64,000 nucleotides of DNA from an uncultured archaeon (lineage in GTDB: Archaea > Asgardarchaeota > Heimdallarchaeia > Heimdallarchaeales > Heimdallarchaeaceae), in assembly GCA_964534625.1 (NCBI GenBank), contig CAZHRF010000006.1, forward strand, positions 35,298 to 99,297, in the 5' to 3' direction. The notes beneath the pieces were generated by a model, which was not told where the DNA came from, did not search any database, and saw only the letters and a list, made by a program, of their open reading frames with translations. The translations under genes were made by a program, and so were the position numbers. Below, piece by piece: positions 1 through 64,000 of the stretch (the stretch's first letter is position 1; every line of letters starts with the position of its first letter).

Positions 1-786
1 TTTGATTATTTCCATTGCTATGATGAAAATAAAATAAAACCAGTTAATGTAGCTGATGTTTTACGTAAAACACAAACTGATGTTTTGATTAATTTCCTTC
101 CTGTTGGTTCTGAAAAGGCCACACAATCTTACGCACAAGCATGTTTAGATACAGATGTCGCAATGGCTAATGGCATCCCCGCTTTTATCGCATCTAATCC
201 CGAATGGGCGGCAAAATTCAAGGAGAAGAACATACCTATTGCAGGAGATGACATCAAATCTCAATTAGGTGCCACTATTCTTCATAGGATGCTTGTTAGA
301 TTAGCTTATGAGCGCGGTATTAAAATGGATGAAACCTTTCAATTAAATGTTGGCGGAAATGGCGATTTTTATAACATGAAAAAAGAGTATAGATTAAAAA
401 CAAAACGCGTTTCTAAAACCCAAGCTGTAACATCGATGATCCCGTATGATGTCCCTACGAGAATTGGTCCTTCCGATTTTGTAGAATTTTTGCAAGACGA
501 AAAAATCTGCTATTTATGGTTGAAAGGTAAAAATTTTGGAGAACAACCTGTTACTGTTCAATTAAAATTAAGTGTGCAAGATTCACCCAATTCAGCGGGA
601 GTCATGATTGATGTTATTAGGGCATTGAAAATTGCAAAAGATAGGGGTATAGGCGGTCCGCTCGTAGGTGTTTCATCCTATTTCTTTAAACATCCACCCA
701 AACAAGTACCTGATCCTATAGCGCGAGAAGAAGTTGATAGATTTATTCGTGGAGAAAAATCTTTAATCGAAGGTGATAATAAATGA
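1..786 (+). CDS. ino1: myo-inositol-1-phosphate synthase (archaeal/actinobacterial type), 5'-truncated by window
   Basis: Frame is open from base 1 (FDYFHC...DVLINFLPVGS). Conserved motifs GDDIKSQLGATILHR, QLNVGGNGDF, KRVSKT, GPSDF, DSPNSAG. Confidence 0.9.
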   Translation, partial: FDYFHCYDENKIKPVNVADVLRKTQTDVLINFLPVGSEKATQSYAQACLDTDVAMANGIPAFIASNPEWAAKFKEKNIPIAGDDIKSQLGATILHRMLVRLAYERGIKMDETFQLNVGGNGDFYNMKKEYRLKTKRVSKTQAVTSMIPYDVPTRIGPSDFVEFLQDEKICYLWLKGKNFGEQPVTVQLKLSVQDSPNSAGVMIDVIRALKIAKDRGIGGPLVGVSSYFFKHPPKQVPDPIAREEVDRFIRGEKSLIEGDNK

Positions 787-1853
787 GTAAAAATGGTATT
801 AAAGTAGCAATCGCAGGAATAGGTTCTTTAACCTCAGCTTTCATTCAAGGAATAAAATATATTGAAATGCATCCTGAAAAAAATGAAACGTTAAGATATC
901 CTATTCTTGGAGGTAACAAGATAACCGATATAGAAGTCGTTGCTGCTTTTGATGTATGTGATACAAAGGTAGGAAAAGATATTTCGGAAGCCATCTTTTC
1001 ACCCATTAATTCCACTCCCAAATTTATTGAGGTGGAACCTTTTAACATAAAGGTAAAGAAAGGGCCAGTAAAAGATGGGATTACGGGAACACTCGAAAAC
1101 GCCATCAATATCGCTCCTGGCGAAGAAGTAGATATGGTTAAAGAATTAAAAAAATCCGAAGCAGAGATACTTATCTGTTGTATCCCAACTGGTTCAAATG
1201 AAGCAGTAGAAACTTACGCTGAAGCAGCAATTGAAGCTGATGTTGCATTTATTAATTGTACTCCCACATATATAGCAAGTAAACCAGAGTGGGCAAAAAG
1301 ATTCCAAAAAGCAAATGTGGCATTAGTAGGTGATGATCTCCAGTCAATGCACGGAGGAACCGTACTCCATAAAGGATTGCTCGAAGTGATGGAAGAACAA
1401 GGTATAAAGGTGATAGATACATATCAGCTAGATGTAGCAGGTGGTCTGGAAACACTAAATACACTTGATGATGATAGAAAAGCATACAAAAGACATGTAA
1501 AAGAAAGAACTATACAAAAAGCCACAAAAAGTAAGATTAACATAGCATCAGGTACAAGTGATTATCTTGAATTCCTTGGTAACAGAAGAATTGGACACTT
1601 CTGGGTATATGGCGAAGGCTTTTTAGGTATGCCTATTAAGATGGATATTAGATATGAAACATTAGACGGTCCTAATGGTGCAGCAACTCTAATAGATGTT
1701 GTAAGAGCAACAAAGGTGGCTATAAATCGGGCAGATTTTGGACCATTAGTTTCAGTTAGTGCATATGGATTTAAAGCACCAGCTGTATTAACAAGTAGAC
1801 ATGAGTCTATAAAATGGTTAGAAGACTATATAGAGGGTAAAAGAGCAAAATAA
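783..1853 (+). CDS. divergent myo-inositol-1-phosphate synthase paralogue
   Basis: N-terminal Rossmann motif VAIAGIG, VAAFDV..KVGKDISEAIF, GDD, DGPNGA. ATGA overlap with the upstream gene. Several active-site motifs are altered. Confidence 0.8.
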   Translation: MSKNGIKVAIAGIGSLTSAFIQGIKYIEMHPEKNETLRYPILGGNKITDIEVVAAFDVCDTKVGKDISEAIFSPINSTPKFIEVEPFNIKVKKGPVKDGITGTLENAINIAPGEEVDMVKELKKSEAEILICCIPTGSNEAVETYAEAAIEADVAFINCTPTYIASKPEWAKRFQKANVALVGDDLQSMHGGTVLHKGLLEVMEEQGIKVIDTYQLDVAGGLETLNTLDDDRKAYKRHVKERTIQKATKSKINIASGTSDYLEFLGNRRIGHFWVYGEGFLGMPIKMDIRYETLDGPNGAATLIDVVRATKVAINRADFGPLVSVSAYGFKAPAVLTSRHESIKWLEDYIEGKRAK

Positions 1854-1863
1854 CCCCTAATCA

Positions 1864-2850
1864 CTATTTTTCTATTTTTAATAATCTTGTGATTTTGATT
1901 AATTTTTTTCTGGCGTGAGATTCAGGATATTTGGAAAGAATATCGCTTGCCAAATCAACATATGTGGATATTAAATCTTTTGTTGATTTAAGAGCTCCAG
2001 AAGAGACAATAATATTGCGAATAGTTTCTATAGAATAATCTTTCTTGTGTAAATAGTATTGCTCAAAAATATATTTTTGTTCAGAATTTATTTTTTCATA
2101 GGTCTTTATAACGATATAATTCTGAATACGATTTTCAATATCTGTTTTAACGCTTGATTTTCCTATATTTTTTATATTTGAAGTAATGGCAAGATAATCA
2201 TCTCTCAATTGAAAAGCACGACCGAAAAATTTTCCAAAAGTTCTCATATCTTCAATTTCCTCAACGGTAGTATTTCCCAATAAAGAACCAATAACAGTGG
2301 CCCCTTCAAAAAGAGGTGTTGTTTTGACATCAATAAGTTCAATGATTTTTTCGATTGAAAAAAACTGTTTTGCTTCTCTTATCTCTTGTTCTAAAAATAG
2401 TGCTTTTGACATTTTTTGAGTGATATGATTTATTTCTTGGATTATTTCTGATTTTTTTGTTCGAGTTGCAAGTTCATATGCATAACTGCTCAAAGAGTAA
2501 GTAATAGCTAACGTTTCAAATGTTGAATACTCTAAATAAAAAGATTTTTTGTTTCTTCGGATTACATCATGATCAAAGAGGTCATCAATTAAAAGAGACG
2601 CATTATGAATGATTTCTAGTGCACATGCCGCAATATAACTTAGATTAGTTCTGATTTTTGTATTAATCATTTCAAAAGAGAGGAGGCAAATAAGAGGACG
2701 AAGTCTTTTTCCCCCTTCTTGGAAAACATGATCAAATAGAGTGGATCTAGGTTGTTCAGCAATATATTTTTCAGAGATTTTTCGAAGATGAAAATCAATT
2801 TCCTTTATATCTTTGTTAAAATCTGAAAATGAAGAACACATTGTTTGCAA
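1864..2850 (-). CDS. trans-polyprenyl diphosphate synthase, probably long-chain
   Basis: GGKRLRP, first Asp-rich motif HNASLLIDDLFD..RR, KT motif, FQLRDDYL. TTG start is uncertain. Confidence 0.88.
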   Translation of the reverse strand: MQTMCSSFSDFNKDIKEIDFHLRKISEKYIAEQPRSTLFDHVFQEGGKRLRPLICLLSFEMINTKIRTNLSYIAACALEIIHNASLLIDDLFDHDVIRRNKKSFYLEYSTFETLAITYSLSSYAYELATRTKKSEIIQEINHITQKMSKALFLEQEIREAKQFFSIEKIIELIDVKTTPLFEGATVIGSLLGNTTVEEIEDMRTFGKFFGRAFQLRDDYLAITSNIKNIGKSSVKTDIENRIQNYIVIKTYEKINSEQKYIFEQYYLHKKDYSIETIRNIIVSSGALKSTKDLISTYVDLASDILSKYPESHARKKLIKITRLLKIEK

Positions 2851-2884
2851 TGTGAAATACTCTTTAAAAAAGGTATTGTTTTAT

Positions 2885-4375
2885 TTAAAAAGGATGTATC
2901 ATTTTTTCAAAGAGTGTTAGTAAATTGTTTGCAAATATAATACACAACATAATTGCAAAGAAGGATAAAATAACAGCCAAATAAGAAAATTGTTCATTCG
3001 ACAATAAATATAGCGTTTTCTCATCTTTTATTCTTCTCTTTTTTTCTTCAAAAAGCATTGAAACATGCTTTATAACATAAATCAGGGACAGAATTATGGA
3101 GAATGTTATAAGAGTTGAACTGTATATCCATTGAAAGCTAAATACAAATTGTATATAGAAAAAACTACCAATTATTAGGATAAGAATAGGAAATGAAAAC
3201 AAGAAAATATACATTGAAATAAATAAAATGAATGCCAAGTTTGACTTAGAGCTGATGGTTGCAATATTTTTTATTGTAGGATTATCTATAATCTCTTTTG
3301 AAAAGTGGACAAGTGAAAATGAAAATAGGCATAAAATAGGATATAGAAAGAGAAAAGCAGAAATTGATTTAATAGTCAAAAGGTAAGAATCAGATGTAAG
3401 AGTAAATGAGAGAAGTAAAAGATAAATTCCACTAAGATACAAAAGGATATACTCTAGTAACTTTTTAAGATTATTAATTGTCAAAGTTGAAAATATCCCC
3501 CATATTAAGCTTATTGAGCTCATTATTAGTAATATTGTTAGCAAAAAAATGTTTTGAAATAGATTTCGCATGAATAGCACATATTTAGTAAGAATGAATA
3601 GTGATACCCATTTCTGTATAATTATATAAATCTCTACAGGCGCAATATTTTGTTCTTTAAGATTGAAATAGTAGAAATGAAAAGGTGGAATACCGATCTG
3701 TATAAAAAGAAAGGTTAGAATAAAGACGCTACTAATACCCAACCAAGTTAAATTTATTGAATTCTTTCTTTCAAATAAGAATGTATTAAGTGAGAGATAA
3801 TGTGTAATAATTCCCAAGAAAAACAGAAGTAGACTAATAATATACATCTTAGAGTGGTTCTTATATTCACTTACTTCTTTTTTTTCGGGTTTTTCAAAAC
3901 TAAACATAAATAGAGAGATACCAAAACCTAAGACAACATACATGAATAAAATATAAATAAGAGATGAAAAAAGAGTTATAAAAAATCCAGATATAAGAAT
4001 AATTAAAATAGAAAGAAAAGGATTGAAGTTGAGGTCGTCAAAAACTATTCCTTCTACAGATACTTTCATAGTACAAATGATTAAAGTAAAAGATAAAGGA
4101 AAAAATAATGGAAAAATAAAATTTGAAAAGGAAAAGATAGGCAATAATTTGGATATATTAAATAAATTTTCATGATTGTACCAATAAATAATGTTGCTAC
4201 ATATTATACACACAATTGTTGTATATCCATAAATAATTCTTATTCTTGTCTTAAGAAGAGGGATTCTTTTTATTAGTAAGTTCTTGAATGCACCAATTAA
4301 GAGAAGTACTAGAACACCTCCAAGTAATATTCCAATATGTAAGAAAGCTTTGATAGTAATAATTGCGAAAGACAT
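2885..4375 (-). CDS. NuoN/MrpD-like proton-conducting membrane subunit, highly divergent
   Basis: About 13-14 hydrophobic segments; IGIPPFHF and NLKKLLEY resemble family motifs. Start moved to the ATG at 4375, just after the upstream TAA. Confidence 0.65.
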   Translation of the reverse strand: MSFAIITIKAFLHIGILLGGVLVLLLIGAFKNLLIKRIPLLKTRIRIIYGYTTIVCIICSNIIYWYNHENLFNISKLLPIFSFSNFIFPLFFPLSFTLIICTMKVSVEGIVFDDLNFNPFLSILIILISGFFITLFSSLIYILFMYVVLGFGISLFMFSFEKPEKKEVSEYKNHSKMYIISLLLFFLGIITHYLSLNTFLFERKNSINLTWLGISSVFILTFLFIQIGIPPFHFYYFNLKEQNIAPVEIYIIIQKWVSLFILTKYVLFMRNLFQNIFLLTILLIMSSISLIWGIFSTLTINNLKKLLEYILLYLSGIYLLLLSFTLTSDSYLLTIKSISAFLFLYPILCLFSFSLVHFSKEIIDNPTIKNIATISSKSNLAFILFISMYIFLFSFPILILIIGSFFYIQFVFSFQWIYSSTLITFSIILSLIYVIKHVSMLFEEKKRRIKDEKTLYLLSNEQFSYLAVILSFFAIMLCIIFANNLLTLFEKMIHPF

Positions 4376-4376
4376 T

Positions 4377-6272
4377 TTAGGATACCCCCATAAATAATAA
4401 AATGACAAAGAATGTAATAATGCAACATATTAGTATTATTAATTGTTTTTGGAAAGTAATAGTTTCAAGATTGCGGAAGAAACATGAAAGAGTAATTAGG
4501 CTTTGCTTAATGGTAGGATATATTTTTGTTCTAATAAAATGGTTTGCTTTTTTGAACAAAAGGAAGATATTGTTTAGACTGGACAATATGATTTTTTTCC
4601 AGATGAATTGTTTCCAGAGTTTGTTTTTGAGATAATGACCAGATGGTAATAGAACTTTATTATAGCAATAAAAACAAGTTACAATTAAAAATGGAAAACT
4701 CATGATATCAATTAGTTTATTTCCAATTAATACTATTTTTTTCTTTATTTCATCCATTTTATTGATTCGTCTAATGAAAAAGCCACTACTTGATAATATC
4801 AGAACAATAATACCAAGTAAAAGAATGAGTGTATTCAATAAACTACGAATATTGATACTCATAGGTAAAGTATCAATCTTTACCAAACCATAGAGAGGAT
4901 AAAGTAGTGATTGAACGAGCAATAATAGAATACAACAAAGCAGTAGAAAAATTTCTTCTATTGACAGAAGATCATAATTTATCTCTTCAAAAAGATAAAA
5001 TAATTTGATTAAAATAATAAGTTCAAATATCGTTTTTATTACATATATAATGATTGCGTATGTTTTTGTTCCGACATAGAAACTGTTTAGTATATATGTA
5101 AAGAGAAGTGCAGAACTATTTAATGGAGGAAAGCCAATTAAAGAAGTAGAAACAATAAAATAACAAAGCAGGACTAGCCATTTTTTTCCTAATTGTTTAT
5201 CTTTCTTTTTAAGAGAGTATTTCGACCATATAAACTGATTAATCCACAATGAGGAAAAAATTAATGGTGCCACTAACAAAACATGATTAAATATACTTTT
5301 TAGATTAAAACTTAAACTGAACAACGCAAAGGCCAGATAAGCTACTTGTAAGTTTTTGCCAATTGAAAGTTTATCATTCATAAATCCTGTACTCATTAAA
5401 GTGATTATTAGTATAACACCAGATATAATCCTAGTTGGAAGAAAATAATGGGTAAACAAGGTGTAAATTGGGGTAAGGATAGTACAAACAATAGGTAAAC
5501 AAAGATAAACAGAGCTAATGTGCATTGTAGAACATAATGAAAGTCTGTTAATGTACCATGACTGAAAAGGGGGAAAAGCTGTTTTCAAAGTGATTCCAAG
5601 GAGAATCAAAACATAGTGAGGTACTAAATTTACATCCTTTAATCCATCTTGAAAAATGATTTCCATCTCCGCTATAACCGACGTCCCAAATGTAATTATG
5701 ACTAAAAGAAAACCAAAGAGCAATAATATAGTCCCAAGCACCTGAGTGATTATCAATTCCAATGAATAATTACTTATAGTGTTAGTTTCATTAATTTGCT
5801 CTCGAACATAGATAGAAATGAAACATAAATCAACTATAAAGAGAAGAAGGAGAATTTGAACCAAACTATGAGAAAATGATAAGAAAACAACAAATGTAAA
5901 AAAAACGGAAGGATTAATATCCTTGCTTAAATCATTTTTTGCAGTCATATAATTCTGAAAATCAACTAAGAGTAAAACGATAACAAAAACCATGTAAAAC
6001 AAAAAACTTTGAATAGTGATATATAAACCAAAAGAAAAATCGATATTGTAAATTGAAAAATCGAAAAATAGTGTTTCAATCTTTTGAGTACCTTGTATAA
6101 AATAACTAATGGTGTTAAAGGTTACTAGTCCAGCATTAGTAATAAATGAACTATATACTTTGATCTTTTTATAGAGTGAATACTCAATATCTGAACGCAA
6201 AAACAAATAAAAAAACGTACTCAGTAATAACCATACCAAGTGACAGATAATAATGAGAGACAGATTATTCAT
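4377..6272 (-). CDS. NuoL/MrpA-like membrane subunit, highly divergent
   Basis: Polytopic; LKTAFPPFQSW (cf. KSAQxPFHxW), SLIGFPPL, and a long C-terminal amphipathic helix. Confidence 0.7.
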   Translation of the reverse strand: MNNLSLIIICHLVWLLLSTFFYLFLRSDIEYSLYKKIKVYSSFITNAGLVTFNTISYFIQGTQKIETLFFDFSIYNIDFSFGLYITIQSFLFYMVFVIVLLLVDFQNYMTAKNDLSKDINPSVFFTFVVFLSFSHSLVQILLLLFIVDLCFISIYVREQINETNTISNYSLELIITQVLGTILLLFGFLLVIITFGTSVIAEMEIIFQDGLKDVNLVPHYVLILLGITLKTAFPPFQSWYINRLSLCSTMHISSVYLCLPIVCTILTPIYTLFTHYFLPTRIISGVILIITLMSTGFMNDKLSIGKNLQVAYLAFALFSLSFNLKSIFNHVLLVAPLIFSSLWINQFIWSKYSLKKKDKQLGKKWLVLLCYFIVSTSLIGFPPLNSSALLFTYILNSFYVGTKTYAIIIYVIKTIFELIILIKLFYLFEEINYDLLSIEEIFLLLCCILLLLVQSLLYPLYGLVKIDTLPMSINIRSLLNTLILLLGIIVLILSSSGFFIRRINKMDEIKKKIVLIGNKLIDIMSFPFLIVTCFYCYNKVLLPSGHYLKNKLWKQFIWKKIILSSLNNIFLLFKKANHFIRTKIYPTIKQSLITLSCFFRNLETITFQKQLIILICCIITFFVILLFMGVS

Positions 6273-6543
6273 TGGATATACCTCCCTTTTCCGCTGATTT
6301 TGGATAGAATTGTTTTTCCAAAAATATTACAAATAGAAATAAAATGACAATTTGAAAGGAAGCGAAAATAAAAATAATTATCTCAATAGTGATTTGCTTT
6401 ATTGATAGTAAAGTTATACCTGCACCAATAATAAAAAGACATCCAATAAGGAAAGTATAATCGCCTTTTGCTCTTACAATTAAATATAAACCCAGTACAA
6501 TATTAAATAATGCTAAAATAAATAACGAAATTACATAAACCAT
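6265..6543 (-). CDS. small 3-TM protein, NuoK/MrpC-like
   Basis: 92 aa with three hydrophobic segments; lies immediately before the NuoL-like gene with an overlapping junction. Confidence 0.5.
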   Translation of the reverse strand: MVYVISLFILALFNIVLGLYLIVRAKGDYTFLIGCLFIIGAGITLLSIKQITIEIIIFIFASFQIVILFLFVIFLEKQFYPKSAEKGGISNE

Positions 6544-7172
6544 ATATCCACCTTCTTTCGTTTATTTTCTTTTGAAACCAAAACTAACAGCCCTAAAAAT
6601 AAGAAAAACTCTAGTATAAAAAAAGTCATGAATAACATAAGCGTTAGCAGAGTATTTTTAATGAATGAATGAAAGATTAATTGCTGGCCAAGATCCAGAT
6701 TAGCTTTAACAATGGGATAAAGAACGACACCAAACAATAACAAAAACAAAATTAGACTAGGATCTTTTATAGTAAATATTTCTTTAGTCTTCTTCTGCTC
6801 AAATGTTAAAAAAAACAGGACAATAAAGCAGAATATAATGATCCAAGAAACAAATAAAACATAATGTTTACTTGCAAGAAAAATTAAAGCAAAACTAAAT
6901 AGTGAGCTAAGAAGAAAATAATGTATTTTCTCTTTATCCAAAAAGGCAGATATAAAAAATCCTGACTGCATACTGATACCCAAATAATAGACAAAATGAA
7001 AAAAGTTTTTCAAAAGTATAATGAGTACAATATTAGCTGTTAATCCAAATATGATCACAACCCCTCTGAACCACCAATTTTTAAATAAATTGCCACACAC
7101 AATTGCTGATATAGTTACACTAACTACTATGTAAGTTATAATTAAAATTATCAAACTAGAGATATCAACCAT
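6531..7172 (-). CDS. polytopic membrane protein, possibly NuoJ-like
   Basis: About 7 TM segments; first gene of the overlapping membrane cluster. Assignment is mostly positional. Confidence 0.4.
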   Translation of the reverse strand: MVDISSLIILIITYIVVSVTISAIVCGNLFKNWWFRGVVIIFGLTANIVLIILLKNFFHFVYYLGISMQSGFFISAFLDKEKIHYFLLSSLFSFALIFLASKHYVLFVSWIIIFCFIVLFFLTFEQKKTKEIFTIKDPSLILFLLLFGVVLYPIVKANLDLGQQLIFHSFIKNTLLTLMLFMTFFILEFFLFLGLLVLVSKENKRKKVDIWFM

Positions 7173-7299
7173 GCAATCACATAAAATACAGAAAATCTCA
7201 GATATAAACTTTTGTGAATTAAATTTTGAGATTATTTGATATGCTGTTCTTTCCGACCTAACATAAACTTTATTACGTTAAAATTTTCCTTTAAACTAC

Positions 7300-9120
7300 A
7301 TGTCTTCTCATTACAACCCAATTGCGCATAAAAGACAGAGTTCTGTTAAAGATATCTATAAAGTACTTAAGCCTTATTTTTCAAGAAGAAAATGGACACT
7401 ATTATTTATCGCGTTTGTTTCCTTTATATCTTCTCTAATGGCCTTATCAACCCCATTATTGATAAGAGAGGTAATGAGGATAGCCATCCCTAGCGAAAAT
7501 ATTAATATGGTATGGTTGTTAGGGGGAGCAATTTTTGGGGCGGCATTAATTGCGGGTTTAATGCAATTTCTTTCAAGATATTTTGGTGCTTTCATGAGTG
7601 AGAGAATCATTCTTGAATTACGAAACGACTTATATCGTACGTTACAAGAACTTAGATTGGAATTTTATGATGAAGAAAGCACAGGACAAATAATGACAAG
7701 AGTGACAACCGACTTAAATCATATCCAAAGATTTGTCAATTTTACTCTTCGATTAATTATGAACGGACTTGTACTTTTTACTGGATCATATATTGCTATG
7801 ATCATAATTAATTGGCAATTAGGATTAATATTGCTTGTCATTTTTCCGGGATTTATTTGGTTAATTTATTGGTTTAGCTCTAAAGTAAGACCTTTATTTT
7901 ATGAATCTAGAATTAAGTATGGATCTGTGACAGCAATTATCCAAGAGAATATTACGGGCGCTCATATTGTTCGAGGGTTTGCCCAAGAAGAAAATGAAAT
8001 TCAACGGTTTACAGAAGCCAACAAAGAATATAGAGATTTACGAATAAAAACTCTTTCTTATAGGGCAGTTTATTTTGCTACTATGAATCTACTTATTGGG
8101 ATTGGAGTTGGTTTAACTCTTTTACTAGGTGGGCTAGCTGTAACAAATGATGCCATGGTTAGAGGAGATGTAGTAGCATACATATTCTTACTAGGCTTAC
8201 TTGCTACACCTACTCGACATCTTACTTGGTTAGTTGGTCTCATACAACGTACTTTAGCTAGTGGTGATCGAATTATTGAGTTAACTTCTGCTAAAAAAGA
8301 AATCAAAGAGGCACCTGATGCGATATCGCCACCAAGATTTCAAGGCAAAATTACATATGAGAACGTGTTCTTTGAGTATGAGGAAAATCGTCCTATTTTA
8401 AAAAATGTAAATGTGGATATCCCACCAGGACAAAAAGTTGTTGTGATGGGAGGAACAGGATCAGGCAAAAGTACCTTTATATTAATGTTACCGCGCTTTT
8501 ATGATCCTAATAAAGGGATAATTAAGATAGATGGTCATGATATTAAAAAGTATAAGCTAAAAGAGATGAGAAAACAAATAGGGCTTGTATTACAAGAAAC
8601 TTATTTATTTAATGGAACAATAAAAGAAAACATCGCTTTTGGTAAACCAGATGCTTTAGATGAAGAGATTATTCAAGCAGCAAAAGTTGCCAAAATACAT
8701 GAATATATTGACAGCTTACCAGATAAGTATGATACACATGTGGGTGATAGAGGAATTACATTATCAGGAGGACAAAAACAGCGAGTATCTATAGCTCGTA
8801 CATTAGTCACGAACCCATCCATATTAATTTTTGACGATTCTACAGCTTCAGTAGATGCACATACAGAAGCGCAAATACAAGAATCTCTCGATATTTTGAG
8901 CGAAGGAAGGACGACGTTGATAATTAGTCAGAGGATATCCTCAGTTCAATATGCGGATAGAATATTGGTTTTTCAAAAAGGAGAAATTGTACAAGATGGA
9001 AGCCATGAAGAATTAATCAATCAAGAAGGATTGTATAAAAATATCTATGATACATTATCAAGAAGCTATGAGGACAGAACCGTAGTCATACCAGAAAAAC
9101 CAGTACAAAGAGGCGATTAA
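7300..9120 (+). CDS. type IV ABC exporter half-transporter, degenerate-site subunit (TM287-like)
   Basis: 6-TM domain, Walker A GGTGSGKST, LSGGQ, Walker B ILIFDD (E to D), switch ISQR (H to Q). Confidence 0.92.
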   Translation: MSSHYNPIAHKRQSSVKDIYKVLKPYFSRRKWTLLFIAFVSFISSLMALSTPLLIREVMRIAIPSENINMVWLLGGAIFGAALIAGLMQFLSRYFGAFMSERIILELRNDLYRTLQELRLEFYDEESTGQIMTRVTTDLNHIQRFVNFTLRLIMNGLVLFTGSYIAMIIINWQLGLILLVIFPGFIWLIYWFSSKVRPLFYESRIKYGSVTAIIQENITGAHIVRGFAQEENEIQRFTEANKEYRDLRIKTLSYRAVYFATMNLLIGIGVGLTLLLGGLAVTNDAMVRGDVVAYIFLLGLLATPTRHLTWLVGLIQRTLASGDRIIELTSAKKEIKEAPDAISPPRFQGKITYENVFFEYEENRPILKNVNVDIPPGQKVVVMGGTGSGKSTFILMLPRFYDPNKGIIKIDGHDIKKYKLKEMRKQIGLVLQETYLFNGTIKENIAFGKPDALDEEIIQAAKVAKIHEYIDSLPDKYDTHVGDRGITLSGGQKQRVSIARTLVTNPSILIFDDSTASVDAHTEAQIQESLDILSEGRTTLIISQRISSVQYADRILVFQKGEIVQDGSHEELINQEGLYKNIYDTLSRSYEDRTVVIPEKPVQRGD

Positions 9121-9121
9121 A

Positions 9122-10936
9122 ATGGCATGGAGAGTTATGCGAGCAGCAAGAATGGAAAAAGAAGAACGAACACAATACTCAGATTGGACGTTGTTTAAGC
9201 GTACATTGAAATTATTTAGATATTATATCGGCGAAACGATAAGTGTTATAGCTATCGTTATTACAGCTTCTATAATATCTATATTACTCCCGATACTAGT
9301 ACAAAGAACTTTAGATTATTATATCTATCCAGGAAACCAAGCATTTCAAGATGAGATTATCATAATGAGTGGTATTTATCTTGGTTTTATTATATTGAAC
9401 TTCTTTATCATGCTAGCAAGAACTATATTTTTTGCTAGATTGGGACAGAAGATAATTTACAAACTTCGAAATAACGTATTTAATAAATTACAAGGGTTAG
9501 GACTAGATTATTATACAAAAGTGGAATCGGGCCGTACAATTTCTAAAGTTACTAATGATGTGGATAGTCTAGGAGAACTACTTACATCAGGTATAATCGA
9601 TATTTTTGCAGACTTTTTTTCCCTCATATGGATAATTGCAATTATGCTTACCTATGACGTGGGCATGACATTAATGACATTCACAGTTATACCAATCTTG
9701 GTAATTGTTTCATTCATCTTCCAAAAGAGAGTTAGAAAAGCTTATCGTAAAACAAGGGTTGCAATAGCAAAAGTTACAGCCAATCTCCAAGAGACTATTA
9801 CAGGCGTTAAGGTAACTCGTTCATTATCAAGAGAAGATAGAAGTATAACAAACTTTCGAGAAATAAACAAGGAAACTTTTGAAGCTAACGTAGAAGCTGC
9901 AGGTATTTCTTCATTTTTCATGCCATTAATTCAATTAATATCAGCATTAGGTAGTACTATTATTGTATTATACGGAGGCTACTTAGCTATAACTACCGGG
10001 AGAATAACTTACGGAGAATTATATATATTCTTGGATTATTCTAGTAAATTCTTTGCACCTATTATGAGTCTATTTATGTTCTATACCGTCATTCAAAGTG
10101 GTTTTGCTAGTGCTGAACGAATATTTGAGATTATGGACGAAGAACCATCAATCATCAATGCCGATGACCCAATAATCCCAAAAAAAATCAAAGGACATAT
10201 CAAATTTGAAAATGTTTGTTTTAGATATGAGGAAGATATAGCAGTCTTGAAAGATATAAATTTAGAAATACAACCAGGGGAGAGTTTGGCTCTTGTTGGA
10301 CATACAGGGGCAGGAAAAACTACGATGACAAAACTTCTTTCCCGTTATTATGATGTCAACCAAGGCAGATTATTAATTGATGGTATTAATATTAGAAAAA
10401 TTGATCTACCAACCTTACGCAAGAACATTGCAGTAGTACCACAAGATGTATTTCTTTTTAGTGGCACAATCATGGAGAATTTAAAATACGGTAAAAAACA
10501 AGCTAGTGATGAAACTGTTTATAGGATATGTAAGACTTTAGGGTTATATGATTATATATTGGATCTCCCAGATCAATACGAGACAGACGTACGAGAGGGC
10601 GGTTCTCGATTATCCTTAGGACAAAGACAACTTTTATCATTAGCACGTGCTATGATTGCCGACCCAAAGATACTCATCATGGACGAATCATCAAGTTCTG
10701 TTGATCCAATAACCGAAGAATTAATTCAGAAAGGAATAGAAGAACTACTAAAAGGACGAACCTCAATAATTATAGCCCATCGTTTGAGTACAATTAAAAA
10801 TGTTTCAAGCATTATTGTACTGGATCATGGCAAAATTGTCGAAAGAGGAACACATCAAGAACTAATTAAAAAACAAGGAGCTTATTACGGATTATATAGT
10901 ACTCAGTTGACAAGTAACATTATTGATGAAACCTAA
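9122..10936 (+). CDS. type IV ABC exporter half-transporter, consensus-site subunit (TM288-like)
   Basis: GHTGAGKTT, LSLGQRQ, ILIMDE, IAHR; 1 bp after its partner. Confidence 0.92.
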   Translation: MAWRVMRAARMEKEERTQYSDWTLFKRTLKLFRYYIGETISVIAIVITASIISILLPILVQRTLDYYIYPGNQAFQDEIIIMSGIYLGFIILNFFIMLARTIFFARLGQKIIYKLRNNVFNKLQGLGLDYYTKVESGRTISKVTNDVDSLGELLTSGIIDIFADFFSLIWIIAIMLTYDVGMTLMTFTVIPILVIVSFIFQKRVRKAYRKTRVAIAKVTANLQETITGVKVTRSLSREDRSITNFREINKETFEANVEAAGISSFFMPLIQLISALGSTIIVLYGGYLAITTGRITYGELYIFLDYSSKFFAPIMSLFMFYTVIQSGFASAERIFEIMDEEPSIINADDPIIPKKIKGHIKFENVCFRYEEDIAVLKDINLEIQPGESLALVGHTGAGKTTMTKLLSRYYDVNQGRLLIDGINIRKIDLPTLRKNIAVVPQDVFLFSGTIMENLKYGKKQASDETVYRICKTLGLYDYILDLPDQYETDVREGGSRLSLGQRQLLSLARAMIADPKILIMDESSSSVDPITEELIQKGIEELLKGRTSIIIAHRLSTIKNVSSIIVLDHGKIVERGTHQELIKKQGAYYGLYSTQLTSNIIDET

Positions 10937-11018
10937 TCCTTTTTTCTAACTTCATTTCACAATCTTTTTTAAATCACTTTTTTTATATCGATTAATCACA
11001 TTCTATGGTGTATAATTT

Positions 11019-12875
11019 ATGGCGACCTTAAAAGAACTTATAGCTAAAGAAGATAATGAGGTCCTTTGTTTAGGTAATGAAGCCATCGCCCGTGGAGCTA
11101 TCGAGGCAAGTGTTCAAGTTTTTGCTGCCTATCCAGGTACTCCAAGTTCAGAGGCAAGTATGGCGCTCAATGCTGCGGCCCCTAAATTGGGATTTTATGC
11201 TGAGTGGAGTGCAAATGAGAAAGTTGCGCTAGAGACGGCTTTTGCCGCTTCTATTAGCGGCGTAAGAGCTATGACTGCAATGAAACATGTTGGAGTTAAC
11301 GTCGCAGCTGATGCTTTGTATTCTATGACTTATATGGGAACTAAAGGAGGATTAGTCATTCTAGTTGCTGATGATCCGCACATGTTTAGTTCTCAAAACG
11401 AACAAGATTCGAGATGGTTAGGAGTATCAGCTCAAATACCTATACTTGAACCAAGTAATCCTCATGAAGCAAAGAAAATGACCAAAATGGCATTTGATAT
11501 TAGTGAAAAATTTGAAATGCCAATAATATTACGATCTACTACAAGGATTTCGCATGCACGTGCAGATGTAAAGTTTGAGAAATTTGATTCAAAGTATCGA
11601 GAGGGTGAATTTGACGGTACAAATCGGTTTAAGTGCTTACCAGCTCTTGCTCGTGCTAATCATCCCAAATTAAGAGCAAGAATGGAAAAAATCAAAGAGT
11701 GGTTACCTGAAAGCGGTTTAACAGAAATTGAAGAAGCTGACGATAATACCTATGGTATTATTACAAGCGGAATTTCCTATGCATATGTCAAAGATGCACT
11801 ACATTTGCTAGATAAAAAAGTACCTATCCTCAAACTAGGAATTGTTGCTCCATTAGATGAAAAATCCATTTTAGATTTTGCGAAAGGTAAAAAACAGATT
11901 ATCTTCATTGAAGAAGTTGAATCTTATCTTGAAGACAGAATTTCAGCTTTACTATTGCAAAAAGGCATTACGCCTAAGATTCATGGAAAATCTTCAGGTA
12001 TTACTAAAAGATATCATGAACTCAATGCTCGTTTAGTTGCAAAAGGATTAGCTGAAGTAATTGGAGGAGAAAAACTAGTAAATACTGAACCAATTCTTGA
12101 AGCAAAAAATGAAACGAAAGATTTTGTACCTTTTAGACCCCCTCTATTTTGTGCTGGATGTCAACATAGAGCTGCTTTTTATGAATTATCAAAAGTCGTA
12201 AAGAAGAAAGATGGTATATTTTCAAGCGATATTGGGTGTTACTCGCTTGACCCATGGGTTACTGACACAATTCTCTGCATGGGTGGAAGTATAGGTATGG
12301 CAAATGGTTTTACAAAAGTAATTAAAGACAAACCAGTTTTTGCAATAATAGGTGATTCAACCTTCTTCCATACGGGTTTACCCGCTTTAGCCAATGCAGT
12401 GTATACGAACGCAAACATGAATGTTTTAGTTTTAGACAATAGAATGACAGCCATGACTGGATTTCAACCAAACCCTACTGAAACCATCGATATTATTGAC
12501 GTAGCCAAGGGGTTAGGTGTAAAATATGTCGTAGAGTTTGATCCATACGACTTTGAAAAAGGAAAAGAAGTTTTTGAAAAAGCAATTGAATACGAAGGTC
12601 CTACGGTTATTGTAATGCGCAAAATATGCGCAAATGAGGATTGGAGACGGAAACGTCGTGCTGGAGTAGATATTCAAACTTATGAAGTTGATCCAGAAAA
12701 ATGTATTGCATGTTCAACCTGTCTTGTCAGATATGAATGTCCAGCCATTTCTTGGAGTATTGATACAAATTCTAAGGGTAAAAGATATGCTGTGATTGAT
12801 GCCTCAATGTGCACTGGTTGTAGTGTGTGCTCACAAATTTGTCCAGTAAAGGCTATTTCTAAAAAGGAGGATTAA
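11019..12875 (+). CDS. iorA: indolepyruvate:ferredoxin oxidoreductase alpha subunit
   Basis: GNEAIARG, YPGTPSSE, NEKVALE, RPPLFCAGC, DIGCY, GDSTFFHTG (TPP), and two C-terminal 4Fe-4S Cys motifs. Confidence 0.95.
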   Translation: MATLKELIAKEDNEVLCLGNEAIARGAIEASVQVFAAYPGTPSSEASMALNAAAPKLGFYAEWSANEKVALETAFAASISGVRAMTAMKHVGVNVAADALYSMTYMGTKGGLVILVADDPHMFSSQNEQDSRWLGVSAQIPILEPSNPHEAKKMTKMAFDISEKFEMPIILRSTTRISHARADVKFEKFDSKYREGEFDGTNRFKCLPALARANHPKLRARMEKIKEWLPESGLTEIEEADDNTYGIITSGISYAYVKDALHLLDKKVPILKLGIVAPLDEKSILDFAKGKKQIIFIEEVESYLEDRISALLLQKGITPKIHGKSSGITKRYHELNARLVAKGLAEVIGGEKLVNTEPILEAKNETKDFVPFRPPLFCAGCQHRAAFYELSKVVKKKDGIFSSDIGCYSLDPWVTDTILCMGGSIGMANGFTKVIKDKPVFAIIGDSTFFHTGLPALANAVYTNANMNVLVLDNRMTAMTGFQPNPTETIDIIDVAKGLGVKYVVEFDPYDFEKGKEVFEKAIEYEGPTVIVMRKICANEDWRRKRRAGVDIQTYEVDPEKCIACSTCLVRYECPAISWSIDTNSKGKRYAVIDASMCTGCSVCSQICPVKAISKKED

Positions 12876-12877
12876 AA

Positions 12878-13474
12878 ATGGAAGATACATATCAAATGAT
12901 CGTTGTTGGTGTAGGAGGACAGGGAATATTGACCATTTCAGATGTTATATCTATAGCAGCAAGAAAAAAAGGTTTGCATATTCTAGGTTCAGAAGTTCAT
13001 GGAATGGCTCAAAAAGGTGGTAGTGTTATCACTAACCTAAAAATTGGTACAGAGTTATATTCACCGACCATACCCCTAGGTTCAGCTGAAGTTTTAATAG
13101 GATTAGAACAAAATGAAACTCTGAGATATCTTGAATATCTCAAACCTAACGGAATGGTAATAACATCTAGAACTGTTCTTTATCCTGTTACATGGAAAAA
13201 AGATAAAAAAGCAGCTGATCAAGCGAGAGAGAACATTGAAGAAAATTTAAGGAAATTCAATGCCAAAATAATACAAATTGATGCTGAAAAACTAGCTATT
13301 GAAGCTGGTCTTTCTTTAGCTCAAAATGTTGTCCTTCTAGGTGCCCTTTCACAAGTAGAAGGATTTCCACTGGCTGAAGAAGAATTGAGAGAGGCATTAA
13401 AAGAAAGAGTACCTTCAAAATACTTAGAACAGAATTTGAAAGCGTTCAAATTGGGTATTAAAGCAATGAAGTAA
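12878..13474 (+). CDS. iorB: indolepyruvate:ferredoxin oxidoreductase beta subunit
   Basis: GVGGQG, SEVHGMAQKGGSV, NVVLLGAL; GGAGG RBS upstream. Confidence 0.95.
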   Translation: MEDTYQMIVVGVGGQGILTISDVISIAARKKGLHILGSEVHGMAQKGGSVITNLKIGTELYSPTIPLGSAEVLIGLEQNETLRYLEYLKPNGMVITSRTVLYPVTWKKDKKAADQARENIEENLRKFNAKIIQIDAEKLAIEAGLSLAQNVVLLGALSQVEGFPLAEEELREALKERVPSKYLEQNLKAFKLGIKAMK

Positions 13475-13475
13475 A

Positions 13476-13525
13476 TTCTTTTTCATTATTTCTTTTTATT
13501 TTGTATCTTTTTTATCTTATTTTGA
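13476..13525 (+). terminator. T-rich archaeal terminator after iorB
   Basis: Several T5-T6 runs directly after the stop codon. Confidence 0.5.
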
Positions 13526-13604
13526 ATAAACAAGTTTACTTTGGAGTAGGTGAATCTATCACCAGCGAGGTTTTATTCATTTTTTAATTACTTAAGAATT
13601 GATT

Positions 13605-13624
13605 TTTTTTGACCTGTCAAAAAA
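13605..13624. promoter_or_regulatory. perfect inverted repeat TTTTTTGAC-CT-GTCAAAAAA, candidate operator
   Basis: 9-bp arms with a 2-bp spacer, ~110 bp upstream of the DUF211 gene. Confidence 0.35.
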
Positions 13625-13735
13625 CTGGGATTTTAATTTCCCTTTTCGGGGTTTGATTATAGAACAAGTAGAAAACACAAATATTATATGGGAGATAAAT
13701 AAATCCTATTTACTCAATAAAAATGGGAAACAAAA

Positions 13736-14056
13736 ATGGCAAATAATGATAAAGAAGGTAATTTGCGTATTCGAAGATTAGTGTTAGATGTACTAAAACC
13801 ACATCAACCAAGAATGGACGAACTTTCTCTGGTAATTGTTGGCATTCCAGGAGTAAATTCGGTAAATATAATACGAACAGAGACGGATAAATCCACAGAG
13901 GGTATCAATGTGACAATTGTAGGATCTGATTTGGACTATAAACGTATAGAAAATGCATTAAGAGATTATGGCTGTTCAATTCACTCTATTGACGAAGTTG
14001 TCGCTGGTGAAAGCATTATTGATACCGTTGTCTTACCAAACGAAGAAGAATCATAA
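13736..14056 (+). CDS. DUF211 family archaeal protein
   Basis: IRRLVLDVLKPH and SIHSIDEVVAG signatures. Confidence 0.88.
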   Translation: MANNDKEGNLRIRRLVLDVLKPHQPRMDELSLVIVGIPGVNSVNIIRTETDKSTEGINVTIVGSDLDYKRIENALRDYGCSIHSIDEVVAGESIIDTVVLPNEEES

Positions 14057-14256
14057 GAGAAATTATTTTATCTAAATCCGTTTTATATCTTTATTTCTCT
14101 CTTTCTTATAACGTTTCTATATATTAAAAATATTTAAAAAATCAATCAAGAGATATATTTAAGATATCTCTGCCATTCACTACTAAATTTTAATTTAATT
14201 AAATAATATTAAGTATCAACATAACAGGATTAGAGATCATATTGATCGTAAAAAAA

Positions 14257-14823
14257 TTATTGGTCTCGGGCTTCTAATTCGTTAATAAGCCATATAAAGG
14301 ATTCTTTTACACCTTTCCCATGTAATATAGAACAATCAAACACAGCAAATGTTGTATTTTTTAAATCCAAATGTAGTCCCAACATTTGTATCAATAATGG
14401 TGCTTCTACAGCTCCTGGTAAATCTTGTTTATTTGCTAAAATTAACAGAGGAACGCTTTCCATGTATGGATTATTGAACACATGTGTTTTCATAACCTCC
14501 CTTGCTTCAGGTAACCTTTCAATATCTGCAGCATCAATTACAAAAATTACTGCTTCAGTTCCCGGATAATGAGCCTCCCAGAGAAATCGAAAATGAGCTT
14601 GTCCAGCCAAATCTACTGCTGTAATAGTCCAATTTTCAAAAGTAAAAGATTCTATGTTTTGTCCAATAGTCGGAGTTAAATTATCATTAAACTTACCAAA
14701 ACGCATATATCTTGTCAATGTGGTTTTGCCAGCACTATCTAACCCTAAAATAAGAATTTTGGCTTTATGTTCTTTTTTTAGTCTGGTCTTAAGCCACTGA
14801 GAGAACCCAGTAAACACACTCAT
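14257..14823 (-). CDS. Arf-family-related small GTPase (eukaryotic signature protein)
   Basis: G1 GLDSAGKTT, G2 PTIG, G3 DLAGQ..FRFLW..HY, G4 NKQD, G5 CSI; N-terminal amphipathic helix. Confidence 0.92.
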   Translation of the reverse strand: MSVFTGFSQWLKTRLKKEHKAKILILGLDSAGKTTLTRYMRFGKFNDNLTPTIGQNIESFTFENWTITAVDLAGQAHFRFLWEAHYPGTEAVIFVIDAADIERLPEAREVMKTHVFNNPYMESVPLLILANKQDLPGAVEAPLLIQMLGLHLDLKNTTFAVFDCSILHGKGVKESFIWLINELEARDQ

Positions 14824-15219
14824 CCTATTATCAGTCCATCCTTTAATTGAAATAATTTAAGTAATTTTTAAGACTTGCTATTTTTAAGCTTATCATTCTT
14901 TATGATAATTATAACCAACTACTTTTATATTTTTGTATACTCTAAGCAAGTTAGTGTTTAACATGTCAGACTAATTAATATACTATACTCAGTCTGAATT
15001 ACTTGTTAACGAATATTCAGTACTACTTTAAAATATTTATTATAACGGAAAAGATTCATTCCTCTATTTACCTTCTTTAAAGAAAGAGGTATCGACAGAT
15101 TTCATTACAATTGGTTTAAATTAATACATTACATAGAATTTATTTGCCCGTTTATGTAAACATTTTTAAGAATCAATTATTCATTGATTTCGGTATTAAA
15201 TTTTGGTGAGTGCTGCTCC

Positions 15220-15531
15220 ATGAGTCTTAATGATACTTCTGCAGATGAAGATTTAGAAATTGTTTCAAATGAAATAAAAATAGGGCCTGATCGGCTTACT
15301 CGTTTTGAACGTGCTAGAATTATTGGTGCTCGAGCTTTACAGCTCAGCATGGGAGCACCTGTCCTGATTTATATGGAAGAAAAAGGGAATAAATCACCTC
15401 TCGTTATTTCTGAAAATGAACTAAAGAGTAAAGTTTTACCAATTAGCATTAGACGTGAAAATCCTAACAAGACGTATCAAATAATTCCACTACAAGATCT
15501 GAAAGATGTACAAGCAATAAGAGAGATTTAG
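15220..15531 (+). CDS. rpoK: DNA-directed RNA polymerase subunit Rpo6 (K)
   Basis: LTRFERARIIGARALQLSMGAP. The ATG at 15220 is preferred because GGTGAG lies upstream. Confidence 0.93.
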   Translation: MSLNDTSADEDLEIVSNEIKIGPDRLTRFERARIIGARALQLSMGAPVLIYMEEKGNKSPLVISENELKSKVLPISIRRENPNKTYQIIPLQDLKDVQAIREI

Positions 15532-15703
15532 TTTGACTTCTCTTCAGATGTTTTTTAGTAACGTCAATATTTAAGGCATATAAAATTGTATTCCGTAATT
15601 AATTTTCTATCCCTATTATTTTTTGAGTGCTTAAAGGAAAGAAATAAAAAGAAATCATTTTGTATAATACATAAGTGTAAATTTCGTATTAGTTGTGATT
15701 AAT

Positions 15704-16012
15704 ATGGTTAAAATTCCAGATAAGATGAAAAAACATTGTCCAAAATGCAATAAACACACAGAAATGAAGGTTAAACAAAATAAAACTTCTCGTAGAGGAG
15801 GAGGAATGACAGCCACAGCACGTAAGGCAAAAATCCGTCGTCGAGGGTATGGTAACTTAGGAAAATATAGTAAAAGACCGGTTACTCAAACAAAAATGGC
15901 ATCAAAAACCTCCCGTAAGGTAGATCTAAGATTAACATGTCCCGAATGTAAAAAAGTATGGGTATTAACCTATCCTAGAGCAAAAAGAGTAGAAATGATC
16001 AAAAAACGATAA
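15704..16012 (+). CDS. rpl44e: 50S ribosomal protein L44e
   Basis: CPKCNKHT...RGYG...KVDLRLTCPEC zinc ribbon; basic protein. Confidence 0.93.
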   Translation: MVKIPDKMKKHCPKCNKHTEMKVKQNKTSRRGGGMTATARKAKIRRRGYGNLGKYSKRPVTQTKMASKTSRKVDLRLTCPECKKVWVLTYPRAKRVEMIKKR

Positions 16013-16141
16013 CAAAACTTCAAATTTTTTGATATTTCATCTTTCACGTATCCAATAGTTTTTCTTTAAACATTAAATTAACATACTTTTTGTTATTAGA
16101 TGGTTTCATGTTTATTTTCACTTTTTTCAATTGTCAAATCA

Positions 16142-16149
16142 TTTAAATA
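16142..16149 (+). promoter_or_regulatory. TATA box of a probably leaderless sucCD transcript
   Basis: TTTAAATA ending 22 nt before the ATG at 16172. Confidence 0.45.
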
Positions 16150-16171
16150 TACTTTAGTATGAACTACAGAT

Positions 16172-17314
16172 ATGAGCATGTTCTACGAATATGAAGCTAA
16201 AAAACTTTTTAAGGATAACTCAATTCCAACGCCACAAATTAGGCTCTATGATGGTCTTGATAGTGTCAAAGAATTTGCCAAAGAGATTGGTAAAGATTCA
16301 ATGATGGCAAAAGCTCAAACCCTAGCAGGAGGAAGAGGTAAAGCAGGCCTTATCAAGAAGGTAACTGTTGATGAAGCTGAAGATTACATTAAAAGCATAA
16401 TTGGAAAAGAACATAAAGGTTCTACCGTCAATAAAGTGCTTTTAGAAGAACCTGTTACAATCAAACAAGAGTATTATCTTACTGTAATGATGGATAATGC
16501 TCAAGGTTCTTACATGGTATTAGCTAGTCCAATGGGTGGTGTTGATATAGAAGAAGTTGCAGATAAGCACCCAGATAAAATCTTTAAGAAATACTTTGGT
16601 GTCAATGAAGAACCGTTATCTTACAAGTTTATGAAACTTGGGAAACAAATGGGTTTCGAAAGCAAAACATTGTTGAGATTTACACGCGTTCTTTCACAAA
16701 TGATAAAGATGAGTAAAGATAAAGACTTAACATTAGTAGAAATCAACCCATTAATTTTAACGGAAGACGATAAAATCATAGCAGCCGATGCAAAAGTTGT
16801 AGTAGATGGAAATGCGTATTATCGACATCCAGACATTGCAGAACTCCAGTCTCAACGTGATCAATACACAGACCTAGAGTATGAAGCAAAAAAAGCGGGT
16901 ATATCTTATGTCCAACTTGATGGCGAGGTAGGGATTATTGCATGTGGTGCAGGTTTGTCCATGGCAACTTGTGATTTGTTGAAATTCTATGGTAGTTCTC
17001 CTGCCAACTTTTTAGATGTTGGTGGTGGAGCTGATGAAAAAAAGGTCGACAAAGCGCTTGAAATTCTATCTTCTCAAGATATTAAAGGGATATTCGTTAA
17101 TGTTTTTGGAGGCATAACACGAGGAGACCAAGTAGCAGAAGGGATTATTAGTGCCACTAAACGATTAGATATTGAAATCCCAATGGTTATAAGGTTGATA
17201 GGTACTAATGATCAACAAGGTATTGCTTTACTTGAAGAAAATGGATATAATGCGTACGGAGAGATGGAACCAGCCATTAAGAATATAGTTACATTAACTA
17301 AAGGAGGTAATTAA
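16172..17314 (+). CDS. sucC: succinyl-CoA synthetase beta subunit
   Basis: EYEAK, KAQTLAGGRGKAG, EINPL, GAGLSMAT, ANFLDVGGGA, NVFGGI. Confidence 0.93.
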   Translation: MSMFYEYEAKKLFKDNSIPTPQIRLYDGLDSVKEFAKEIGKDSMMAKAQTLAGGRGKAGLIKKVTVDEAEDYIKSIIGKEHKGSTVNKVLLEEPVTIKQEYYLTVMMDNAQGSYMVLASPMGGVDIEEVADKHPDKIFKKYFGVNEEPLSYKFMKLGKQMGFESKTLLRFTRVLSQMIKMSKDKDLTLVEINPLILTEDDKIIAADAKVVVDGNAYYRHPDIAELQSQRDQYTDLEYEAKKAGISYVQLDGEVGIIACGAGLSMATCDLLKFYGSSPANFLDVGGGADEKKVDKALEILSSQDIKGIFVNVFGGITRGDQVAEGIISATKRLDIEIPMVIRLIGTNDQQGIALLEENGYNAYGEMEPAIKNIVTLTKGGN

Positions 17315-17315
17315 A

Positions 17316-18185
17316 ATGGCCATATTAATTGATAAAACAACGAAAGTAATTGTACAAGGTATAACAGGAACACAAGGACGTTTTCACACCAAATCAATGA
17401 AAGATTATGGTACAAATATTGTTGCTGGAGTAACACCAGGTAAAGGAGGAGAAGAAGTGTATAACATTCCTGTTTTTGATACTATGGAGGAAGCAGTCAA
17501 TGTTACTAAAGCTGAGGCTTCAGTAATATTTATCCCCGCACCCTTTGTGTATTCAGCTGCAATGGAAGCCATTGATGCAGGAATAAAGTTACTAACAATA
17601 ATTACAGAAGGAGTTCCTGTAAAAGATAGTGCAAAAATAAGAAATAAAGCTATTCAAGAAGGAGTTATTTTAGTTGGTCCCAATTGTCCAGGTTTAATTA
17701 CACCAGAAGAAAGTAAAATAGGGATTATACCAGGACAGATATGCAAAAAAGGTAAGGTAGGTATAGTGTCTCGTAGTGGAACATTAACATATGAAATTAT
17801 TCAAAACCTTACTGTAAATGGATTGGGACAGTCTACTTGTGTAGGACTAGGAGGAGATCCAGTCCATGGTATCGATTTTACAGAAGCTTTAATGATGTTT
17901 GAACAAGATCCACAGACTGAACACATTATCCTAGTAGGAGAAATTGGAGGAACAGGTGAACAAGAAGCGGCTAAATTGATTAAAGAGGAGATATCCAAAC
18001 CCGTATATGGATTTATTGCTGGCCAAACAGCGCCTCCAGGTAAAAAAATGGGTCATGCAGGGGCTATTGTAACAGGTGAATCAGGAACTGCAGAATTCAA
18101 AATGCAAATTTTGGAAGAAGCAGGTGTCATTACTGTAAAAACGCCACAAGAGATACCCGATAAAATCATGAAGAAGAACAAATAA
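17316..18185 (+). CDS. sucD: succinyl-CoA synthetase alpha subunit
   Basis: QGITG, GPNCPG, SRSGTLTYE, MGHAGAI (phospho-His). Confidence 0.95.
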   Translation: MAILIDKTTKVIVQGITGTQGRFHTKSMKDYGTNIVAGVTPGKGGEEVYNIPVFDTMEEAVNVTKAEASVIFIPAPFVYSAAMEAIDAGIKLLTIITEGVPVKDSAKIRNKAIQEGVILVGPNCPGLITPEESKIGIIPGQICKKGKVGIVSRSGTLTYEIIQNLTVNGLGQSTCVGLGGDPVHGIDFTEALMMFEQDPQTEHIILVGEIGGTGEQEAAKLIKEEISKPVYGFIAGQTAPPGKKMGHAGAIVTGESGTAEFKMQILEEAGVITVKTPQEIPDKIMKKNK

Positions 18186-18255
18186 TAAATAGATTACCAT
18201 TTCTATTTTTTATATTTCTTTTTTTAACCCCGATATAGGCTAGGGGTTATACTAT

Positions 18256-19521
18256 CTAAAATGAGGGAGAGGGGAGATTGATTTCTTTATAATATGTTTT
18301 TTCTTCGTTTCTACCGAAACGTCTCTTTATACAATAATCAATTTGGATCCCCAGAGAAGTATTGTAATCAAACTCATCATATGGTAAGATTAATGTTCCT
18401 CCAATTATCATATCTCCTTCTTTTTGATAAAAGGAATACCATTCCATAATACTAAGAGTCTTATTATTTTGTATACCTAAAATGGTGAAACTTTTCATCA
18501 CTTTATTCCATGATCCATCATGACTAAAATAAATGTCTAAAGGAACATACACAATGCCTTCATTTATTGCGTGTTCATAATATATACCTGATGGTTTGCT
18601 TACAAGAGATAAATCATAAATCTCCGTATCCAATGAGCGATCACTAATTATTGCATCTAATACAGGTATAGCAATTATAAGACCTATAATAATTGCAACT
18701 TTAATTAGTAATTTCTTTCTTTTTTGTTTATTGGTAAACAAACTTACAGCACTTCTTTTGGCTTTATTAAAGGAATTTTCTAAATATCCTCCAATATTGA
18801 ACTTGCTATTTTGTGTTTTTTCTTCTATTTTTGTACTCTCAATCTTTTGAGTAGTGTCTTGATTTTCTTTCTCCGTTTCCTTTTTGACATTAGTTTCTTC
18901 TTCTTTTTCTCCTTCTTTTTGTCCTTCTTTTTGTCCCTTCTTATCCTTATTCTCTTTTTCATCCTCGGGTGCAAAAAGTATGTAAAGTGCAATAACTACC
19001 AATAAGCCTATCATTACGAACCTCGCAATAGATAATTGTGTCATCCATAGGCGCAAATAGCCTATTTTTGGTAGCATAAACACTGTTTTTCCGACTACTG
19101 CATTATAAGGGATCAAGGTTGAAGTACTGTTATATTTATCAACAAATGTATTTGTATTGGGATTATCCCCACTTACTCTATAATAATAATTCATTCTACC
19201 TGATTTTTCTATTATTGTTATATTCACAACCCTGTGAATAATTAAATCGCCCATTCCAAAAGAAGGGTTCTGAGATCGATAGACAATAACATCGCCCATT
19301 TGGATATTCTCTGGTTTTGCTGCATATAACAAAAACATATCTCCCTGATCATAAGTAGGCCACATACTCGAGCGAGGGCCATTTTCAATGACAACAAATG
19401 ATAGACCTAAAAAACCACCAAATATCATTTTAATTATCAGAAAAGCAAATAAAGCTAGCAAGGATAATACTAAGATCTCTTTAAAATCAATTTTCTTCAA
19501 ATATTTCTTCAATGAAGACAT
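18256..19521 (-). CDS. archaeal signal peptidase I (S26B/Sec11-like) with C-terminal extension
   Basis: SSMWPT..GD (Ser), IIHRV (His), GDNP; followed by a TM, a charged linker, a further TM and an extra domain. Confidence 0.85.
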   Translation of the reverse strand: MSSLKKYLKKIDFKEILVLSLLALFAFLIIKMIFGGFLGLSFVVIENGPRSSMWPTYDQGDMFLLYAAKPENIQMGDVIVYRSQNPSFGMGDLIIHRVVNITIIEKSGRMNYYYRVSGDNPNTNTFVDKYNSTSTLIPYNAVVGKTVFMLPKIGYLRLWMTQLSIARFVMIGLLVVIALYILFAPEDEKENKDKKGQKEGQKEGEKEEETNVKKETEKENQDTTQKIESTKIEEKTQNSKFNIGGYLENSFNKAKRSAVSLFTNKQKRKKLLIKVAIIIGLIIAIPVLDAIISDRSLDTEIYDLSLVSKPSGIYYEHAINEGIVYVPLDIYFSHDGSWNKVMKSFTILGIQNNKTLSIMEWYSFYQKEGDMIIGGTLILPYDEFDYNTSLGIQIDYCIKRRFGRNEEKTYYKEINLPSPSF

Positions 19522-19636
19522 TGAATGAAGTTTAGTATAGAAGTTTAAAATGTTTTCTTATTGAACTGCCTTCTACCCGTGAAGAAAGGGAAAACAAAGC
19601 TAAATTCAACCCGAGACACAAGTCAATAAAAAAGGG

Positions 19637-19644
19637 TTTATATG
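19637..19644 (+). promoter_or_regulatory. TATA box with purine-rich BRE
   Basis: AAAAGGG-TTTATATG ending 26 nt before the ATG at 19671. Confidence 0.45.
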
Positions 19645-19670
19645 TGTGGCTGGTTCCTTAATATTATAAA

Positions 19671-20366
19671 ATGGACACTATCGCTAAATTATTTTTGAAA
19701 TCAATATCTTCCATTTATGAAGGTACAATCAGCGATAGCTCTTTTTATCCCTCGCTCTATTTTAATGATAATGATCATAACTCAATCTATTATGGATATC
19801 GGGTATCCAATATCCTTCCTTCCAGAATGTTTGTTCGTATTAAGTCTATAAAAAAATGGAAATATATGGACGTATTATGGTTAGTAGATAACTCAGAATT
19901 AACTGGTGAGGGATGTACCACTTATGAAAAGAAAAAGAAGGATATAAATATTTATGGAGAACCTGACGACTTTATCAAAGTAATTACAAAAGATGCAACC
20001 ATTAAAGCTTGTTTTCCAGATATTAGTAATGATAACAACTTATTTGATAAAGCAGTAGTGGGGAGTAGGGATTGTTTTAAAGAAAAGGGAGAACAATTGG
20101 GCATTAATCCTGCTAGCATCCCTTGTCAATACATAGCCTTCTCATCTCTTCGAGTAGATAATAATTTAACAGATAATAAACAATATCAAGATAAAATCAT
20201 ATACTCATTCCTATCTTTGATCGACCTTGTCCACCGGACATTAGATATACTTACAAAACGAGAACAAAAATCAAAAAGTAAAGAAAAGAAAGTTTTCTGC
20301 GTTCGGTGTGGATATTCTATCCCTGAATCTTCTTATTATTGCCCATTCTGTGGGAGTAAACAATAA
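19671..20366 (+). CDS. hypothetical protein with C-terminal zinc ribbon
   Basis: CVRCG...CPFCG at the C-terminus. Confidence 0.75.
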   Translation: MDTIAKLFLKSISSIYEGTISDSSFYPSLYFNDNDHNSIYYGYRVSNILPSRMFVRIKSIKKWKYMDVLWLVDNSELTGEGCTTYEKKKKDINIYGEPDDFIKVITKDATIKACFPDISNDNNLFDKAVVGSRDCFKEKGEQLGINPASIPCQYIAFSSLRVDNNLTDNKQYQDKIIYSFLSLIDLVHRTLDILTKREQKSKSKEKKVFCVRCGYSIPESSYYCPFCGSKQ

Positions 20367-20394
20367 CAAACTAAAACGCAATAAGAATAAAAAT

Positions 20395-20736
20395 TTACGT
20401 GTGGTACAATATATCAGCACGTTCAATTAACACTATACCCTCAGTTTGATCAGCTAAATCAAAAGCATTGGGGGAGAAATAATTAGAGACCACAAATGCA
20501 GCATTTAAGTTAGATTGTTGTAATAAACGTTCAATGTGGATGATTTTATCTGTACCTACACTCCTTTTCCAATCTAAAATCCATACACCAATTAATAGAT
20601 TATCCACTAAAATAAGATACTTTAACGATTTTTGAGAGACGCCTTCAACTAAGGATAAGTCATCTGTAATTTTTCCATGCTGTTTTAAATAATCTATTGC
20701 AATTTCGTCTAACGAGATTTGTTGATCTTGATGCAT
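20395..20736 (-). CDS. small Mrr-like restriction-endonuclease-fold protein, likely degenerate
   Basis: WILDWKRSVG.DKI...FVVSNYFSPNA resembles the Mrr_cat C-terminal half; GGAG RBS upstream. Confidence 0.55.
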   Translation of the reverse strand: MHQDQQISLDEIAIDYLKQHGKITDDLSLVEGVSQKSLKYLILVDNLLIGVWILDWKRSVGTDKIIHIERLLQQSNLNAAFVVSNYFSPNAFDLADQTEGIVLIERADILYHT

Positions 20737-20960
20737 AGGTCCTTCTCCTTTAAGTGATTTATAGATAGCTATTAAAGAGTTTGTATGATATCAATTTACT
20801 ATAAGTCTAAAAAAAATAGTTATGAGATGAATAATAAAGACAAAACTAAATACTTCCAATAGGAGCATATAATATAATCTGTAAGAATAGAATAAAAGAC
20901 GAATGAATAGCTCTAAAAACCATACACAAAAATTAGATGAAAAATAAGAATATCTTAATC

Positions 20961-21281
20961 TCATTTTTCATTGGTCACATGTACAGTTCTCGTCACGTTA
21001 TTACATTTAATCTTCCATTCACCTGTTTCAGAAAAACTAGTTTCAACGAAAGTATTAAATGGAGTAATAACTTGTGCTGCCATAACATTAGGATCTCGTG
21101 TTCCAGTAACAAGAATGTTCAAGAGCTTATCGGAAATATTTACATCCAATTGTGGATCATTCAATTTCCATCCAGCATCAGAAAAAGTACCTGAAATAGA
21201 AATAGAAACGGGTTGGTTTACCTTTACACTTGAACTTACGGAAACATCCGTTATATGGACAGATTTAGATTGCTTTTTCAT
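20961..21281 (-). CDS. small beta-sandwich protein, PrcB C-terminal-like
   Basis: GTFSDAGWKL...DPNVMAAQVITPF pattern. The plus-strand ORFs here are shadows. Confidence 0.55.
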   Translation of the reverse strand: MKKQSKSVHITDVSVSSSVKVNQPVSISISGTFSDAGWKLNDPQLDVNISDKLLNILVTGTRDPNVMAAQVITPFNTFVETSFSETGEWKIKCNNVTRTVHVTNEK

Positions 21282-21621
21282 ATATATATAATATGTACAT
21301 GTTTTTTAAAGATTTAGAACAAAAAGTTAACAAATTGTTCATGGGGTGAAAGAAAGATACCATTAGAGTTAGTAACAATTGACATGTTCATGTGTGTTGG
21401 TTAAGTTTATTGCTGTCTATGTTTAGTATAAAAGCATAAATCAAAGTTCTGAAAATGCTGAATTCAATATAATGTAAAAGTGGATTTTGATCAATTTTCC
21501 AAAGGAATATAATGAAAGAGTTTACTGAAAAACATTGATATTTTGGACTAGGACAAACATTATATTTTTAAACAACTTCCACTTTATAGTTAATTGACTA
21601 AAACTTTTAGGTGAAAACAAA

Positions 21622-22050
21622 ATGTTGAAAAAATTAACAAAAAAACGAGGAGTTTCCCCAGTTATAGCAACAGTTCTACTTATTGCACTAGTCACAGCAG
21701 CAGCGGCAATAGTATTCTTAGTCGTTCTACCTATGATGCAACCAAGTGGAGAACTAATAGTAACAGCAAATGGCGATTTAGCGGCCTATAATGATACTAG
21801 TCAGACTTTCAGCCTTCAAATTAAAGCACTAGGTGCAGATGTTACAATCGATTCAATATCAGTAGATGGTACATCAACAGAAATTGTAACTACCCCATTA
21901 ACAATCAACAATGGTCAAACTAGAACGTTCACAGTACGTTGGGACAACAGTACCACTAATTTAAGTAGCACTAGTAGTTATACCATCACCGTCGCATTTT
22001 CTTATGGTGACAGTGAGGGGCTCTGGACTGGTTCTCTAACATTAGGTTAA
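21622..22050 (+). CDS. archaeal type IV pilin-like protein
   Basis: Class III signal peptide KKRG|VSPVIATVLLIAL, Ser/Thr-rich beta domain, GGTGA RBS. Confidence 0.88.
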   Translation: MLKKLTKKRGVSPVIATVLLIALVTAAAAIVFLVVLPMMQPSGELIVTANGDLAAYNDTSQTFSLQIKALGADVTIDSISVDGTSTEIVTTPLTINNGQTRTFTVRWDNSTTNLSSTSSYTITVAFSYGDSEGLWTGSLTLG

Positions 22051-22165
22051 TACTAAATTCTTTTTTTCCCTTTTTCTATTTTGATTTGATGAATAATTTT
22101 CACGTATTTGATTCTTTTTCTTGAAGGAACACCTTTATTAGTAAGTATTTTTTTTTAATGATTCA

Positions 22166-22867
22166 ATGTTCAGAGATTTAGACAATCCCAAAGTTTCACC
22201 ACAATTAAAACAATTACTCTATACACTATATGGAAATGAGATTTCCATAGATGAATTTGTTGATTCAATTTTAGGCGATTCTCAAGAATGTATAAGTTTA
22301 CTTGAAGTCGAGGGAGAATCTCTTGGTTATTGCATTTGGCTAATCGATATTGAAACTGATGAAGATAATGAGGAGAGTAGGATTTTTGTTGTAGATGATC
22401 TTGTTCTCAAATCGTTTGAACAAGTTAAACAAGCGAGTAAAAACATCCCCTCCCTTATCAAAGAAAAAGCCCAGCAAACTAATTGTTCTCTTATTGATCT
22501 TTCTCTTCCCAGTCAATCTTTTTGGCTTATTCCTATTTTTGCTGAACAAAGTTTTGAGTTAACTGTTCTTCGTGTTAGTAAGGAGTTAGTTAAAAAAACT
22601 GAGTTTGTATCTATTTATACTAGCATTACCCAATCTATTTCTCCCCAATTAATCGAAGTGATGGTTTCTAAGGACGACAATTTTCATTTAGAGCTAATCG
22701 AAGAACCTAAAGATTATCGTCGTTTATTGAATGAAAATTATACGCCTGAAGTTGTCAGTATTATTTTTGACTTAGATACTTACGAACTTTTAGATCTTAC
22801 AGAAAAGGTGAAAGAGATAACTGAATGGCAAGAATATGCTGTTTCTTTAATTTATTATTTCGAATAA
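22166..22867 (+). CDS. acidic hypothetical protein, N-terminal half GNAT-like
   Basis: LLEVEGESLGYC...VDDLVL...AQQTNCSLIDL pattern; no clear acetyl-CoA loop. CTTTATTA TATA box at 22133. Confidence 0.55.
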   Translation: MFRDLDNPKVSPQLKQLLYTLYGNEISIDEFVDSILGDSQECISLLEVEGESLGYCIWLIDIETDEDNEESRIFVVDDLVLKSFEQVKQASKNIPSLIKEKAQQTNCSLIDLSLPSQSFWLIPIFAEQSFELTVLRVSKELVKKTEFVSIYTSITQSISPQLIEVMVSKDDNFHLELIEEPKDYRRLLNENYTPEVVSIIFDLDTYELLDLTEKVKEITEWQEYAVSLIYYFE

Positions 22868-22974
22868 TATTCCTATGACGTTGTTATATCTTTAGTTTAT
22901 TCTCTCCTTTTTGATCAATTTATTTGCTTTTTTTCAGCTGTATCTTTGGATCTATACGTATCTCTTATTTTCTC

Positions 22975-23676
22975 TTAAATTAGCCTTTCTACAATTTTTC
23001 TTGTTTCTTTTGGATAATTAGTTATTATCCCATCTACTCCTAATTTTATCATCCTTTCTATACTTTTCTCTTTATCTACTGTCCACACGTTTACTTTTTT
23101 TCCCATTTTTTTGTAATTCTTTATTCTTCTCTTAGTTAGCAACATATAATATGGATTAATGGTGTCTAGATAGTCTTTTTTTGTCATTTGCTTGTTTTTA
23201 CAAAATGGAACAATATATAATAATCCCATCTTAAATTCTGCTTTTTGTTTTACTTCTTTTAGTTCTTCTAGCACTTTTCTCTTAAATGAGGTTATTAATA
23301 TCCTCTTCTGATCTACTCCCGTTTCTTTTAGTAGTTGCATAAATTCCTCTTTTCTTATTTCACTTTTTATTTCTATATTCAATTCTATTTGGGGTATATA
23401 TTTTTCTACTACATCTTTTAGCAGGGGTATTTTTTCTCCATTTGGCAATTTTACTTCTCTTAACCTATCCATCGTTGTTTCTGCTATTTTTATTTTATTT
23501 CCATTTTCTTTTACCTCATAGTCATGATATATCACGTAGTGTCCATCTTTTGTTCTATGTGTATCTAGTTCTATCATATCTGCTTTTTGTTTAACTGCTA
23601 AATCAAATGCTTCTATTGTATTCTCATATGCCTCACCCGAAGCTCCTCTATGTCCTATTATCTTTATTTTTTTCAT
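22975..23676 (-). CDS. glycerophosphodiester phosphodiesterase
   Basis: IGHRGA..ENT, DMIELD, YHD, NIEIK, VWTVD, GVDGIITNYP. Confidence 0.93.
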   Translation of the reverse strand: MKKIKIIGHRGASGEAYENTIEAFDLAVKQKADMIELDTHRTKDGHYVIYHDYEVKENGNKIKIAETTMDRLREVKLPNGEKIPLLKDVVEKYIPQIELNIEIKSEIRKEEFMQLLKETGVDQKRILITSFKRKVLEELKEVKQKAEFKMGLLYIVPFCKNKQMTKKDYLDTINPYYMLLTKRRIKNYKKMGKKVNVWTVDKEKSIERMIKLGVDGIITNYPKETRKIVERLI

Positions 23677-23746
23677 TAGTATACTCCATTTTTCTTTTTT
23701 GGCTCATTTAAGAAAAACATTTTAAAAACTAATAAAACCTTTTCCT

Positions 23747-25000
23747 ATGAATTATAAAGTTAAAGATATTACCCTTGCTGATCAAGGTCGTAATAAAATC
23801 GACTGGGCTGAATCTCGTATGCCTGTTATGATGGCTTTACGCGAGAAGTTTTCTAAAACCCAACCTCTGAAAGGTATGAAGGTTGCTGGTTGTTTACATG
23901 TTACTAAGGAGACTGCTGTTTTAGTTGAAACCATTCGTATTTGTGGTGCTGAAGTTGCTTGGTGTGGTTGTAATCCTCTTTCTACTAAGGATGATATCGC
24001 TGCCGCTTTAGCTTCTAATGATACCCCCATTTATGCTTGGTATGGTATGTCTACTGAAGAATTTTATTGGGCTATTGAACAAGTTCTTAAGATTAAACCC
24101 AACCTTACTTTAGATGATGGTGCTGATCTTATTTTTACTGTGCATTCCAAGCATGAAGAATTAGCTGATTCCATTATTGGCGGTACAGAGGAAACCACTA
24201 CAGGCGTTCATCGCTTACGTGCGATGGAACGTGCTTCTAAACTTCTTTATCCTATTGTTGCCGTTAATGATGCTGAAACCAAATGGGATTTTGATAATGT
24301 TTATGGAACTGGTCAATCTACTATTGATGGTATTCTCCGTGCTACTAACATTTTCATTGCAGGTAAGACTTTTGTTGTTGCTGGTTATGGTCATTGCGGT
24401 AAAGGTGTTGCAAAACGTGCTTCTGGTTTAGGAGCGGATGTTATTGTTACCGAAGTTAATCCCATTCAAGCCCTTAAAGCTACACTTGATGGCTTCCGTG
24501 TTCTTAAAATGGATGATGCTTCTTCTCTTGGCGATATTTTTGTTACCGCCACTGGTATGAAAGATATTATTGTTAAACGACATTTCAATAATATGAAAGA
24601 TGGAGCCATTGTCTGTAACACTGGTCATTATGATGTTGAGATCAACATTCCCCATTTAGAAGAACTTTCAACACAAAAACGAGAGATTCGTACCAATTGC
24701 GATCAATATGTTCTACCTACTGGCAATCGTGTTTATTTGCTTGCTAAAGGGCGACTAGTTAATCTTTCTGCTGCTGAAGGCCATCCTTCTGAAGTTATGG
24801 ATATGTCATTTGCCAATCAATTATTAAGTCTGATTAATCTAGCCCAGTCCGGGCATGTACTTCAAAATAAGGTTTATGATGTCCCAACTGAACAAGATGC
24901 TGAAGTTGCTTCACTCAAACTTTCTTTAATGGGGCATCAAATCGACAAACTTACTCCTGAACAAGAGCAGTATCGCGATGCGTTTTATGAAGGCACATAA
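23747..25000 (+). CDS. ahcY: S-adenosylhomocysteine hydrolase
   Basis: CLHVTKET, CNPLST, LDDGADL, EETTTG, FDNVYGTGQS, GYGHCGKG, GHPSEVMDMSF. Confidence 0.97.
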   Translation: MNYKVKDITLADQGRNKIDWAESRMPVMMALREKFSKTQPLKGMKVAGCLHVTKETAVLVETIRICGAEVAWCGCNPLSTKDDIAAALASNDTPIYAWYGMSTEEFYWAIEQVLKIKPNLTLDDGADLIFTVHSKHEELADSIIGGTEETTTGVHRLRAMERASKLLYPIVAVNDAETKWDFDNVYGTGQSTIDGILRATNIFIAGKTFVVAGYGHCGKGVAKRASGLGADVIVTEVNPIQALKATLDGFRVLKMDDASSLGDIFVTATGMKDIIVKRHFNNMKDGAIVCNTGHYDVEINIPHLEELSTQKREIRTNCDQYVLPTGNRVYLLAKGRLVNLSAAEGHPSEVMDMSFANQLLSLINLAQSGHVLQNKVYDVPTEQDAEVASLKLSLMGHQIDKLTPEQEQYRDAFYEGT

Positions 25001-25105
25001 ATTTTCTTTATTCTTGCTTTTTTACTTCTTTTAGAATTTTTCAGCACAAGATTTTTAGACTAGTATCAGCTTATTTCAGTTATAAGAAACAAGGACTTCC
25101 TTACA

Positions 25106-26407
25106 ATGATAAAACATATTCTTATACTTACTACATATGGTCAGATATTCTTTTCACAAGAATTTGGCGAAGGAGAAGAAACTGTTGACGTAGCCTTAAC
25201 TGGTGGTTTAATGAGTGCCATCTATTCTATGGCTACCGAGACTCAAAGAGAAAAGATTTCTGAATTCGAGATGGTTACTTCGCGTATTATTTTCAAAGAA
25301 GAGAAGAACGATCTTCTTTTTGTTCTCACTGTTGACAAACGAATGGACAACAAAGATGCTGACGACTTGTTGAATATGATTGCTAAGAGATTTTTCAATC
25401 GTTATGGATATGAATTGCAAATGGATGGCCTTATTCTTTCCGAATTTGAAGAAGATGTAACCCAAGTTATCAATCAAAAACTTTGGTATCTAGAAACAGA
25501 TAAAGAGAGATTTAGATGGTATGATCATCTTTCTGTTTTCTGTGTTTCTGCCATTTTATTTTGGTATATTCATCTTCTTTTTAACATCACTGACTTTATA
25601 TGGGCGCCATTAATTACCCGTCTACATACCCCGCTTAGTTTCTTACTCTATCTTTTGATGTTAACTGCTAGTATTTCTGGTCCCGGAATTATTCTTTATT
25701 GGCTTTTTAAGAAAACAAAAGTGGACTATATTTTCCGCTTTTCTCGCGAATATCTTATGCGCCCCACTAGGGCTAGTTATTCCGAGCTACTGCCCAATTA
25801 TTTCCTTTATACTATCTTCATCTCGTATATCCTATATTTTGCTTTTATGATAGCAGCGAGGGCATATTTCTCTGAGATTACCGCCTTTCGTTTATTCCCT
25901 GGTGGATTGTATGGAGAAAGATATAATCAACCTTTTACTGGGTTTAATTGGGATGTCTCAGACGTGGGTGACCAGTATATTATTGGTTCCTTCACTTGGT
26001 TTTCATGGGTGTTTCTTTTTCCTCTTATTTATTCTTCTATTTTAGGAGAAAAGGATAAACAAAAACGGAGAAATGTCTTCAGAAATGCCATGTTCATTTC
26101 ATCTATTGCAATTGCTTTAATCTTTGGATGTCTAGTTGTTGGAGGAACACATTATCAACAAATGGTTGGGTTTAATCCTACCGATTTAGCCAAATATGCG
26201 TATGAAGCCGAGACTGTAGCACATCAATTTTTAGTTCGGTTTCCTCTTAATATTTTCTTCTATGGTTTTCTTCTCTTTCTAGGCATAGGTATAGCTAGAG
26301 TTTCACCTTCAAAAACCAAAGTTAATTCCCTCATCGGTATTTGGGTATCAATATACTTAACATTGATGTTACAACGACTTTTCTATTCATTCTGGTCTTA
26401 TGTTTAA
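25106..26407 (+). CDS. longin domain fused to a ~7-TM membrane domain
   Basis: N-terminal ~125 aa longin pattern (ILILTTYGQIFF, GGLMSAI, LLFVLTVD); seven hydrophobic segments follow. Confidence 0.7.
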   Translation: MIKHILILTTYGQIFFSQEFGEGEETVDVALTGGLMSAIYSMATETQREKISEFEMVTSRIIFKEEKNDLLFVLTVDKRMDNKDADDLLNMIAKRFFNRYGYELQMDGLILSEFEEDVTQVINQKLWYLETDKERFRWYDHLSVFCVSAILFWYIHLLFNITDFIWAPLITRLHTPLSFLLYLLMLTASISGPGIILYWLFKKTKVDYIFRFSREYLMRPTRASYSELLPNYFLYTIFISYILYFAFMIAARAYFSEITAFRLFPGGLYGERYNQPFTGFNWDVSDVGDQYIIGSFTWFSWVFLFPLIYSSILGEKDKQKRRNVFRNAMFISSIAIALIFGCLVVGGTHYQQMVGFNPTDLAKYAYEAETVAHQFLVRFPLNIFFYGFLLFLGIGIARVSPSKTKVNSLIGIWVSIYLTLMLQRLFYSFWSYV

Positions 26408-26539
26408 AAAAAATTCTTTCCTTTTCTTTTCCTTTCTATTTCGCTTTCTTTTAATTAGAAACTTTTAAATTAATTGTATTCCTCAAAGGAATAACAATAT
26501 CTTTAGTATGTGAGGTTTATATCTTTGAGTTTAGAATTC

Positions 26540-27682
26540 ATGATCAGGTTCTTTTTCAACAACAAAAAAAGGACATATCAATCTATATTGACTTTATCCT
26601 TAGGTTTAGTAATCTATCTCGCCACAACTATGCTCATTACAGGATATTCTAGTCATATAAGTGGTATGGCTGCAACCATCCAACCCTCACAATATGTACT
26701 GATTACTGAAAAAGGCAAATCTCTTTCTGATAGTCGACTCTCTTTAGATATGCTCATTTTTTTAGAGGAATATGCAGAAGAAAAACCTAATATCCAGCTT
26801 GTTTTTCCTCAAATATATTTTCCTGTCGTTGTTAGGGGGGAAACAGGCATTGTCAAAGCATCTCATTTACGATTGTTGAATTTCACTTTATTTGAACAAG
26901 TTCGAAACACAGAGTATGAATACGACTTTACTGCACCCAATGAAGGAGAGATAATTGTTGGAAAACTACTATTCAATCAAATTTCCACAGGTGTAGGAGG
27001 GAGACTTACGCTGATTAACGACGATTTAAACCTAAATGGGAATCTTTCTGTTCTTAATATAGTAACGACACAAGTTGAGCACGATATTGAAATACTTGCC
27101 CCCATAGACTTATTCAATTTGCTTTCATTTGATTATTATTCCTTAATTGAACTTAAAGTCAAAGATAATAGAGAGATACCAGCAATAAAGAGTCATATTT
27201 CAAACCATTTTTCTAATGTTTCTATAGAAGATAAAAAACAAACACAAAATTTCATTAAATATGGAACAAGAGAGGTTGTAGAAACAATTACACTCTTGCA
27301 ATCATTATTTTTTGTTTTAATGTTAGTTTCTATCACATATAGCATTTACACGCTAGTCAAAGAAAGTGAACGGGAAATATTCATTCTTCGTTCTATTGGT
27401 GCAACAACTCGTTATATAATAGCATTATTTGTTGTACAATCGTTGATGATCGGTATAATCGCTGCCCTTATCTCGATTACAATTGGGTATCTTCTTATTA
27501 CTGCTATTGTTGCTATCGTTGCTGCAACGACTGCTTTACCTTATATTTCTCTAAGCTTTGGATTTGATTTAATTGGTACAATATTCTTTTTTTCACTTAT
27601 TGTCTCTACACTTTCTGGTATTTACCCTTCATTCTTAGCTGCCAAAATTAAAATCGTCAAGGAGGATCTCTCATGGATTTAA
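26540..27682 (+). CDS. FtsX/MacB-family (type VII ABC) permease
   Basis: 1 TM, extracytoplasmic domain, then 3 TM; EREIFILRSIGA and SGIYPSFLAAK. ATG at 26540 preferred over GTG at 26510. Confidence 0.85.
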   Translation: MIRFFFNNKKRTYQSILTLSLGLVIYLATTMLITGYSSHISGMAATIQPSQYVLITEKGKSLSDSRLSLDMLIFLEEYAEEKPNIQLVFPQIYFPVVVRGETGIVKASHLRLLNFTLFEQVRNTEYEYDFTAPNEGEIIVGKLLFNQISTGVGGRLTLINDDLNLNGNLSVLNIVTTQVEHDIEILAPIDLFNLLSFDYYSLIELKVKDNREIPAIKSHISNHFSNVSIEDKKQTQNFIKYGTREVVETITLLQSLFFVLMLVSITYSIYTLVKESEREIFILRSIGATTRYIIALFVVQSLMIGIIAALISITIGYLLITAIVAIVAATTALPYISLSFGFDLIGTIFFFSLIVSTLSGIYPSFLAAKIKIVKEDLSWI

Positions 27683-30600
27683 CAAAGATATTCCTCTATA
27701 ATGTTTTACCTAAAAAAAGGATATTTATAGCCTTCATTGGTTTTTTAATTAGTTCCGTCATTATTACTGGAACCTCCATTTTACTTTCTAGTATGATAGT
27801 ATCCTCACAAAGTTATTTTGGTGTTACCGATGATGTAATAGTTATTTCTAATCCAGAGGCCAATACTCCTTTTACAAGTATATTACCTTTAGATCTCATT
27901 TCTGCTATTCAATATGTACCTGGTGTAAAGGTTGTCAGTCCTGAGATTATGACAGCAGCCGTATATAATGATCAAGCAATTTATTATCGGGGAATTGACC
28001 CAATTACCTTCTGGAACTTCACAGATGTTGAGTACATTAAAGGGACCCCTATCACTCTTGATGATACATATAATGTCAGCGTGGGTGAACGTTTTGCCCA
28101 AAGGAACAATATTGATGTAGGTGACTTTTTTACTATTTATTCAACTCGGGCAGATTCTGCACTCGAGTTAAGGGTAAAATCTATCTTTAAAACGGCTACT
28201 TTATTAGACGATGAGATCATTGGTCCATTGTGGATCGGTCAGTTCTTATCGTTTGGGAATTTTGATTACATCTCACATATTCGCGTTAAAGTCGATTTAG
28301 ATATAATAAGGAACAAAGAAAAAATTGCTGAAATGGTTAACAGCAAATTTACATTACGAGTAGACTTATCAACTTCAAATAAAACCACAGCCTACAATGC
28401 AACCCTATATATCAAAACATTTAAGGATACTACTATATTGGAACGAAAGTTCATTAATAATAGAACCATTCAACAGATTTTGCCTTTTAGGATGTACAAT
28501 TTACAAGTAGAGATGAATGAACTAGTCTCAAACACTACAACAATATTAGTCGCAAAAAACGATACAAGGGTTGATCTATTTCTACCTCGTATTGAAAGAA
28601 AAATAGACTTTAATATCACCACCGACGAAGGGACGCCAATTGAGGGGGCAAAATTAGATATAACACCGATTATGGATAATGTTGAGCGGGAAAATCAGAA
28701 ATCTGTTTTATACACTAATAAACAGGGTCTTTCATCACAAATACTTGTTGACGGGACTTATAGACTTGAAGCTTTTTACAATAATTACTATATAGAACAG
28801 ATATTGGAGATTACAAAATCAAAAACAATAAATATTATATTAATATATAGACAGCCTGAAATATATTTTTATACTCCCACTAATGAGAGTACAATTCTAA
28901 ACAACGCTTTTAATCTTAAATTAGATTCCTCGCCTGGATGTTCAATCTATTATTATTTTGATTATAACAGTTCGCAGACTAAAACGTATTTTGTTTGGGA
29001 ACCAGGAGTTCAAAAACCAAATTACATCCCAACTGAACTAGAGTATGGCAATCATTCACTTACGGTAATAGCTTTAAATGAAGACTTTGATGGGAATGAG
29101 AGCAAAAATTATGCAAATAAAACTATTCATTTTTTCCTCAACAGTTCACTATCTGATTCTATTGAGCCCTCTTTACTTAAAAATGGCACACAAATCTATC
29201 CAAATCAAAAAATTGCTTTATCCGAAACACTTGCTTCAATAACAGGATTACAATACCAATGGAATCAACTGGGTTTTAAGGATATAGAAAGAGATTTCAT
29301 TATAACACCAAATAACACTGGTATTCATTTATTAACATTACGAACAAAAGCTGGAAAAATAATCGAAGAGTATTATTATATTATCACCTCCAATCCTGAT
29401 CCTCATGGCATTATTGGTGAAGTCAATTATCAACCAGTTAAAACAGGGGATAAAATAGATTTCTGGTGTTCAACACCTAATCAAACATTATATTATTCAT
29501 GGAATAACAACACAGCGTTATTCTTAGAAGAAGATTATATCCCTACTGATAGTTTGGGAGAAGGTTTAAACAGATTATATTTATATCAAATGACAAATGA
29601 ATCTTGGTACAACTCTTCGTATGAAATATGGATCGACAATACAAGTCCAGAGATAACATTAGATTACGATAATTATTCTAATATATCGAGTGGGGAATAT
29701 CTTGCCTTGCAAACAAATGAAGATATTTCTGGAGCCTATTTCTCTTGGGATGGACTACCATACTCTAAAATATTTTCTAACTTCATCCCTGTTCCCTTGA
29801 TTAATGGAACAAGAAATTTAACTCTCAAAGTTATTGACCTTGCTGGAAATATAAATATCACTTCATTCACTTATACAATAGTAAACTCCAGCACAACTTT
29901 TACAAGCGATATTTTCTTACAAAATGAATACTTTGGGAATTTGACTCTGCAATATATCACCATAAAAACCATAAGTTCTTTTAATTTTGACAATGCAAGT
30001 TTCAATTTGAATGGGCCTATTAGTAAAAGCGGTTATTATAATGAAAATATGAGAATATATCTCTATGAAGGTAATTATACCCTCAATCTTACTTTCCATG
30101 ATAACAATCTAACTTATTCTCGACAATGGACTTTTACCATTTGTAAAAGTTATAACCACTCTAATATCGATCCTACGCTATTTCAATTAAACAATACCAT
30201 CAGTAGTTATTATTTTCCCGATTTTAATTGGCGAGTTAATGTAAATGATACTGAAACGATTTTCTTAGTAGATTCAAAGTACCAGCTTCAACTAAATTAT
30301 ACAACTAGCGACAATACATGGATTGAAAATAAAAAGATAATTATAGATACCACTCTACCTATTATCACAATTTTGTCACCTAATAAAGGTATAAATGACA
30401 CTTCATTCTTCTTTGAAATAAACTCCAATGCTGTTGAAATTAATTATTCTATTGAAGGGAGCGGAATAAGCGGAATATATAACCCATATAACAACTCAGA
30501 AATAACTTTAGAAAAAGGAATCTACACAATACGTTTTTCACTCTATGACTCAGCTCATAACTATCGGACATACAATTACATCCTACGCACAGGGTTATCT

Positions 30601-31842
30601 TACAAATACATGAATTTAACCTTTATTCATTTAGATGTTGATGCAAGTCCCTTGCAAAATGTTTCTATTTCCATCACAAACCCCTACAATTCCTCTAAGA
30701 CCAATCTATACACTAACGAAAATGGCAGTATACTGTTTTACACATTTGAAGGAGGTATAACGGTTAGACTAACATATGATGGAATTGAGTATAGTTTTAG
30801 TTTAGACACAGAAGATAGTTATAATCAAACCATTTATACAGGTAATGCTCATGCATATTTTACCATATTAGATCAATTCACAGGTGAACCTATAGTGAAT
30901 GATCGTTTCATAGTAACCGATAAAAATGATATTGTTATTACTTCTTTTACTACAAATAGTGAAGGAAAAGCCACTTGTAAGATCTACTTTGGTGACTTCA
31001 CTTTATATTACAAGAGGGGAAACGATTATTATTCTTTTGATATAAGTATTAGTAATCCTGAACAAAATTTCACTATGGAATTATCCTCGCCCAAGCATTT
31101 TCTAACACTTTATTTTAAGTATACTAATGGAAAAGACGTAGAGAATATTCTAGTTGAAGTTTCAACTAAATTTGATAGGGTCATCAAACTTCAAACTGGA
31201 ACGCAATCTAGAGTCCAAGCTCTTTTGTCATATGAAATTGTCAATATAACAGTATATCGAACAAGTGGAAAAATAGAACAATTTCAAAGAATATTTACTC
31301 CTTACCGTGTAGAACACACCATTTATTTTTACAGTAATAAAACAACTGGAATTGATCTTTTACCTGAGGCTAGTTTCATAGGGGAATTTAACATTCTCTT
31401 GTCAGTAGCTGATGAATATATGGACCAATATTTCCGTGGTGCTTTAATGCTCACATATACCATTGCTTATGCAGAAATTGGATTAGTAGTAATAATTGTT
31501 GCAGTTAATATGTACTCAATATTAAGAAATGTTTTCAAGGAAAGCAAAAAAGAAACAAAAATATTAAAGATGATAGGAGGAACAACACTTCATACCTTCT
31601 TTAGTATAATTACTCGATTAGCATTGCTTTCCATTTTTGCTTCAATAATAGGATACATCATAGGATATAGTATGATTTCCTTCTTGGCAAGGAATAACAG
31701 AACATTATTTTTTGGACATGTGTTTTATCCAGAAGGAAACTGGCAAATATTGATTTTAAATGCTGCATTTATGCTTATATCAGCTTTTATATCATCTCTT
31801 GTTATCTCCAGAAAAGAGAATGACAAAAGTATTTCAATCTAA
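27673..31842 (+). CDS. FtsX/MacB-family permease with ~1000 aa inserted Ig/prealbumin-like ectodomain
   Basis: N-terminal TM and MacB-like core (YRGIDP, VGERFA..VGD), DxTxPxI Ig junctions, many N-x-S/T sequons, ETKILKMIGG and 3 C-terminal TMs. Confidence 0.8.
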   Translation: MDLTKIFLYNVLPKKRIFIAFIGFLISSVIITGTSILLSSMIVSSQSYFGVTDDVIVISNPEANTPFTSILPLDLISAIQYVPGVKVVSPEIMTAAVYNDQAIYYRGIDPITFWNFTDVEYIKGTPITLDDTYNVSVGERFAQRNNIDVGDFFTIYSTRADSALELRVKSIFKTATLLDDEIIGPLWIGQFLSFGNFDYISHIRVKVDLDIIRNKEKIAEMVNSKFTLRVDLSTSNKTTAYNATLYIKTFKDTTILERKFINNRTIQQILPFRMYNLQVEMNELVSNTTTILVAKNDTRVDLFLPRIERKIDFNITTDEGTPIEGAKLDITPIMDNVERENQKSVLYTNKQGLSSQILVDGTYRLEAFYNNYYIEQILEITKSKTINIILIYRQPEIYFYTPTNESTILNNAFNLKLDSSPGCSIYYYFDYNSSQTKTYFVWEPGVQKPNYIPTELEYGNHSLTVIALNEDFDGNESKNYANKTIHFFLNSSLSDSIEPSLLKNGTQIYPNQKIALSETLASITGLQYQWNQLGFKDIERDFIITPNNTGIHLLTLRTKAGKIIEEYYYIITSNPDPHGIIGEVNYQPVKTGDKIDFWCSTPNQTLYYSWNNNTALFLEEDYIPTDSLGEGLNRLYLYQMTNESWYNSSYEIWIDNTSPEITLDYDNYSNISSGEYLALQTNEDISGAYFSWDGLPYSKIFSNFIPVPLINGTRNLTLKVIDLAGNINITSFTYTIVNSSTTFTSDIFLQNEYFGNLTLQYITIKTISSFNFDNASFNLNGPISKSGYYNENMRIYLYEGNYTLNLTFHDNNLTYSRQWTFTICKSYNHSNIDPTLFQLNNTISSYYFPDFNWRVNVNDTETIFLVDSKYQLQLNYTTSDNTWIENKKIIIDTTLPIITILSPNKGINDTSFFFEINSNAVEINYSIEGSGISGIYNPYNNSEITLEKGIYTIRFSLYDSAHNYRTYNYILRTGLSYKYMNLTFIHLDVDASPLQNVSISITNPYNSSKTNLYTNENGSILFYTFEGGITVRLTYDGIEYSFSLDTEDSYNQTIYTGNAHAYFTILDQFTGEPIVNDRFIVTDKNDIVITSFTTNSEGKATCKIYFGDFTLYYKRGNDYYSFDISISNPEQNFTMELSSPKHFLTLYFKYTNGKDVENILVEVSTKFDRVIKLQTGTQSRVQALLSYEIVNITVYRTSGKIEQFQRIFTPYRVEHTIYFYSNKTTGIDLLPEASFIGEFNILLSVADEYMDQYFRGALMLTYTIAYAEIGLVVIIVAVNMYSILRNVFKESKKETKILKMIGGTTLHTFFSIITRLALLSIFASIIGYIIGYSMISFLARNNRTLFFGHVFYPEGNWQILILNAAFMLISAFISSLVISRKENDKSISI

Positions 31843-31871
31843 GAAAGAGAATGATGGTCAATAAAACATCG

Positions 31872-34694
31872 TTAAATGAACATAAAGCCATTTTCACCAT
31901 AGAAATGCCAAGTCGAAGACCAATGGTAAAAATTAACTCCATAGTTCGAAAGAGAACCAATTTTATAGCTTTTTTGCACAATTTGATCGTTCAATGATTT
32001 ATCTTTGTATGAAATTTGCACATTAATATTATGTATAATTGTTGTAGTATCTTTTAATGTGTGTACTAAAAAGGTCTCAAATTTTTCTTCTCCAGTTTTA
32101 TTATGTGAGTAACTAATTGTTTCAGTAAGGCGAGTCGAGTTTTGAAATGTGGAGTATTCTGTTGAAAAACTAATATTCAGGGGAGCATTTGTGGGGGCAG
32201 CAGTTAAATCCATAAGGGCATCTATTCCAACACTATCATTTTTAAAAGAAAACTCTTTTTGATTTCGAGCAAAAAGACTTATTGAAGATCCATCCCTTCC
32301 TTTCAATTGTAAATCAAGTAAGCCAATAAAAGGTTTTAATTCATCGTAAGAGGATTTTAAGGTGTATAATATGAATTCACTATTTCTAAAGCGATGAGTA
32401 AAATGGAGATTATTATTAAATATCCTGAAGAGATAGTACTTATAATAATACTCTGTTAAAAAGACAGGATAGTACTCATTTTTTTGGTTCATCGTAATAA
32501 ATATCTCTATTTGATAATCCTTCAAGAATTGAAGGAGTTTGGTTGTATTCTCTTTATTGAAAGGTAATGTATCAGATTCTATGGCTGCATTAATAAAATA
32601 ACTAGCCATAAAGAAATCTAATACTGGTTTAGTTGCATAATATTCTAATCCAGGTGTATTAATTGATAAAATTACTGAATCATCAGGATAGCCCAATCCT
32701 TTTACTGCATCAATAAGTTCAACATAATTTCTTCGTGAATAAAATACAAATTCTTGATGAAACTCTTCTAAATCAAATCGATGATATACAATTAAGGCAG
32801 ATTGTGCAAGCATAGGCACAAAAACAACCAAAAAGATTAGTGACCCAGCCAATACTTTTCTTGAAGTGAGTTCTTTATTAAAATATATCTTCTTAAAACT
32901 AAACTCGAAAGAGTTCTCTTTTAGTAACAAGAAAAAAACAACCAAATTCAATGCAATGATCTGTAAGACAAGAGAAACTACATTTTTATGTGCATAATAC
33001 CACTTAAGATGAAAGTTTTCTTCAAAGAGCAACTCAAATGGAATAATGGGTAACAAGGTTAAATAAGAAGTTATTATGAGAAACAAAAATGCTAGGAACC
33101 CGTCTCTTTTTTTTCCATCTCTTTTATTTAGATATCGAGTTATAGAATTAAAACCAATCACGGTTATTAAAGCAGCGGGAGGTACAATAGGTGTTAAATA
33201 GCGTATTGAACCACTTCCAAAGAATGCTTGCCAGATAACAAAAAAAAGTAATAACCAAATTACTAATGATTTGTGCTTCTTATGTGAGGTAAATAAACCA
33301 AATATTTTTACTATAGCCCATGTACTTGCAAAATTAATAGAAAGAAGAAGACAAAAAGATGAACTTATGAATGATGCGGTATGAGCATTTTCAATATATG
33401 TAGTTACTTCAGGAGTTGCTATTCCTGGCCAAGAATATTTAATATTACCTACAACGTCAACATAAGTACGTCTTAAGAAGTCCTCCGTTCCACTGATAGA
33501 GAACATAAAATATAACCAGAAAATTCCTGCGATAATAGGTATAGAATATATCAAAATAATATTGAGCCACCTTTTAAGCGAAAAAGCCAGTGTTTCATCA
33601 GTAATGACTAGAAATATACAATATATACATAAGAGAAATATTAGAATACTCGTGCCAATATAAATTTCAGTTAATGATTTTCTGACAAGTTGATATGTCA
33701 AACCTGCTATAATCAATGATCGCAATATTTTCCCTATTTTATCAGAAGGCATTGCAACAAAGATAACTATTGGTAAAATATAGCCGCTAATCTTACTCAA
33801 GACACAACCTGTTAAACTAAGAGACGTTAGGAGAACATAATACAACTTTTCATTTTGTGCATCTACTTTAAACATTCTACGAAAGTAATAAAAGGATGCG
33901 GTTGTAAAAAACATGATAAAAATATCTTGATAATATTGGTATTCAAACACCATAAAATAGATTAAAGGAGTAGCAAAAAAAGCTATACCTACCATTAAGG
34001 AGGTTCTTTTGGATAGATTCTCTTGTTTGGCTATTTTATAGCATAAATATGCTGTCCCTCCCAAATACACAAAAGATATCAGCTGTATCATTTCACCCAA
34101 AGTAATATAAAATGCATAGGCATAAAGAAAAATATTGAGTGGGGGTTTAAATTGAGGCATAAAATTTAGCGGATTAATATTTGGTAGTCTTCCTGTAAGA
34201 AATAAATGGAATGCATTTGGAATATAAAAATGAAGGGCATCCCATCCCCTTAATGGATAAATTAACCCATTAAATACATACGCAGAAAACATAAGGAATA
34301 CAATTATGATATACAAAGTATTCAAAGACCGCTTCAATCCCTTTTCTTCTGAGAGTATATAGTCTGGTAGTTTCTTTTTTACAAAATTATATGAAAAATA
34401 GATGATGGTTAAAACACCAATAGTGAAATAAAGATAAGAAAATTTTTTGAGAAAACTAGTATATATCGTTCTTGGATGCTGTTCATATTTCTTCTGTGCG
34501 AGTATGCTAATAAATACCATGGGGACAACAAGCGAGATAGTGCCAAAAACAGTAGAATCCAATAATATCTCCAAAAAAGAAACGGATTGTTTTTTTTCTT
34601 GTAAAAATTTGCGGATCAAAAACTGTTCTAAGTAACCAACAGCGACAATAGTAATCACAGGTAAAAGCATTCTTACGTCAAATATTGATATCAT
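31872..34694 (-). CDS. large GT-C (ArnT/PMT-like) membrane glycosyltransferase
   Basis: Polytopic; GWDALHFY, KPPL, YQDIF, SKISG and RYLTP motifs; C-terminal external domain. Confidence 0.7.
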   Translation of the reverse strand: MISIFDVRMLLPVITIVAVGYLEQFLIRKFLQEKKQSVSFLEILLDSTVFGTISLVVPMVFISILAQKKYEQHPRTIYTSFLKKFSYLYFTIGVLTIIYFSYNFVKKKLPDYILSEEKGLKRSLNTLYIIIVFLMFSAYVFNGLIYPLRGWDALHFYIPNAFHLFLTGRLPNINPLNFMPQFKPPLNIFLYAYAFYITLGEMIQLISFVYLGGTAYLCYKIAKQENLSKRTSLMVGIAFFATPLIYFMVFEYQYYQDIFIMFFTTASFYYFRRMFKVDAQNEKLYYVLLTSLSLTGCVLSKISGYILPIVIFVAMPSDKIGKILRSLIIAGLTYQLVRKSLTEIYIGTSILIFLLCIYCIFLVITDETLAFSLKRWLNIILIYSIPIIAGIFWLYFMFSISGTEDFLRRTYVDVVGNIKYSWPGIATPEVTTYIENAHTASFISSSFCLLLSINFASTWAIVKIFGLFTSHKKHKSLVIWLLLFFVIWQAFFGSGSIRYLTPIVPPAALITVIGFNSITRYLNKRDGKKRDGFLAFLFLIITSYLTLLPIIPFELLFEENFHLKWYYAHKNVVSLVLQIIALNLVVFFLLLKENSFEFSFKKIYFNKELTSRKVLAGSLIFLVVFVPMLAQSALIVYHRFDLEEFHQEFVFYSRRNYVELIDAVKGLGYPDDSVILSINTPGLEYYATKPVLDFFMASYFINAAIESDTLPFNKENTTKLLQFLKDYQIEIFITMNQKNEYYPVFLTEYYYKYYLFRIFNNNLHFTHRFRNSEFILYTLKSSYDELKPFIGLLDLQLKGRDGSSISLFARNQKEFSFKNDSVGIDALMDLTAAPTNAPLNISFSTEYSTFQNSTRLTETISYSHNKTGEEKFETFLVHTLKDTTTIIHNINVQISYKDKSLNDQIVQKSYKIGSLSNYGVNFYHWSSTWHFYGENGFMFI

Positions 34695-34843
34695 ACCTTT
34701 TTGCTCCTTTATGCAATTTATACTTGTTTAATATCTGGGTGAACGTACTCCTTTATAAATAACGTGAAAATGACGAGAAAAGTGAATCAAAAAAGGAAGA
34801 AAGGAAAGAAAAATAAGCGATAAAAAAACATGTAAAAATAATA

Positions 34844-35083
34844 ATGAGGGCCTAGGAAAAGTGTAGAAGAGAGAAAGGGAAGAGATGATACGGAAATGTT
34901 CTATGTGTTTACACTGGAAACAAGGGAAACAAGGGATACCTAAACAAAATTCCTACAAAAACTATTTTATTGTCTTAGGTGGGCTGGTTTACTATCTTGT
35001 AAGTAAAAACGGCACATCAATCATGGTTATTGATACAGTGTCGTATAAGCTCTCCACTCTGGTCCGTCGTCTATGATTTTTTT
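34844..35083 (+). ncRNA. candidate structured non-coding RNA of unknown family
   Basis: Five nested long-range stems enclose three consecutive hairpins; G-U pairs favour the plus strand; ends in a T7 run. Confidence 0.35.
34916..34936 (+). repeat. tandem repeat (GGAAACAAG)x2 + GGA
   Basis: Read directly from the sequence. Confidence 0.8.
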
Positions 35084-35092
35084 AAGAGTTTT

Positions 35093-36631
35093 TTATGACC
35101 AGAGAAAACTAAACTCATTATAAATATCGCGAGATTTTTTAAAACGTTTCTTTAGTTCCCTTTCTACGTCTAGTCTATCTTTGAGATGAAGATAAATTTT
35201 AAGATAATTGTTGTTTCGTAAATTTATGCCTTTTAGATCTTTACATTTGTATAGATCGTCTTTAGAAATAAAGGTAATAAAATTATTCCCTAGTCCTAGA
35301 TGCGATAAGTTAGTACATTTCCATACGTCTTTGGGAAAAACACTAAATAAATTATTTTTTATATATAAATGTGTTATAGTATCATTTTCTTCTAGACCTT
35401 GGAGGTCGTGTAAATGATTCCCATCAAGATTAATTTTTTTTAATTTTGGAAAGTCGTGTAGTTTTTTGGGAAAAGAAGTAAAAAAATTCCCTCTGAGATC
35501 TAATTCAGTAAGGTTAGGCCATTTTTCAGGGTTTAGTGGTAATTGAGTTAAATGCATCTTTGGTAACCGTACACCTACAAAATCAGCATACCAATTTACG
35601 TCGAATACCGTATTTTCCGTATAATAATATATATCATGTTCGTTTAACCATCCACCCAACTTTCCTAGTTCGTCTTTTTTTTCAGTGGTCAATTTAAATT
35701 CTACGTTGGGATGATAATTGTTATACCCAAAGAAACGACTAGCCCACGTATCATAATAATTTACATCGGTCGGGAGATAAAGATATTTTGTGTCTTCATG
35801 TTTAGACAGCAGTGTATGGGTTTGACTATATACTTTCCCATATTCTTTAATCAGTACAAATATGACAGATCCCTCTTTTTTATTATTCTCATTGGTGTCT
35901 TTATGGAATACGATATTCTTTAATTTATTTATGTCATGATTATAAATGTTCACTCCATATAACCTCGTATCCATCAGATTTAAAATCAAATCTACGGTAT
36001 CATAGGTGCCAAATTTGCATAAATCCACCTGCAACGAATAGTTACAAAATAGTTCATTTTCCCATGTTTCCCTTGCATCTTGAAATTCAAATACACGATT
36101 GTCTTTATCTAACGGAATAAGTTCAATATTCTTATCCGTTGTCTTTAAAATTTCTGTATAAAGTGCATCAATAGGCGGGTTATCAATACTCTCATAGCTA
36201 TCGGAATGAGAAATATAAAAATCAAAGAACCTTTTCATGAGCCCCACATAAAAAAGCACATTATTAGTTCTTGAAAATATACTCGACCACTCTCGGTGGG
36301 AATCAATATAGTTCTTAACACACTCAATTATTTTTTCTTTACATAGCCGTACATCCGTTATTAATGAATCTTTGGGAAAGGTAAACAATAACCCGTATTT
36401 ACTGGTCAAGGTAAATTTGTTTCCTGCGAGAAGCATATCCTCTATCTTATTGTCACACATGTAATGAATATCTATCTTATACTGGTCAAACAGTTCTTTA
36501 AGTGTATAGCGTATGTATCCTTTAAACATGTACAAGAACGTTTTACAATAATAGTGTAAGGGGATAAAAAATTCATATGTATCGTTTTTCTTATTCTTCC
36601 TAATCACTGCGTCTTTTCTTATCCAACTCAT
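35093..36631 (-). CDS. protein with unknown N-terminal region and ~5 C-terminal leucine-rich repeats
   Basis: LxxLxLxxN repeats: LTELDLRGN, LKKINLDGN, ITHLYIKNN, LSHLGLGNN, LKGINLRNN. GGTGA RBS; no signal peptide. Confidence 0.85.
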   Translation of the reverse strand: MSWIRKDAVIRKNKKNDTYEFFIPLHYYCKTFLYMFKGYIRYTLKELFDQYKIDIHYMCDNKIEDMLLAGNKFTLTSKYGLLFTFPKDSLITDVRLCKEKIIECVKNYIDSHREWSSIFSRTNNVLFYVGLMKRFFDFYISHSDSYESIDNPPIDALYTEILKTTDKNIELIPLDKDNRVFEFQDARETWENELFCNYSLQVDLCKFGTYDTVDLILNLMDTRLYGVNIYNHDINKLKNIVFHKDTNENNKKEGSVIFVLIKEYGKVYSQTHTLLSKHEDTKYLYLPTDVNYYDTWASRFFGYNNYHPNVEFKLTTEKKDELGKLGGWLNEHDIYYYTENTVFDVNWYADFVGVRLPKMHLTQLPLNPEKWPNLTELDLRGNFFTSFPKKLHDFPKLKKINLDGNHLHDLQGLEENDTITHLYIKNNLFSVFPKDVWKCTNLSHLGLGNNFITFISKDDLYKCKDLKGINLRNNNYLKIYLHLKDRLDVERELKKRFKKSRDIYNEFSFLWS

Positions 36632-36927
36632 TTTTTCACCATATATATTTTTTACCTTGTTCTTCTTTTTCTGTTCTCATTCTTAGTGTTAACTATCTCT
36701 ACTAGTATATATAAGTTATACATATATAAAGGTACTCAAGTAGAAAATAGAACATAAAAAAAGGTTTCTTTTGCTCTAACTCTAACTTAATGAAAATTCT
36801 CTCTTTGCATTTTCTCCTTCCCCTCCTCCTACAAATATAATCAGTTAGATATGATTAATAAAGAAAAAAATGATAAGTTACAATGACCTTTGAAGTTCGT
36901 AAAAAAAGAAGAACGAACCAGTAAACG

Positions 36928-39900
36928 CTACGAGTCTCGTCTAGTTCTATACCACGCTTCAAAATTAATATACTGCCATGCTCGTTCTAACTCTAATGGA
37001 TAAATGTCCCATGCAGATTTATTCTTCTTATTACGTTTGGCTAGATCATTCACAAGATTTCTTAACCTTTGAGCATTATTCCCTATATTAAATCTCCCAT
37101 GACTACTTCCTATTTCCATTACCGACTGCCACATCATACAAATATGATAACTAGATTGGAATTGCAATAACGCTTTATCATCTAGATTAGCAGCTTGTTC
37201 TAAAGCTATAGACGCTTTAATATATCCATATAGATATATTCCCACTTGTTGTCTTATGGAAAGGGGATTCTCTTCTTCTCTTCTAGTATATCTCATATAT
37301 TCTGGAAGGAAAAGTGAATCTTCTAAACAATCTTGTATACCTCGTAATATCTCTTTCTGATCATCGTCTAAAGATGGATGGTCAGTGATGTATTCGTCAA
37401 TATGACTCGCTTCTAATACCCCTGTTCCTTTTAATTTCTTCTCATCTATCTGCTTTTTAACCCACAAGTTTACATCATCAAATACTTGCCTATATTCTTT
37501 ATACTTAAGATCGGCTTCTACCTTTTTATCGGTTCTTAATACCCAAGAATACGCTGGTTGTTTATATATTTGAAATCTTTCATTATCTTCTGCTACAGGT
37601 ATATACCTTCCATAATCAGTATATTTCTCATATACTCCCATAAGAAAACTGGTTACAACTATCTTCTGAATAGTTGCTTCAATATTAGTTGTGATTGTCC
37701 CCCCGTGATCTCTCTTTTGTAATAAAGATAAGTCAAACCTCCCCTTGTTTTGCTCTGTCATTGTTTCCATGTTTTCTATAATTTGTTCCCATGTTAAACC
37801 GTCTACTTTCTTTTTCGCTTGGTGATAGTTTAACAAGTTGTCTGGATCTTTTCCCATTTCATATTTTATCAATATCTCATATAACGCGGGTTCATGTTCT
37901 AATATATTTTTAGGCACTGCAACCAAATCATTATATTCCCTGATGATATCTTCTCTCGACTTACCTTGAGTAGAACCACAATATCTTTCTACAAAATTTG
38001 TTTCTATTTCATTATTTAAATTAGTAGTAGCATAAGAATTCTTATTTTCACCTGCTAAAGTATCGCTTCCCCCTACCACCCGTTTTAACAATGTAAACCC
38101 ATTTTTAGTCACTGCTAAATAAATCTGGTCATTGCGTGTGCTTGTCGTTATAGGTAAATAAGGGTTATATTTACTTTTTCCATCTATCTCTCGTCCATTT
38201 ACATCTATCCCCATATCCACCTTTTTGAGGTAAGTCACACCTAGGGCATTTTCTTCTCCATTACTCCTTACAATTGCTTGGTGTATCGCATCTGCTATTT
38301 GTTTATTTTCTGGACTCTCTTTATACCATATTTCAAAATCTGTTTTACCTTTTTTCACTTTCTCGTGATATGTTTTAACTTTCTGTAAGTCATCGGGATA
38401 AGTAAGGTCTAATTTAAATGTTGTATCTCCAACTTTGTCTCCAGCTATTACTAGTTTATTAGACCATCCATTTTTTCCCTTTTTAATATTTCTAACTCCT
38501 TCTTCCGCTGTTGCAATAACTTGTGATAGTTCAGTTACCCATATTTTTGTCGTATCTATTGTCCATTTTTGGTTTGGGCACTCTACTTCTATAAAGAATT
38601 TATCTTTCGCGTCGTAAGATGCTCTTAACCCTATTATGTTACCATATCTAGTGCCATCTTGGTCACCACCCTTCTTATCCTTTCCATATACATATCTCGC
38701 CAACTGTTCTATTAATATTTTCCCTGTATGTTGTGCTTCTACTAATAAACGAGAGTTAAGAGGTGATTCGGAAATTACTATATCTTCAAGAGAAGATAAT
38801 TTCTTACCTGAACTATCTTTTCCATATGTATCTATATCAAATAATTTTTTTGCTTCTGTATCTATTCCTTTTCCTTCCAATTCAGGATAATACCTTTTTA
38901 ACCCACAATCCATGTGTACCGTATCTATCCCCCCCATTAGTGCTCTATACTCATGTGAATCTCTGTCTATTGAAGCCCATTCATTTATATGTATCTTCCC
39001 GTTCATTAATCTTCTATACCTATCATATTTCCATGCATATTTGTTATGGTCTGTCTTTTCTATTTTAATATCTCTACCCGACCTAGTATCTGTCTCAGTT
39101 AATAAATATGCATTTACATACCCTACTCCATACGCATAATTTTCATCTGTAGTTTCTAATTTTGCAGTATTTAATATATCCAAAGGATATGTATGTTCAT
39201 ACCCGTTAGTCACTTTAACATTTTCACCTTGTAGTAATATCTGTTGTAATCTATATGATAAAAACAAGTCCATACTTGTCGGTAATGTATCGCCTTTTGC
39301 CATTGCATATATAGCCAAACCATTATTTCTAAAATCATTTATACTTGTATATTCGCTTTTCGTAAATTCATTGTTAATCGCTCCCCCTAAATTTTTGTAT
39401 GTATCAGCTTGTATAATAGTTCCATCCGCCTTAAAAACATAGTAATACTTATTATCTTTATGGTAAAAAATAGCTGGAGATAGTTTATAATCTTCTCCGT
39501 TTATTCTTACATTAAAAACATTATCTCCAGTAGAATATTGAGATAAATATATTTTACTCCCGTCAACTTCTGTTACTGTTATAGGTTCACCGTTGTTAGG
39601 TAATTTTACTCCATCAAAAATTTCTGTATATGCTGTATATTTTATAGAACTGTCATCTGCTTTCAAATATACACCAGCTAGCGATTTTGTCCTATCTGTT
39701 ATGGACAAAAACAGATCTGTCCCTGTTTTATCTTTTAATGTTACTAACCCATCACTATCTGTTTTTAAAGCCACCTCTCCTTGAAACATGGCTTTGATAT
39801 TGCTTACCATCATTTTCTTTCTAAATAATGTTAGTAAATTAATATTAATACATCTACTCTTTAGTTCAAGTGTATGGGCTTCCAAAGCATCTTTAAACGT

Positions 39901-42900
39901 CTCTGCTGTAAACGTTTCTCCTTCTGGTGGAAATATATTCCATTGTTTTTGAAAAGTTTCAATGACATTTCTAACATTTATTACTCCTCCTCCAGGTGTC
40001 TCATAAGTAGGTACATACCCGTTTTGATGCTGGTCTATACTATCTCCCGTATACTCTTTTATAATACCTAAATCCTTTAAAACTTTCTTTGTTACCTCAT
40101 CATCAGTATTACTATCTATATATATAATATTCCCATCTTTTTCTTTGGGTTTATATAAACTTTTAGCGTAATTTTTCATTTCCACTTCTATTGCAACTTC
40201 TTCTGTTTCATATCGTATCGTTCCGTCGTCATTTTTTATTTCCCTAATTTTTTCTCCTATCACTACTGCATCTGCACCTGTTACTGATTCTTTTATATCA
40301 GATTTGAATAGACTAGAGATAGCTAAATGAAGATCCGATTGAAAGTTATCATCCTTCCACGCATAATTCTTCTCCATATCATACGCCAATTTTACATCTA
40401 CTAGTTCTCCTGTTGTAGGATCTATTTCTAATTTTAACCATTCCGAAGTCGTAAGTACTATATATCCTCTGGTTTTAAATTGGTCTTTTATTTGTATTTC
40501 CATCCTTTCTAAATATTTCTTTTTTAACGTAGGATTATTTATTATCTCCATAGCTTTAATAAAAGACAATACTTTTTGTTTTATTTCAGCATAATCATTA
40601 CCCAAAATTTTTTTCAAATGTTTAGTTTGTAAAAGTTTTAGTGACCAATTTCGCACTAAATCTTTTATCACATCATCTTTAGTTTGGAAATTACCACCAT
40701 TTTCATTGGCTATATCTCTAAGAACTTCCCAATAGTTATTCTTTTTATTTTCTAGTTTTACTCCCTCGTCGGTCAAAAATGCTTTAAACTCTTTTACTGT
40801 TTCTTCATCTAACCATTTATTGTTTTCTATATCCTCTACAATGTTGAAAACTTTGTTAACAATCTTTGAGGCTTGTTTAGTCTCTTCCCAGTTTACTGAC
40901 CATTGAATCTTTACTAAAAGATATTCTATCAACTGGTGCGTATATAACTCACTTATCACTTTTTTAAACAAACTGTCATCTTCTACCTTAACATTCGTAA
41001 ATTTCTGTGTTCCATCGTTGTTGTGACCTATTGCAATACGTATTTGGTTAGTTGACTCACTTTTCTCTATCCAATGTATTGTACTTATGGCAGGTACTTT
41101 TCCTTTATTGTCTATATTCTGCAGTAATGCTTCACACCAACCTTGAAGTTTCATATAGTTTTGATCAATCAACCACCTAGTATTGTAGGGATCTTTATAC
41201 CCTGAATTTTCTTCCCCATTACCAAATGTCTTTTTTATCGCTTGTATTTCATAATCCTTTATCTTTGGATTTTCTTCCACTAAAGCTCTAAACTCTTCTT
41301 CAGTGATCATTAACCCTTTATATGGTTCATTAAATTGATTATATGCTTTTGCCCATGACTGTTTATTTATCTTAGCCATTAGTGCATCATGTCTTGGACC
41401 ATAATGATCCTGATCTTTCCACACTTCATCGAACTCATCACCAAAGTCATTACCTAATGTTTCTAGCTTTAATCCGATGTTATCATTACCATTTAAAGAT
41501 AAAGATAAAGACGAAGATGAAGATGTAACTTCTCCCTCAGATACACCATAATAACCTAGATTACCCAAAATACTTCCTGCAGGTCCCCAATCATACATAT
41601 CTTCAAACATTTGTTGTATCCAAAAATTACTAGCAAACGATTGAGCATACTGGTAAAAACCATTACCATATGTTTTTTGCATTAATAGTGCAGCCTTTCT
41701 TCCACTTATACCGCTCGTCATTAAAAACAATTGTAGCCCCATAGAAACCAAGTGATGTCTCAATCCTACTACCGTACCCAATGTTGTAGTATATACTGTT
41801 TGTGGCCAAAATATTCCCCATTGAATAAAAGCATTTACCAAGTTAGCTGAAAAAGCAAAATAAGTACCAAAACTCATTTCAAACCCCAGTCTATGTTGGT
41901 TAAATTTGAATGCTTGTTTATGAAAATCTATTTGTGCCAATTCTGCTTCAATTTGTTTGTTAAACAATTCATCCATAAATGAGGAACGGTCAGGATCTTT
42001 AATTGTATCTTTATCAACTTGTTCTTTCAGATATTTTCTCAAATGGTCATAATATCCCTCATTATCTAGTTGTCGTTGAACCATATCCCCTGCATCATGT
42101 GAAGGATCATTCATATTAGATACTATAGCTATCAAATCCATAGGTATTTGTGATATAGCCAAATGTCTAAAGAACGTATCAGGATCAAATAACGCATCTC
42201 TAACATCTTGATAAAGAGCATAGGTATCAAATCGTGCCATAAAGCTTTCCATTATAGACATGAACCTTGACTCTCTTATCCCTAACCCTATATTTAATAA
42301 AGGTAAGACCATATTGTCAGAAAACCCATAGTAAAATTCCCAATGCCATCCATCATCTTCATCAGGTCCATTAAACACTCTATAAATAACTATATCAGCT
42401 AACTGGTTAAATTCACTTGGATTAGGTCTATCATCTGGATGTCCTACTCCTTCTTTTTTAGATGACGGAACATATACTGTTGAAACATTTGCCCCTATAG
42501 TTTCACTTATTGCAACTTTAAATCCAACCTGTCGCAACTTCTCGGCTATATATTTTACTTTAAGGTCATTATTCCACAATTCATCTTGAACATAATCTAG
42601 TTGTTTTTCTGTTCTTACAAGCCCCCACAAAAATCGCATAAAATTATTTTCATTACCTACAGAACCTTGAGGACCTACTTTACTTTCAATCTGATGGTCC
42701 AAAAAGTTCAAATGTAACAATTGGTTAGTATTTGATTGTACATGGGGTACTTCATTGATATTAACAGTACCAGAACACCCTCCAATAATGTTAATCCAAT
42801 ATAACATAAAGAATAATCTACTTAAATAATAGGTGATTTTGGTGTTAAAGCGACCGTAACCAAAACCAATATTATTTGAAAATTCTTGAAATAGGTGCAT

Positions 42901-45900
42901 TACCTCATTCCATTCATAATCACCTTTAAGAAAACCAATAACAGCACGCACAAGAGACATAAAATCTTGATAAAAACCTATTGCACTTTCTTTTATTCTT
43001 TCAAAGGCAGAGGTGAAAAATCTTTCTACTTTAGCGAAGATAACTTTTGCTTTATGTAATACATTATTCCATACATTAGTAATATATTTACCAGGATCAC
43101 TAAAGAAAAGTTCGATTTCATATTGAATAGTTTTAAATGATCCTTCGATAGTAGCCCCTATAAAATTAGGTAATCCAAGACAATCTAATATAATCATGCC
43201 TATCAAAAGTATACCCGCAACTTTAAAAGCCATTTTTAATAACCCCATGGCGAACATGGGAATAGCAAGTCCTCCAGTTAGACCAATAAATATAAGTGCT
43301 CCAGTAAAAACCACTATTGACACTACTATTGTATATGCGAGCATGTGGTCTTTCCAGTTCGCTTTCCAAGTATCATATAATTGTCCAGACTGGACAACGT
43401 TATAAAATTGTTTAATTGGACACCACACGTTATACTTTATATCGCTTACAAACGATTGCCACATTGACTTCGCAGCTTGAATAAATGCCCCTTCCCAATC
43501 ATAATTCATAACATATTCTTCTAGGGTTGCTCTTGCACTCATACGTGTAGAGATATCTAATGTTCTTGTATCCCCGCGTATTTGGTTATAAGTAAATGTT
43601 TTTAACAAATTGGATGTAGATAAAGTATATATTCCGTCTTTTTTATTGTTTATTTCTACTTGTAAAGAGTCAAGAGTATATTTTATATTGTAATCACCCA
43701 ACACAGTAACTTGATCAAATAATAAATTAATTGAAATAGTTTTGTCATTGAGATAAATCTTAAATTGTGTTGCATTAAACTTTTCCAATTCTTCGCGTGT
43801 TATATCAATATGTTCTATGTGTCCTGTATGATAATGTTCACCTAAAACATTCCAATATTCGATATCTATCACGTTATACAAAGTTAAAGATGAACCAACA
43901 TCAGTTAATTGCAAGTCAAAATTATTTCCTTTTACTTGTAATACATTATTGATATCAAGATTGTTGTTTACAACAGAAGAAGAAACATGCAAATAACTCT
44001 GGGTATCTAATGTTGCAGAGTGTGTATTGTGTAAACGCAAATTAGAAGCAGAAAGTTTGTTGGTGTTAGTTGTCGAACAAGGTACTAATTGTTGCACTTC
44101 AATTTTTTGTATTTGTAAATCATGGTATTCATGAGCTGTAAATTGATCATAAATATATGCAATGACAGCATACCCAATCATATCTGTTGGATCCCAATCT
44201 GCTATTCCTATCCATACTACTTTAACTGTATGAAATGCGGTACCATCAAAATAATAATAAGACATTAAATATTTCTTACTTGAATAACTTCTTCTAGCAA
44301 CATCCACAGTTTCCATTCGAGGAACATTTACCCCCCCACGATACTCATCAAGATTCAGATATATCCTTCTCTCTTCCCATTTTTCTAGAATATCTATATG
44401 ATAATCAGTAGGACCAGTAATGGGTTGTATAAATTCATTCATACCTTCAATAGACACAGTAAAGTTTTGGGTATAATTATTAACACCATCGAGGATAAAT
44501 GCAAATGTATGAAAACCACTGTTATGCCACTTTGTAACCTTATCTCCTTTATATGTGTCATTCAAGATATATTGCTTCATATCGAACTTGAATTTACCAT
44601 TTTCATCTGAAAGCAATAATTCATTATTAAATGTTGTACAGTTATGGTCTGTAGGTTGGCGGATAAGAAAACCATCCACATATATAGCTAAAATATGCGA
44701 TAGGTCAATATTACTATGTAAAGTATATTCAAGGTCATTAACCATATCTGTACCATGATATAATGTCGTAGAAACAAAAAGTTGAGTGTTGTTTCCATAA
44801 TGATCTCTCTTATACGTTCCTAACAGGCCTATTTTACCAAACTCAGTTAAAGTCGACGTCCTCAGTTCCATGTGTCCGTCAGTAATATTATTCGTTATTA
44901 TATCGCCATTAATAGGTGTACTTTTTTCTAATAGTTCAGTTAAGAAATAAGACATTGAGTTATTGTTGTAGATAGGGATATAATCAAGGGTATTGTTTAC
45001 CTCTTCTGGTCTAAAATATTCTCCCGTTTTATCTATATATGTCCCAGGATTTGATACCAACCATTCAGAAATAACCGTATGATTATTTTCGTCTAGATGT
45101 GTAGGTAAAGCATTTAACGGTAAATCAAATGAATGATCTAAAACAATTTGTATCTTGAAATATGGTTGATGTATTTGACTAATAGAACTATTTAAACCAT
45201 TATTATGTAGTCGGAATATAAAACTATGATATCCCCCTACAAGTCTTATTGGGATGTTTGTTGAATACACTTCATACTCTGTTGCACATTCATAATCAAA
45301 TCTATGAACAATAGGCGTGCTGGTCATAAAGGGTATGTTTGTTTCAATTACAAGCGAACCTATACTTTCTACATATGTTTTTACATTAAAAGCCAGATTA
45401 AAGGAAAATGTATCTTCAAAAGATAAATCAAGTTGATCGTTTAAATGAATAGTACCCAAATCATTTCCAGGCAATCTGGTCCAAATACTTTCTGAACCCA
45501 TTAAAATACTAGGTAAATTCTCACTTGGATTAATAGAGGGTACATCAATATAAAAATTAATGTCTTTTATATCTGTTAAAGAAGAACCACTAGTGATGGT
45601 AAATTTATAGTCATTTATACCATCATTAAAGTTTCCAACAGAAGCTAAAGTATACAAATTAACTAACGCATCTTCTGGATCTGTATAGTTAAAAATATTT
45701 GACGTATCAGTCTGTCCCATTTCTGCGTCATTTATATATTTAAGTAACCCTGCATAATTAAGGGCATAATAATGCCATGCTGAATCGTCCTTTATACGAT
45801 CATAATATTTTATTTCGTTATATGTTTCAAACCCAGTAGTAACCATATCTTGTGAGTTAACACCTATGGAATCTAAATAACTATCACCTAATATGATTTT

Positions 45901-48900
45901 TAAATACATCTCTTTTGAGTCTATTAAATAATCGTCATAAAATGTAGCTTTGAGAGGCAAAGCAATTTCAATATATTGACCAACAGGTAATCGATAAGCG
46001 AATTCAATATTTGAAGTAGCTTGCTCTATCGTAAAATCTTCAAGTACAAAATTTCCATTAAAATCTTGTATGGCAATGTTATATTTACTATCAGACATTT
46101 TTGCACTAGCATTAGTTGGTTGTGTGTATAGATATTTCACAACAGGTTGGGAATACCCTAAAGCTATTCGATCAAATTCTATAACATTTGAAAATATTAA
46201 CGTATAGCGATGTAACCCATGTGTATTGAAACCTTGTAACATGATAATTACAGGATGATTAGTAGCAAATGGTTCATATTTAACGACTTTATGTGCTATC
46301 TCTTTTCCATTGCCTAACACTGTAATGTTTGTAGTTCCAAAAATGGGGTTCATTACTAATTGTAAATAACTTGTTTTTCTATATAGATAATTACTAAACA
46401 GAGGATTAGAGGTAAATACCCACGTATCTTTATCTTTTTTAGTAAATAATGAATTTAGCGTATTAATAGCAATATTGTTGAAATATACGCTCCCTTTTGT
46501 AGTATTTATGTTAATAGTATACTCATACCCTACAAAAATATTAGGGTGATAATCATTGAACTCCCATGATTTCAGTTCTTCAAACCTTGTTATATCATTA
46601 AGAGTAAGATTAACAAAAGTTGAATTGAAGTAATAGGTAAGTTTATACCCTTTATTAGAGGATAATATGTAATTAAGATTTGTAGCATTAACATATAACG
46701 CATTGTCAATTATACTAATATTAAATAAGATATCGTCAAAGTAGGAACTTAAAATATTCATAGTAGTTGAACCATTTAAAGCAAATGTAGTTGTAAAAAC
46801 GCCTAATTTTTCTGTATAATTCCCCATAAGATAGACATTTGACATAGAATTATTACGTAATTCCAAGCTATATTCTGACTGACCTTTTAACCAATAACTG
46901 ATTTCTCCTGCTCCTACTAATCCCCTACCCGATGAATAAGTTAAAGGTTGTGCGACAAATTTACCGTTACGAACCTCATCAATATAAGCCATTGTATTAG
47001 TTGTTCGTACAAACAGTTTTACTTGTTCATTCCAAGATCTAAATCCTGGTTCTAAAAGACCACCTTTAAACGTATGAGAAGCTAATGTTGTGTTAATATC
47101 ATTTGCTCCATAAATAGTAAAGGTTACGTCCCCCGTTGAATCATCTATTCTCATTCCCACTTTATATAACTGATCAGATTTAGCTCTTTCATGAGTTAAT
47201 ATCATGTAGTCTGTAAGACCACCATACAGTTTGAACCCATCATTTTCCCAAATTATAGAAACTTCATGACCATGTTCGTTTACCAAACCTATTTCAATAT
47301 AATGATCCCAATCATCAGGATCATCCTCCCAATTGTAATTTAAGTTTTCATCTAAATACAAACCCGCTTGAAGACCAACATTTTGCAATATATTACTAAG
47401 AGTAATCAGATAATTTACATCTTCCATCTTTTGCCAATTTGTACTTACTTCACCATTAATCCATGTTCCTCCTACAGATAATGAACCGATACCATCATTG
47501 ATATTCAAGTAATCTCCTGCATATCCCGACGTTATAGGATATATTGACAGACTATTGTAATAGTAATTAGAATGATTTCCGTAGATACCCACATATCCAT
47601 TATGGTTAGAATCAAGAGTAATTGATGTAGTATCAGCAAACCACTCAGTTTTACATCTATATTCACCATCAGATATAACTTGTCTTTCTTGTTCATCGGT
47701 AAAAGCAGATAATTGGAACACACGATAGGCTTTAGCAAAGATATCATACTTTACTAAGTTAGTGTCAGTTATAGATTTCTTAATATAAAGCTTCATAGGT
47801 TGAATATTATAATTTTGTGCTTCCCATTCGAGATCTCCCAATTTATGCGTAATAGAGTTCCCAAGGTTGATAAATTTATTTTCATATAAAACAGTATACG
47901 TATCAAATGATCCAGTAAACTTTGCCACAAACAAACTTGTTGGATACGAAGCATTCATATCTTCAACTGTTTTAAACCCAATAAACAAAGATTCAACTAT
48001 TCCATTTTCACTATCGATAGATGGAATGTCAATTACAATACCTGCTAGTTCTCTACCGTTTTCTTGATAATGGTATTGTTTATGGCTCATTTCTACTTCC
48101 AATACGTATTCGCCAAAACTATTACTATCAAGATACGCTGCACTGTTAGTTCCATTATAAAAAGCAGGAGCTAACATGTCGTATTCATTTTTCTCGTTAA
48201 ACTTCCCATGAGTAACTACAAAATTATGGTTAAAATCAGGAGAATGGGGTTCGTCAAATACATAATGTTCCTTTTGACTATATCCATTAATGTTAATTAA
48301 TTTTATTGAATACAAGGAGACCAAAGTATCATTATATATATCGAGAGAGTAAGAATTAACTGTGTTTATTCCATGTTCAACTAATGAAAATTGTTCTAAA
48401 AGCGTAAAATTAAATGTGTGTTGGTTGTTAATTCCAACAGTAATATATTCAGATGTATGGGTTTGGATGATCTGGTAATTTTTACTACTAGTAAAAGTTT
48501 TCTGTAAAGATATCGGACCATTTAACAACAAATTCCCAAATACATTGTTAACCGATAAATGGTCAACAAAATAATAATAAAATACTCTAAGTAAAAGTTC
48601 AGTATCTAATGCTTGCAAGAACCCATATTTTGCACCTATATAGTCTCCATACCAAGCATAATCAAACCATAACGGTTCGGTATCAATCAAATCACCATGT
48701 TCTGTTTTGTTATATATTACTCCAGTAGCATTATAATAAGTCGATAATCCTCCAAAACCATATAAATCACTAGCGTTAACCATCCATTCGGGATTATACT
48801 GTTGTAACCCAACATCATTCCCTCTAGAACTAATGTTAAGATTAATATCATTGGGGATATAATTGGTATCTATAACTCTTCCAAAATACTTGTTTACTAT

Positions 48901-51900
48901 TTCTGTAGGAATTGTAGTGATCGTACTTCCTCCACTTTCCACTTTATATTTAAAAGGTTGAGAACCTGCCCACAAAAGATAATGACCTTTATCATACCAC
49001 TCTTCCAACTTTATTTTTTCAAAAGGTCTCCCATAATTATCATACCAATAATAATATTCGACTAGGTAATCGGGTATTTGATCAAATATAACAAGCATAT
49101 GTCTTTTATCACTATTTTCTATAGTATTTTCATACCATGTTGGAAATGCTTCATCATTTGCATAAAAATAATTTATCGATACATCTTTAAACGTAGATTT
49201 GAAATAAGTATAAATATCCCATTCTGTTGTCATTCTTTCGGTAGATATTCCATGTCCTATCAAGAAGGTAATAACCAAATTATTATTTGTAGAATATCCT
49301 ACATCAGCATAAGAATCCTCGTTGGCTTCTTCAATATGATTATATTCATAATTTAAAATTTTATACACTTCAATATTTCTTATAGTAAAGGATACACTAC
49401 TATTAACTTGTATGGCCAATTGGCCAATTGCTTGGTCAATATTGGGGTACAATATTTCATATAAATTCTTGTGAATGGTAACAAATCCTTTTTTACGATC
49501 AGTAAATGGAGTAATATCATACAATTCTTCATTGATAATCAACTGTATTCTACTATCTTTGCATAATTCATCCGTCATAATTTCTAAAGCCAAAAATGGA
49601 TAATTTGCAACATTAATAGGTTGATGATTAATTACTATGATCCCTGGACTACCAATTGAATCATTATAACTCACTCGTAAGATATTAAAATTAAAATTAA
49701 CATCGAATCCTTCTGTATAGGGATAGTAATTGAACGTTGAGGAACTAAAAGAAGTTATAGTAAACATTTTTTCCGTTGTAAATACATTCTCTGCCCAATA
49801 ATTAGTACTTGAATAGTTATCAAAAGTATCTGCCCATCCGATACCATCTGACATATATTCGTAATCTTGTTCCGCTTCACTACTAGAACCGATATCAGTA
49901 GCTCGTAACGTGTGGAGTTGTACAGGGACACGTCTATCTATCATTATAACAACTTCATATAACCCCTCATACCCGATAATAACTAATGAATGAGTATGGA
50001 CATCAAAATCGGTATCTAAAAAGATTATACTGCCAACATATATGGCATTGTTCATATCAAATATACTGTCAATTTCTAGCAAATAGATATTAAATGTCAA
50101 TCTTTCTGTTGTATTATCACCAATATAATAATTAGTTGTAGCTGTAATAGAAAACCTTGTTTCATTTTGAAGATACATATCATAAGACGCTATGAAATTT
50201 TCTTCTTCTGGCGATTCTCTTTCAACTAAAGTTGTCTCATCATATGTTGCTTCACTACCTAACGTTATCTCCTTTAATCTAAATGTATTAGGATAAATAT
50301 CTTGAGTATATATTCCTGTTTGAGTAATTTTTACCGCAAAAATATTCGAGACCATACTTTTTGTAATAGTACCATCTGCACTTAAGCTAGATTGTAGAGG
50401 AACATAATAATCTCCTCTATATAATCCCAACTTTAATTCATTGTCATATCGCCCAAACCTCACCCATTGTTCGATCTCGTTGGTTGTATCATCCACATAC
50501 GAACTTACTAAAACGTCATATGCATATAAATTGATAATGAATGTATTGTTTTTCGTTGTAAATTCTAATTTGAAAACAGTATCATAACAATTATCTAAAA
50601 ATTCTATATATGTCGAACCTTGAGAATTATAGTTTACTGTTGTATTTATTAAAGCATTTAACAAGAAATTATCTATTAACACCATCTCTTTCCAATACGT
50701 TCTCCCTCTTTCTTTATTCGAATAATCACCAAACAAAAATTGTGTTTGAAGCCCATCAGAAATATCATAAGGCACATCATTAGTATGTGTAAGACCATAT
50801 GTATATGTGGTAAAATCTTCAATAGTATTAAACATTGTACTATAATCTGGTGCAACAAAAGAATTGATGATTTCAAAAGGAGCAGGATTAGATATTGGAG
50901 TAGAATAAGCATTAATATACATTGCATCAACTCTCATACTATGCGTATTTTCGTTTTTACCCAAAGAAAGTTGTTTGATTTTTATTCTATCAATATAGAT
51001 ATGTTCAATATCGCTAGTAAAAGAAAACAAAGTAGATAATTGTTCTTGATCTCCATAATTGGTTGACACATGTATAGTATCTTTATCTCTGTGTATCCTA
51101 AACACATATGCATCTATATTTTCATAAAATGTTATTTCTTCGTGTAAAACTCCTTGAATATATAATCCCATATCAATAGAGGTAGGAGTAGTAGAACTAA
51201 AACATAATTCCATGAAGTTTGGATATTGAAGATGATCTTCAAGAACAAAAGACATCTTACCATATGTTCCGTCAAGTAAATAATCAATTAAAAGATCAAA
51301 TACAAAATCTCTTTGGAACATATATAGGTGGGAGTAAATATTACCATACCATTCGTTTTCTTTATACTCTCTTGTAAAATTAGTGGATAATTGTGTTGTA
51401 TTGACCAAATTGTAATTAAGATTATAATAATTATATCCTGAAATATCCCAATTGCTAATTTCCGAGAAATGTTCGTTTATAATTAGATGTCCTTCATCCC
51501 AAGGATTACCATATTCATTTGCTGAACTATCCTTAACTGCTATATGTTTTAGATTGACCTCAATAGGTGTAGTAGGCTGTAATAAAGTAACAAGTTCAAT
51601 TGAACTTATAGTATATGTTGATGTCTCTGTTTGTAAAAGAGGACTAAGTTGATTTTGAATATTAATATCAGTATAAATGATAATAGTAGTACCTTCTTTA
51701 ACTATTCTTAATGTATTAAACAATAGTGAACTTTTGTCTATTACAATTGAATCGGTGCCTACATCAGTTACCATTTCTATATACATGTTTTGCCCATCAA
51801 ACTGAATGTGTAGATAATTATACATGTTATTTAATGAAAGATAGAAATCTCCTGTTCTCTCTACACCTTTTATACTTAATAATAGATCTAATGTAAAATC

Positions 51901-54900
51901 ATAATCTGTTGTAACTGATCGAGTTAAAGAAACAGTTGCAGTAGAACTTAAAGTAGTAAGGGGTTCAATAAGTAAGCCTTCTCTATCATTAATAAACCCA
52001 ATATCAGAACTAGAGCATCCATCAAACATCGCTATCCAATTAGATTCTAAATAAGATTCGTAAATATTCTCTTGTAATTTATATTCTAAAGATGATTCAC
52101 TTGTACTATATGCACTCCCTGCCCAATAATACTCATCAACATAAATATTATCAACATAAAAGTTAGCATAACTGTGATCAAGATATGTTTCTTGTGAGAT
52201 CGATATGGTATTAATTTCAAAATTTTCCGTAGAGGTATAACTAATACTTTCTGTGTTTTGGTTATCAGTATAAATTATATCCCATTTACTAGAATCTTTT
52301 TTAATGGTAAAAAACAGATGTGTATCTTGTTCAATATACCATGTAGAGAAGGTTTTAGTGTGTATATTTATTCCGTCAATTATAATATCTAACGTTACAG
52401 TATGGTCTGTTTCACTTAAATCATGTAAAATCAAAGATAATGTTTGTTCATTCGTACCAAAAGATATTTTTTGGATACCTATAGCTGTATTATCAATAGT
52501 ATGTGTGTCATCATTCAAATTCCAAGTCGACATCAGATGTAATTCTGTATTAATAACTAAACAATCCGCATATGCTTGGTTATGTGTAAGATAAATCCCA
52601 TGATATCCTGTTCCAGTTTCAGAAACAAAATCTAACATATTGCTATCAGTTACTGGTTCAAATAATGTAGTTAGAAACCCATGTTCAGTAGATGCGATAT
52701 CATCTCCGTTGGAAGAAAGGTTCCAATTATCCAAATCAGTATCAAATGTTTCTTCAAATAATCTATGTCTAAGAGTTGTATATCCTTCTCTAGTATATAA
52801 TGCACTATCAGTAAACTTAAGATCAAAATTATCAGTAGATTTTATTCGAACTTGTATTGCACTTATTCCTTGATAAATACTTGGAGAATGAATAGTTGTA
52901 TTAAATATTATAACATTATCCACGCTAAAAATAACCGTATCATTAGTTTTTATGAGTTCATAGTTTCCTAAATTGCTTTCTGTATCCGCAACACCATATT
53001 CGTATCCGTCGACAATTAAATAATATCTATTCCCTTTTCTACCCACAATTATAAAAGGTGAATTGGCGTTATTACATAACCTTATTTGTACATCATCTTC
53101 CGCAGAAATAGCAGAAATATATTCGAGGTTAATATATAATTTAATATCACCTGCTATTGCAGTTAGTTTTTCTAATATTGCAGTTGAATGTGTCAAATTT
53201 TGATTTTGATCTATATCAACTAAATAATTACCGTTATCATTCAAAATGCTAATACTATCGCCTATAGTTGAACTAGTAAAAATATCTGTGACAATAGTAG
53301 AAGAATACTCTTGTGTCCATACTTCTCCTGTTGAATGAAGTGAATTATCATCATTCTCTACAAGATGAGGATAAAATATTTCATTTGTAGAATCAGTATA
53401 ATCATACGCATCTTCATACCCTGAATTTTCATCCCCTGCATAAACAAGCATGTTGTTATTTATATACGCCTTATTGCCCTTTCTATAATAATCCCATGCT
53501 TGTCTTGACTGTCCAAACGGTGTTGCACCCGAAAACCCTAATTCGTCAAAATATAAATCCCATGAAAAAGGCGTAAGAACTTCAAAAGATAAAATACTGT
53601 TAAATCGCAAAAGGTTAGGATTGATAGGACAATTTATGCGAACAAGCCCTTTTCCTTTTTCAAGTACCATTTTAGCTAATAATTGTCTTGCTATCCCTTT
53701 ATCTTCTATTTCATCTATATAAAAAGCAACAGTTACGTCTTTTGGACCAGTATTCATAGCTCGAAGATGTAATCTATTTGCTGCAAAAGGTTCTCTTGTC
53801 AATATAGACAATGAACTAACATCAGCGATAATATTTTCTATCATAAAACCGATTAATTGAGGTTCATATGCACTTGTAAATGCTCCTAAATGTACTTCAT
53901 TAGATATATGAACTGTGGTTCCATTCTTATCAAATGTTAACTCAACAGAATATTCTTTATCTGTCTCTATTTCCATTACCTTTTCAGAAATGGTATTAAA
54001 TGAACCGTATCCCAAATGTTTTACAATCCTAACTATATCATCACTATCTGGATTATATACAAATTGCAAAGCATAGCCCACATCTGAAACATTATCATAA
54101 TTAAAAAGTAAAGAGAAAATAGATGGGGTAGTTTCACCTACTTCTTTTAATGAAAAATCAAAATTGACCTTATAACTATCTTCTAGAGTTAAATGAGTTA
54201 AACATGATTGAGAAAATCCAGTTGTATGAGTTGCATTTAACCTTAATTTGCCATCAATAATATAGGTATAATTGCTATCATATGTCCAATCGGTATAGAG
54301 ATCAGTTCCAAAAGAAGGTGATTCGTATATAGGAATAGTATTTTCTATTAAATAGGATACATATCCTCCATCAACATTTGTATCAAGACGTAATACTCTC
54401 TCGTTAATTATGCCTATATCTTGTCCATTTCCATATACCCGTTCAACAGTTGCAATACCCGTTTTGTATATACTTTTCGAAAACTCTTCGGCGTTTATTA
54501 TTTCACCTGGTGTATATCTATATTCATCTCTTTCACTATCTATATAGAGATAATTCATAACCAACCCAGTATCTACTTGGTTGGTATTATTAAACCACGA
54601 TATACGAATGTCTATATGTACATATTGTCCTGCCCACCTATCTAAATTTACATCATCAAATGTCGGTACACCATCAAGATATTCATATTTTGATACAAGT
54701 GAATGGTATAAATATGGATCATCAGCCGAATATAAATCAATTCCAATGTGATAACCTGTTTCTTCATTATTAACCAAAGACAAAAACATATAAGACAAAG
54801 ACAGTCTTGTTGATGAAGGTAATTGCATATAGAAATGATAAGATCTTTTTCCACTTTCAATTCCATTAACAGGGAAAAACCTTGCATTATGTCCTAGTTC

Positions 54901-55560
54901 CGTTGCTTCAATATACCCTAATTCACTTTGCATATTTCTAGCACTTATATAATATTCGGGATCAAACATCTCACTATCAGCTAGAAAATCTTTATGATGA
55001 TAATCAGGAGTATATAAGGTGATAACCTTAATTTTACAATCATAGGTATTTTCATCTTTATCTATAATTCTAATAGTAATAAATGATGTATCTTTGAAAA
55101 TATAATAATCTATCCTTGCTCCACGTATAGAATGAAAGTTATCTTTTTTATATAGAACTTTTGTGCTATTCGAATCATAAATAACTAACGAATCAATTTT
55201 ATCAGAAGCAGCAGTAGGTGTTTCTATAGTCAATAATAAAGGACTATTTCCACTCCACGTACCTATGAATACCGTTTTTTCTGCAAAATTATCATCGGGA
55301 ATACGTAAATAATTGTACCAAATATCTAGTCCATTACCTGACCAACCCAAAGTAGAATTATTAAAATGCGTATCCTTTACGAAATAATAGCCATTATCGA
55401 ATGTGGTTGGATGTTGTATATAAACCGCCGATACGTCAGCTATTAACATAAAAACAAGTATTAAAATTGTAATTGATACTTTTAACACGTTATTTTTTTC
55501 AAGTTTCTTATTAGTTTGATGTATTAATTGTGTTGTTTTATTTTTTATTTTCTTTATCAT
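36928..55560 (-). CDS. giant 6210 aa secreted/membrane protein: lectin-like ectodomain, hydrophobic helical region, C-terminal PD-(D/E)xK-like domains
   Basis: 18.6 kb uninterrupted ORF; signal-like N-terminus (VSITILILVFMLIADVSA); AGGTGA RBS; TAATG overlap with the upstream gene. Confidence 0.9.
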   Translation of the reverse strand: MIKKIKNKTTQLIHQTNKKLEKNNVLKVSITILILVFMLIADVSAVYIQHPTTFDNGYYFVKDTHFNNSTLGWSGNGLDIWYNYLRIPDDNFAEKTVFIGTWSGNSPLLLTIETPTAASDKIDSLVIYDSNSTKVLYKKDNFHSIRGARIDYYIFKDTSFITIRIIDKDENTYDCKIKVITLYTPDYHHKDFLADSEMFDPEYYISARNMQSELGYIEATELGHNARFFPVNGIESGKRSYHFYMQLPSSTRLSLSYMFLSLVNNEETGYHIGIDLYSADDPYLYHSLVSKYEYLDGVPTFDDVNLDRWAGQYVHIDIRISWFNNTNQVDTGLVMNYLYIDSERDEYRYTPGEIINAEEFSKSIYKTGIATVERVYGNGQDIGIINERVLRLDTNVDGGYVSYLIENTIPIYESPSFGTDLYTDWTYDSNYTYIIDGKLRLNATHTTGFSQSCLTHLTLEDSYKVNFDFSLKEVGETTPSIFSLLFNYDNVSDVGYALQFVYNPDSDDIVRIVKHLGYGSFNTISEKVMEIETDKEYSVELTFDKNGTTVHISNEVHLGAFTSAYEPQLIGFMIENIIADVSSLSILTREPFAANRLHLRAMNTGPKDVTVAFYIDEIEDKGIARQLLAKMVLEKGKGLVRINCPINPNLLRFNSILSFEVLTPFSWDLYFDELGFSGATPFGQSRQAWDYYRKGNKAYINNNMLVYAGDENSGYEDAYDYTDSTNEIFYPHLVENDDNSLHSTGEVWTQEYSSTIVTDIFTSSTIGDSISILNDNGNYLVDIDQNQNLTHSTAILEKLTAIAGDIKLYINLEYISAISAEDDVQIRLCNNANSPFIIVGRKGNRYYLIVDGYEYGVADTESNLGNYELIKTNDTVIFSVDNVIIFNTTIHSPSIYQGISAIQVRIKSTDNFDLKFTDSALYTREGYTTLRHRLFEETFDTDLDNWNLSSNGDDIASTEHGFLTTLFEPVTDSNMLDFVSETGTGYHGIYLTHNQAYADCLVINTELHLMSTWNLNDDTHTIDNTAIGIQKISFGTNEQTLSLILHDLSETDHTVTLDIIIDGINIHTKTFSTWYIEQDTHLFFTIKKDSSKWDIIYTDNQNTESISYTSTENFEINTISISQETYLDHSYANFYVDNIYVDEYYWAGSAYSTSESSLEYKLQENIYESYLESNWIAMFDGCSSSDIGFINDREGLLIEPLTTLSSTATVSLTRSVTTDYDFTLDLLLSIKGVERTGDFYLSLNNMYNYLHIQFDGQNMYIEMVTDVGTDSIVIDKSSLLFNTLRIVKEGTTIIIYTDINIQNQLSPLLQTETSTYTISSIELVTLLQPTTPIEVNLKHIAVKDSSANEYGNPWDEGHLIINEHFSEISNWDISGYNYYNLNYNLVNTTQLSTNFTREYKENEWYGNIYSHLYMFQRDFVFDLLIDYLLDGTYGKMSFVLEDHLQYPNFMELCFSSTTPTSIDMGLYIQGVLHEEITFYENIDAYVFRIHRDKDTIHVSTNYGDQEQLSTLFSFTSDIEHIYIDRIKIKQLSLGKNENTHSMRVDAMYINAYSTPISNPAPFEIINSFVAPDYSTMFNTIEDFTTYTYGLTHTNDVPYDISDGLQTQFLFGDYSNKERGRTYWKEMVLIDNFLLNALINTTVNYNSQGSTYIEFLDNCYDTVFKLEFTTKNNTFIINLYAYDVLVSSYVDDTTNEIEQWVRFGRYDNELKLGLYRGDYYVPLQSSLSADGTITKSMVSNIFAVKITQTGIYTQDIYPNTFRLKEITLGSEATYDETTLVERESPEEENFIASYDMYLQNETRFSITATTNYYIGDNTTERLTFNIYLLEIDSIFDMNNAIYVGSIIFLDTDFDVHTHSLVIIGYEGLYEVVIMIDRRVPVQLHTLRATDIGSSSEAEQDYEYMSDGIGWADTFDNYSSTNYWAENVFTTEKMFTITSFSSSTFNYYPYTEGFDVNFNFNILRVSYNDSIGSPGIIVINHQPINVANYPFLALEIMTDELCKDSRIQLIINEELYDITPFTDRKKGFVTIHKNLYEILYPNIDQAIGQLAIQVNSSVSFTIRNIEVYKILNYEYNHIEEANEDSYADVGYSTNNNLVITFLIGHGISTERMTTEWDIYTYFKSTFKDVSINYFYANDEAFPTWYENTIENSDKRHMLVIFDQIPDYLVEYYYWYDNYGRPFEKIKLEEWYDKGHYLLWAGSQPFKYKVESGGSTITTIPTEIVNKYFGRVIDTNYIPNDINLNISSRGNDVGLQQYNPEWMVNASDLYGFGGLSTYYNATGVIYNKTEHGDLIDTEPLWFDYAWYGDYIGAKYGFLQALDTELLLRVFYYYFVDHLSVNNVFGNLLLNGPISLQKTFTSSKNYQIIQTHTSEYITVGINNQHTFNFTLLEQFSLVEHGINTVNSYSLDIYNDTLVSLYSIKLININGYSQKEHYVFDEPHSPDFNHNFVVTHGKFNEKNEYDMLAPAFYNGTNSAAYLDSNSFGEYVLEVEMSHKQYHYQENGRELAGIVIDIPSIDSENGIVESLFIGFKTVEDMNASYPTSLFVAKFTGSFDTYTVLYENKFINLGNSITHKLGDLEWEAQNYNIQPMKLYIKKSITDTNLVKYDIFAKAYRVFQLSAFTDEQERQVISDGEYRCKTEWFADTTSITLDSNHNGYVGIYGNHSNYYYNSLSIYPITSGYAGDYLNINDGIGSLSVGGTWINGEVSTNWQKMEDVNYLITLSNILQNVGLQAGLYLDENLNYNWEDDPDDWDHYIEIGLVNEHGHEVSIIWENDGFKLYGGLTDYMILTHERAKSDQLYKVGMRIDDSTGDVTFTIYGANDINTTLASHTFKGGLLEPGFRSWNEQVKLFVRTTNTMAYIDEVRNGKFVAQPLTYSSGRGLVGAGEISYWLKGQSEYSLELRNNSMSNVYLMGNYTEKLGVFTTTFALNGSTTMNILSSYFDDILFNISIIDNALYVNATNLNYILSSNKGYKLTYYFNSTFVNLTLNDITRFEELKSWEFNDYHPNIFVGYEYTININTTKGSVYFNNIAINTLNSLFTKKDKDTWVFTSNPLFSNYLYRKTSYLQLVMNPIFGTTNITVLGNGKEIAHKVVKYEPFATNHPVIIMLQGFNTHGLHRYTLIFSNVIEFDRIALGYSQPVVKYLYTQPTNASAKMSDSKYNIAIQDFNGNFVLEDFTIEQATSNIEFAYRLPVGQYIEIALPLKATFYDDYLIDSKEMYLKIILGDSYLDSIGVNSQDMVTTGFETYNEIKYYDRIKDDSAWHYYALNYAGLLKYINDAEMGQTDTSNIFNYTDPEDALVNLYTLASVGNFNDGINDYKFTITSGSSLTDIKDINFYIDVPSINPSENLPSILMGSESIWTRLPGNDLGTIHLNDQLDLSFEDTFSFNLAFNVKTYVESIGSLVIETNIPFMTSTPIVHRFDYECATEYEVYSTNIPIRLVGGYHSFIFRLHNNGLNSSISQIHQPYFKIQIVLDHSFDLPLNALPTHLDENNHTVISEWLVSNPGTYIDKTGEYFRPEEVNNTLDYIPIYNNNSMSYFLTELLEKSTPINGDIITNNITDGHMELRTSTLTEFGKIGLLGTYKRDHYGNNTQLFVSTTLYHGTDMVNDLEYTLHSNIDLSHILAIYVDGFLIRQPTDHNCTTFNNELLLSDENGKFKFDMKQYILNDTYKGDKVTKWHNSGFHTFAFILDGVNNYTQNFTVSIEGMNEFIQPITGPTDYHIDILEKWEERRIYLNLDEYRGGVNVPRMETVDVARRSYSSKKYLMSYYYFDGTAFHTVKVVWIGIADWDPTDMIGYAVIAYIYDQFTAHEYHDLQIQKIEVQQLVPCSTTNTNKLSASNLRLHNTHSATLDTQSYLHVSSSVVNNNLDINNVLQVKGNNFDLQLTDVGSSLTLYNVIDIEYWNVLGEHYHTGHIEHIDITREELEKFNATQFKIYLNDKTISINLLFDQVTVLGDYNIKYTLDSLQVEINNKKDGIYTLSTSNLLKTFTYNQIRGDTRTLDISTRMSARATLEEYVMNYDWEGAFIQAAKSMWQSFVSDIKYNVWCPIKQFYNVVQSGQLYDTWKANWKDHMLAYTIVVSIVVFTGALIFIGLTGGLAIPMFAMGLLKMAFKVAGILLIGMIILDCLGLPNFIGATIEGSFKTIQYEIELFFSDPGKYITNVWNNVLHKAKVIFAKVERFFTSAFERIKESAIGFYQDFMSLVRAVIGFLKGDYEWNEVMHLFQEFSNNIGFGYGRFNTKITYYLSRLFFMLYWINIIGGCSGTVNINEVPHVQSNTNQLLHLNFLDHQIESKVGPQGSVGNENNFMRFLWGLVRTEKQLDYVQDELWNNDLKVKYIAEKLRQVGFKVAISETIGANVSTVYVPSSKKEGVGHPDDRPNPSEFNQLADIVIYRVFNGPDEDDGWHWEFYYGFSDNMVLPLLNIGLGIRESRFMSIMESFMARFDTYALYQDVRDALFDPDTFFRHLAISQIPMDLIAIVSNMNDPSHDAGDMVQRQLDNEGYYDHLRKYLKEQVDKDTIKDPDRSSFMDELFNKQIEAELAQIDFHKQAFKFNQHRLGFEMSFGTYFAFSANLVNAFIQWGIFWPQTVYTTTLGTVVGLRHHLVSMGLQLFLMTSGISGRKAALLMQKTYGNGFYQYAQSFASNFWIQQMFEDMYDWGPAGSILGNLGYYGVSEGEVTSSSSSLSLSLNGNDNIGLKLETLGNDFGDEFDEVWKDQDHYGPRHDALMAKINKQSWAKAYNQFNEPYKGLMITEEEFRALVEENPKIKDYEIQAIKKTFGNGEENSGYKDPYNTRWLIDQNYMKLQGWCEALLQNIDNKGKVPAISTIHWIEKSESTNQIRIAIGHNNDGTQKFTNVKVEDDSLFKKVISELYTHQLIEYLLVKIQWSVNWEETKQASKIVNKVFNIVEDIENNKWLDEETVKEFKAFLTDEGVKLENKKNNYWEVLRDIANENGGNFQTKDDVIKDLVRNWSLKLLQTKHLKKILGNDYAEIKQKVLSFIKAMEIINNPTLKKKYLERMEIQIKDQFKTRGYIVLTTSEWLKLEIDPTTGELVDVKLAYDMEKNYAWKDDNFQSDLHLAISSLFKSDIKESVTGADAVVIGEKIREIKNDDGTIRYETEEVAIEVEMKNYAKSLYKPKEKDGNIIYIDSNTDDEVTKKVLKDLGIIKEYTGDSIDQHQNGYVPTYETPGGGVINVRNVIETFQKQWNIFPPEGETFTAETFKDALEAHTLELKSRCININLLTLFRKKMMVSNIKAMFQGEVALKTDSDGLVTLKDKTGTDLFLSITDRTKSLAGVYLKADDSSIKYTAYTEIFDGVKLPNNGEPITVTEVDGSKIYLSQYSTGDNVFNVRINGEDYKLSPAIFYHKDNKYYYVFKADGTIIQADTYKNLGGAINNEFTKSEYTSINDFRNNGLAIYAMAKGDTLPTSMDLFLSYRLQQILLQGENVKVTNGYEHTYPLDILNTAKLETTDENYAYGVGYVNAYLLTETDTRSGRDIKIEKTDHNKYAWKYDRYRRLMNGKIHINEWASIDRDSHEYRALMGGIDTVHMDCGLKRYYPELEGKGIDTEAKKLFDIDTYGKDSSGKKLSSLEDIVISESPLNSRLLVEAQHTGKILIEQLARYVYGKDKKGGDQDGTRYGNIIGLRASYDAKDKFFIEVECPNQKWTIDTTKIWVTELSQVIATAEEGVRNIKKGKNGWSNKLVIAGDKVGDTTFKLDLTYPDDLQKVKTYHEKVKKGKTDFEIWYKESPENKQIADAIHQAIVRSNGEENALGVTYLKKVDMGIDVNGREIDGKSKYNPYLPITTSTRNDQIYLAVTKNGFTLLKRVVGGSDTLAGENKNSYATTNLNNEIETNFVERYCGSTQGKSREDIIREYNDLVAVPKNILEHEPALYEILIKYEMGKDPDNLLNYHQAKKKVDGLTWEQIIENMETMTEQNKGRFDLSLLQKRDHGGTITTNIEATIQKIVVTSFLMGVYEKYTDYGRYIPVAEDNERFQIYKQPAYSWVLRTDKKVEADLKYKEYRQVFDDVNLWVKKQIDEKKLKGTGVLEASHIDEYITDHPSLDDDQKEILRGIQDCLEDSLFLPEYMRYTRREEENPLSIRQQVGIYLYGYIKASIALEQAANLDDKALLQFQSSYHICMMWQSVMEIGSSHGRFNIGNNAQRLRNLVNDLAKRNKKNKSAWDIYPLELERAWQYINFEAWYRTRRDS
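41495..41524. repeat. hexamer tandem repeat (RAAGAY)x5 encoding a Ser/Leu linker
   Basis: aaagat aaagat aaagac gaagat gaagat, encoding part of TSSSSSLSLSL on the minus strand. Confidence 0.7.
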
Positions 55561-58500
55561 TAGCTATCACCTTTTTTAAAATTAGACAAATTTTTTTTCA
55601 TAAATTTTAGTAGGTTTTTTTTATTTTTTAAGATTAAAATAGAAGTTGCAATGACCGATATAGTACTTGTACTACTTATTAATACTATAGGTAAAGCATT
55701 TATCCACTTATCATGGAGATCTGTTATACCATCATTTTTATCACTCTCTGCTGGTAATTCCAAAAGATACTCTTTAGTCTGATTGTAAACACTTTCTACT
55801 GTATTTGACCATGCTTCAACACGCAATATGATTTTTTGAGTGGTATTAATTACGTAGATAATCTCATTTGGATAATAGTAATAATCTTGTTGCCAAATAT
55901 CGTCAAGTTCAAATTTATACTTTACCTTAACCAAATACGTATTCAACGAACATATAGAAACCCTATGTACTTTCTCACTGCTAATATCTATGGTATTTGA
56001 CATTTTTTCTTTATATTGGGGTTCAAAAGAACCTAAACTTATATTATACAAAGATTCTATGTCTATAGTATTACCTCTTAGATCTCGATAGTATAAGTTG
56101 ATATCATAAATAGTATCGATTAAAGAATCAAAAACTATAGTAGATATATGAATATCATTTCCGATATATTGAAGAGCATAAATATGAGTAAAATTCTCGC
56201 TTTTCAGTTCTAATTTATAATGTCCAGGGGCATTTCTAAGCTGGTCAGTACTTACTGTATATTCAAGATTATTATAACTGTTTTTTAAACGGTTAAAATC
56301 AAATATATTTATTACCCGTTCACTTGCTGTAAGAATATCTGTTTTTTGTTCATCGTTCACTTCTTTTTTTGAACCTAGAAAAGTTGGAGAAAAACCAGGA
56401 TCCAAGAGATAGTTACTACTCGTAACTGATTCCGATTGCCAACTACCATACTTCCACCTATATTCTGGATCTCTTGCTCTAAATCTGTAATAAAATGTAC
56501 CAGTATTAGGAAACATTATAGTTGCCCGATAATATCCCCAAGTGTCTTTATCTCTACTACCCGAATACAAACTAAGGGAGGGGGAAGTATTAGGAGAACT
56601 AGATGTACCTCCTGTCCCTGCTCCATAATACTGGAAGTTAACTTCTGTTGTATGCCACCCTTTATCCTTTATTTTGGCTTCAAACGTACCAGAATCGTCT
56701 TTATACAACATAGCAGTGAGACATGCTTGATAATCAATAACAGGTGCCGCACCGTTTGGTTCTGTCCAAGTTAATGTTTTTATACTAGAATACCAATACC
56801 CACTATAACTGTTTTGTGGATCTATTCTAATTCGATATTCAAGATTCGTATCAGGTGATTTAGACCATGAATAACTAAGCGTAAATTTAAACCTCCACTT
56901 TGTATATGAACCATCATCATAATTTTTTCCATCAGCAGCATTTTTTACTATCCAACTATCCCCACTATTCCACCTATAAAGAAGTTTAACGTTTACGTCT
57001 TTGTCATAAGTGTTCCAATATCCGTTTGGAGGTGAATATTGACGATAATAAAAATATATATCTTCATTCAATCCAACATATTCTGTGCGATCAACTAACC
57101 CACTGTAAACACTAGGTGCTTTGTCATCACGATATCTTAAACAATCACTATAACAATTTTGAGAATAATAAGTTGATTGACTAGAATATTTCCAAAATAC
57201 GTTAATATCTAGGTTTCCTTGATATCCTCCTTGCCGTATGTCCATGCCTGAATTAGGGTATTGACCAGCCGCACGGTGTTCATTAAATATCCAAAACTCA
57301 AATATTGCATCATTTGAACCATCATCTGCCAAGTAAGTATAAGAAATAGCAGAAAAAGTTTTGTATTTATAATATGAAGAACTTAATCCATCAGGTTTAA
57401 AAGTTATTTTTATATAACATCTTAAATCCTCAGGAGGAGTATCTAGGTCTCTTATTCTTACCGATATCTTTGTATAACCAAAATGATTCCATACTGACAG
57501 ATAAGAATTCAACAAATTTGTAGTACTGGAATGACTAGATTTAACACTTATTATTTCAGGTGCATAAACATCTGCAAAAGTAATTTCGGTTATATATATA
57601 CTTTCTTCATTATTCTTTTCATCTTTACCTTCTAAATGTACTTTTATTGTATCACCAGCATATATAGAATTTGTGAAATAATCTTGAAATACAAAATCTA
57701 TATCAATAATCAACCGAGAATAATCATTTTCATCATTTGTATCATAAGGACATGTAAAATCATGACTTAAAAGGTTAATATATGCTGTTTCTTCATCGCC
57801 ATTTAAAACCATTTTAAGTTGAAAAAGACTAATAGTAGAAGCTTCAAGTATAATTGCATAGTCTAAACGGTATGTCTCTAGAGGACTATGACTACCCCCA
57901 TCACGTAAATCTAAACGATCAGCAACTAATACAGCATTAACATCATCATCAAAGGAGGCAGTATAAATTTGTTGTGTTGTTGTTTCTGTCGCAACATTTT
58001 TACTTTCACATACATATTTAAACTGAACATTAAATGAAAAATCTTTGTAAACTTTACCCGTATGGTCAGATATGCTATCATAAACACTAAATTTGATATC
58101 TATTTTTATTTCATTGTAAGTAATAACATTATTTATAGCTAATACATAATTTATATCGGGATCATTATCAGTAATAGTAACCAGTAAATAATTACTATCA
58201 CCATCTCCTACTGATGAAAGTACTTGAAAATCGTTTCCGTCAAAATCCGCTACATCAGTAGAGAAAGTAAAGGTAAACTGGGCATAATTGATGTTATTTA
58301 AATAAGTATTCCCTTCATCACTATTATCCCCCTCAAAAGTACACGTTAAGTCTTCGGTTATATCAAGAGACGATACAGCATCAGATCTAAAAGGATCAAA
58401 ATCTATTCCTACTTGTGGTTGATCAGTTGAACTAATTAAACGGTTTAAAATCATATGGTCCCCATTACTGTCTAATCCATAATATACATTATATGTATTA

Positions 58501-61500
58501 TCTGTAATAACTATATAAAAAAGACTATAATCAGAAGATAAAGAACTTGTTTCGATATTTATATAGAAAGTCCCAAATCCATCCACATCTACTTCTTGGT
58601 CTGTATCGTAAGACATAGTTATATCGCCCCAAGAGTTTCCAGTATGGTAAAATAACTGCACACTTAAACTATCAGGAGTATACGGCTCATCTTTGGCTTT
58701 TACTTCGACTCTTATTGTTTCTGTTATATCATTTCTCCATATATATGTACTATCAATTGGAGAAAGGGTAGTATCAACTACAGCATACGAATTATCAGTA
58801 ATAGAAACACTTACTTCGTTCCCATGATACATCATAAAATTAACAGTGTCTGCAGGTTCAGGTTTGTTACTAACATATCCCCCATCAAAACCTCCATACT
58901 CCACGGTTAATTCGACTGTTCCTGGTCCAAAATCCTCTGCTAATTGAGATTTGGATATACCCACAATACCAGTAACTTTTAGATAATACGTTCCTTCATT
59001 TGTTATTTTTGAATAAGAACCAATTATAACCCATGCGTCATTATAATATTTTTCTATTGTCTCTCTTGAAGCTTTAATTTTAAAGCAAGCATAATAATAA
59101 TCACTTTCATATGAGGTTTGATAATCTTGATTGTATGCACCAAAATCAAATTCTGCAGTGTATAATGTTTTCCAGTCTATTTTGATATATAAATCGTCTG
59201 TCTCTGTATCATCAAATTCACTATTATTAGGATCATCTAAAGCGATATCATTTATAATTACAGGTGAAGAACTAGAACTATCATACGTAACCGCCAACTC
59301 TTCATTTATAAAAGAAGAATCACTGGTTAATGTAGAATAAAAATTACCTGAATCCCATATATATCGAAATTCAATAAACAATTTAACTTTTCCTGCATAT
59401 AATATAGCTGAACTAGCTGTATAAGAAAACAGTTGATAATACCCATCCCCATCTGGGTTAAATTCACCATTATAAAACTCTTGTTTTCCGCCTATGTCAT
59501 CGGAAGTTCCCGCATCAAAATTGAAGAAATACGTATAATACGCTATAATTTCAATAGGATATTCTATATTATGTAAAGTTAATGTGAAACTAGGCGTAAT
59601 ACCCGAACTAATAAAACTATCTGGTGTTCCTTCTGTTGCAATATTGCCACTTATATCTTCATAATTTTTTGGGAGACTTAAAGAAAACGTTTGAGAGACA
59701 ACTAAAGTTCCTGTCCCTGTCCCATTATAATGTAAAAGTATAGTTAAGGAATCTTCCGTATAACTTAAACTATTAACAATATCCCCCCAAATTATAATAC
59801 ATTCCAATTTGTATTTCCACGGTTCATCAATAATTTCTATAAATGAAAATACAAGATCAGTATTACTACTATATGTTTGTAATAAAGTATTTTGCCCCTC
59901 AAATATCTTTAAAGTCCATATCCCGTTAAGAATTTGTGAAGGTGAAGCGTCAATTAATCCAACAGTATAGGTGTTATTAGTCCCACCAGTAAAAACAGTA
60001 TCTTGTGTTTCCACAATTAGAGGGGTATTATAGTTATCGGGATTATAGTAATCTTCCAAAACTGTTGTTGTAAGAGCCGTATCAACTAAAATTCCATTAA
60101 AATACCTATCCCTTATTGATATATACAAGACAAAACTTACTTTACCATCTTTATCACTATCTGCATTATAAAAATCTTCTTCTGATATAATCTCACTTAA
60201 ATCTAGTTTAAAGGTAACTGTACTATCATTATTAGTACTATCTTCGATTTTATAAGGAGAAGAAGATTGATACCAGTTACCGTTATCTTTATACCATAAA
60301 GCAGTCGTACCCATTAAATCTACTATATCTCCATTTCCCAGTTTATACTGGAAATAATATCCTGCATGACGATCTAATACCGTTTCATCTTCACAACTTA
60401 CTGTAAATTCAATAAATTCTTTATATCCATATATACTAGATATAGGATCCATATTATAAGAAGGAGCATACACATCATCAACATTAATAGACAATACTTC
60501 GTTATTCCAAGATGTTAGTGATAATTCATTCCCAGATGTATCAGCAATATTAATTTTATAATTAACTTTACATTCTCCATTATTATTTTCTGCACTACTT
60601 TTTACAGATTCCCATCTATACATCTCATTTATTTTGTCTTTAGATACAACATAAGTTATAGTATACGTATCTCCAGATACTTCAATAGAATCTACCTTAC
60701 CTAATGCATACCATGTTCCACCGTCATTAAAGAATAATGTTACACCATTGGTATCAATAGTTGTTTCATATTCAGAAGCTGTTATAACCACACTAAACCC
60801 GTTTATTTCGGGTGTATCGGTATTGTATTCATCTAGTTGTGTGACTGTAGGTGCAGTAGAATCACCAATGGTAAAACTATACGGGGATTGACTAGTTCCT
60901 TCATAAGTTTCCAAACCATTGTGTTTGACATAAAAATAATATACATATCCCCCAGCCTCCCATTGGTTGGTATTTATTAACACGTTGTAAGCTACTTTTT
61001 CACTATTGTTAATCTCATAATATTCTTTGAAACCCATGTTTGTTACTGACCAAGTACTACCATCATTTTTCTTATAATATAATTTAACAATATCCATATT
61101 ATCATTGTTTTTCACATCGTTTTCAGTGATATGAAGTACAAAGTCTATACTATCTCCAGAATTGTATTCACTTCCCGTTCCTGGTGAATAATAATTTATA
61201 CTAGGTGCGGTATTATCATTAACTATCCATGAAGGTAAATTTGTTGTAATTTCAATAGAGTTGGGTGTGCAGGCAGTATCTTCTATAATAAGTTTAGTGA
61301 TTGTAATACCGTCATAGGGCACATAATCTATTTCACTAATTATTAAAATGCCCTTTGTGTTATCAGAAACAACAGTAAATTGTGTTATTATGACCACATA
61401 TTCAATATTTTCTATATCATAATAAACGGTAATTTTACTTATTCCATTGTTATCATAAGCAATTATTTCAATAGATAGATCTGTTTTATCATATGCAGTA

Positions 61501-64000: not shown

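Follow-up and report, generated by a model that had tools for sequence, protein, structure and literature searches.

In the CDI (CdiBA/CdiI) and Rhs systems, a two-gene surface apparatus presents a large effector. Bacterial polymorphic toxins, among them those with Tox-REase domains and Imm-LRR proteins, have been described by Zhang et al. 2012 (PMC3482391), and archaea are reported to have few of the classical polymorphic toxins and few members of most immunity families (PMC3482391). The aloposons of Ca. Heimdallarchaeum (Otus/Ephialtes; Wu et al. 2022, PMC8813620) are characterized by tandem genes encoding 3000-6000 aa, by integration at a tRNA downstream of these giants, and by four upstream genes including MinD/ParA. 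The literature searched gave no function for the aloposon giants, nor did the passages of PMC8813620 that were consulted.

The window analysed here, i.e., the whole stretch of 64,000 nucleotides, belongs to contig C6 (CAZHRF010000006.1) of an uncultured member of the Heimdallarchaeaceae and holds three co-oriented genes, A, B, and C, all present as open reading frames on the minus strand (Table 1), as an earlier note on this DNA had described. The link to aloposons drawn in that note holds by homology. The C-terminal third of B was matched in six of 60 relatives searched, all of the same family, including the closed 3,326,783-bp genome G007 (a congener genome measures 3,081,793 bp), which carries three giant pairs, that of 3170 and 6099 aa being full-length homologues of A and B. 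Residues 1-4676 of B are 35-44% identical to 5978-6099-aa homologues, the tail only 23-28%, and all B-type tails are colinear. A profile of the helical motif (Table 1) retrieved second giants from ten of 400 genomes of the phylum, in two families of one order, and B shares this motif with the tRNA-anchored pairs of genomes G007 and G004.

Like aloposons, the locus has ParA/HTH genes near tandem giants, B with 6210 aa and A with at least 2812 aa on contig C6, where its frame stays open to the contig end. Its upstream block consists of a wHTH gene, a degenerate ParA, and a 71-aa ORF on contig C32, joined via assembly-graph ends and synteny, and for the 378-394-aa upstream gene this genome gave no match. 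The operon of five related loci opens with a gene for a subtilase with signal and anchor (D/H motifs in all, S seen in four), preceded by ParA and in most cases also by a wHTH gene, whereas this copy has no subtilase; an LRR gene follows B, and there are inverted end repeats. The element sits between a GT2 gene and a gene for a 940-aa protein rather than at a tRNA, and we thus regard the locus as an aloposon-related variant and not as a strict aloposon; the closest G007 pair likewise lacks a downstream tRNA.

Several further genes were seen beside such giants. One related locus has an IbrA-like gene, and a tRNA-anchored pair has a 484-aa DUF4365 gene beside a wHTH gene (L101:14515-15966; G004:C1:2020765-2022219), which may be a mobility enzyme. 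The first giant at G001:C7:34621-46876 is broken into two frames, of 1551 and 2566 aa. In this genome, a 2704-aa signal-bearing gene is coupled to 252- and 562-aa genes (C4:83355-93917), and a 389-aa gene is paired with a ParA 47% identical to an aloposon ParA (C4:65941-68141), both loci being devoid of B-like giants. C37:1-13013 holds an overlapping, signal-bearing, repeat-rich tandem of 2053 aa and more than 2285 aa, in which no likeness to A or B was detected.

Gene order in relatives reveals the insertion site, and the locus is not core genome, which passes one of the checks set in the earlier note. Four relatives link the gene order of C32 with that of the C6 flank and have a second GT2 gene at the position of the element; this gene is missing between C32:34847 and window position 34694, and the insertion may have removed it. 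As read from the sequence, we are dealing with an insertion of ~33 kb with inverted ends that is neither core nor at a tRNA. The end-repeat copies at the two borders differ at two positions in their outer 62 bp, no tRNA or Rfam family was found at the right end (nor any tRNA on C6 near its end), no clear target-site duplication was found (TATTA is off by one base), and a promoter scan stayed at chance level. Of the genes that the earlier note suspected beyond the window, ParA is present, on C32, with a degenerate Walker A and an HTH gene nearby; no transposase or integrase gene could be recognised, either in the element or among the related loci that were read, nor any VirB4/FtsK-type pump among the ORFs read, part of which were covered by a family scan.

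The right ends of C32 and C18 have 55 bp in common, which hold an RBS and an ATG, and those of C6 and C7 share 55 bp inside A. Evidence on the number of copies comes from assembly-graph unitigs of four source-like samples, in which a unitig of the 1343-bp class with ~1.8-fold depth adjoins a 27.3-kb single-depth unitig (which holds what remains of A and the whole of B) and also a 51-bp bridge, at about single depth, to the region upstream of C. From these depths and junctions there are two copies of the element, one with a 27.3-kb microhomology deletion. The second copy lies at C7:94497-96119 (L055), where B is lost and a gene C', 94% identical to C, is kept. Residues 1-270 of C and C' are identical, and the changes, mostly non-synonymous (the counts are small), fall in 271-352 and 468-510; as C and C' do not differ over their first 810 bp, either C allele and flank could go with the full copy. 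At C18:46687-47150, sequence similar to the B-C spacer lies with pieces matching the C7 flank, which suggests an older rearrangement at the locus of the second copy. The end repeat itself belongs to a dispersed family of ~12 copies with the core TTTATAAAGGAGTACGTTCAC (C61, C49, C41, C38, C20, C15, and C4), which was not found in the relatives' loci compared; its copies adjoin toxin-antitoxin and LRR genes, and at C61:3778-5040 an inverted pair encloses 1.26 kb in a MITE-like manner.

Table 1 Features of the locus and related loci (window coordinates unless a contig is named)
Feature	Location	Strand	Basis or remark
Host 940-aa membrane protein, flank, outside the element	31872..34694	-	after two GT2 genes in relatives
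Right end repeat	34727..34838		inverted copy at C32:34877-34987
Gene C, cytoplasmic LRR protein, 512 aa	35093..36631	-	LRR_8/LRR_4 above cut-off
Microhomology of deletion junction	36668..36682		pairs with about 63946-63960
B-C spacer with T-rich terminator-like tract	36724..36931		87% identical copy on C18
Gene B, second giant, 6210 aa	36928..55560	-	ORF and homologues
Tail of B, residues 4680-6210, exchangeable, sequon-avoiding	36931..41523	-	homologue comparison, sequon counts
PD-(D/E)XK-type residue set	39949..40587	-	E4992, G5095, D5097, E5127, K5129, Q5204
Helical motif, E..D-x-R/K-D..F-x-R..IP-x-D	42106..42273	-	common to all second giants
Hydrophobic hairpin, B residues 4074-4134	43159..43341	-	hydrophobic segment
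B ectodomain, beta-rich	43411..55422	-	sequons at expected rate
B N-terminal hydrophobic segment, residues 28-46	55423..55479	-	signal peptide or signal anchor
TAATG, A stop/B start overlap	55558..55562	-	resembling overlaps in relatives
Gene A, first giant, beta-rich stalk and C-terminal membrane anchor	55560..63998	-	frame open 63998-55560
A membrane anchor, then K-rich end	55647..55703	-	hydrophobic segment
Sequon-free zone of A above anchor, 879 aa	56589..59228	-	0 seen, 9.9 expected
Loci with LRR neighbour	G000:C6, G000:C41, G001:C7, G005:C43, G005:C100; convergent at G044:C106		G000 = this genome
Orphan tails	C60:10850-13285, C3:37700-40240, C32:9148-12849, C41:16662-20285		stand-alone ORFs

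The length of 2786 aa once assigned to A has to be revised, since the window ends where contig C6 ends and the start codon used is thus internal. Gene A aligns from residue 375-380 of its 3157-3224-aa homologues (identity 32-33% to those of 3170-3224 aa), and the 1343-bp unassembled unitig puts an RBS and an ATG exactly 420 codons upstream of A and in frame; from this join we infer a true length of ~3232 aa, with ~420 5' codons beyond the contig end. The remaining layout was largely as first read, i.e., the C-terminal membrane anchor of A, the TAATG coupling of A to B, and, in the 6210 aa of B, the N-terminal hydrophobic segment, the hairpin, and the change into a tail rich in K. Ig repeats in A are seen as weak matches (Big_13, E=0.012; Big_7 barely above the cut-off in one homologue). 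Second giants of the 5200-5500-aa subfamily do not show the hairpin of B as a strong segment, and the helical motif, which all second giants have, is a candidate translocation module. A comparison with PT-TG (PF14449) returned nothing from this genome with E values up to 10, nor a match among ten members, the likeness being one seen by eye. Neither Pfam nor NCBIfam gave a significant match to A, to B, or to any of nine tail segments; PDB sequence profiles returned nothing on the giants except a single weak lectin-like match in the B ectodomain (levanase carbohydrate-binding module, E=0.024); and word-based protein and contig searches found the query alone or no match.

Archaeal N-glycosylation acts on the outer face of the membrane, and sequons can therefore be used to ask on which side a domain ends up. 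In 14 giant tails we observed 22 N-x-S/T sequons where 147.5 were expected (ratio 0.15), whereas shifted sequon patterns occur in the tails at normal frequency. In this genome, the ratio is 0.93 for cytoplasmic proteins, 1.05 for K/R-rich soluble domains of membrane proteins, and 1.56-1.61 for ectodomains. Given that sequons are avoided in the tails while the cytoplasmic controls are normal, the tail appears to be exported yet kept bare under selection against N-glycosylation, and at the level of sequence both A and B are built for export. Among the stand-alone tails, several no longer avoid sequons, as would be expected once export ends. These ratios are hard to reconcile with a receptor-like B whose nuclease acts in the producer's own cytoplasm, where it would serve in defence or suicide and be regulated by C, and one second-giant subfamily moreover has no convincing internal membrane span; even though hydrophobic segments precede the K-rich tail and stand-alone tails persist as intact ORFs, we hold this to be very improbable.

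Sequon avoidance need not, however, mean translocation, because A has a sequon-free zone too (Table 1), and such a zone, of 720-1875 aa above the anchor, was present in all nine first giants examined. This conserved zone may mark where A meets B or another A, and it is no more than a hint that A tethers B; avoidance can thus also mean that a domain is buried in a complex rather than translocated. Accordingly, the tail might stay outside, buried in the A-B complex or acting on extracellular DNA, as part of an adhesin or scaffold and not of a weapon, a reading that would also suit the failure of the fold models described below to confirm a nuclease. Set against it are the sequon-rich true ectodomains, the cytoplasm-like charge of the tail, and the tail exchange and LRR linkage, which it leaves unexplained, and we judge it quite unlikely.

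The tail carries a PD-(D/E)XK-type set of six residues (Table 1) that is invariant in 11-12 homologues, and an E/D/ExK/Q set is listed for Tox-REase-1, -6, and -7 (PMC3482391, Table 2). The proposal of several nucleases in the tail was not borne out: there is one conserved catalytic set, with no second evident beyond residue 5445, where conservation is almost all hydrophobic or Gly, and regex matches to HNH-like and HEPN-like domains were discarded as not conserved. Other tail subfamilies, though unalignable with B, have GxD..ExK 490-643 aa past the helical motif; at that spacing it occurs in seven of ten tails against a null of ~0.04 per tail, a comparison that is supportive only, pattern and window having been picked post hoc. 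hhalign gave no alignment between tail subfamilies, and the Mrr_cat and NOV_C profiles did not match the giants. The folding check gave no confirmation of the expected nuclease fold. Residues 4985-5300 of B were modelled with AF2 at pLDDT 73, with low values near the motif; the model places D and ExK at the two ends of a predicted beta-hairpin and matched no PD-(D/E)XK structure (Foldseek; VIA, best Z 3.6; Atlas); the model of a compact homologue reached pLDDT 37, at which structural matches are meaningless. An ESM feature match of the tail to an Mrr-like cluster (0.87) is a lead only. Taken together, the motifs make it probable that the tail is a nuclease.

A conserved N-terminus with an exchanged C-terminus, as foreseen in the earlier note, is evident from three close pairs, in which identity falls sharply at the tail. 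There dS jumps 3-10-fold (0.093 to 0.99, 0.124 to 0.46, and 0.174 to 0.55), and dN/dS is 0.14-0.22 in the body and 0.28-0.48 in the tail. Because of the jump in dS, the tails must be of other ancestry than the stalks, which indicates that they are swapped between elements by recombination; alternatively, recombination of an incoming element's body with a right end already in place would give the same jump. No change of enzyme class is seen across the tails. This genome also has four dispersed orphan tails of three subfamilies (Table 1), which may be relics. The C60 orphan keeps GFD..VEFK, lacks an export signal and an LRR neighbour, and is possibly a domesticated nuclease, while the C3 orphan has lost the catalytic E. 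In several genomes, a remnant of a B-type tail lies upstream of a RuBisCO-family gene (L069:8001-9746; G026:C296).

Exchange of this kind would also be seen if A and B formed a cell-cell junction that serves the spread of the element, with a site-specific endonuclease delivered to cut a recipient site that the element then invades, and with tail exchange as a change of target site. The inverted ends and ParA of an element without a recognised transposase or integrase would agree with this, as would the single enzyme class, the many loci without an immunity neighbour, and a near-identical giant pair of G007 and G004 that sits at tRNA-Asn and tRNA-Gly and differs mainly in its tail. However, a Sec-exported tail cannot carry DNA out, no VirB4/FtsK-type pump was recognised among the ORFs read and in part family-scanned, and neither LRR enrichment nor orphan tails are predicted, so that we regard this scenario as unlikely, if the least so of the rivals.

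Gene C is, as proposed, a cytoplasmic LRR protein, with matches to LRR_8 and LRR_4 and no hydrophobic segment. Its repeats span residues 372-475, and no relatives were detected for its N-terminal 350 aa. It begins 296 bp past B, behind the T-rich terminator-like tract, and translational coupling is absent. An LRR gene adjoins the tail at six of 22 loci, in four genomes and two families, while LRR genes make up less than 1% of genes (~6-15 per genome); the binomial P is ~7e-8 at a rate of 1%, the loci not being independent. The six neighbours have the repeats alone in common, and none has a hydrophobic segment. At the other 16 loci, including all seven B-type loci outside this genome, the next genes are host genes, tRNA, cargo, or ORFs without assignment. 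The variable downstream gene looked for in the earlier note is thus seen, and it is an LRR gene far more often than expected; most loci have no such neighbour. LRR genes adjoin the end repeat without any tail as well, and C may for this reason be generic cargo; that it is an immunity factor of the carrier is plausible, at somewhat less than even odds.

We postulate, with a probability of roughly 0.55, that this aloposon-type element encodes a Sec-exported, contact-dependent polymorphic nuclease effector. Membrane-anchored A would hold or sheathe B, whose beta-rich ectodomain would bind a neighbouring cell; a surface subtilase, in the related loci that have one, may process the assembly. Insertion into the membrane of the target would fall to the conserved helical module, and the tail, free of glycans, would enter the target cell and cut its DNA. 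The producer would be spared since the tail would fold only outside, and cytoplasmic C might, with the reserve already expressed, protect against kin. Such a contact toxin is favoured by the sequon avoidance, the tail exchange, and the LRR linkage, and further by the invariant residue set, the orphan tails, the subtilases of related loci, and the second copy that lost B and kept its LRR gene. It is weakened by the 16 of 22 loci without an LRR gene and the commonness of LRR genes as cargo, by fold models that matched no nuclease structure, by the C60 orphan with its intact motif, and by the one enzyme class shared by the tails.

With polymorphic toxins the locus has in common a signal peptide, a long stalk, and an exchangeable C-terminal region, together with stand-alone cassettes, E/D/ExK/Q residues, and LRR neighbours; subtilisin is among their listed processing proteases (PMC3482391), comparable to the subtilases of the related loci. 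It differs in being archaeal and borne by a mobile element, in a payload of ~1500 aa with the nuclease internal, in orphans that are dispersed and not arrayed, in the lack of an immunity neighbour at most loci, and in the absence of any Pfam toxin or PT-TG match; and whereas classical polymorphic toxins vary the enzyme class, all tails here have a single one. The two-gene apparatus and the proposed contact delivery are also those of CDI and Rhs, but no TpsB/FHA or RHS repeats were detected, and in place of a beta-barrel partner there is a stalk anchored in the membrane.

Such likeness suggests that aloposon giants are contact weapons akin to bacterial polymorphic toxins. The wider proposition, that aloposons as a whole are mobile, Asgard-specific contact toxins with an anchored giant, often a co-encoded subtilase, a 5000-6000-aa carrier with a swappable bare nuclease tail, a new helical translocator, and diverse cytoplasmic LRR proteins as immunity, is one that we put forward tentatively and think rather more doubtful than not. 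Sequon avoidance also offers a general means to map exported-but-bare domains in archaeal giants. The archaea closest to eukaryotes have few proteins as large as the aloposon giants. If our reading is true, Asgard archaea would attack their neighbours through a novel machine for protein translocation, with LRR proteins protecting the attacker itself.

Follow-up and report, generated by a model that had tools for sequence, protein, structure and literature searches.

The window, a 64,000-nucleotide stretch of contig CAZHRF010000006.1 (GenBank assembly GCA_964534625.1, an uncultured archaeon of the Heimdallarchaeaceae), carries two very large genes in tandem on the minus strand (Table 1). The stop codon of the upstream gene overlaps the start codon of the 6,210-aa gene (P0001), and the same tandem layout with overlapping stop and start codons was found in two related genomes, G002 and G006. 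P0001 starts with an N-terminal signal anchor (aa 22 to 51), which is followed by a beta-rich ectodomain of ~4,000 aa, a hydrophobic block, and, C-terminal to this block, a tail of about 2,070 to 2,080 aa. Related genomes encode giants of ~6,000 aa with 35 to 44% identity to P0001 over aa 26 to 4676. Homologous loci in G002 and G006 also encode a ParA/MinD-like ATPase and a subtilase, the latter just upstream of the twin giants, and tRNA-His and tRNA-Arg genes lie 1.8 kb and ~11 kb downstream of the giants in homologous loci. No tRNA or Rfam family was found downstream of the giant within the window; the gene directly downstream encodes a leucine-rich repeat (LRR) protein.

The aloposon giants Otus and Ephialtes of "Candidatus Heimdallarchaeum" are encoded in tandem, by genes for proteins of about 3,000 and about 6,000 aa whose stop and start codons overlap, with a tRNA gene downstream and a MinD/ParA-like ATPase among the upstream genes; they were published without an assigned function (Wu et al. 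2022, PMC8813620). Judged by sequence and gene layout, the 6,210-aa protein is the larger twin of such an aloposon-type pair. The tandem genes here encode at least 2,812 and 6,210 aa, and the 35 to 44% identity extends over 4,650 aa to giants whose loci carry the ParA/MinD-like ATPase, subtilase, and tRNA genes. No tRNA was found downstream of the giant in the window, and the upstream arm is cut off by the contig end. The available sections of Wu et al. 2022 (PMC8813620) do not describe an exchangeable tail, a D/ExK site, sequon avoidance, or an LRR partner.

Table 1. Features of the giant gene and its surroundings (window coordinates; aa numbers refer to the 6,210-aa protein)
Feature	Coordinates	Strand	Basis
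Upstream twin giant gene, at least 2,812 aa, runs off contig end	55560..63998	-	
Giant ORF P0001, 6,210 aa	36928..55560	-	ORF list
Hydrophobic block, 2 or 3 membrane helices, aa 4071-4138	43147..43350	-	
Boundary zone with Ser-rich linker, aa 4679-4715; near-identity of congeneric giants stops here	41416..41526	-	
Exchangeable C-terminal cassette, about aa 4700-6210	36931..41463	-	Identity/dS/dN break, P0002, sequons
Conserved unit, aa 4985-5420	39301..40608	-	Alignments, AF2
D/E-x-K motif region, helix/strand motif to E-x-K, aa 5020-5131	40168..40503	-	
MEIQIKDQFKTRGYIVL, aa 5020-5036	40453..40503	-	
"Insertion" region, about 58 aa, aa 5038-5092	40285..40449	-	Alignment and AF2
GADAVV, aa 5095-5100	40261..40278	-	
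Codon of D5097, invariant, immediately N-terminal to unit strand 114-125	40270..40272	-	Alignment and AF2
Long acidic beta-hairpin (predicted), aa 5098-5126, 12+12 residues, base carries D and ExK	40183..40269	-	Alignment and AF2
AIEVEMKNY, aa 5123-5131	40168..40194	-	
Codons of E5127-M-K5129, E and K invariant, immediately past unit strand 131-142	40174..40182	-	Alignment and AF2
LRR protein gene, directly downstream of giant	35093..36631	-	

An exchangeable C-terminal cassette

Congeneric giant pairs are 88 to 100% identical until about aa 4600 to 4700 and only 51 to 83% identical past it. Across ~aa 4700, dS in these pairs rises three- to fourfold (from 0.1-0.2 to 0.46-0.65), dN rises about 10-fold, and dN/dS increases from 0.1 to values of 0.3-0.48. 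The last ~1,500 aa of the giant behave as a recombining, fast-evolving cassette. A stand-alone paralogue of the cassette (P0002) is encoded elsewhere in the genome, with 33% identity to aa 4984 to 6208 of the giant; no upstream homology stub was found at this orphan copy. Neither P0002 nor the stand-alone homologue P0004 has a signal peptide or membrane segment.

The cassette contains a single N-glycosylation sequon (N-x-S/T) compared with 8.5 expected, and near-absence of sequons holds family-wide, while cytoplasmic ORFs of the window carry them at expectation. A second LRR gene lies directly downstream of the stand-alone copy (contig C41), such that both cassette copies are directly followed by an LRR gene in a genome with about 17 LRR frames. 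In G002 and G006, the cassette is followed by a Ras-like GTPase or ABC ATPase gene and not by an LRR gene.

A conserved D/ExK site in the cassette

The sole strongly conserved part of the cassette spans aa 4985 to 5420; of the 29 residues that are invariant across the cassette, 21 lie here, including E4992, D5097, E5127, K5129, Q5204, K5248, E5262, D5268, and N5347. About 10 homologues are known, of which P0003 to P0005 were compared as whole proteins. Three modes of homologous-protein search returned only the giant itself, P0002, and a fragment of a G006-type giant; a search of representatives yielded five proteins, and a phylum-wide genome search gave no usable additions.

Within this unit, the initial annotation had placed a PD-(D/E)xK nuclease-like module, and its three motifs are indeed present on the minus strand (aa 5020 to 5131). 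The bare pattern is not above chance: the strict form (D-h...h-[DE]-h-K) occurs six times in the 2,080-aa tail compared with 2.8 ± 2.2 times in shuffles, and the loose form occurs 51 times compared with 49. The motif is raised above chance because it is conserved across homologues. D5097, E5127, and K5129 are invariant in an alignment of 10 sequences with 23 to 42% identity; over unit residues 1 to 232, only eight alignment columns do not vary, and these residues account for three of them. They are also invariant in an alignment of eight cassettes. Of the positions initially read as catalytic, the helix Glu (E5021) is not conserved: only 4 of the 10 sequences have E there, with T, Q, or N in the remaining ones. 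Conservation of GY-x-V is also low. Two further nuclease modules had been proposed in the same tail (modules 2 and 3); neither is conserved in the eight-cassette alignment, and both are chance matches.

The conserved unit was modeled with AF2 (pLDDT, 79.7; pTM, 0.78). In unit numbering (D113 for D5097; E143 and K145 for E5127 and K5129), DSSP assignment places D113 immediately before strand 114-125 and E143/K145 immediately after strand 131-142, with the two strands forming one hairpin whose elements recur in a second model. Since D and ExK flank opposite arms of one hairpin, they would be expected to neighbor each other as they do in PD-(D/E)xK enzymes, and the predicted register implies that they are close together at the hairpin base. 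The arms vary in sequence among homologues, while the base is constant. A helix and a strand precede the site in the model, and a strand and a helix follow it. The segment that had been described as an insertion after the first strand (aa 5038 to 5092, ~58 aa) comprises a helix, a disordered loop, and the conserved strands SPWL.L.ID..G.VTDV; two of its strands rank among the best conserved in the family, and it is therefore better regarded as part of the fold. Taken together, the alignments and models indicate that D5097 and E5127-x-K5129, located where the two arms of a long beta-hairpin begin and end, very probably make up a genuine functional site.

Comparison with restriction endonuclease folds

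The PD-(D/E)xK core has the order alpha-beta-beta-beta-alpha-beta, in which D starts beta2 and (D/E)xK lies on the adjacent antiparallel beta3; an acidic residue in helix alpha1 is found in many families but not all. Mrr-type nucleases (Mrr_cat PF04471, Hjc, and Tox-REase) share a linear order of helix, G-aromatic strand, G-x-D strand, (E/Q)-x-K-x-Y strand, and hydrophobic strand plus helix, with D and ExK on two arms of one hairpin, as also predicted for the unit. On this template, the segment at aa 5020 to 5131, within the conserved core at the cassette end of the larger twin aloposon giant, could be mapped as follows: alpha1 and beta1 would be unit helix 26-46 and unit strand 49-53, followed by a family-specific 58-aa subdomain; the beta2/beta3 hairpin, here elongated, would be made up of the D and ExK strands; and "N-I-I-Y-I" with the helix "DEVTKKVLKDLG" would correspond to beta4 and its following helix. 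The unit differs from Mrr-type nucleases in the conserved 58-aa subdomain between beta1 and beta2, in its 12-residue hairpin arms and 30-residue D-to-E spacing, in a connection from ExK to beta4 that is nearly devoid of helix, in the unconserved helix Glu, and in its fusion to a conserved second half of ~200 aa that appears, from the models, to be required for folding.

Database searches did not recover such a fold. Pfam, NCBIfam, and PADLOC returned only sub-threshold noise for the tail and a 301-aa segment; Mrr_cat (PF04471), Hjc (PF01870), and Tox-REase families were absent from hmmscan results for eight members at an E value of ≤1; phmmer and two profile searches against PDB sequences gave no relevant match; and the Foldseek and VIA-align lists for two models contained no restriction endonuclease fold. 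The candidate matches DUF5906, FAS1_thioest_ins, and DUF3850 were rejected as sub-threshold noise. In ESM-Atlas, the sole named neighbor was Tox-REase-7, a weak match (0.84) that was absent from the named-only search.

The sole positive profile signal came from hhalign with a 40-sequence Mrr_cat profile. Without modification, the N-half of the unit scored 16.7 against this profile, on the segment of beta4 and the "FT..A" helix, compared with 15.6 to 15.9 for an Hjc-Mrr positive control, 9.4 for the reversed alignment, and 9.7 for the C-half. The Mrr_cat comparison had P = 0.06; none of 80 block shuffles reached the N-half score, but 1 of 24 negative controls did. Once the insertion and the tip of the hairpin were taken out, the alignment to Mrr_cat was colinear over 78 columns and placed ExK on QxK. 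Comparison with an Hjc alignment gave no signal, and an earlier hhalign comparison with a small Mrr alignment had no power, as the Hjc-Mrr positive control itself failed. The Hjc/Mrr/Tox-REase-type fold of the initial annotation therefore draws support from the modeled hairpin base and from a Mrr_cat score like that of the positive control, but it is not borne out by any library or structure match, and one of the negative controls scored equally.

Possible functions of the site

Our leading reading, unproven and tentative, is that the D/ExK core is a strongly derived Mrr-type PD-(D/E)xK center, which would bind metal and cleave a nucleic acid substrate. Almost as likely is an enzymatic or ligand-binding role for the unit on a fold not related to that of restriction endonucleases, which would suggest some form of phosphate or nucleotide handling. 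In that case, D5097, E5127, and K5129 would line one side of a composite site, with the remainder supplied by the Gly-rich loop and helix "PGGG..N.RN.IETFQK" (Q5204) and, in the second half of the unit, by K5248, E5262, and D5268. Nine invariant polar residues are spread across both halves of the unit, and conservation in the family is highest at the P-G-G loop that precedes helix 210-222, not at ExK. The pTM of 0.78 implies that both halves are packed as one body, with residues 146-232 folding only with the C-half, and an unrelated fold would agree with the failure of Foldseek and VIA-align to match the unit to a known one. However, no specific activity has positive support; the kinase and Pol-beta rows in Foldseek had probabilities of <0.16 and TM scores of ~0.1, and PD-(D/E)xK is the simplest reading of the D...ExK geometry at the hairpin base. 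If the site is not a nuclease, the unit is a conserved domain without a recognizable fold and is worth solving.

Somewhat less likely is a noncatalytic scaffold, or a surface that would contact, for example, the LRR partner or a different region of the giant, in which D, E, and K would be salt bridges clamping the hairpin base and the likeness to nucleases would be coincidental. The chance-level frequency of the bare motif, the unconserved chance matches at modules 2 and 3, and the lack of homology to known enzyme families speak for such a role, and D113 sits opposite K145 in the modeled hairpin, where a salt bridge is plausible. Against this, three charged residues have remained invariant at 23% identity within a cassette of 10-fold-higher dN and a dN/dS of 0.3 to 0.5, a pattern more usual for catalysis or ligand binding than for surface salt bridges.

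If the derived Mrr-type nuclease reading is correct, the cassette would be an effector- or toxin-like end piece with the D/ExK site as its active part, it may be delivered to another cell, and the adjacent LRR protein might be its partner or inhibitor. Polymorphic toxins (CdiA-CT/CdiI and Rhs proteins with orphan cassettes) combine a long conserved N terminus, a sharp boundary, a divergent recombining C terminus, orphan copies, and a small partner gene downstream. The giant resembles this description in its conserved long N-terminal part, sharp boundary, divergent C-terminal end with raised dS and dN/dS, orphan copy, and LRR gene (a putative partner) after both copies. In contrast to polymorphic toxins, all copies of the cassette, 1,200 to 1,500 aa long, are homologous members of a single family instead of unrelated toxin folds, the putative LRR partner is seen in this genome only, orphan P0002 has no upstream homology stub, and no secretion or delivery machinery was identified. 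We consider it unlikely that aloposon giants of Heimdall-group Asgard archaea are counterparts of contact-dependent polymorphic toxins, in which a surface stalk of ~4,600 aa would carry an exchangeable, glycosylation-avoiding effector of ~1,500 aa with a derived nuclease center at its invariant D/ExK site and the LRR protein, as its cognate partner, would neutralize it in the producing cell. The presence of a catalytic-looking site in a recombining, glycosylation-avoiding, partner-linked end piece makes the function of aloposon giants experimentally approachable. Should the site be a nuclease, it may offer a first handle on cell-to-cell antagonism or mobile-element DNA processing in the archaeal lineage closest to eukaryotes.

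A nuclease could also have its target, incoming or element DNA, within the producing cell rather than be delivered as a toxin, an action of the kind proposed for the tail of SPEARE proteins. SPEARE proteins of Nanohaloarchaeota are giant membrane proteins with an adhesin-like ectodomain, a C-terminal membrane segment, a cytoplasmic tail proposed to be a restriction-type nuclease, and an associated serine protease (Hamm et al. 2019, PMC6642349); their tail contains type III restriction-enzyme domains and is better conserved than any other part (PMC6642349). The giant shares with the SPEARE architecture (PMC6642349) the huge ectodomain, the membrane segment near the C terminus, and the tail, the protease being a neighboring gene in homologous loci (the subtilase just upstream of the twin giants), and the absence of a signal peptide or membrane segment from P0002 and P0004 would fit an intracellular role. 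We regard such a role as very unlikely: the tail of the giant is its least conserved, recombining part, type III restriction and helicase domains are absent from it (Pfam), and the near-absence of sequons would be hard to explain for a purely cytoplasmic cassette when cytoplasmic ORFs carry them at expectation.

Conservation of the D/ExK residues

All three strings on which the initial annotation based a PD-(D/E)xK nuclease-like module are present in the 6210-aa giant protein, at aa 5020 to 5036 (MEIQIKDQFKTRGYIVL), aa 5095 to 5100 (GADAVV), and aa 5123 to 5131 (AIEVEMKNY). As a bare pattern the motif is unremarkable: in the 2080-aa tail, a strict form of it occurs 6 times versus 2.8 ± 2.2 in shuffles, and a loose form occurs 51 times versus 49. 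In an alignment of 10 sequences (23 to 42% identity), the first 232 positions of the conserved unit hold eight invariant residues, namely, E4992, G5051, F5085, G5095, D5097, E5127, K5129, and Q5204. The proposed catalytic D, E, and K account for three of these eight columns, an invariance beyond chance. The remaining parts of the proposed motif fared less well: the putative helix glutamate, E5021, is kept in just 4 of the 10 sequences, conservation of the "GY-x-V" strand is poor, and the supposed insertion at aa 5038 to 5092 holds well-conserved SPWL.L.ID..G.VTDV strands. Of the 29 residues that are invariant in an alignment of eight complete cassettes, 21 lie within aa 4985 to 5420. Two further nuclease-like modules are not conserved among the same eight cassettes, and the "ExKG" of module 2 lies inside an insertion found only in the 6210-aa giant; both modules look like chance matches.

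No match to the tail or to a 301-aa segment of it was found in Pfam, NCBIfam, the PADLOC families, or PDB sequences. HMMER searches of 1.84 billion representatives returned five proteins, and six-frame searches gave matches in 6 of the 83 genomes of the class, effectively in one family of the phylum. The homologue set consists of ten sequences only. One homologue fragment carries the NCBI name "Promethearchaeota archaeon." All matches lie within giant open reading frames (ORFs) or stand-alone proteins of 1200 to 1500 aa, and the homologous stretch runs from about aa 4985 to about aa 5420. One stand-alone protein of 1203 aa, P0002, is encoded on contig C41 of the source genome itself and has 33% identity to the entire aa 4984 to 6208; P0002 lacks both a signal peptide and a membrane segment, and no stub of the conserved region precedes it. 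A metagenomic protein of 2438 aa (P0005) has a signal anchor, a small ectodomain, ~6 hydrophobic segments (aa 276 to 821), and then a tail that holds the unit at aa 1249 to 1557; the unit is therefore attached to membrane proteins of differing build.

Features of the giant locus and of related loci (window coordinates unless a locus is named)
Feature	Position	Strand	Remarks
Twin giant gene	55560-63920	minus	at least 2812 aa; cut by contig end; directly upstream of the 6210-aa giant
Giant ORF	36928-55560	minus	6210 aa
Helix-GF motif	42520-42561	minus	aa 4334-4347
Ser-rich linker/boundary zone	41416-41526	minus	aa 4679-4715; Ser-rich part aa 4679-4689
Cassette part counted for sequons	36931-40608	minus	aa 4985-6210
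Motif region, three strings together	40168-40503	minus	
Nuclease-like module 2 (rejected)	38865-38945	minus	aa ~5540-5565
Nuclease-like module 3 (rejected)	38110-38270	minus	aa ~5765-5815
LRR gene after the giant	35093-36631	minus	
LRR gene after P0002	L021:584-1612	plus	contig C41, source genome
MacB/FtsX-type protein	27673-31842	plus	1389 aa
Mrr_cat_2 restriction-endonuclease gene	L022:6569-7462	plus	upstream arm of related genome G006; E = 7.7e-6

An aloposon-type locus with an exchangeable tail

The window is AT-rich (31.6% GC). In the giant, an N-terminal signal anchor is followed by a beta-rich stretch of ~4000 aa; then come a hydrophobic block (aa 4071 to 4138) in which two or three helices are possible and a Lys/Glu-rich tail. 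The stop codon of the twin giant gene overlaps the start codon of the 6210-aa giant; the twin has no Pfam domain and shares 32 to 33% identity with the first giant (~3200 aa) of each of two related genomes, G002 and G006. Over aa 26 to 4676, the 6210-aa giant has 44% and 35% identity to the ~6000-aa proteins of these genomes, where the locus order is ParA-like ATPase, subtilase, ~3200-aa giant, ~6000-aa giant, and tRNA, the last lying 1.8 or 11 kb downstream of the giants. Searches of the window downstream of the giant gave neither a tRNA nor an Rfam family, and the upstream arm of the source-genome locus is absent from the assembly. Wu et al. (2022; PMC8813620) report "aloposons" in Ca. Heimdallarchaeum as tandem genes for 3000- to 6000-aa proteins, Otus and Ephialtes, of function not known, flanked downstream by a tRNA and upstream by genes among which is that of a MinD/ParA-like ATPase. 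Because the related loci share tandem giants, a ParA-like ATPase, and a tRNA, with 35 to 44% identity, we take the 6210-aa gene to be the larger member of an aloposon-type pair, its identity with the published aloposons going by layout and the paper's description. In G006, the arm upstream of the subtilase and twin giants also carries a real Mrr_cat_2 gene, a DUF4145 gene, the ParA-like ATPase, and a protein with a weak linker-histone match.

Both giant pairs of two congeneric genomes are 88 to 100% identical up to about aa 4600 to 4700 and 51 to 83% identical thereafter, the drop falling just past the Ser-rich linker, which comes after a conserved W-M-Y-D-L...G motif. At this boundary dS rises from 0.1-0.2 to 0.46-0.65 (3 to 4×), dN from 0.01-0.03 to 0.14-0.31 (about 10×), and dN/dS from about 0.1 to 0.3-0.48. 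These shifts show that the history of the last ~1500 aa is separate and deeper, a sign of recombination, and that constraint there is weaker or diversifying; the Ser-rich linker zone is a candidate for the boundary at which the cassette recombines. In the source genome, both cassette copies are directly followed by an LRR protein gene on the same strand; about 17 LRR frames occur in this 3.4-Mb genome, and the two cassette-adjacent proteins are similar at repeat level only. Elsewhere, the gene after the giant encodes a Ras-family GTPase (G002) or an ABC ATPase (G006).

Predicted fold and comparison with nuclease families

The AF2 model of the unit (436 residues, 10 sequences; pLDDT 79.7, pTM 0.78) begins with a pair of long helices followed by three short strands; after a disordered loop that includes a helix comes a 12+12-residue hairpin whose arms are strands 114 to 125 and 131 to 142 in unit numbering. 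D113 (D5097) directly precedes the first arm, and E143 and K145 (E5127 and K5129) directly follow the second. By strand register, D5097 would lie opposite E5127/K5129 at the hairpin base, an arrangement that locally matches a PD-(D/E)xK site. When aa 4985 to 5216 were folded alone, the D/ExK hairpin elements were retained (pLDDT 60.9) and confidence was lost past residue 146; the would-be beta4/alpha segment thus needs the C-terminal half. In the Foldseek/VIA-align comparison, whose power was reduced by the large insertion and long hairpin, only HU/IHF-like rows recurred, at an rmsd of 8 to 10 Å; a DNA-binding reading of these rows was rejected, as the hairpin is acidic.

A Pfam scan of eight members at E ≤ 1 detected no nuclease family. 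On real nucleases, the same library recovered Hjc in 45 of 83 genomes, Mrr_cat in 46/400, and the Mrr_cat_2 gene of the G006 aloposon arm. Profiles were compared by hhalign, with controls, using alignments built from these genomes (Hjc, 30 sequences; Mrr_cat, 40 sequences); with a smaller Mrr alignment the Hjc-Mrr positive control itself failed, leaving that test without power. Against the 40-sequence Mrr_cat alignment, the Hjc positive control scored 15.6 to 15.9 (P = 0.055 to 0.077) in the correct catalytic register, and the unmodified N-terminal half of the unit scored 16.7 (P = 0.06), with residues 154 to 179 aligned to Mrr beta4 and the "FT..A" helix. The reversed N-terminal half scored 9.4, 80 block shuffles averaged 12.3 ± 1.6 (0/80 reached 16.7), and the C-terminal half, a negative control, scored 9.7. 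Once the insertion and the tip of the hairpin were deleted, the colinear alignment with Mrr_cat covered 78 columns, ExK falling on QxK (P = 0.02; score reached by 4/80 shuffles). Because 1 of the 24 real-protein negative controls, which were other slices of giants, scored 17.1, the signal would fit a remote Mrr-like relationship but is not significant. That control scored through a 14-residue helix-GF motif, KVKYIAEKLRQVGF, which corresponds to alpha1 of Mrr_cat (the "E-helix + G-aromatic" element) and has no D/ExK after it, showing that the alpha1 part of the motif arises easily by chance. In the ESM Atlas, Tox-REase-7 was the only named neighbor, a weak one (0.84), and a repeat limited to named entries returned nothing.

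We read the D/ExK residues as marking a true functional site, one that lies within the conserved core of an end piece that can be exchanged. The leading, though tentative, proposal for its mechanism is a PD-(D/E)xK nuclease center of Mrr type, strongly derived; such a center would serve as the working end of an effector-like cassette, and the adjacent LRR protein could be its partner or inhibitor. A composite site of another kind, active or ligand-binding, has about the same likelihood; in it, D/ExK would act with the P-G-G loop/helix (Q5204) and K5248, E5262, and D5268 in a fold without known relative. A purely structural role for D, E, and K is somewhat less likely, since all three are fixed despite the fast-changing cassette around them.

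Sequon depletion in the cassette

The cassette part of the giant contains 1 N-x-S/T sequon versus 8.5 ± 2.7 expected, P0002 contains 0 versus 8.7, and four other cassettes from G002, G003, and G006 contain 0 to 2 versus 7 to 11.6. The giant ectodomain (53 versus 54 expected) and the window's cytoplasmic ORFs match expectation, and two stand-alone homologues, P0004 and that at G014/L005, are not depleted. The upstream twin giant is depleted as well (19 versus 38.8 ± 5.2). The avoidance of sequons in the cassette argues for exposure of the tail to the glycosylation machinery and suggests that the cassette may meet the N-glycosylation machinery yet must remain unglycosylated. A SPEARE-like cytoplasmic role (PMC6642349) agrees with the overall architecture of the giant but not with a tail that is variable and avoids sequons. 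The MacB/FtsX-type protein is sequon enriched (48 versus 20.9 ± 4.2 expected), as expected for what would be a heavily glycosylated ectodomain, and offers an internal contrast to the cassette.
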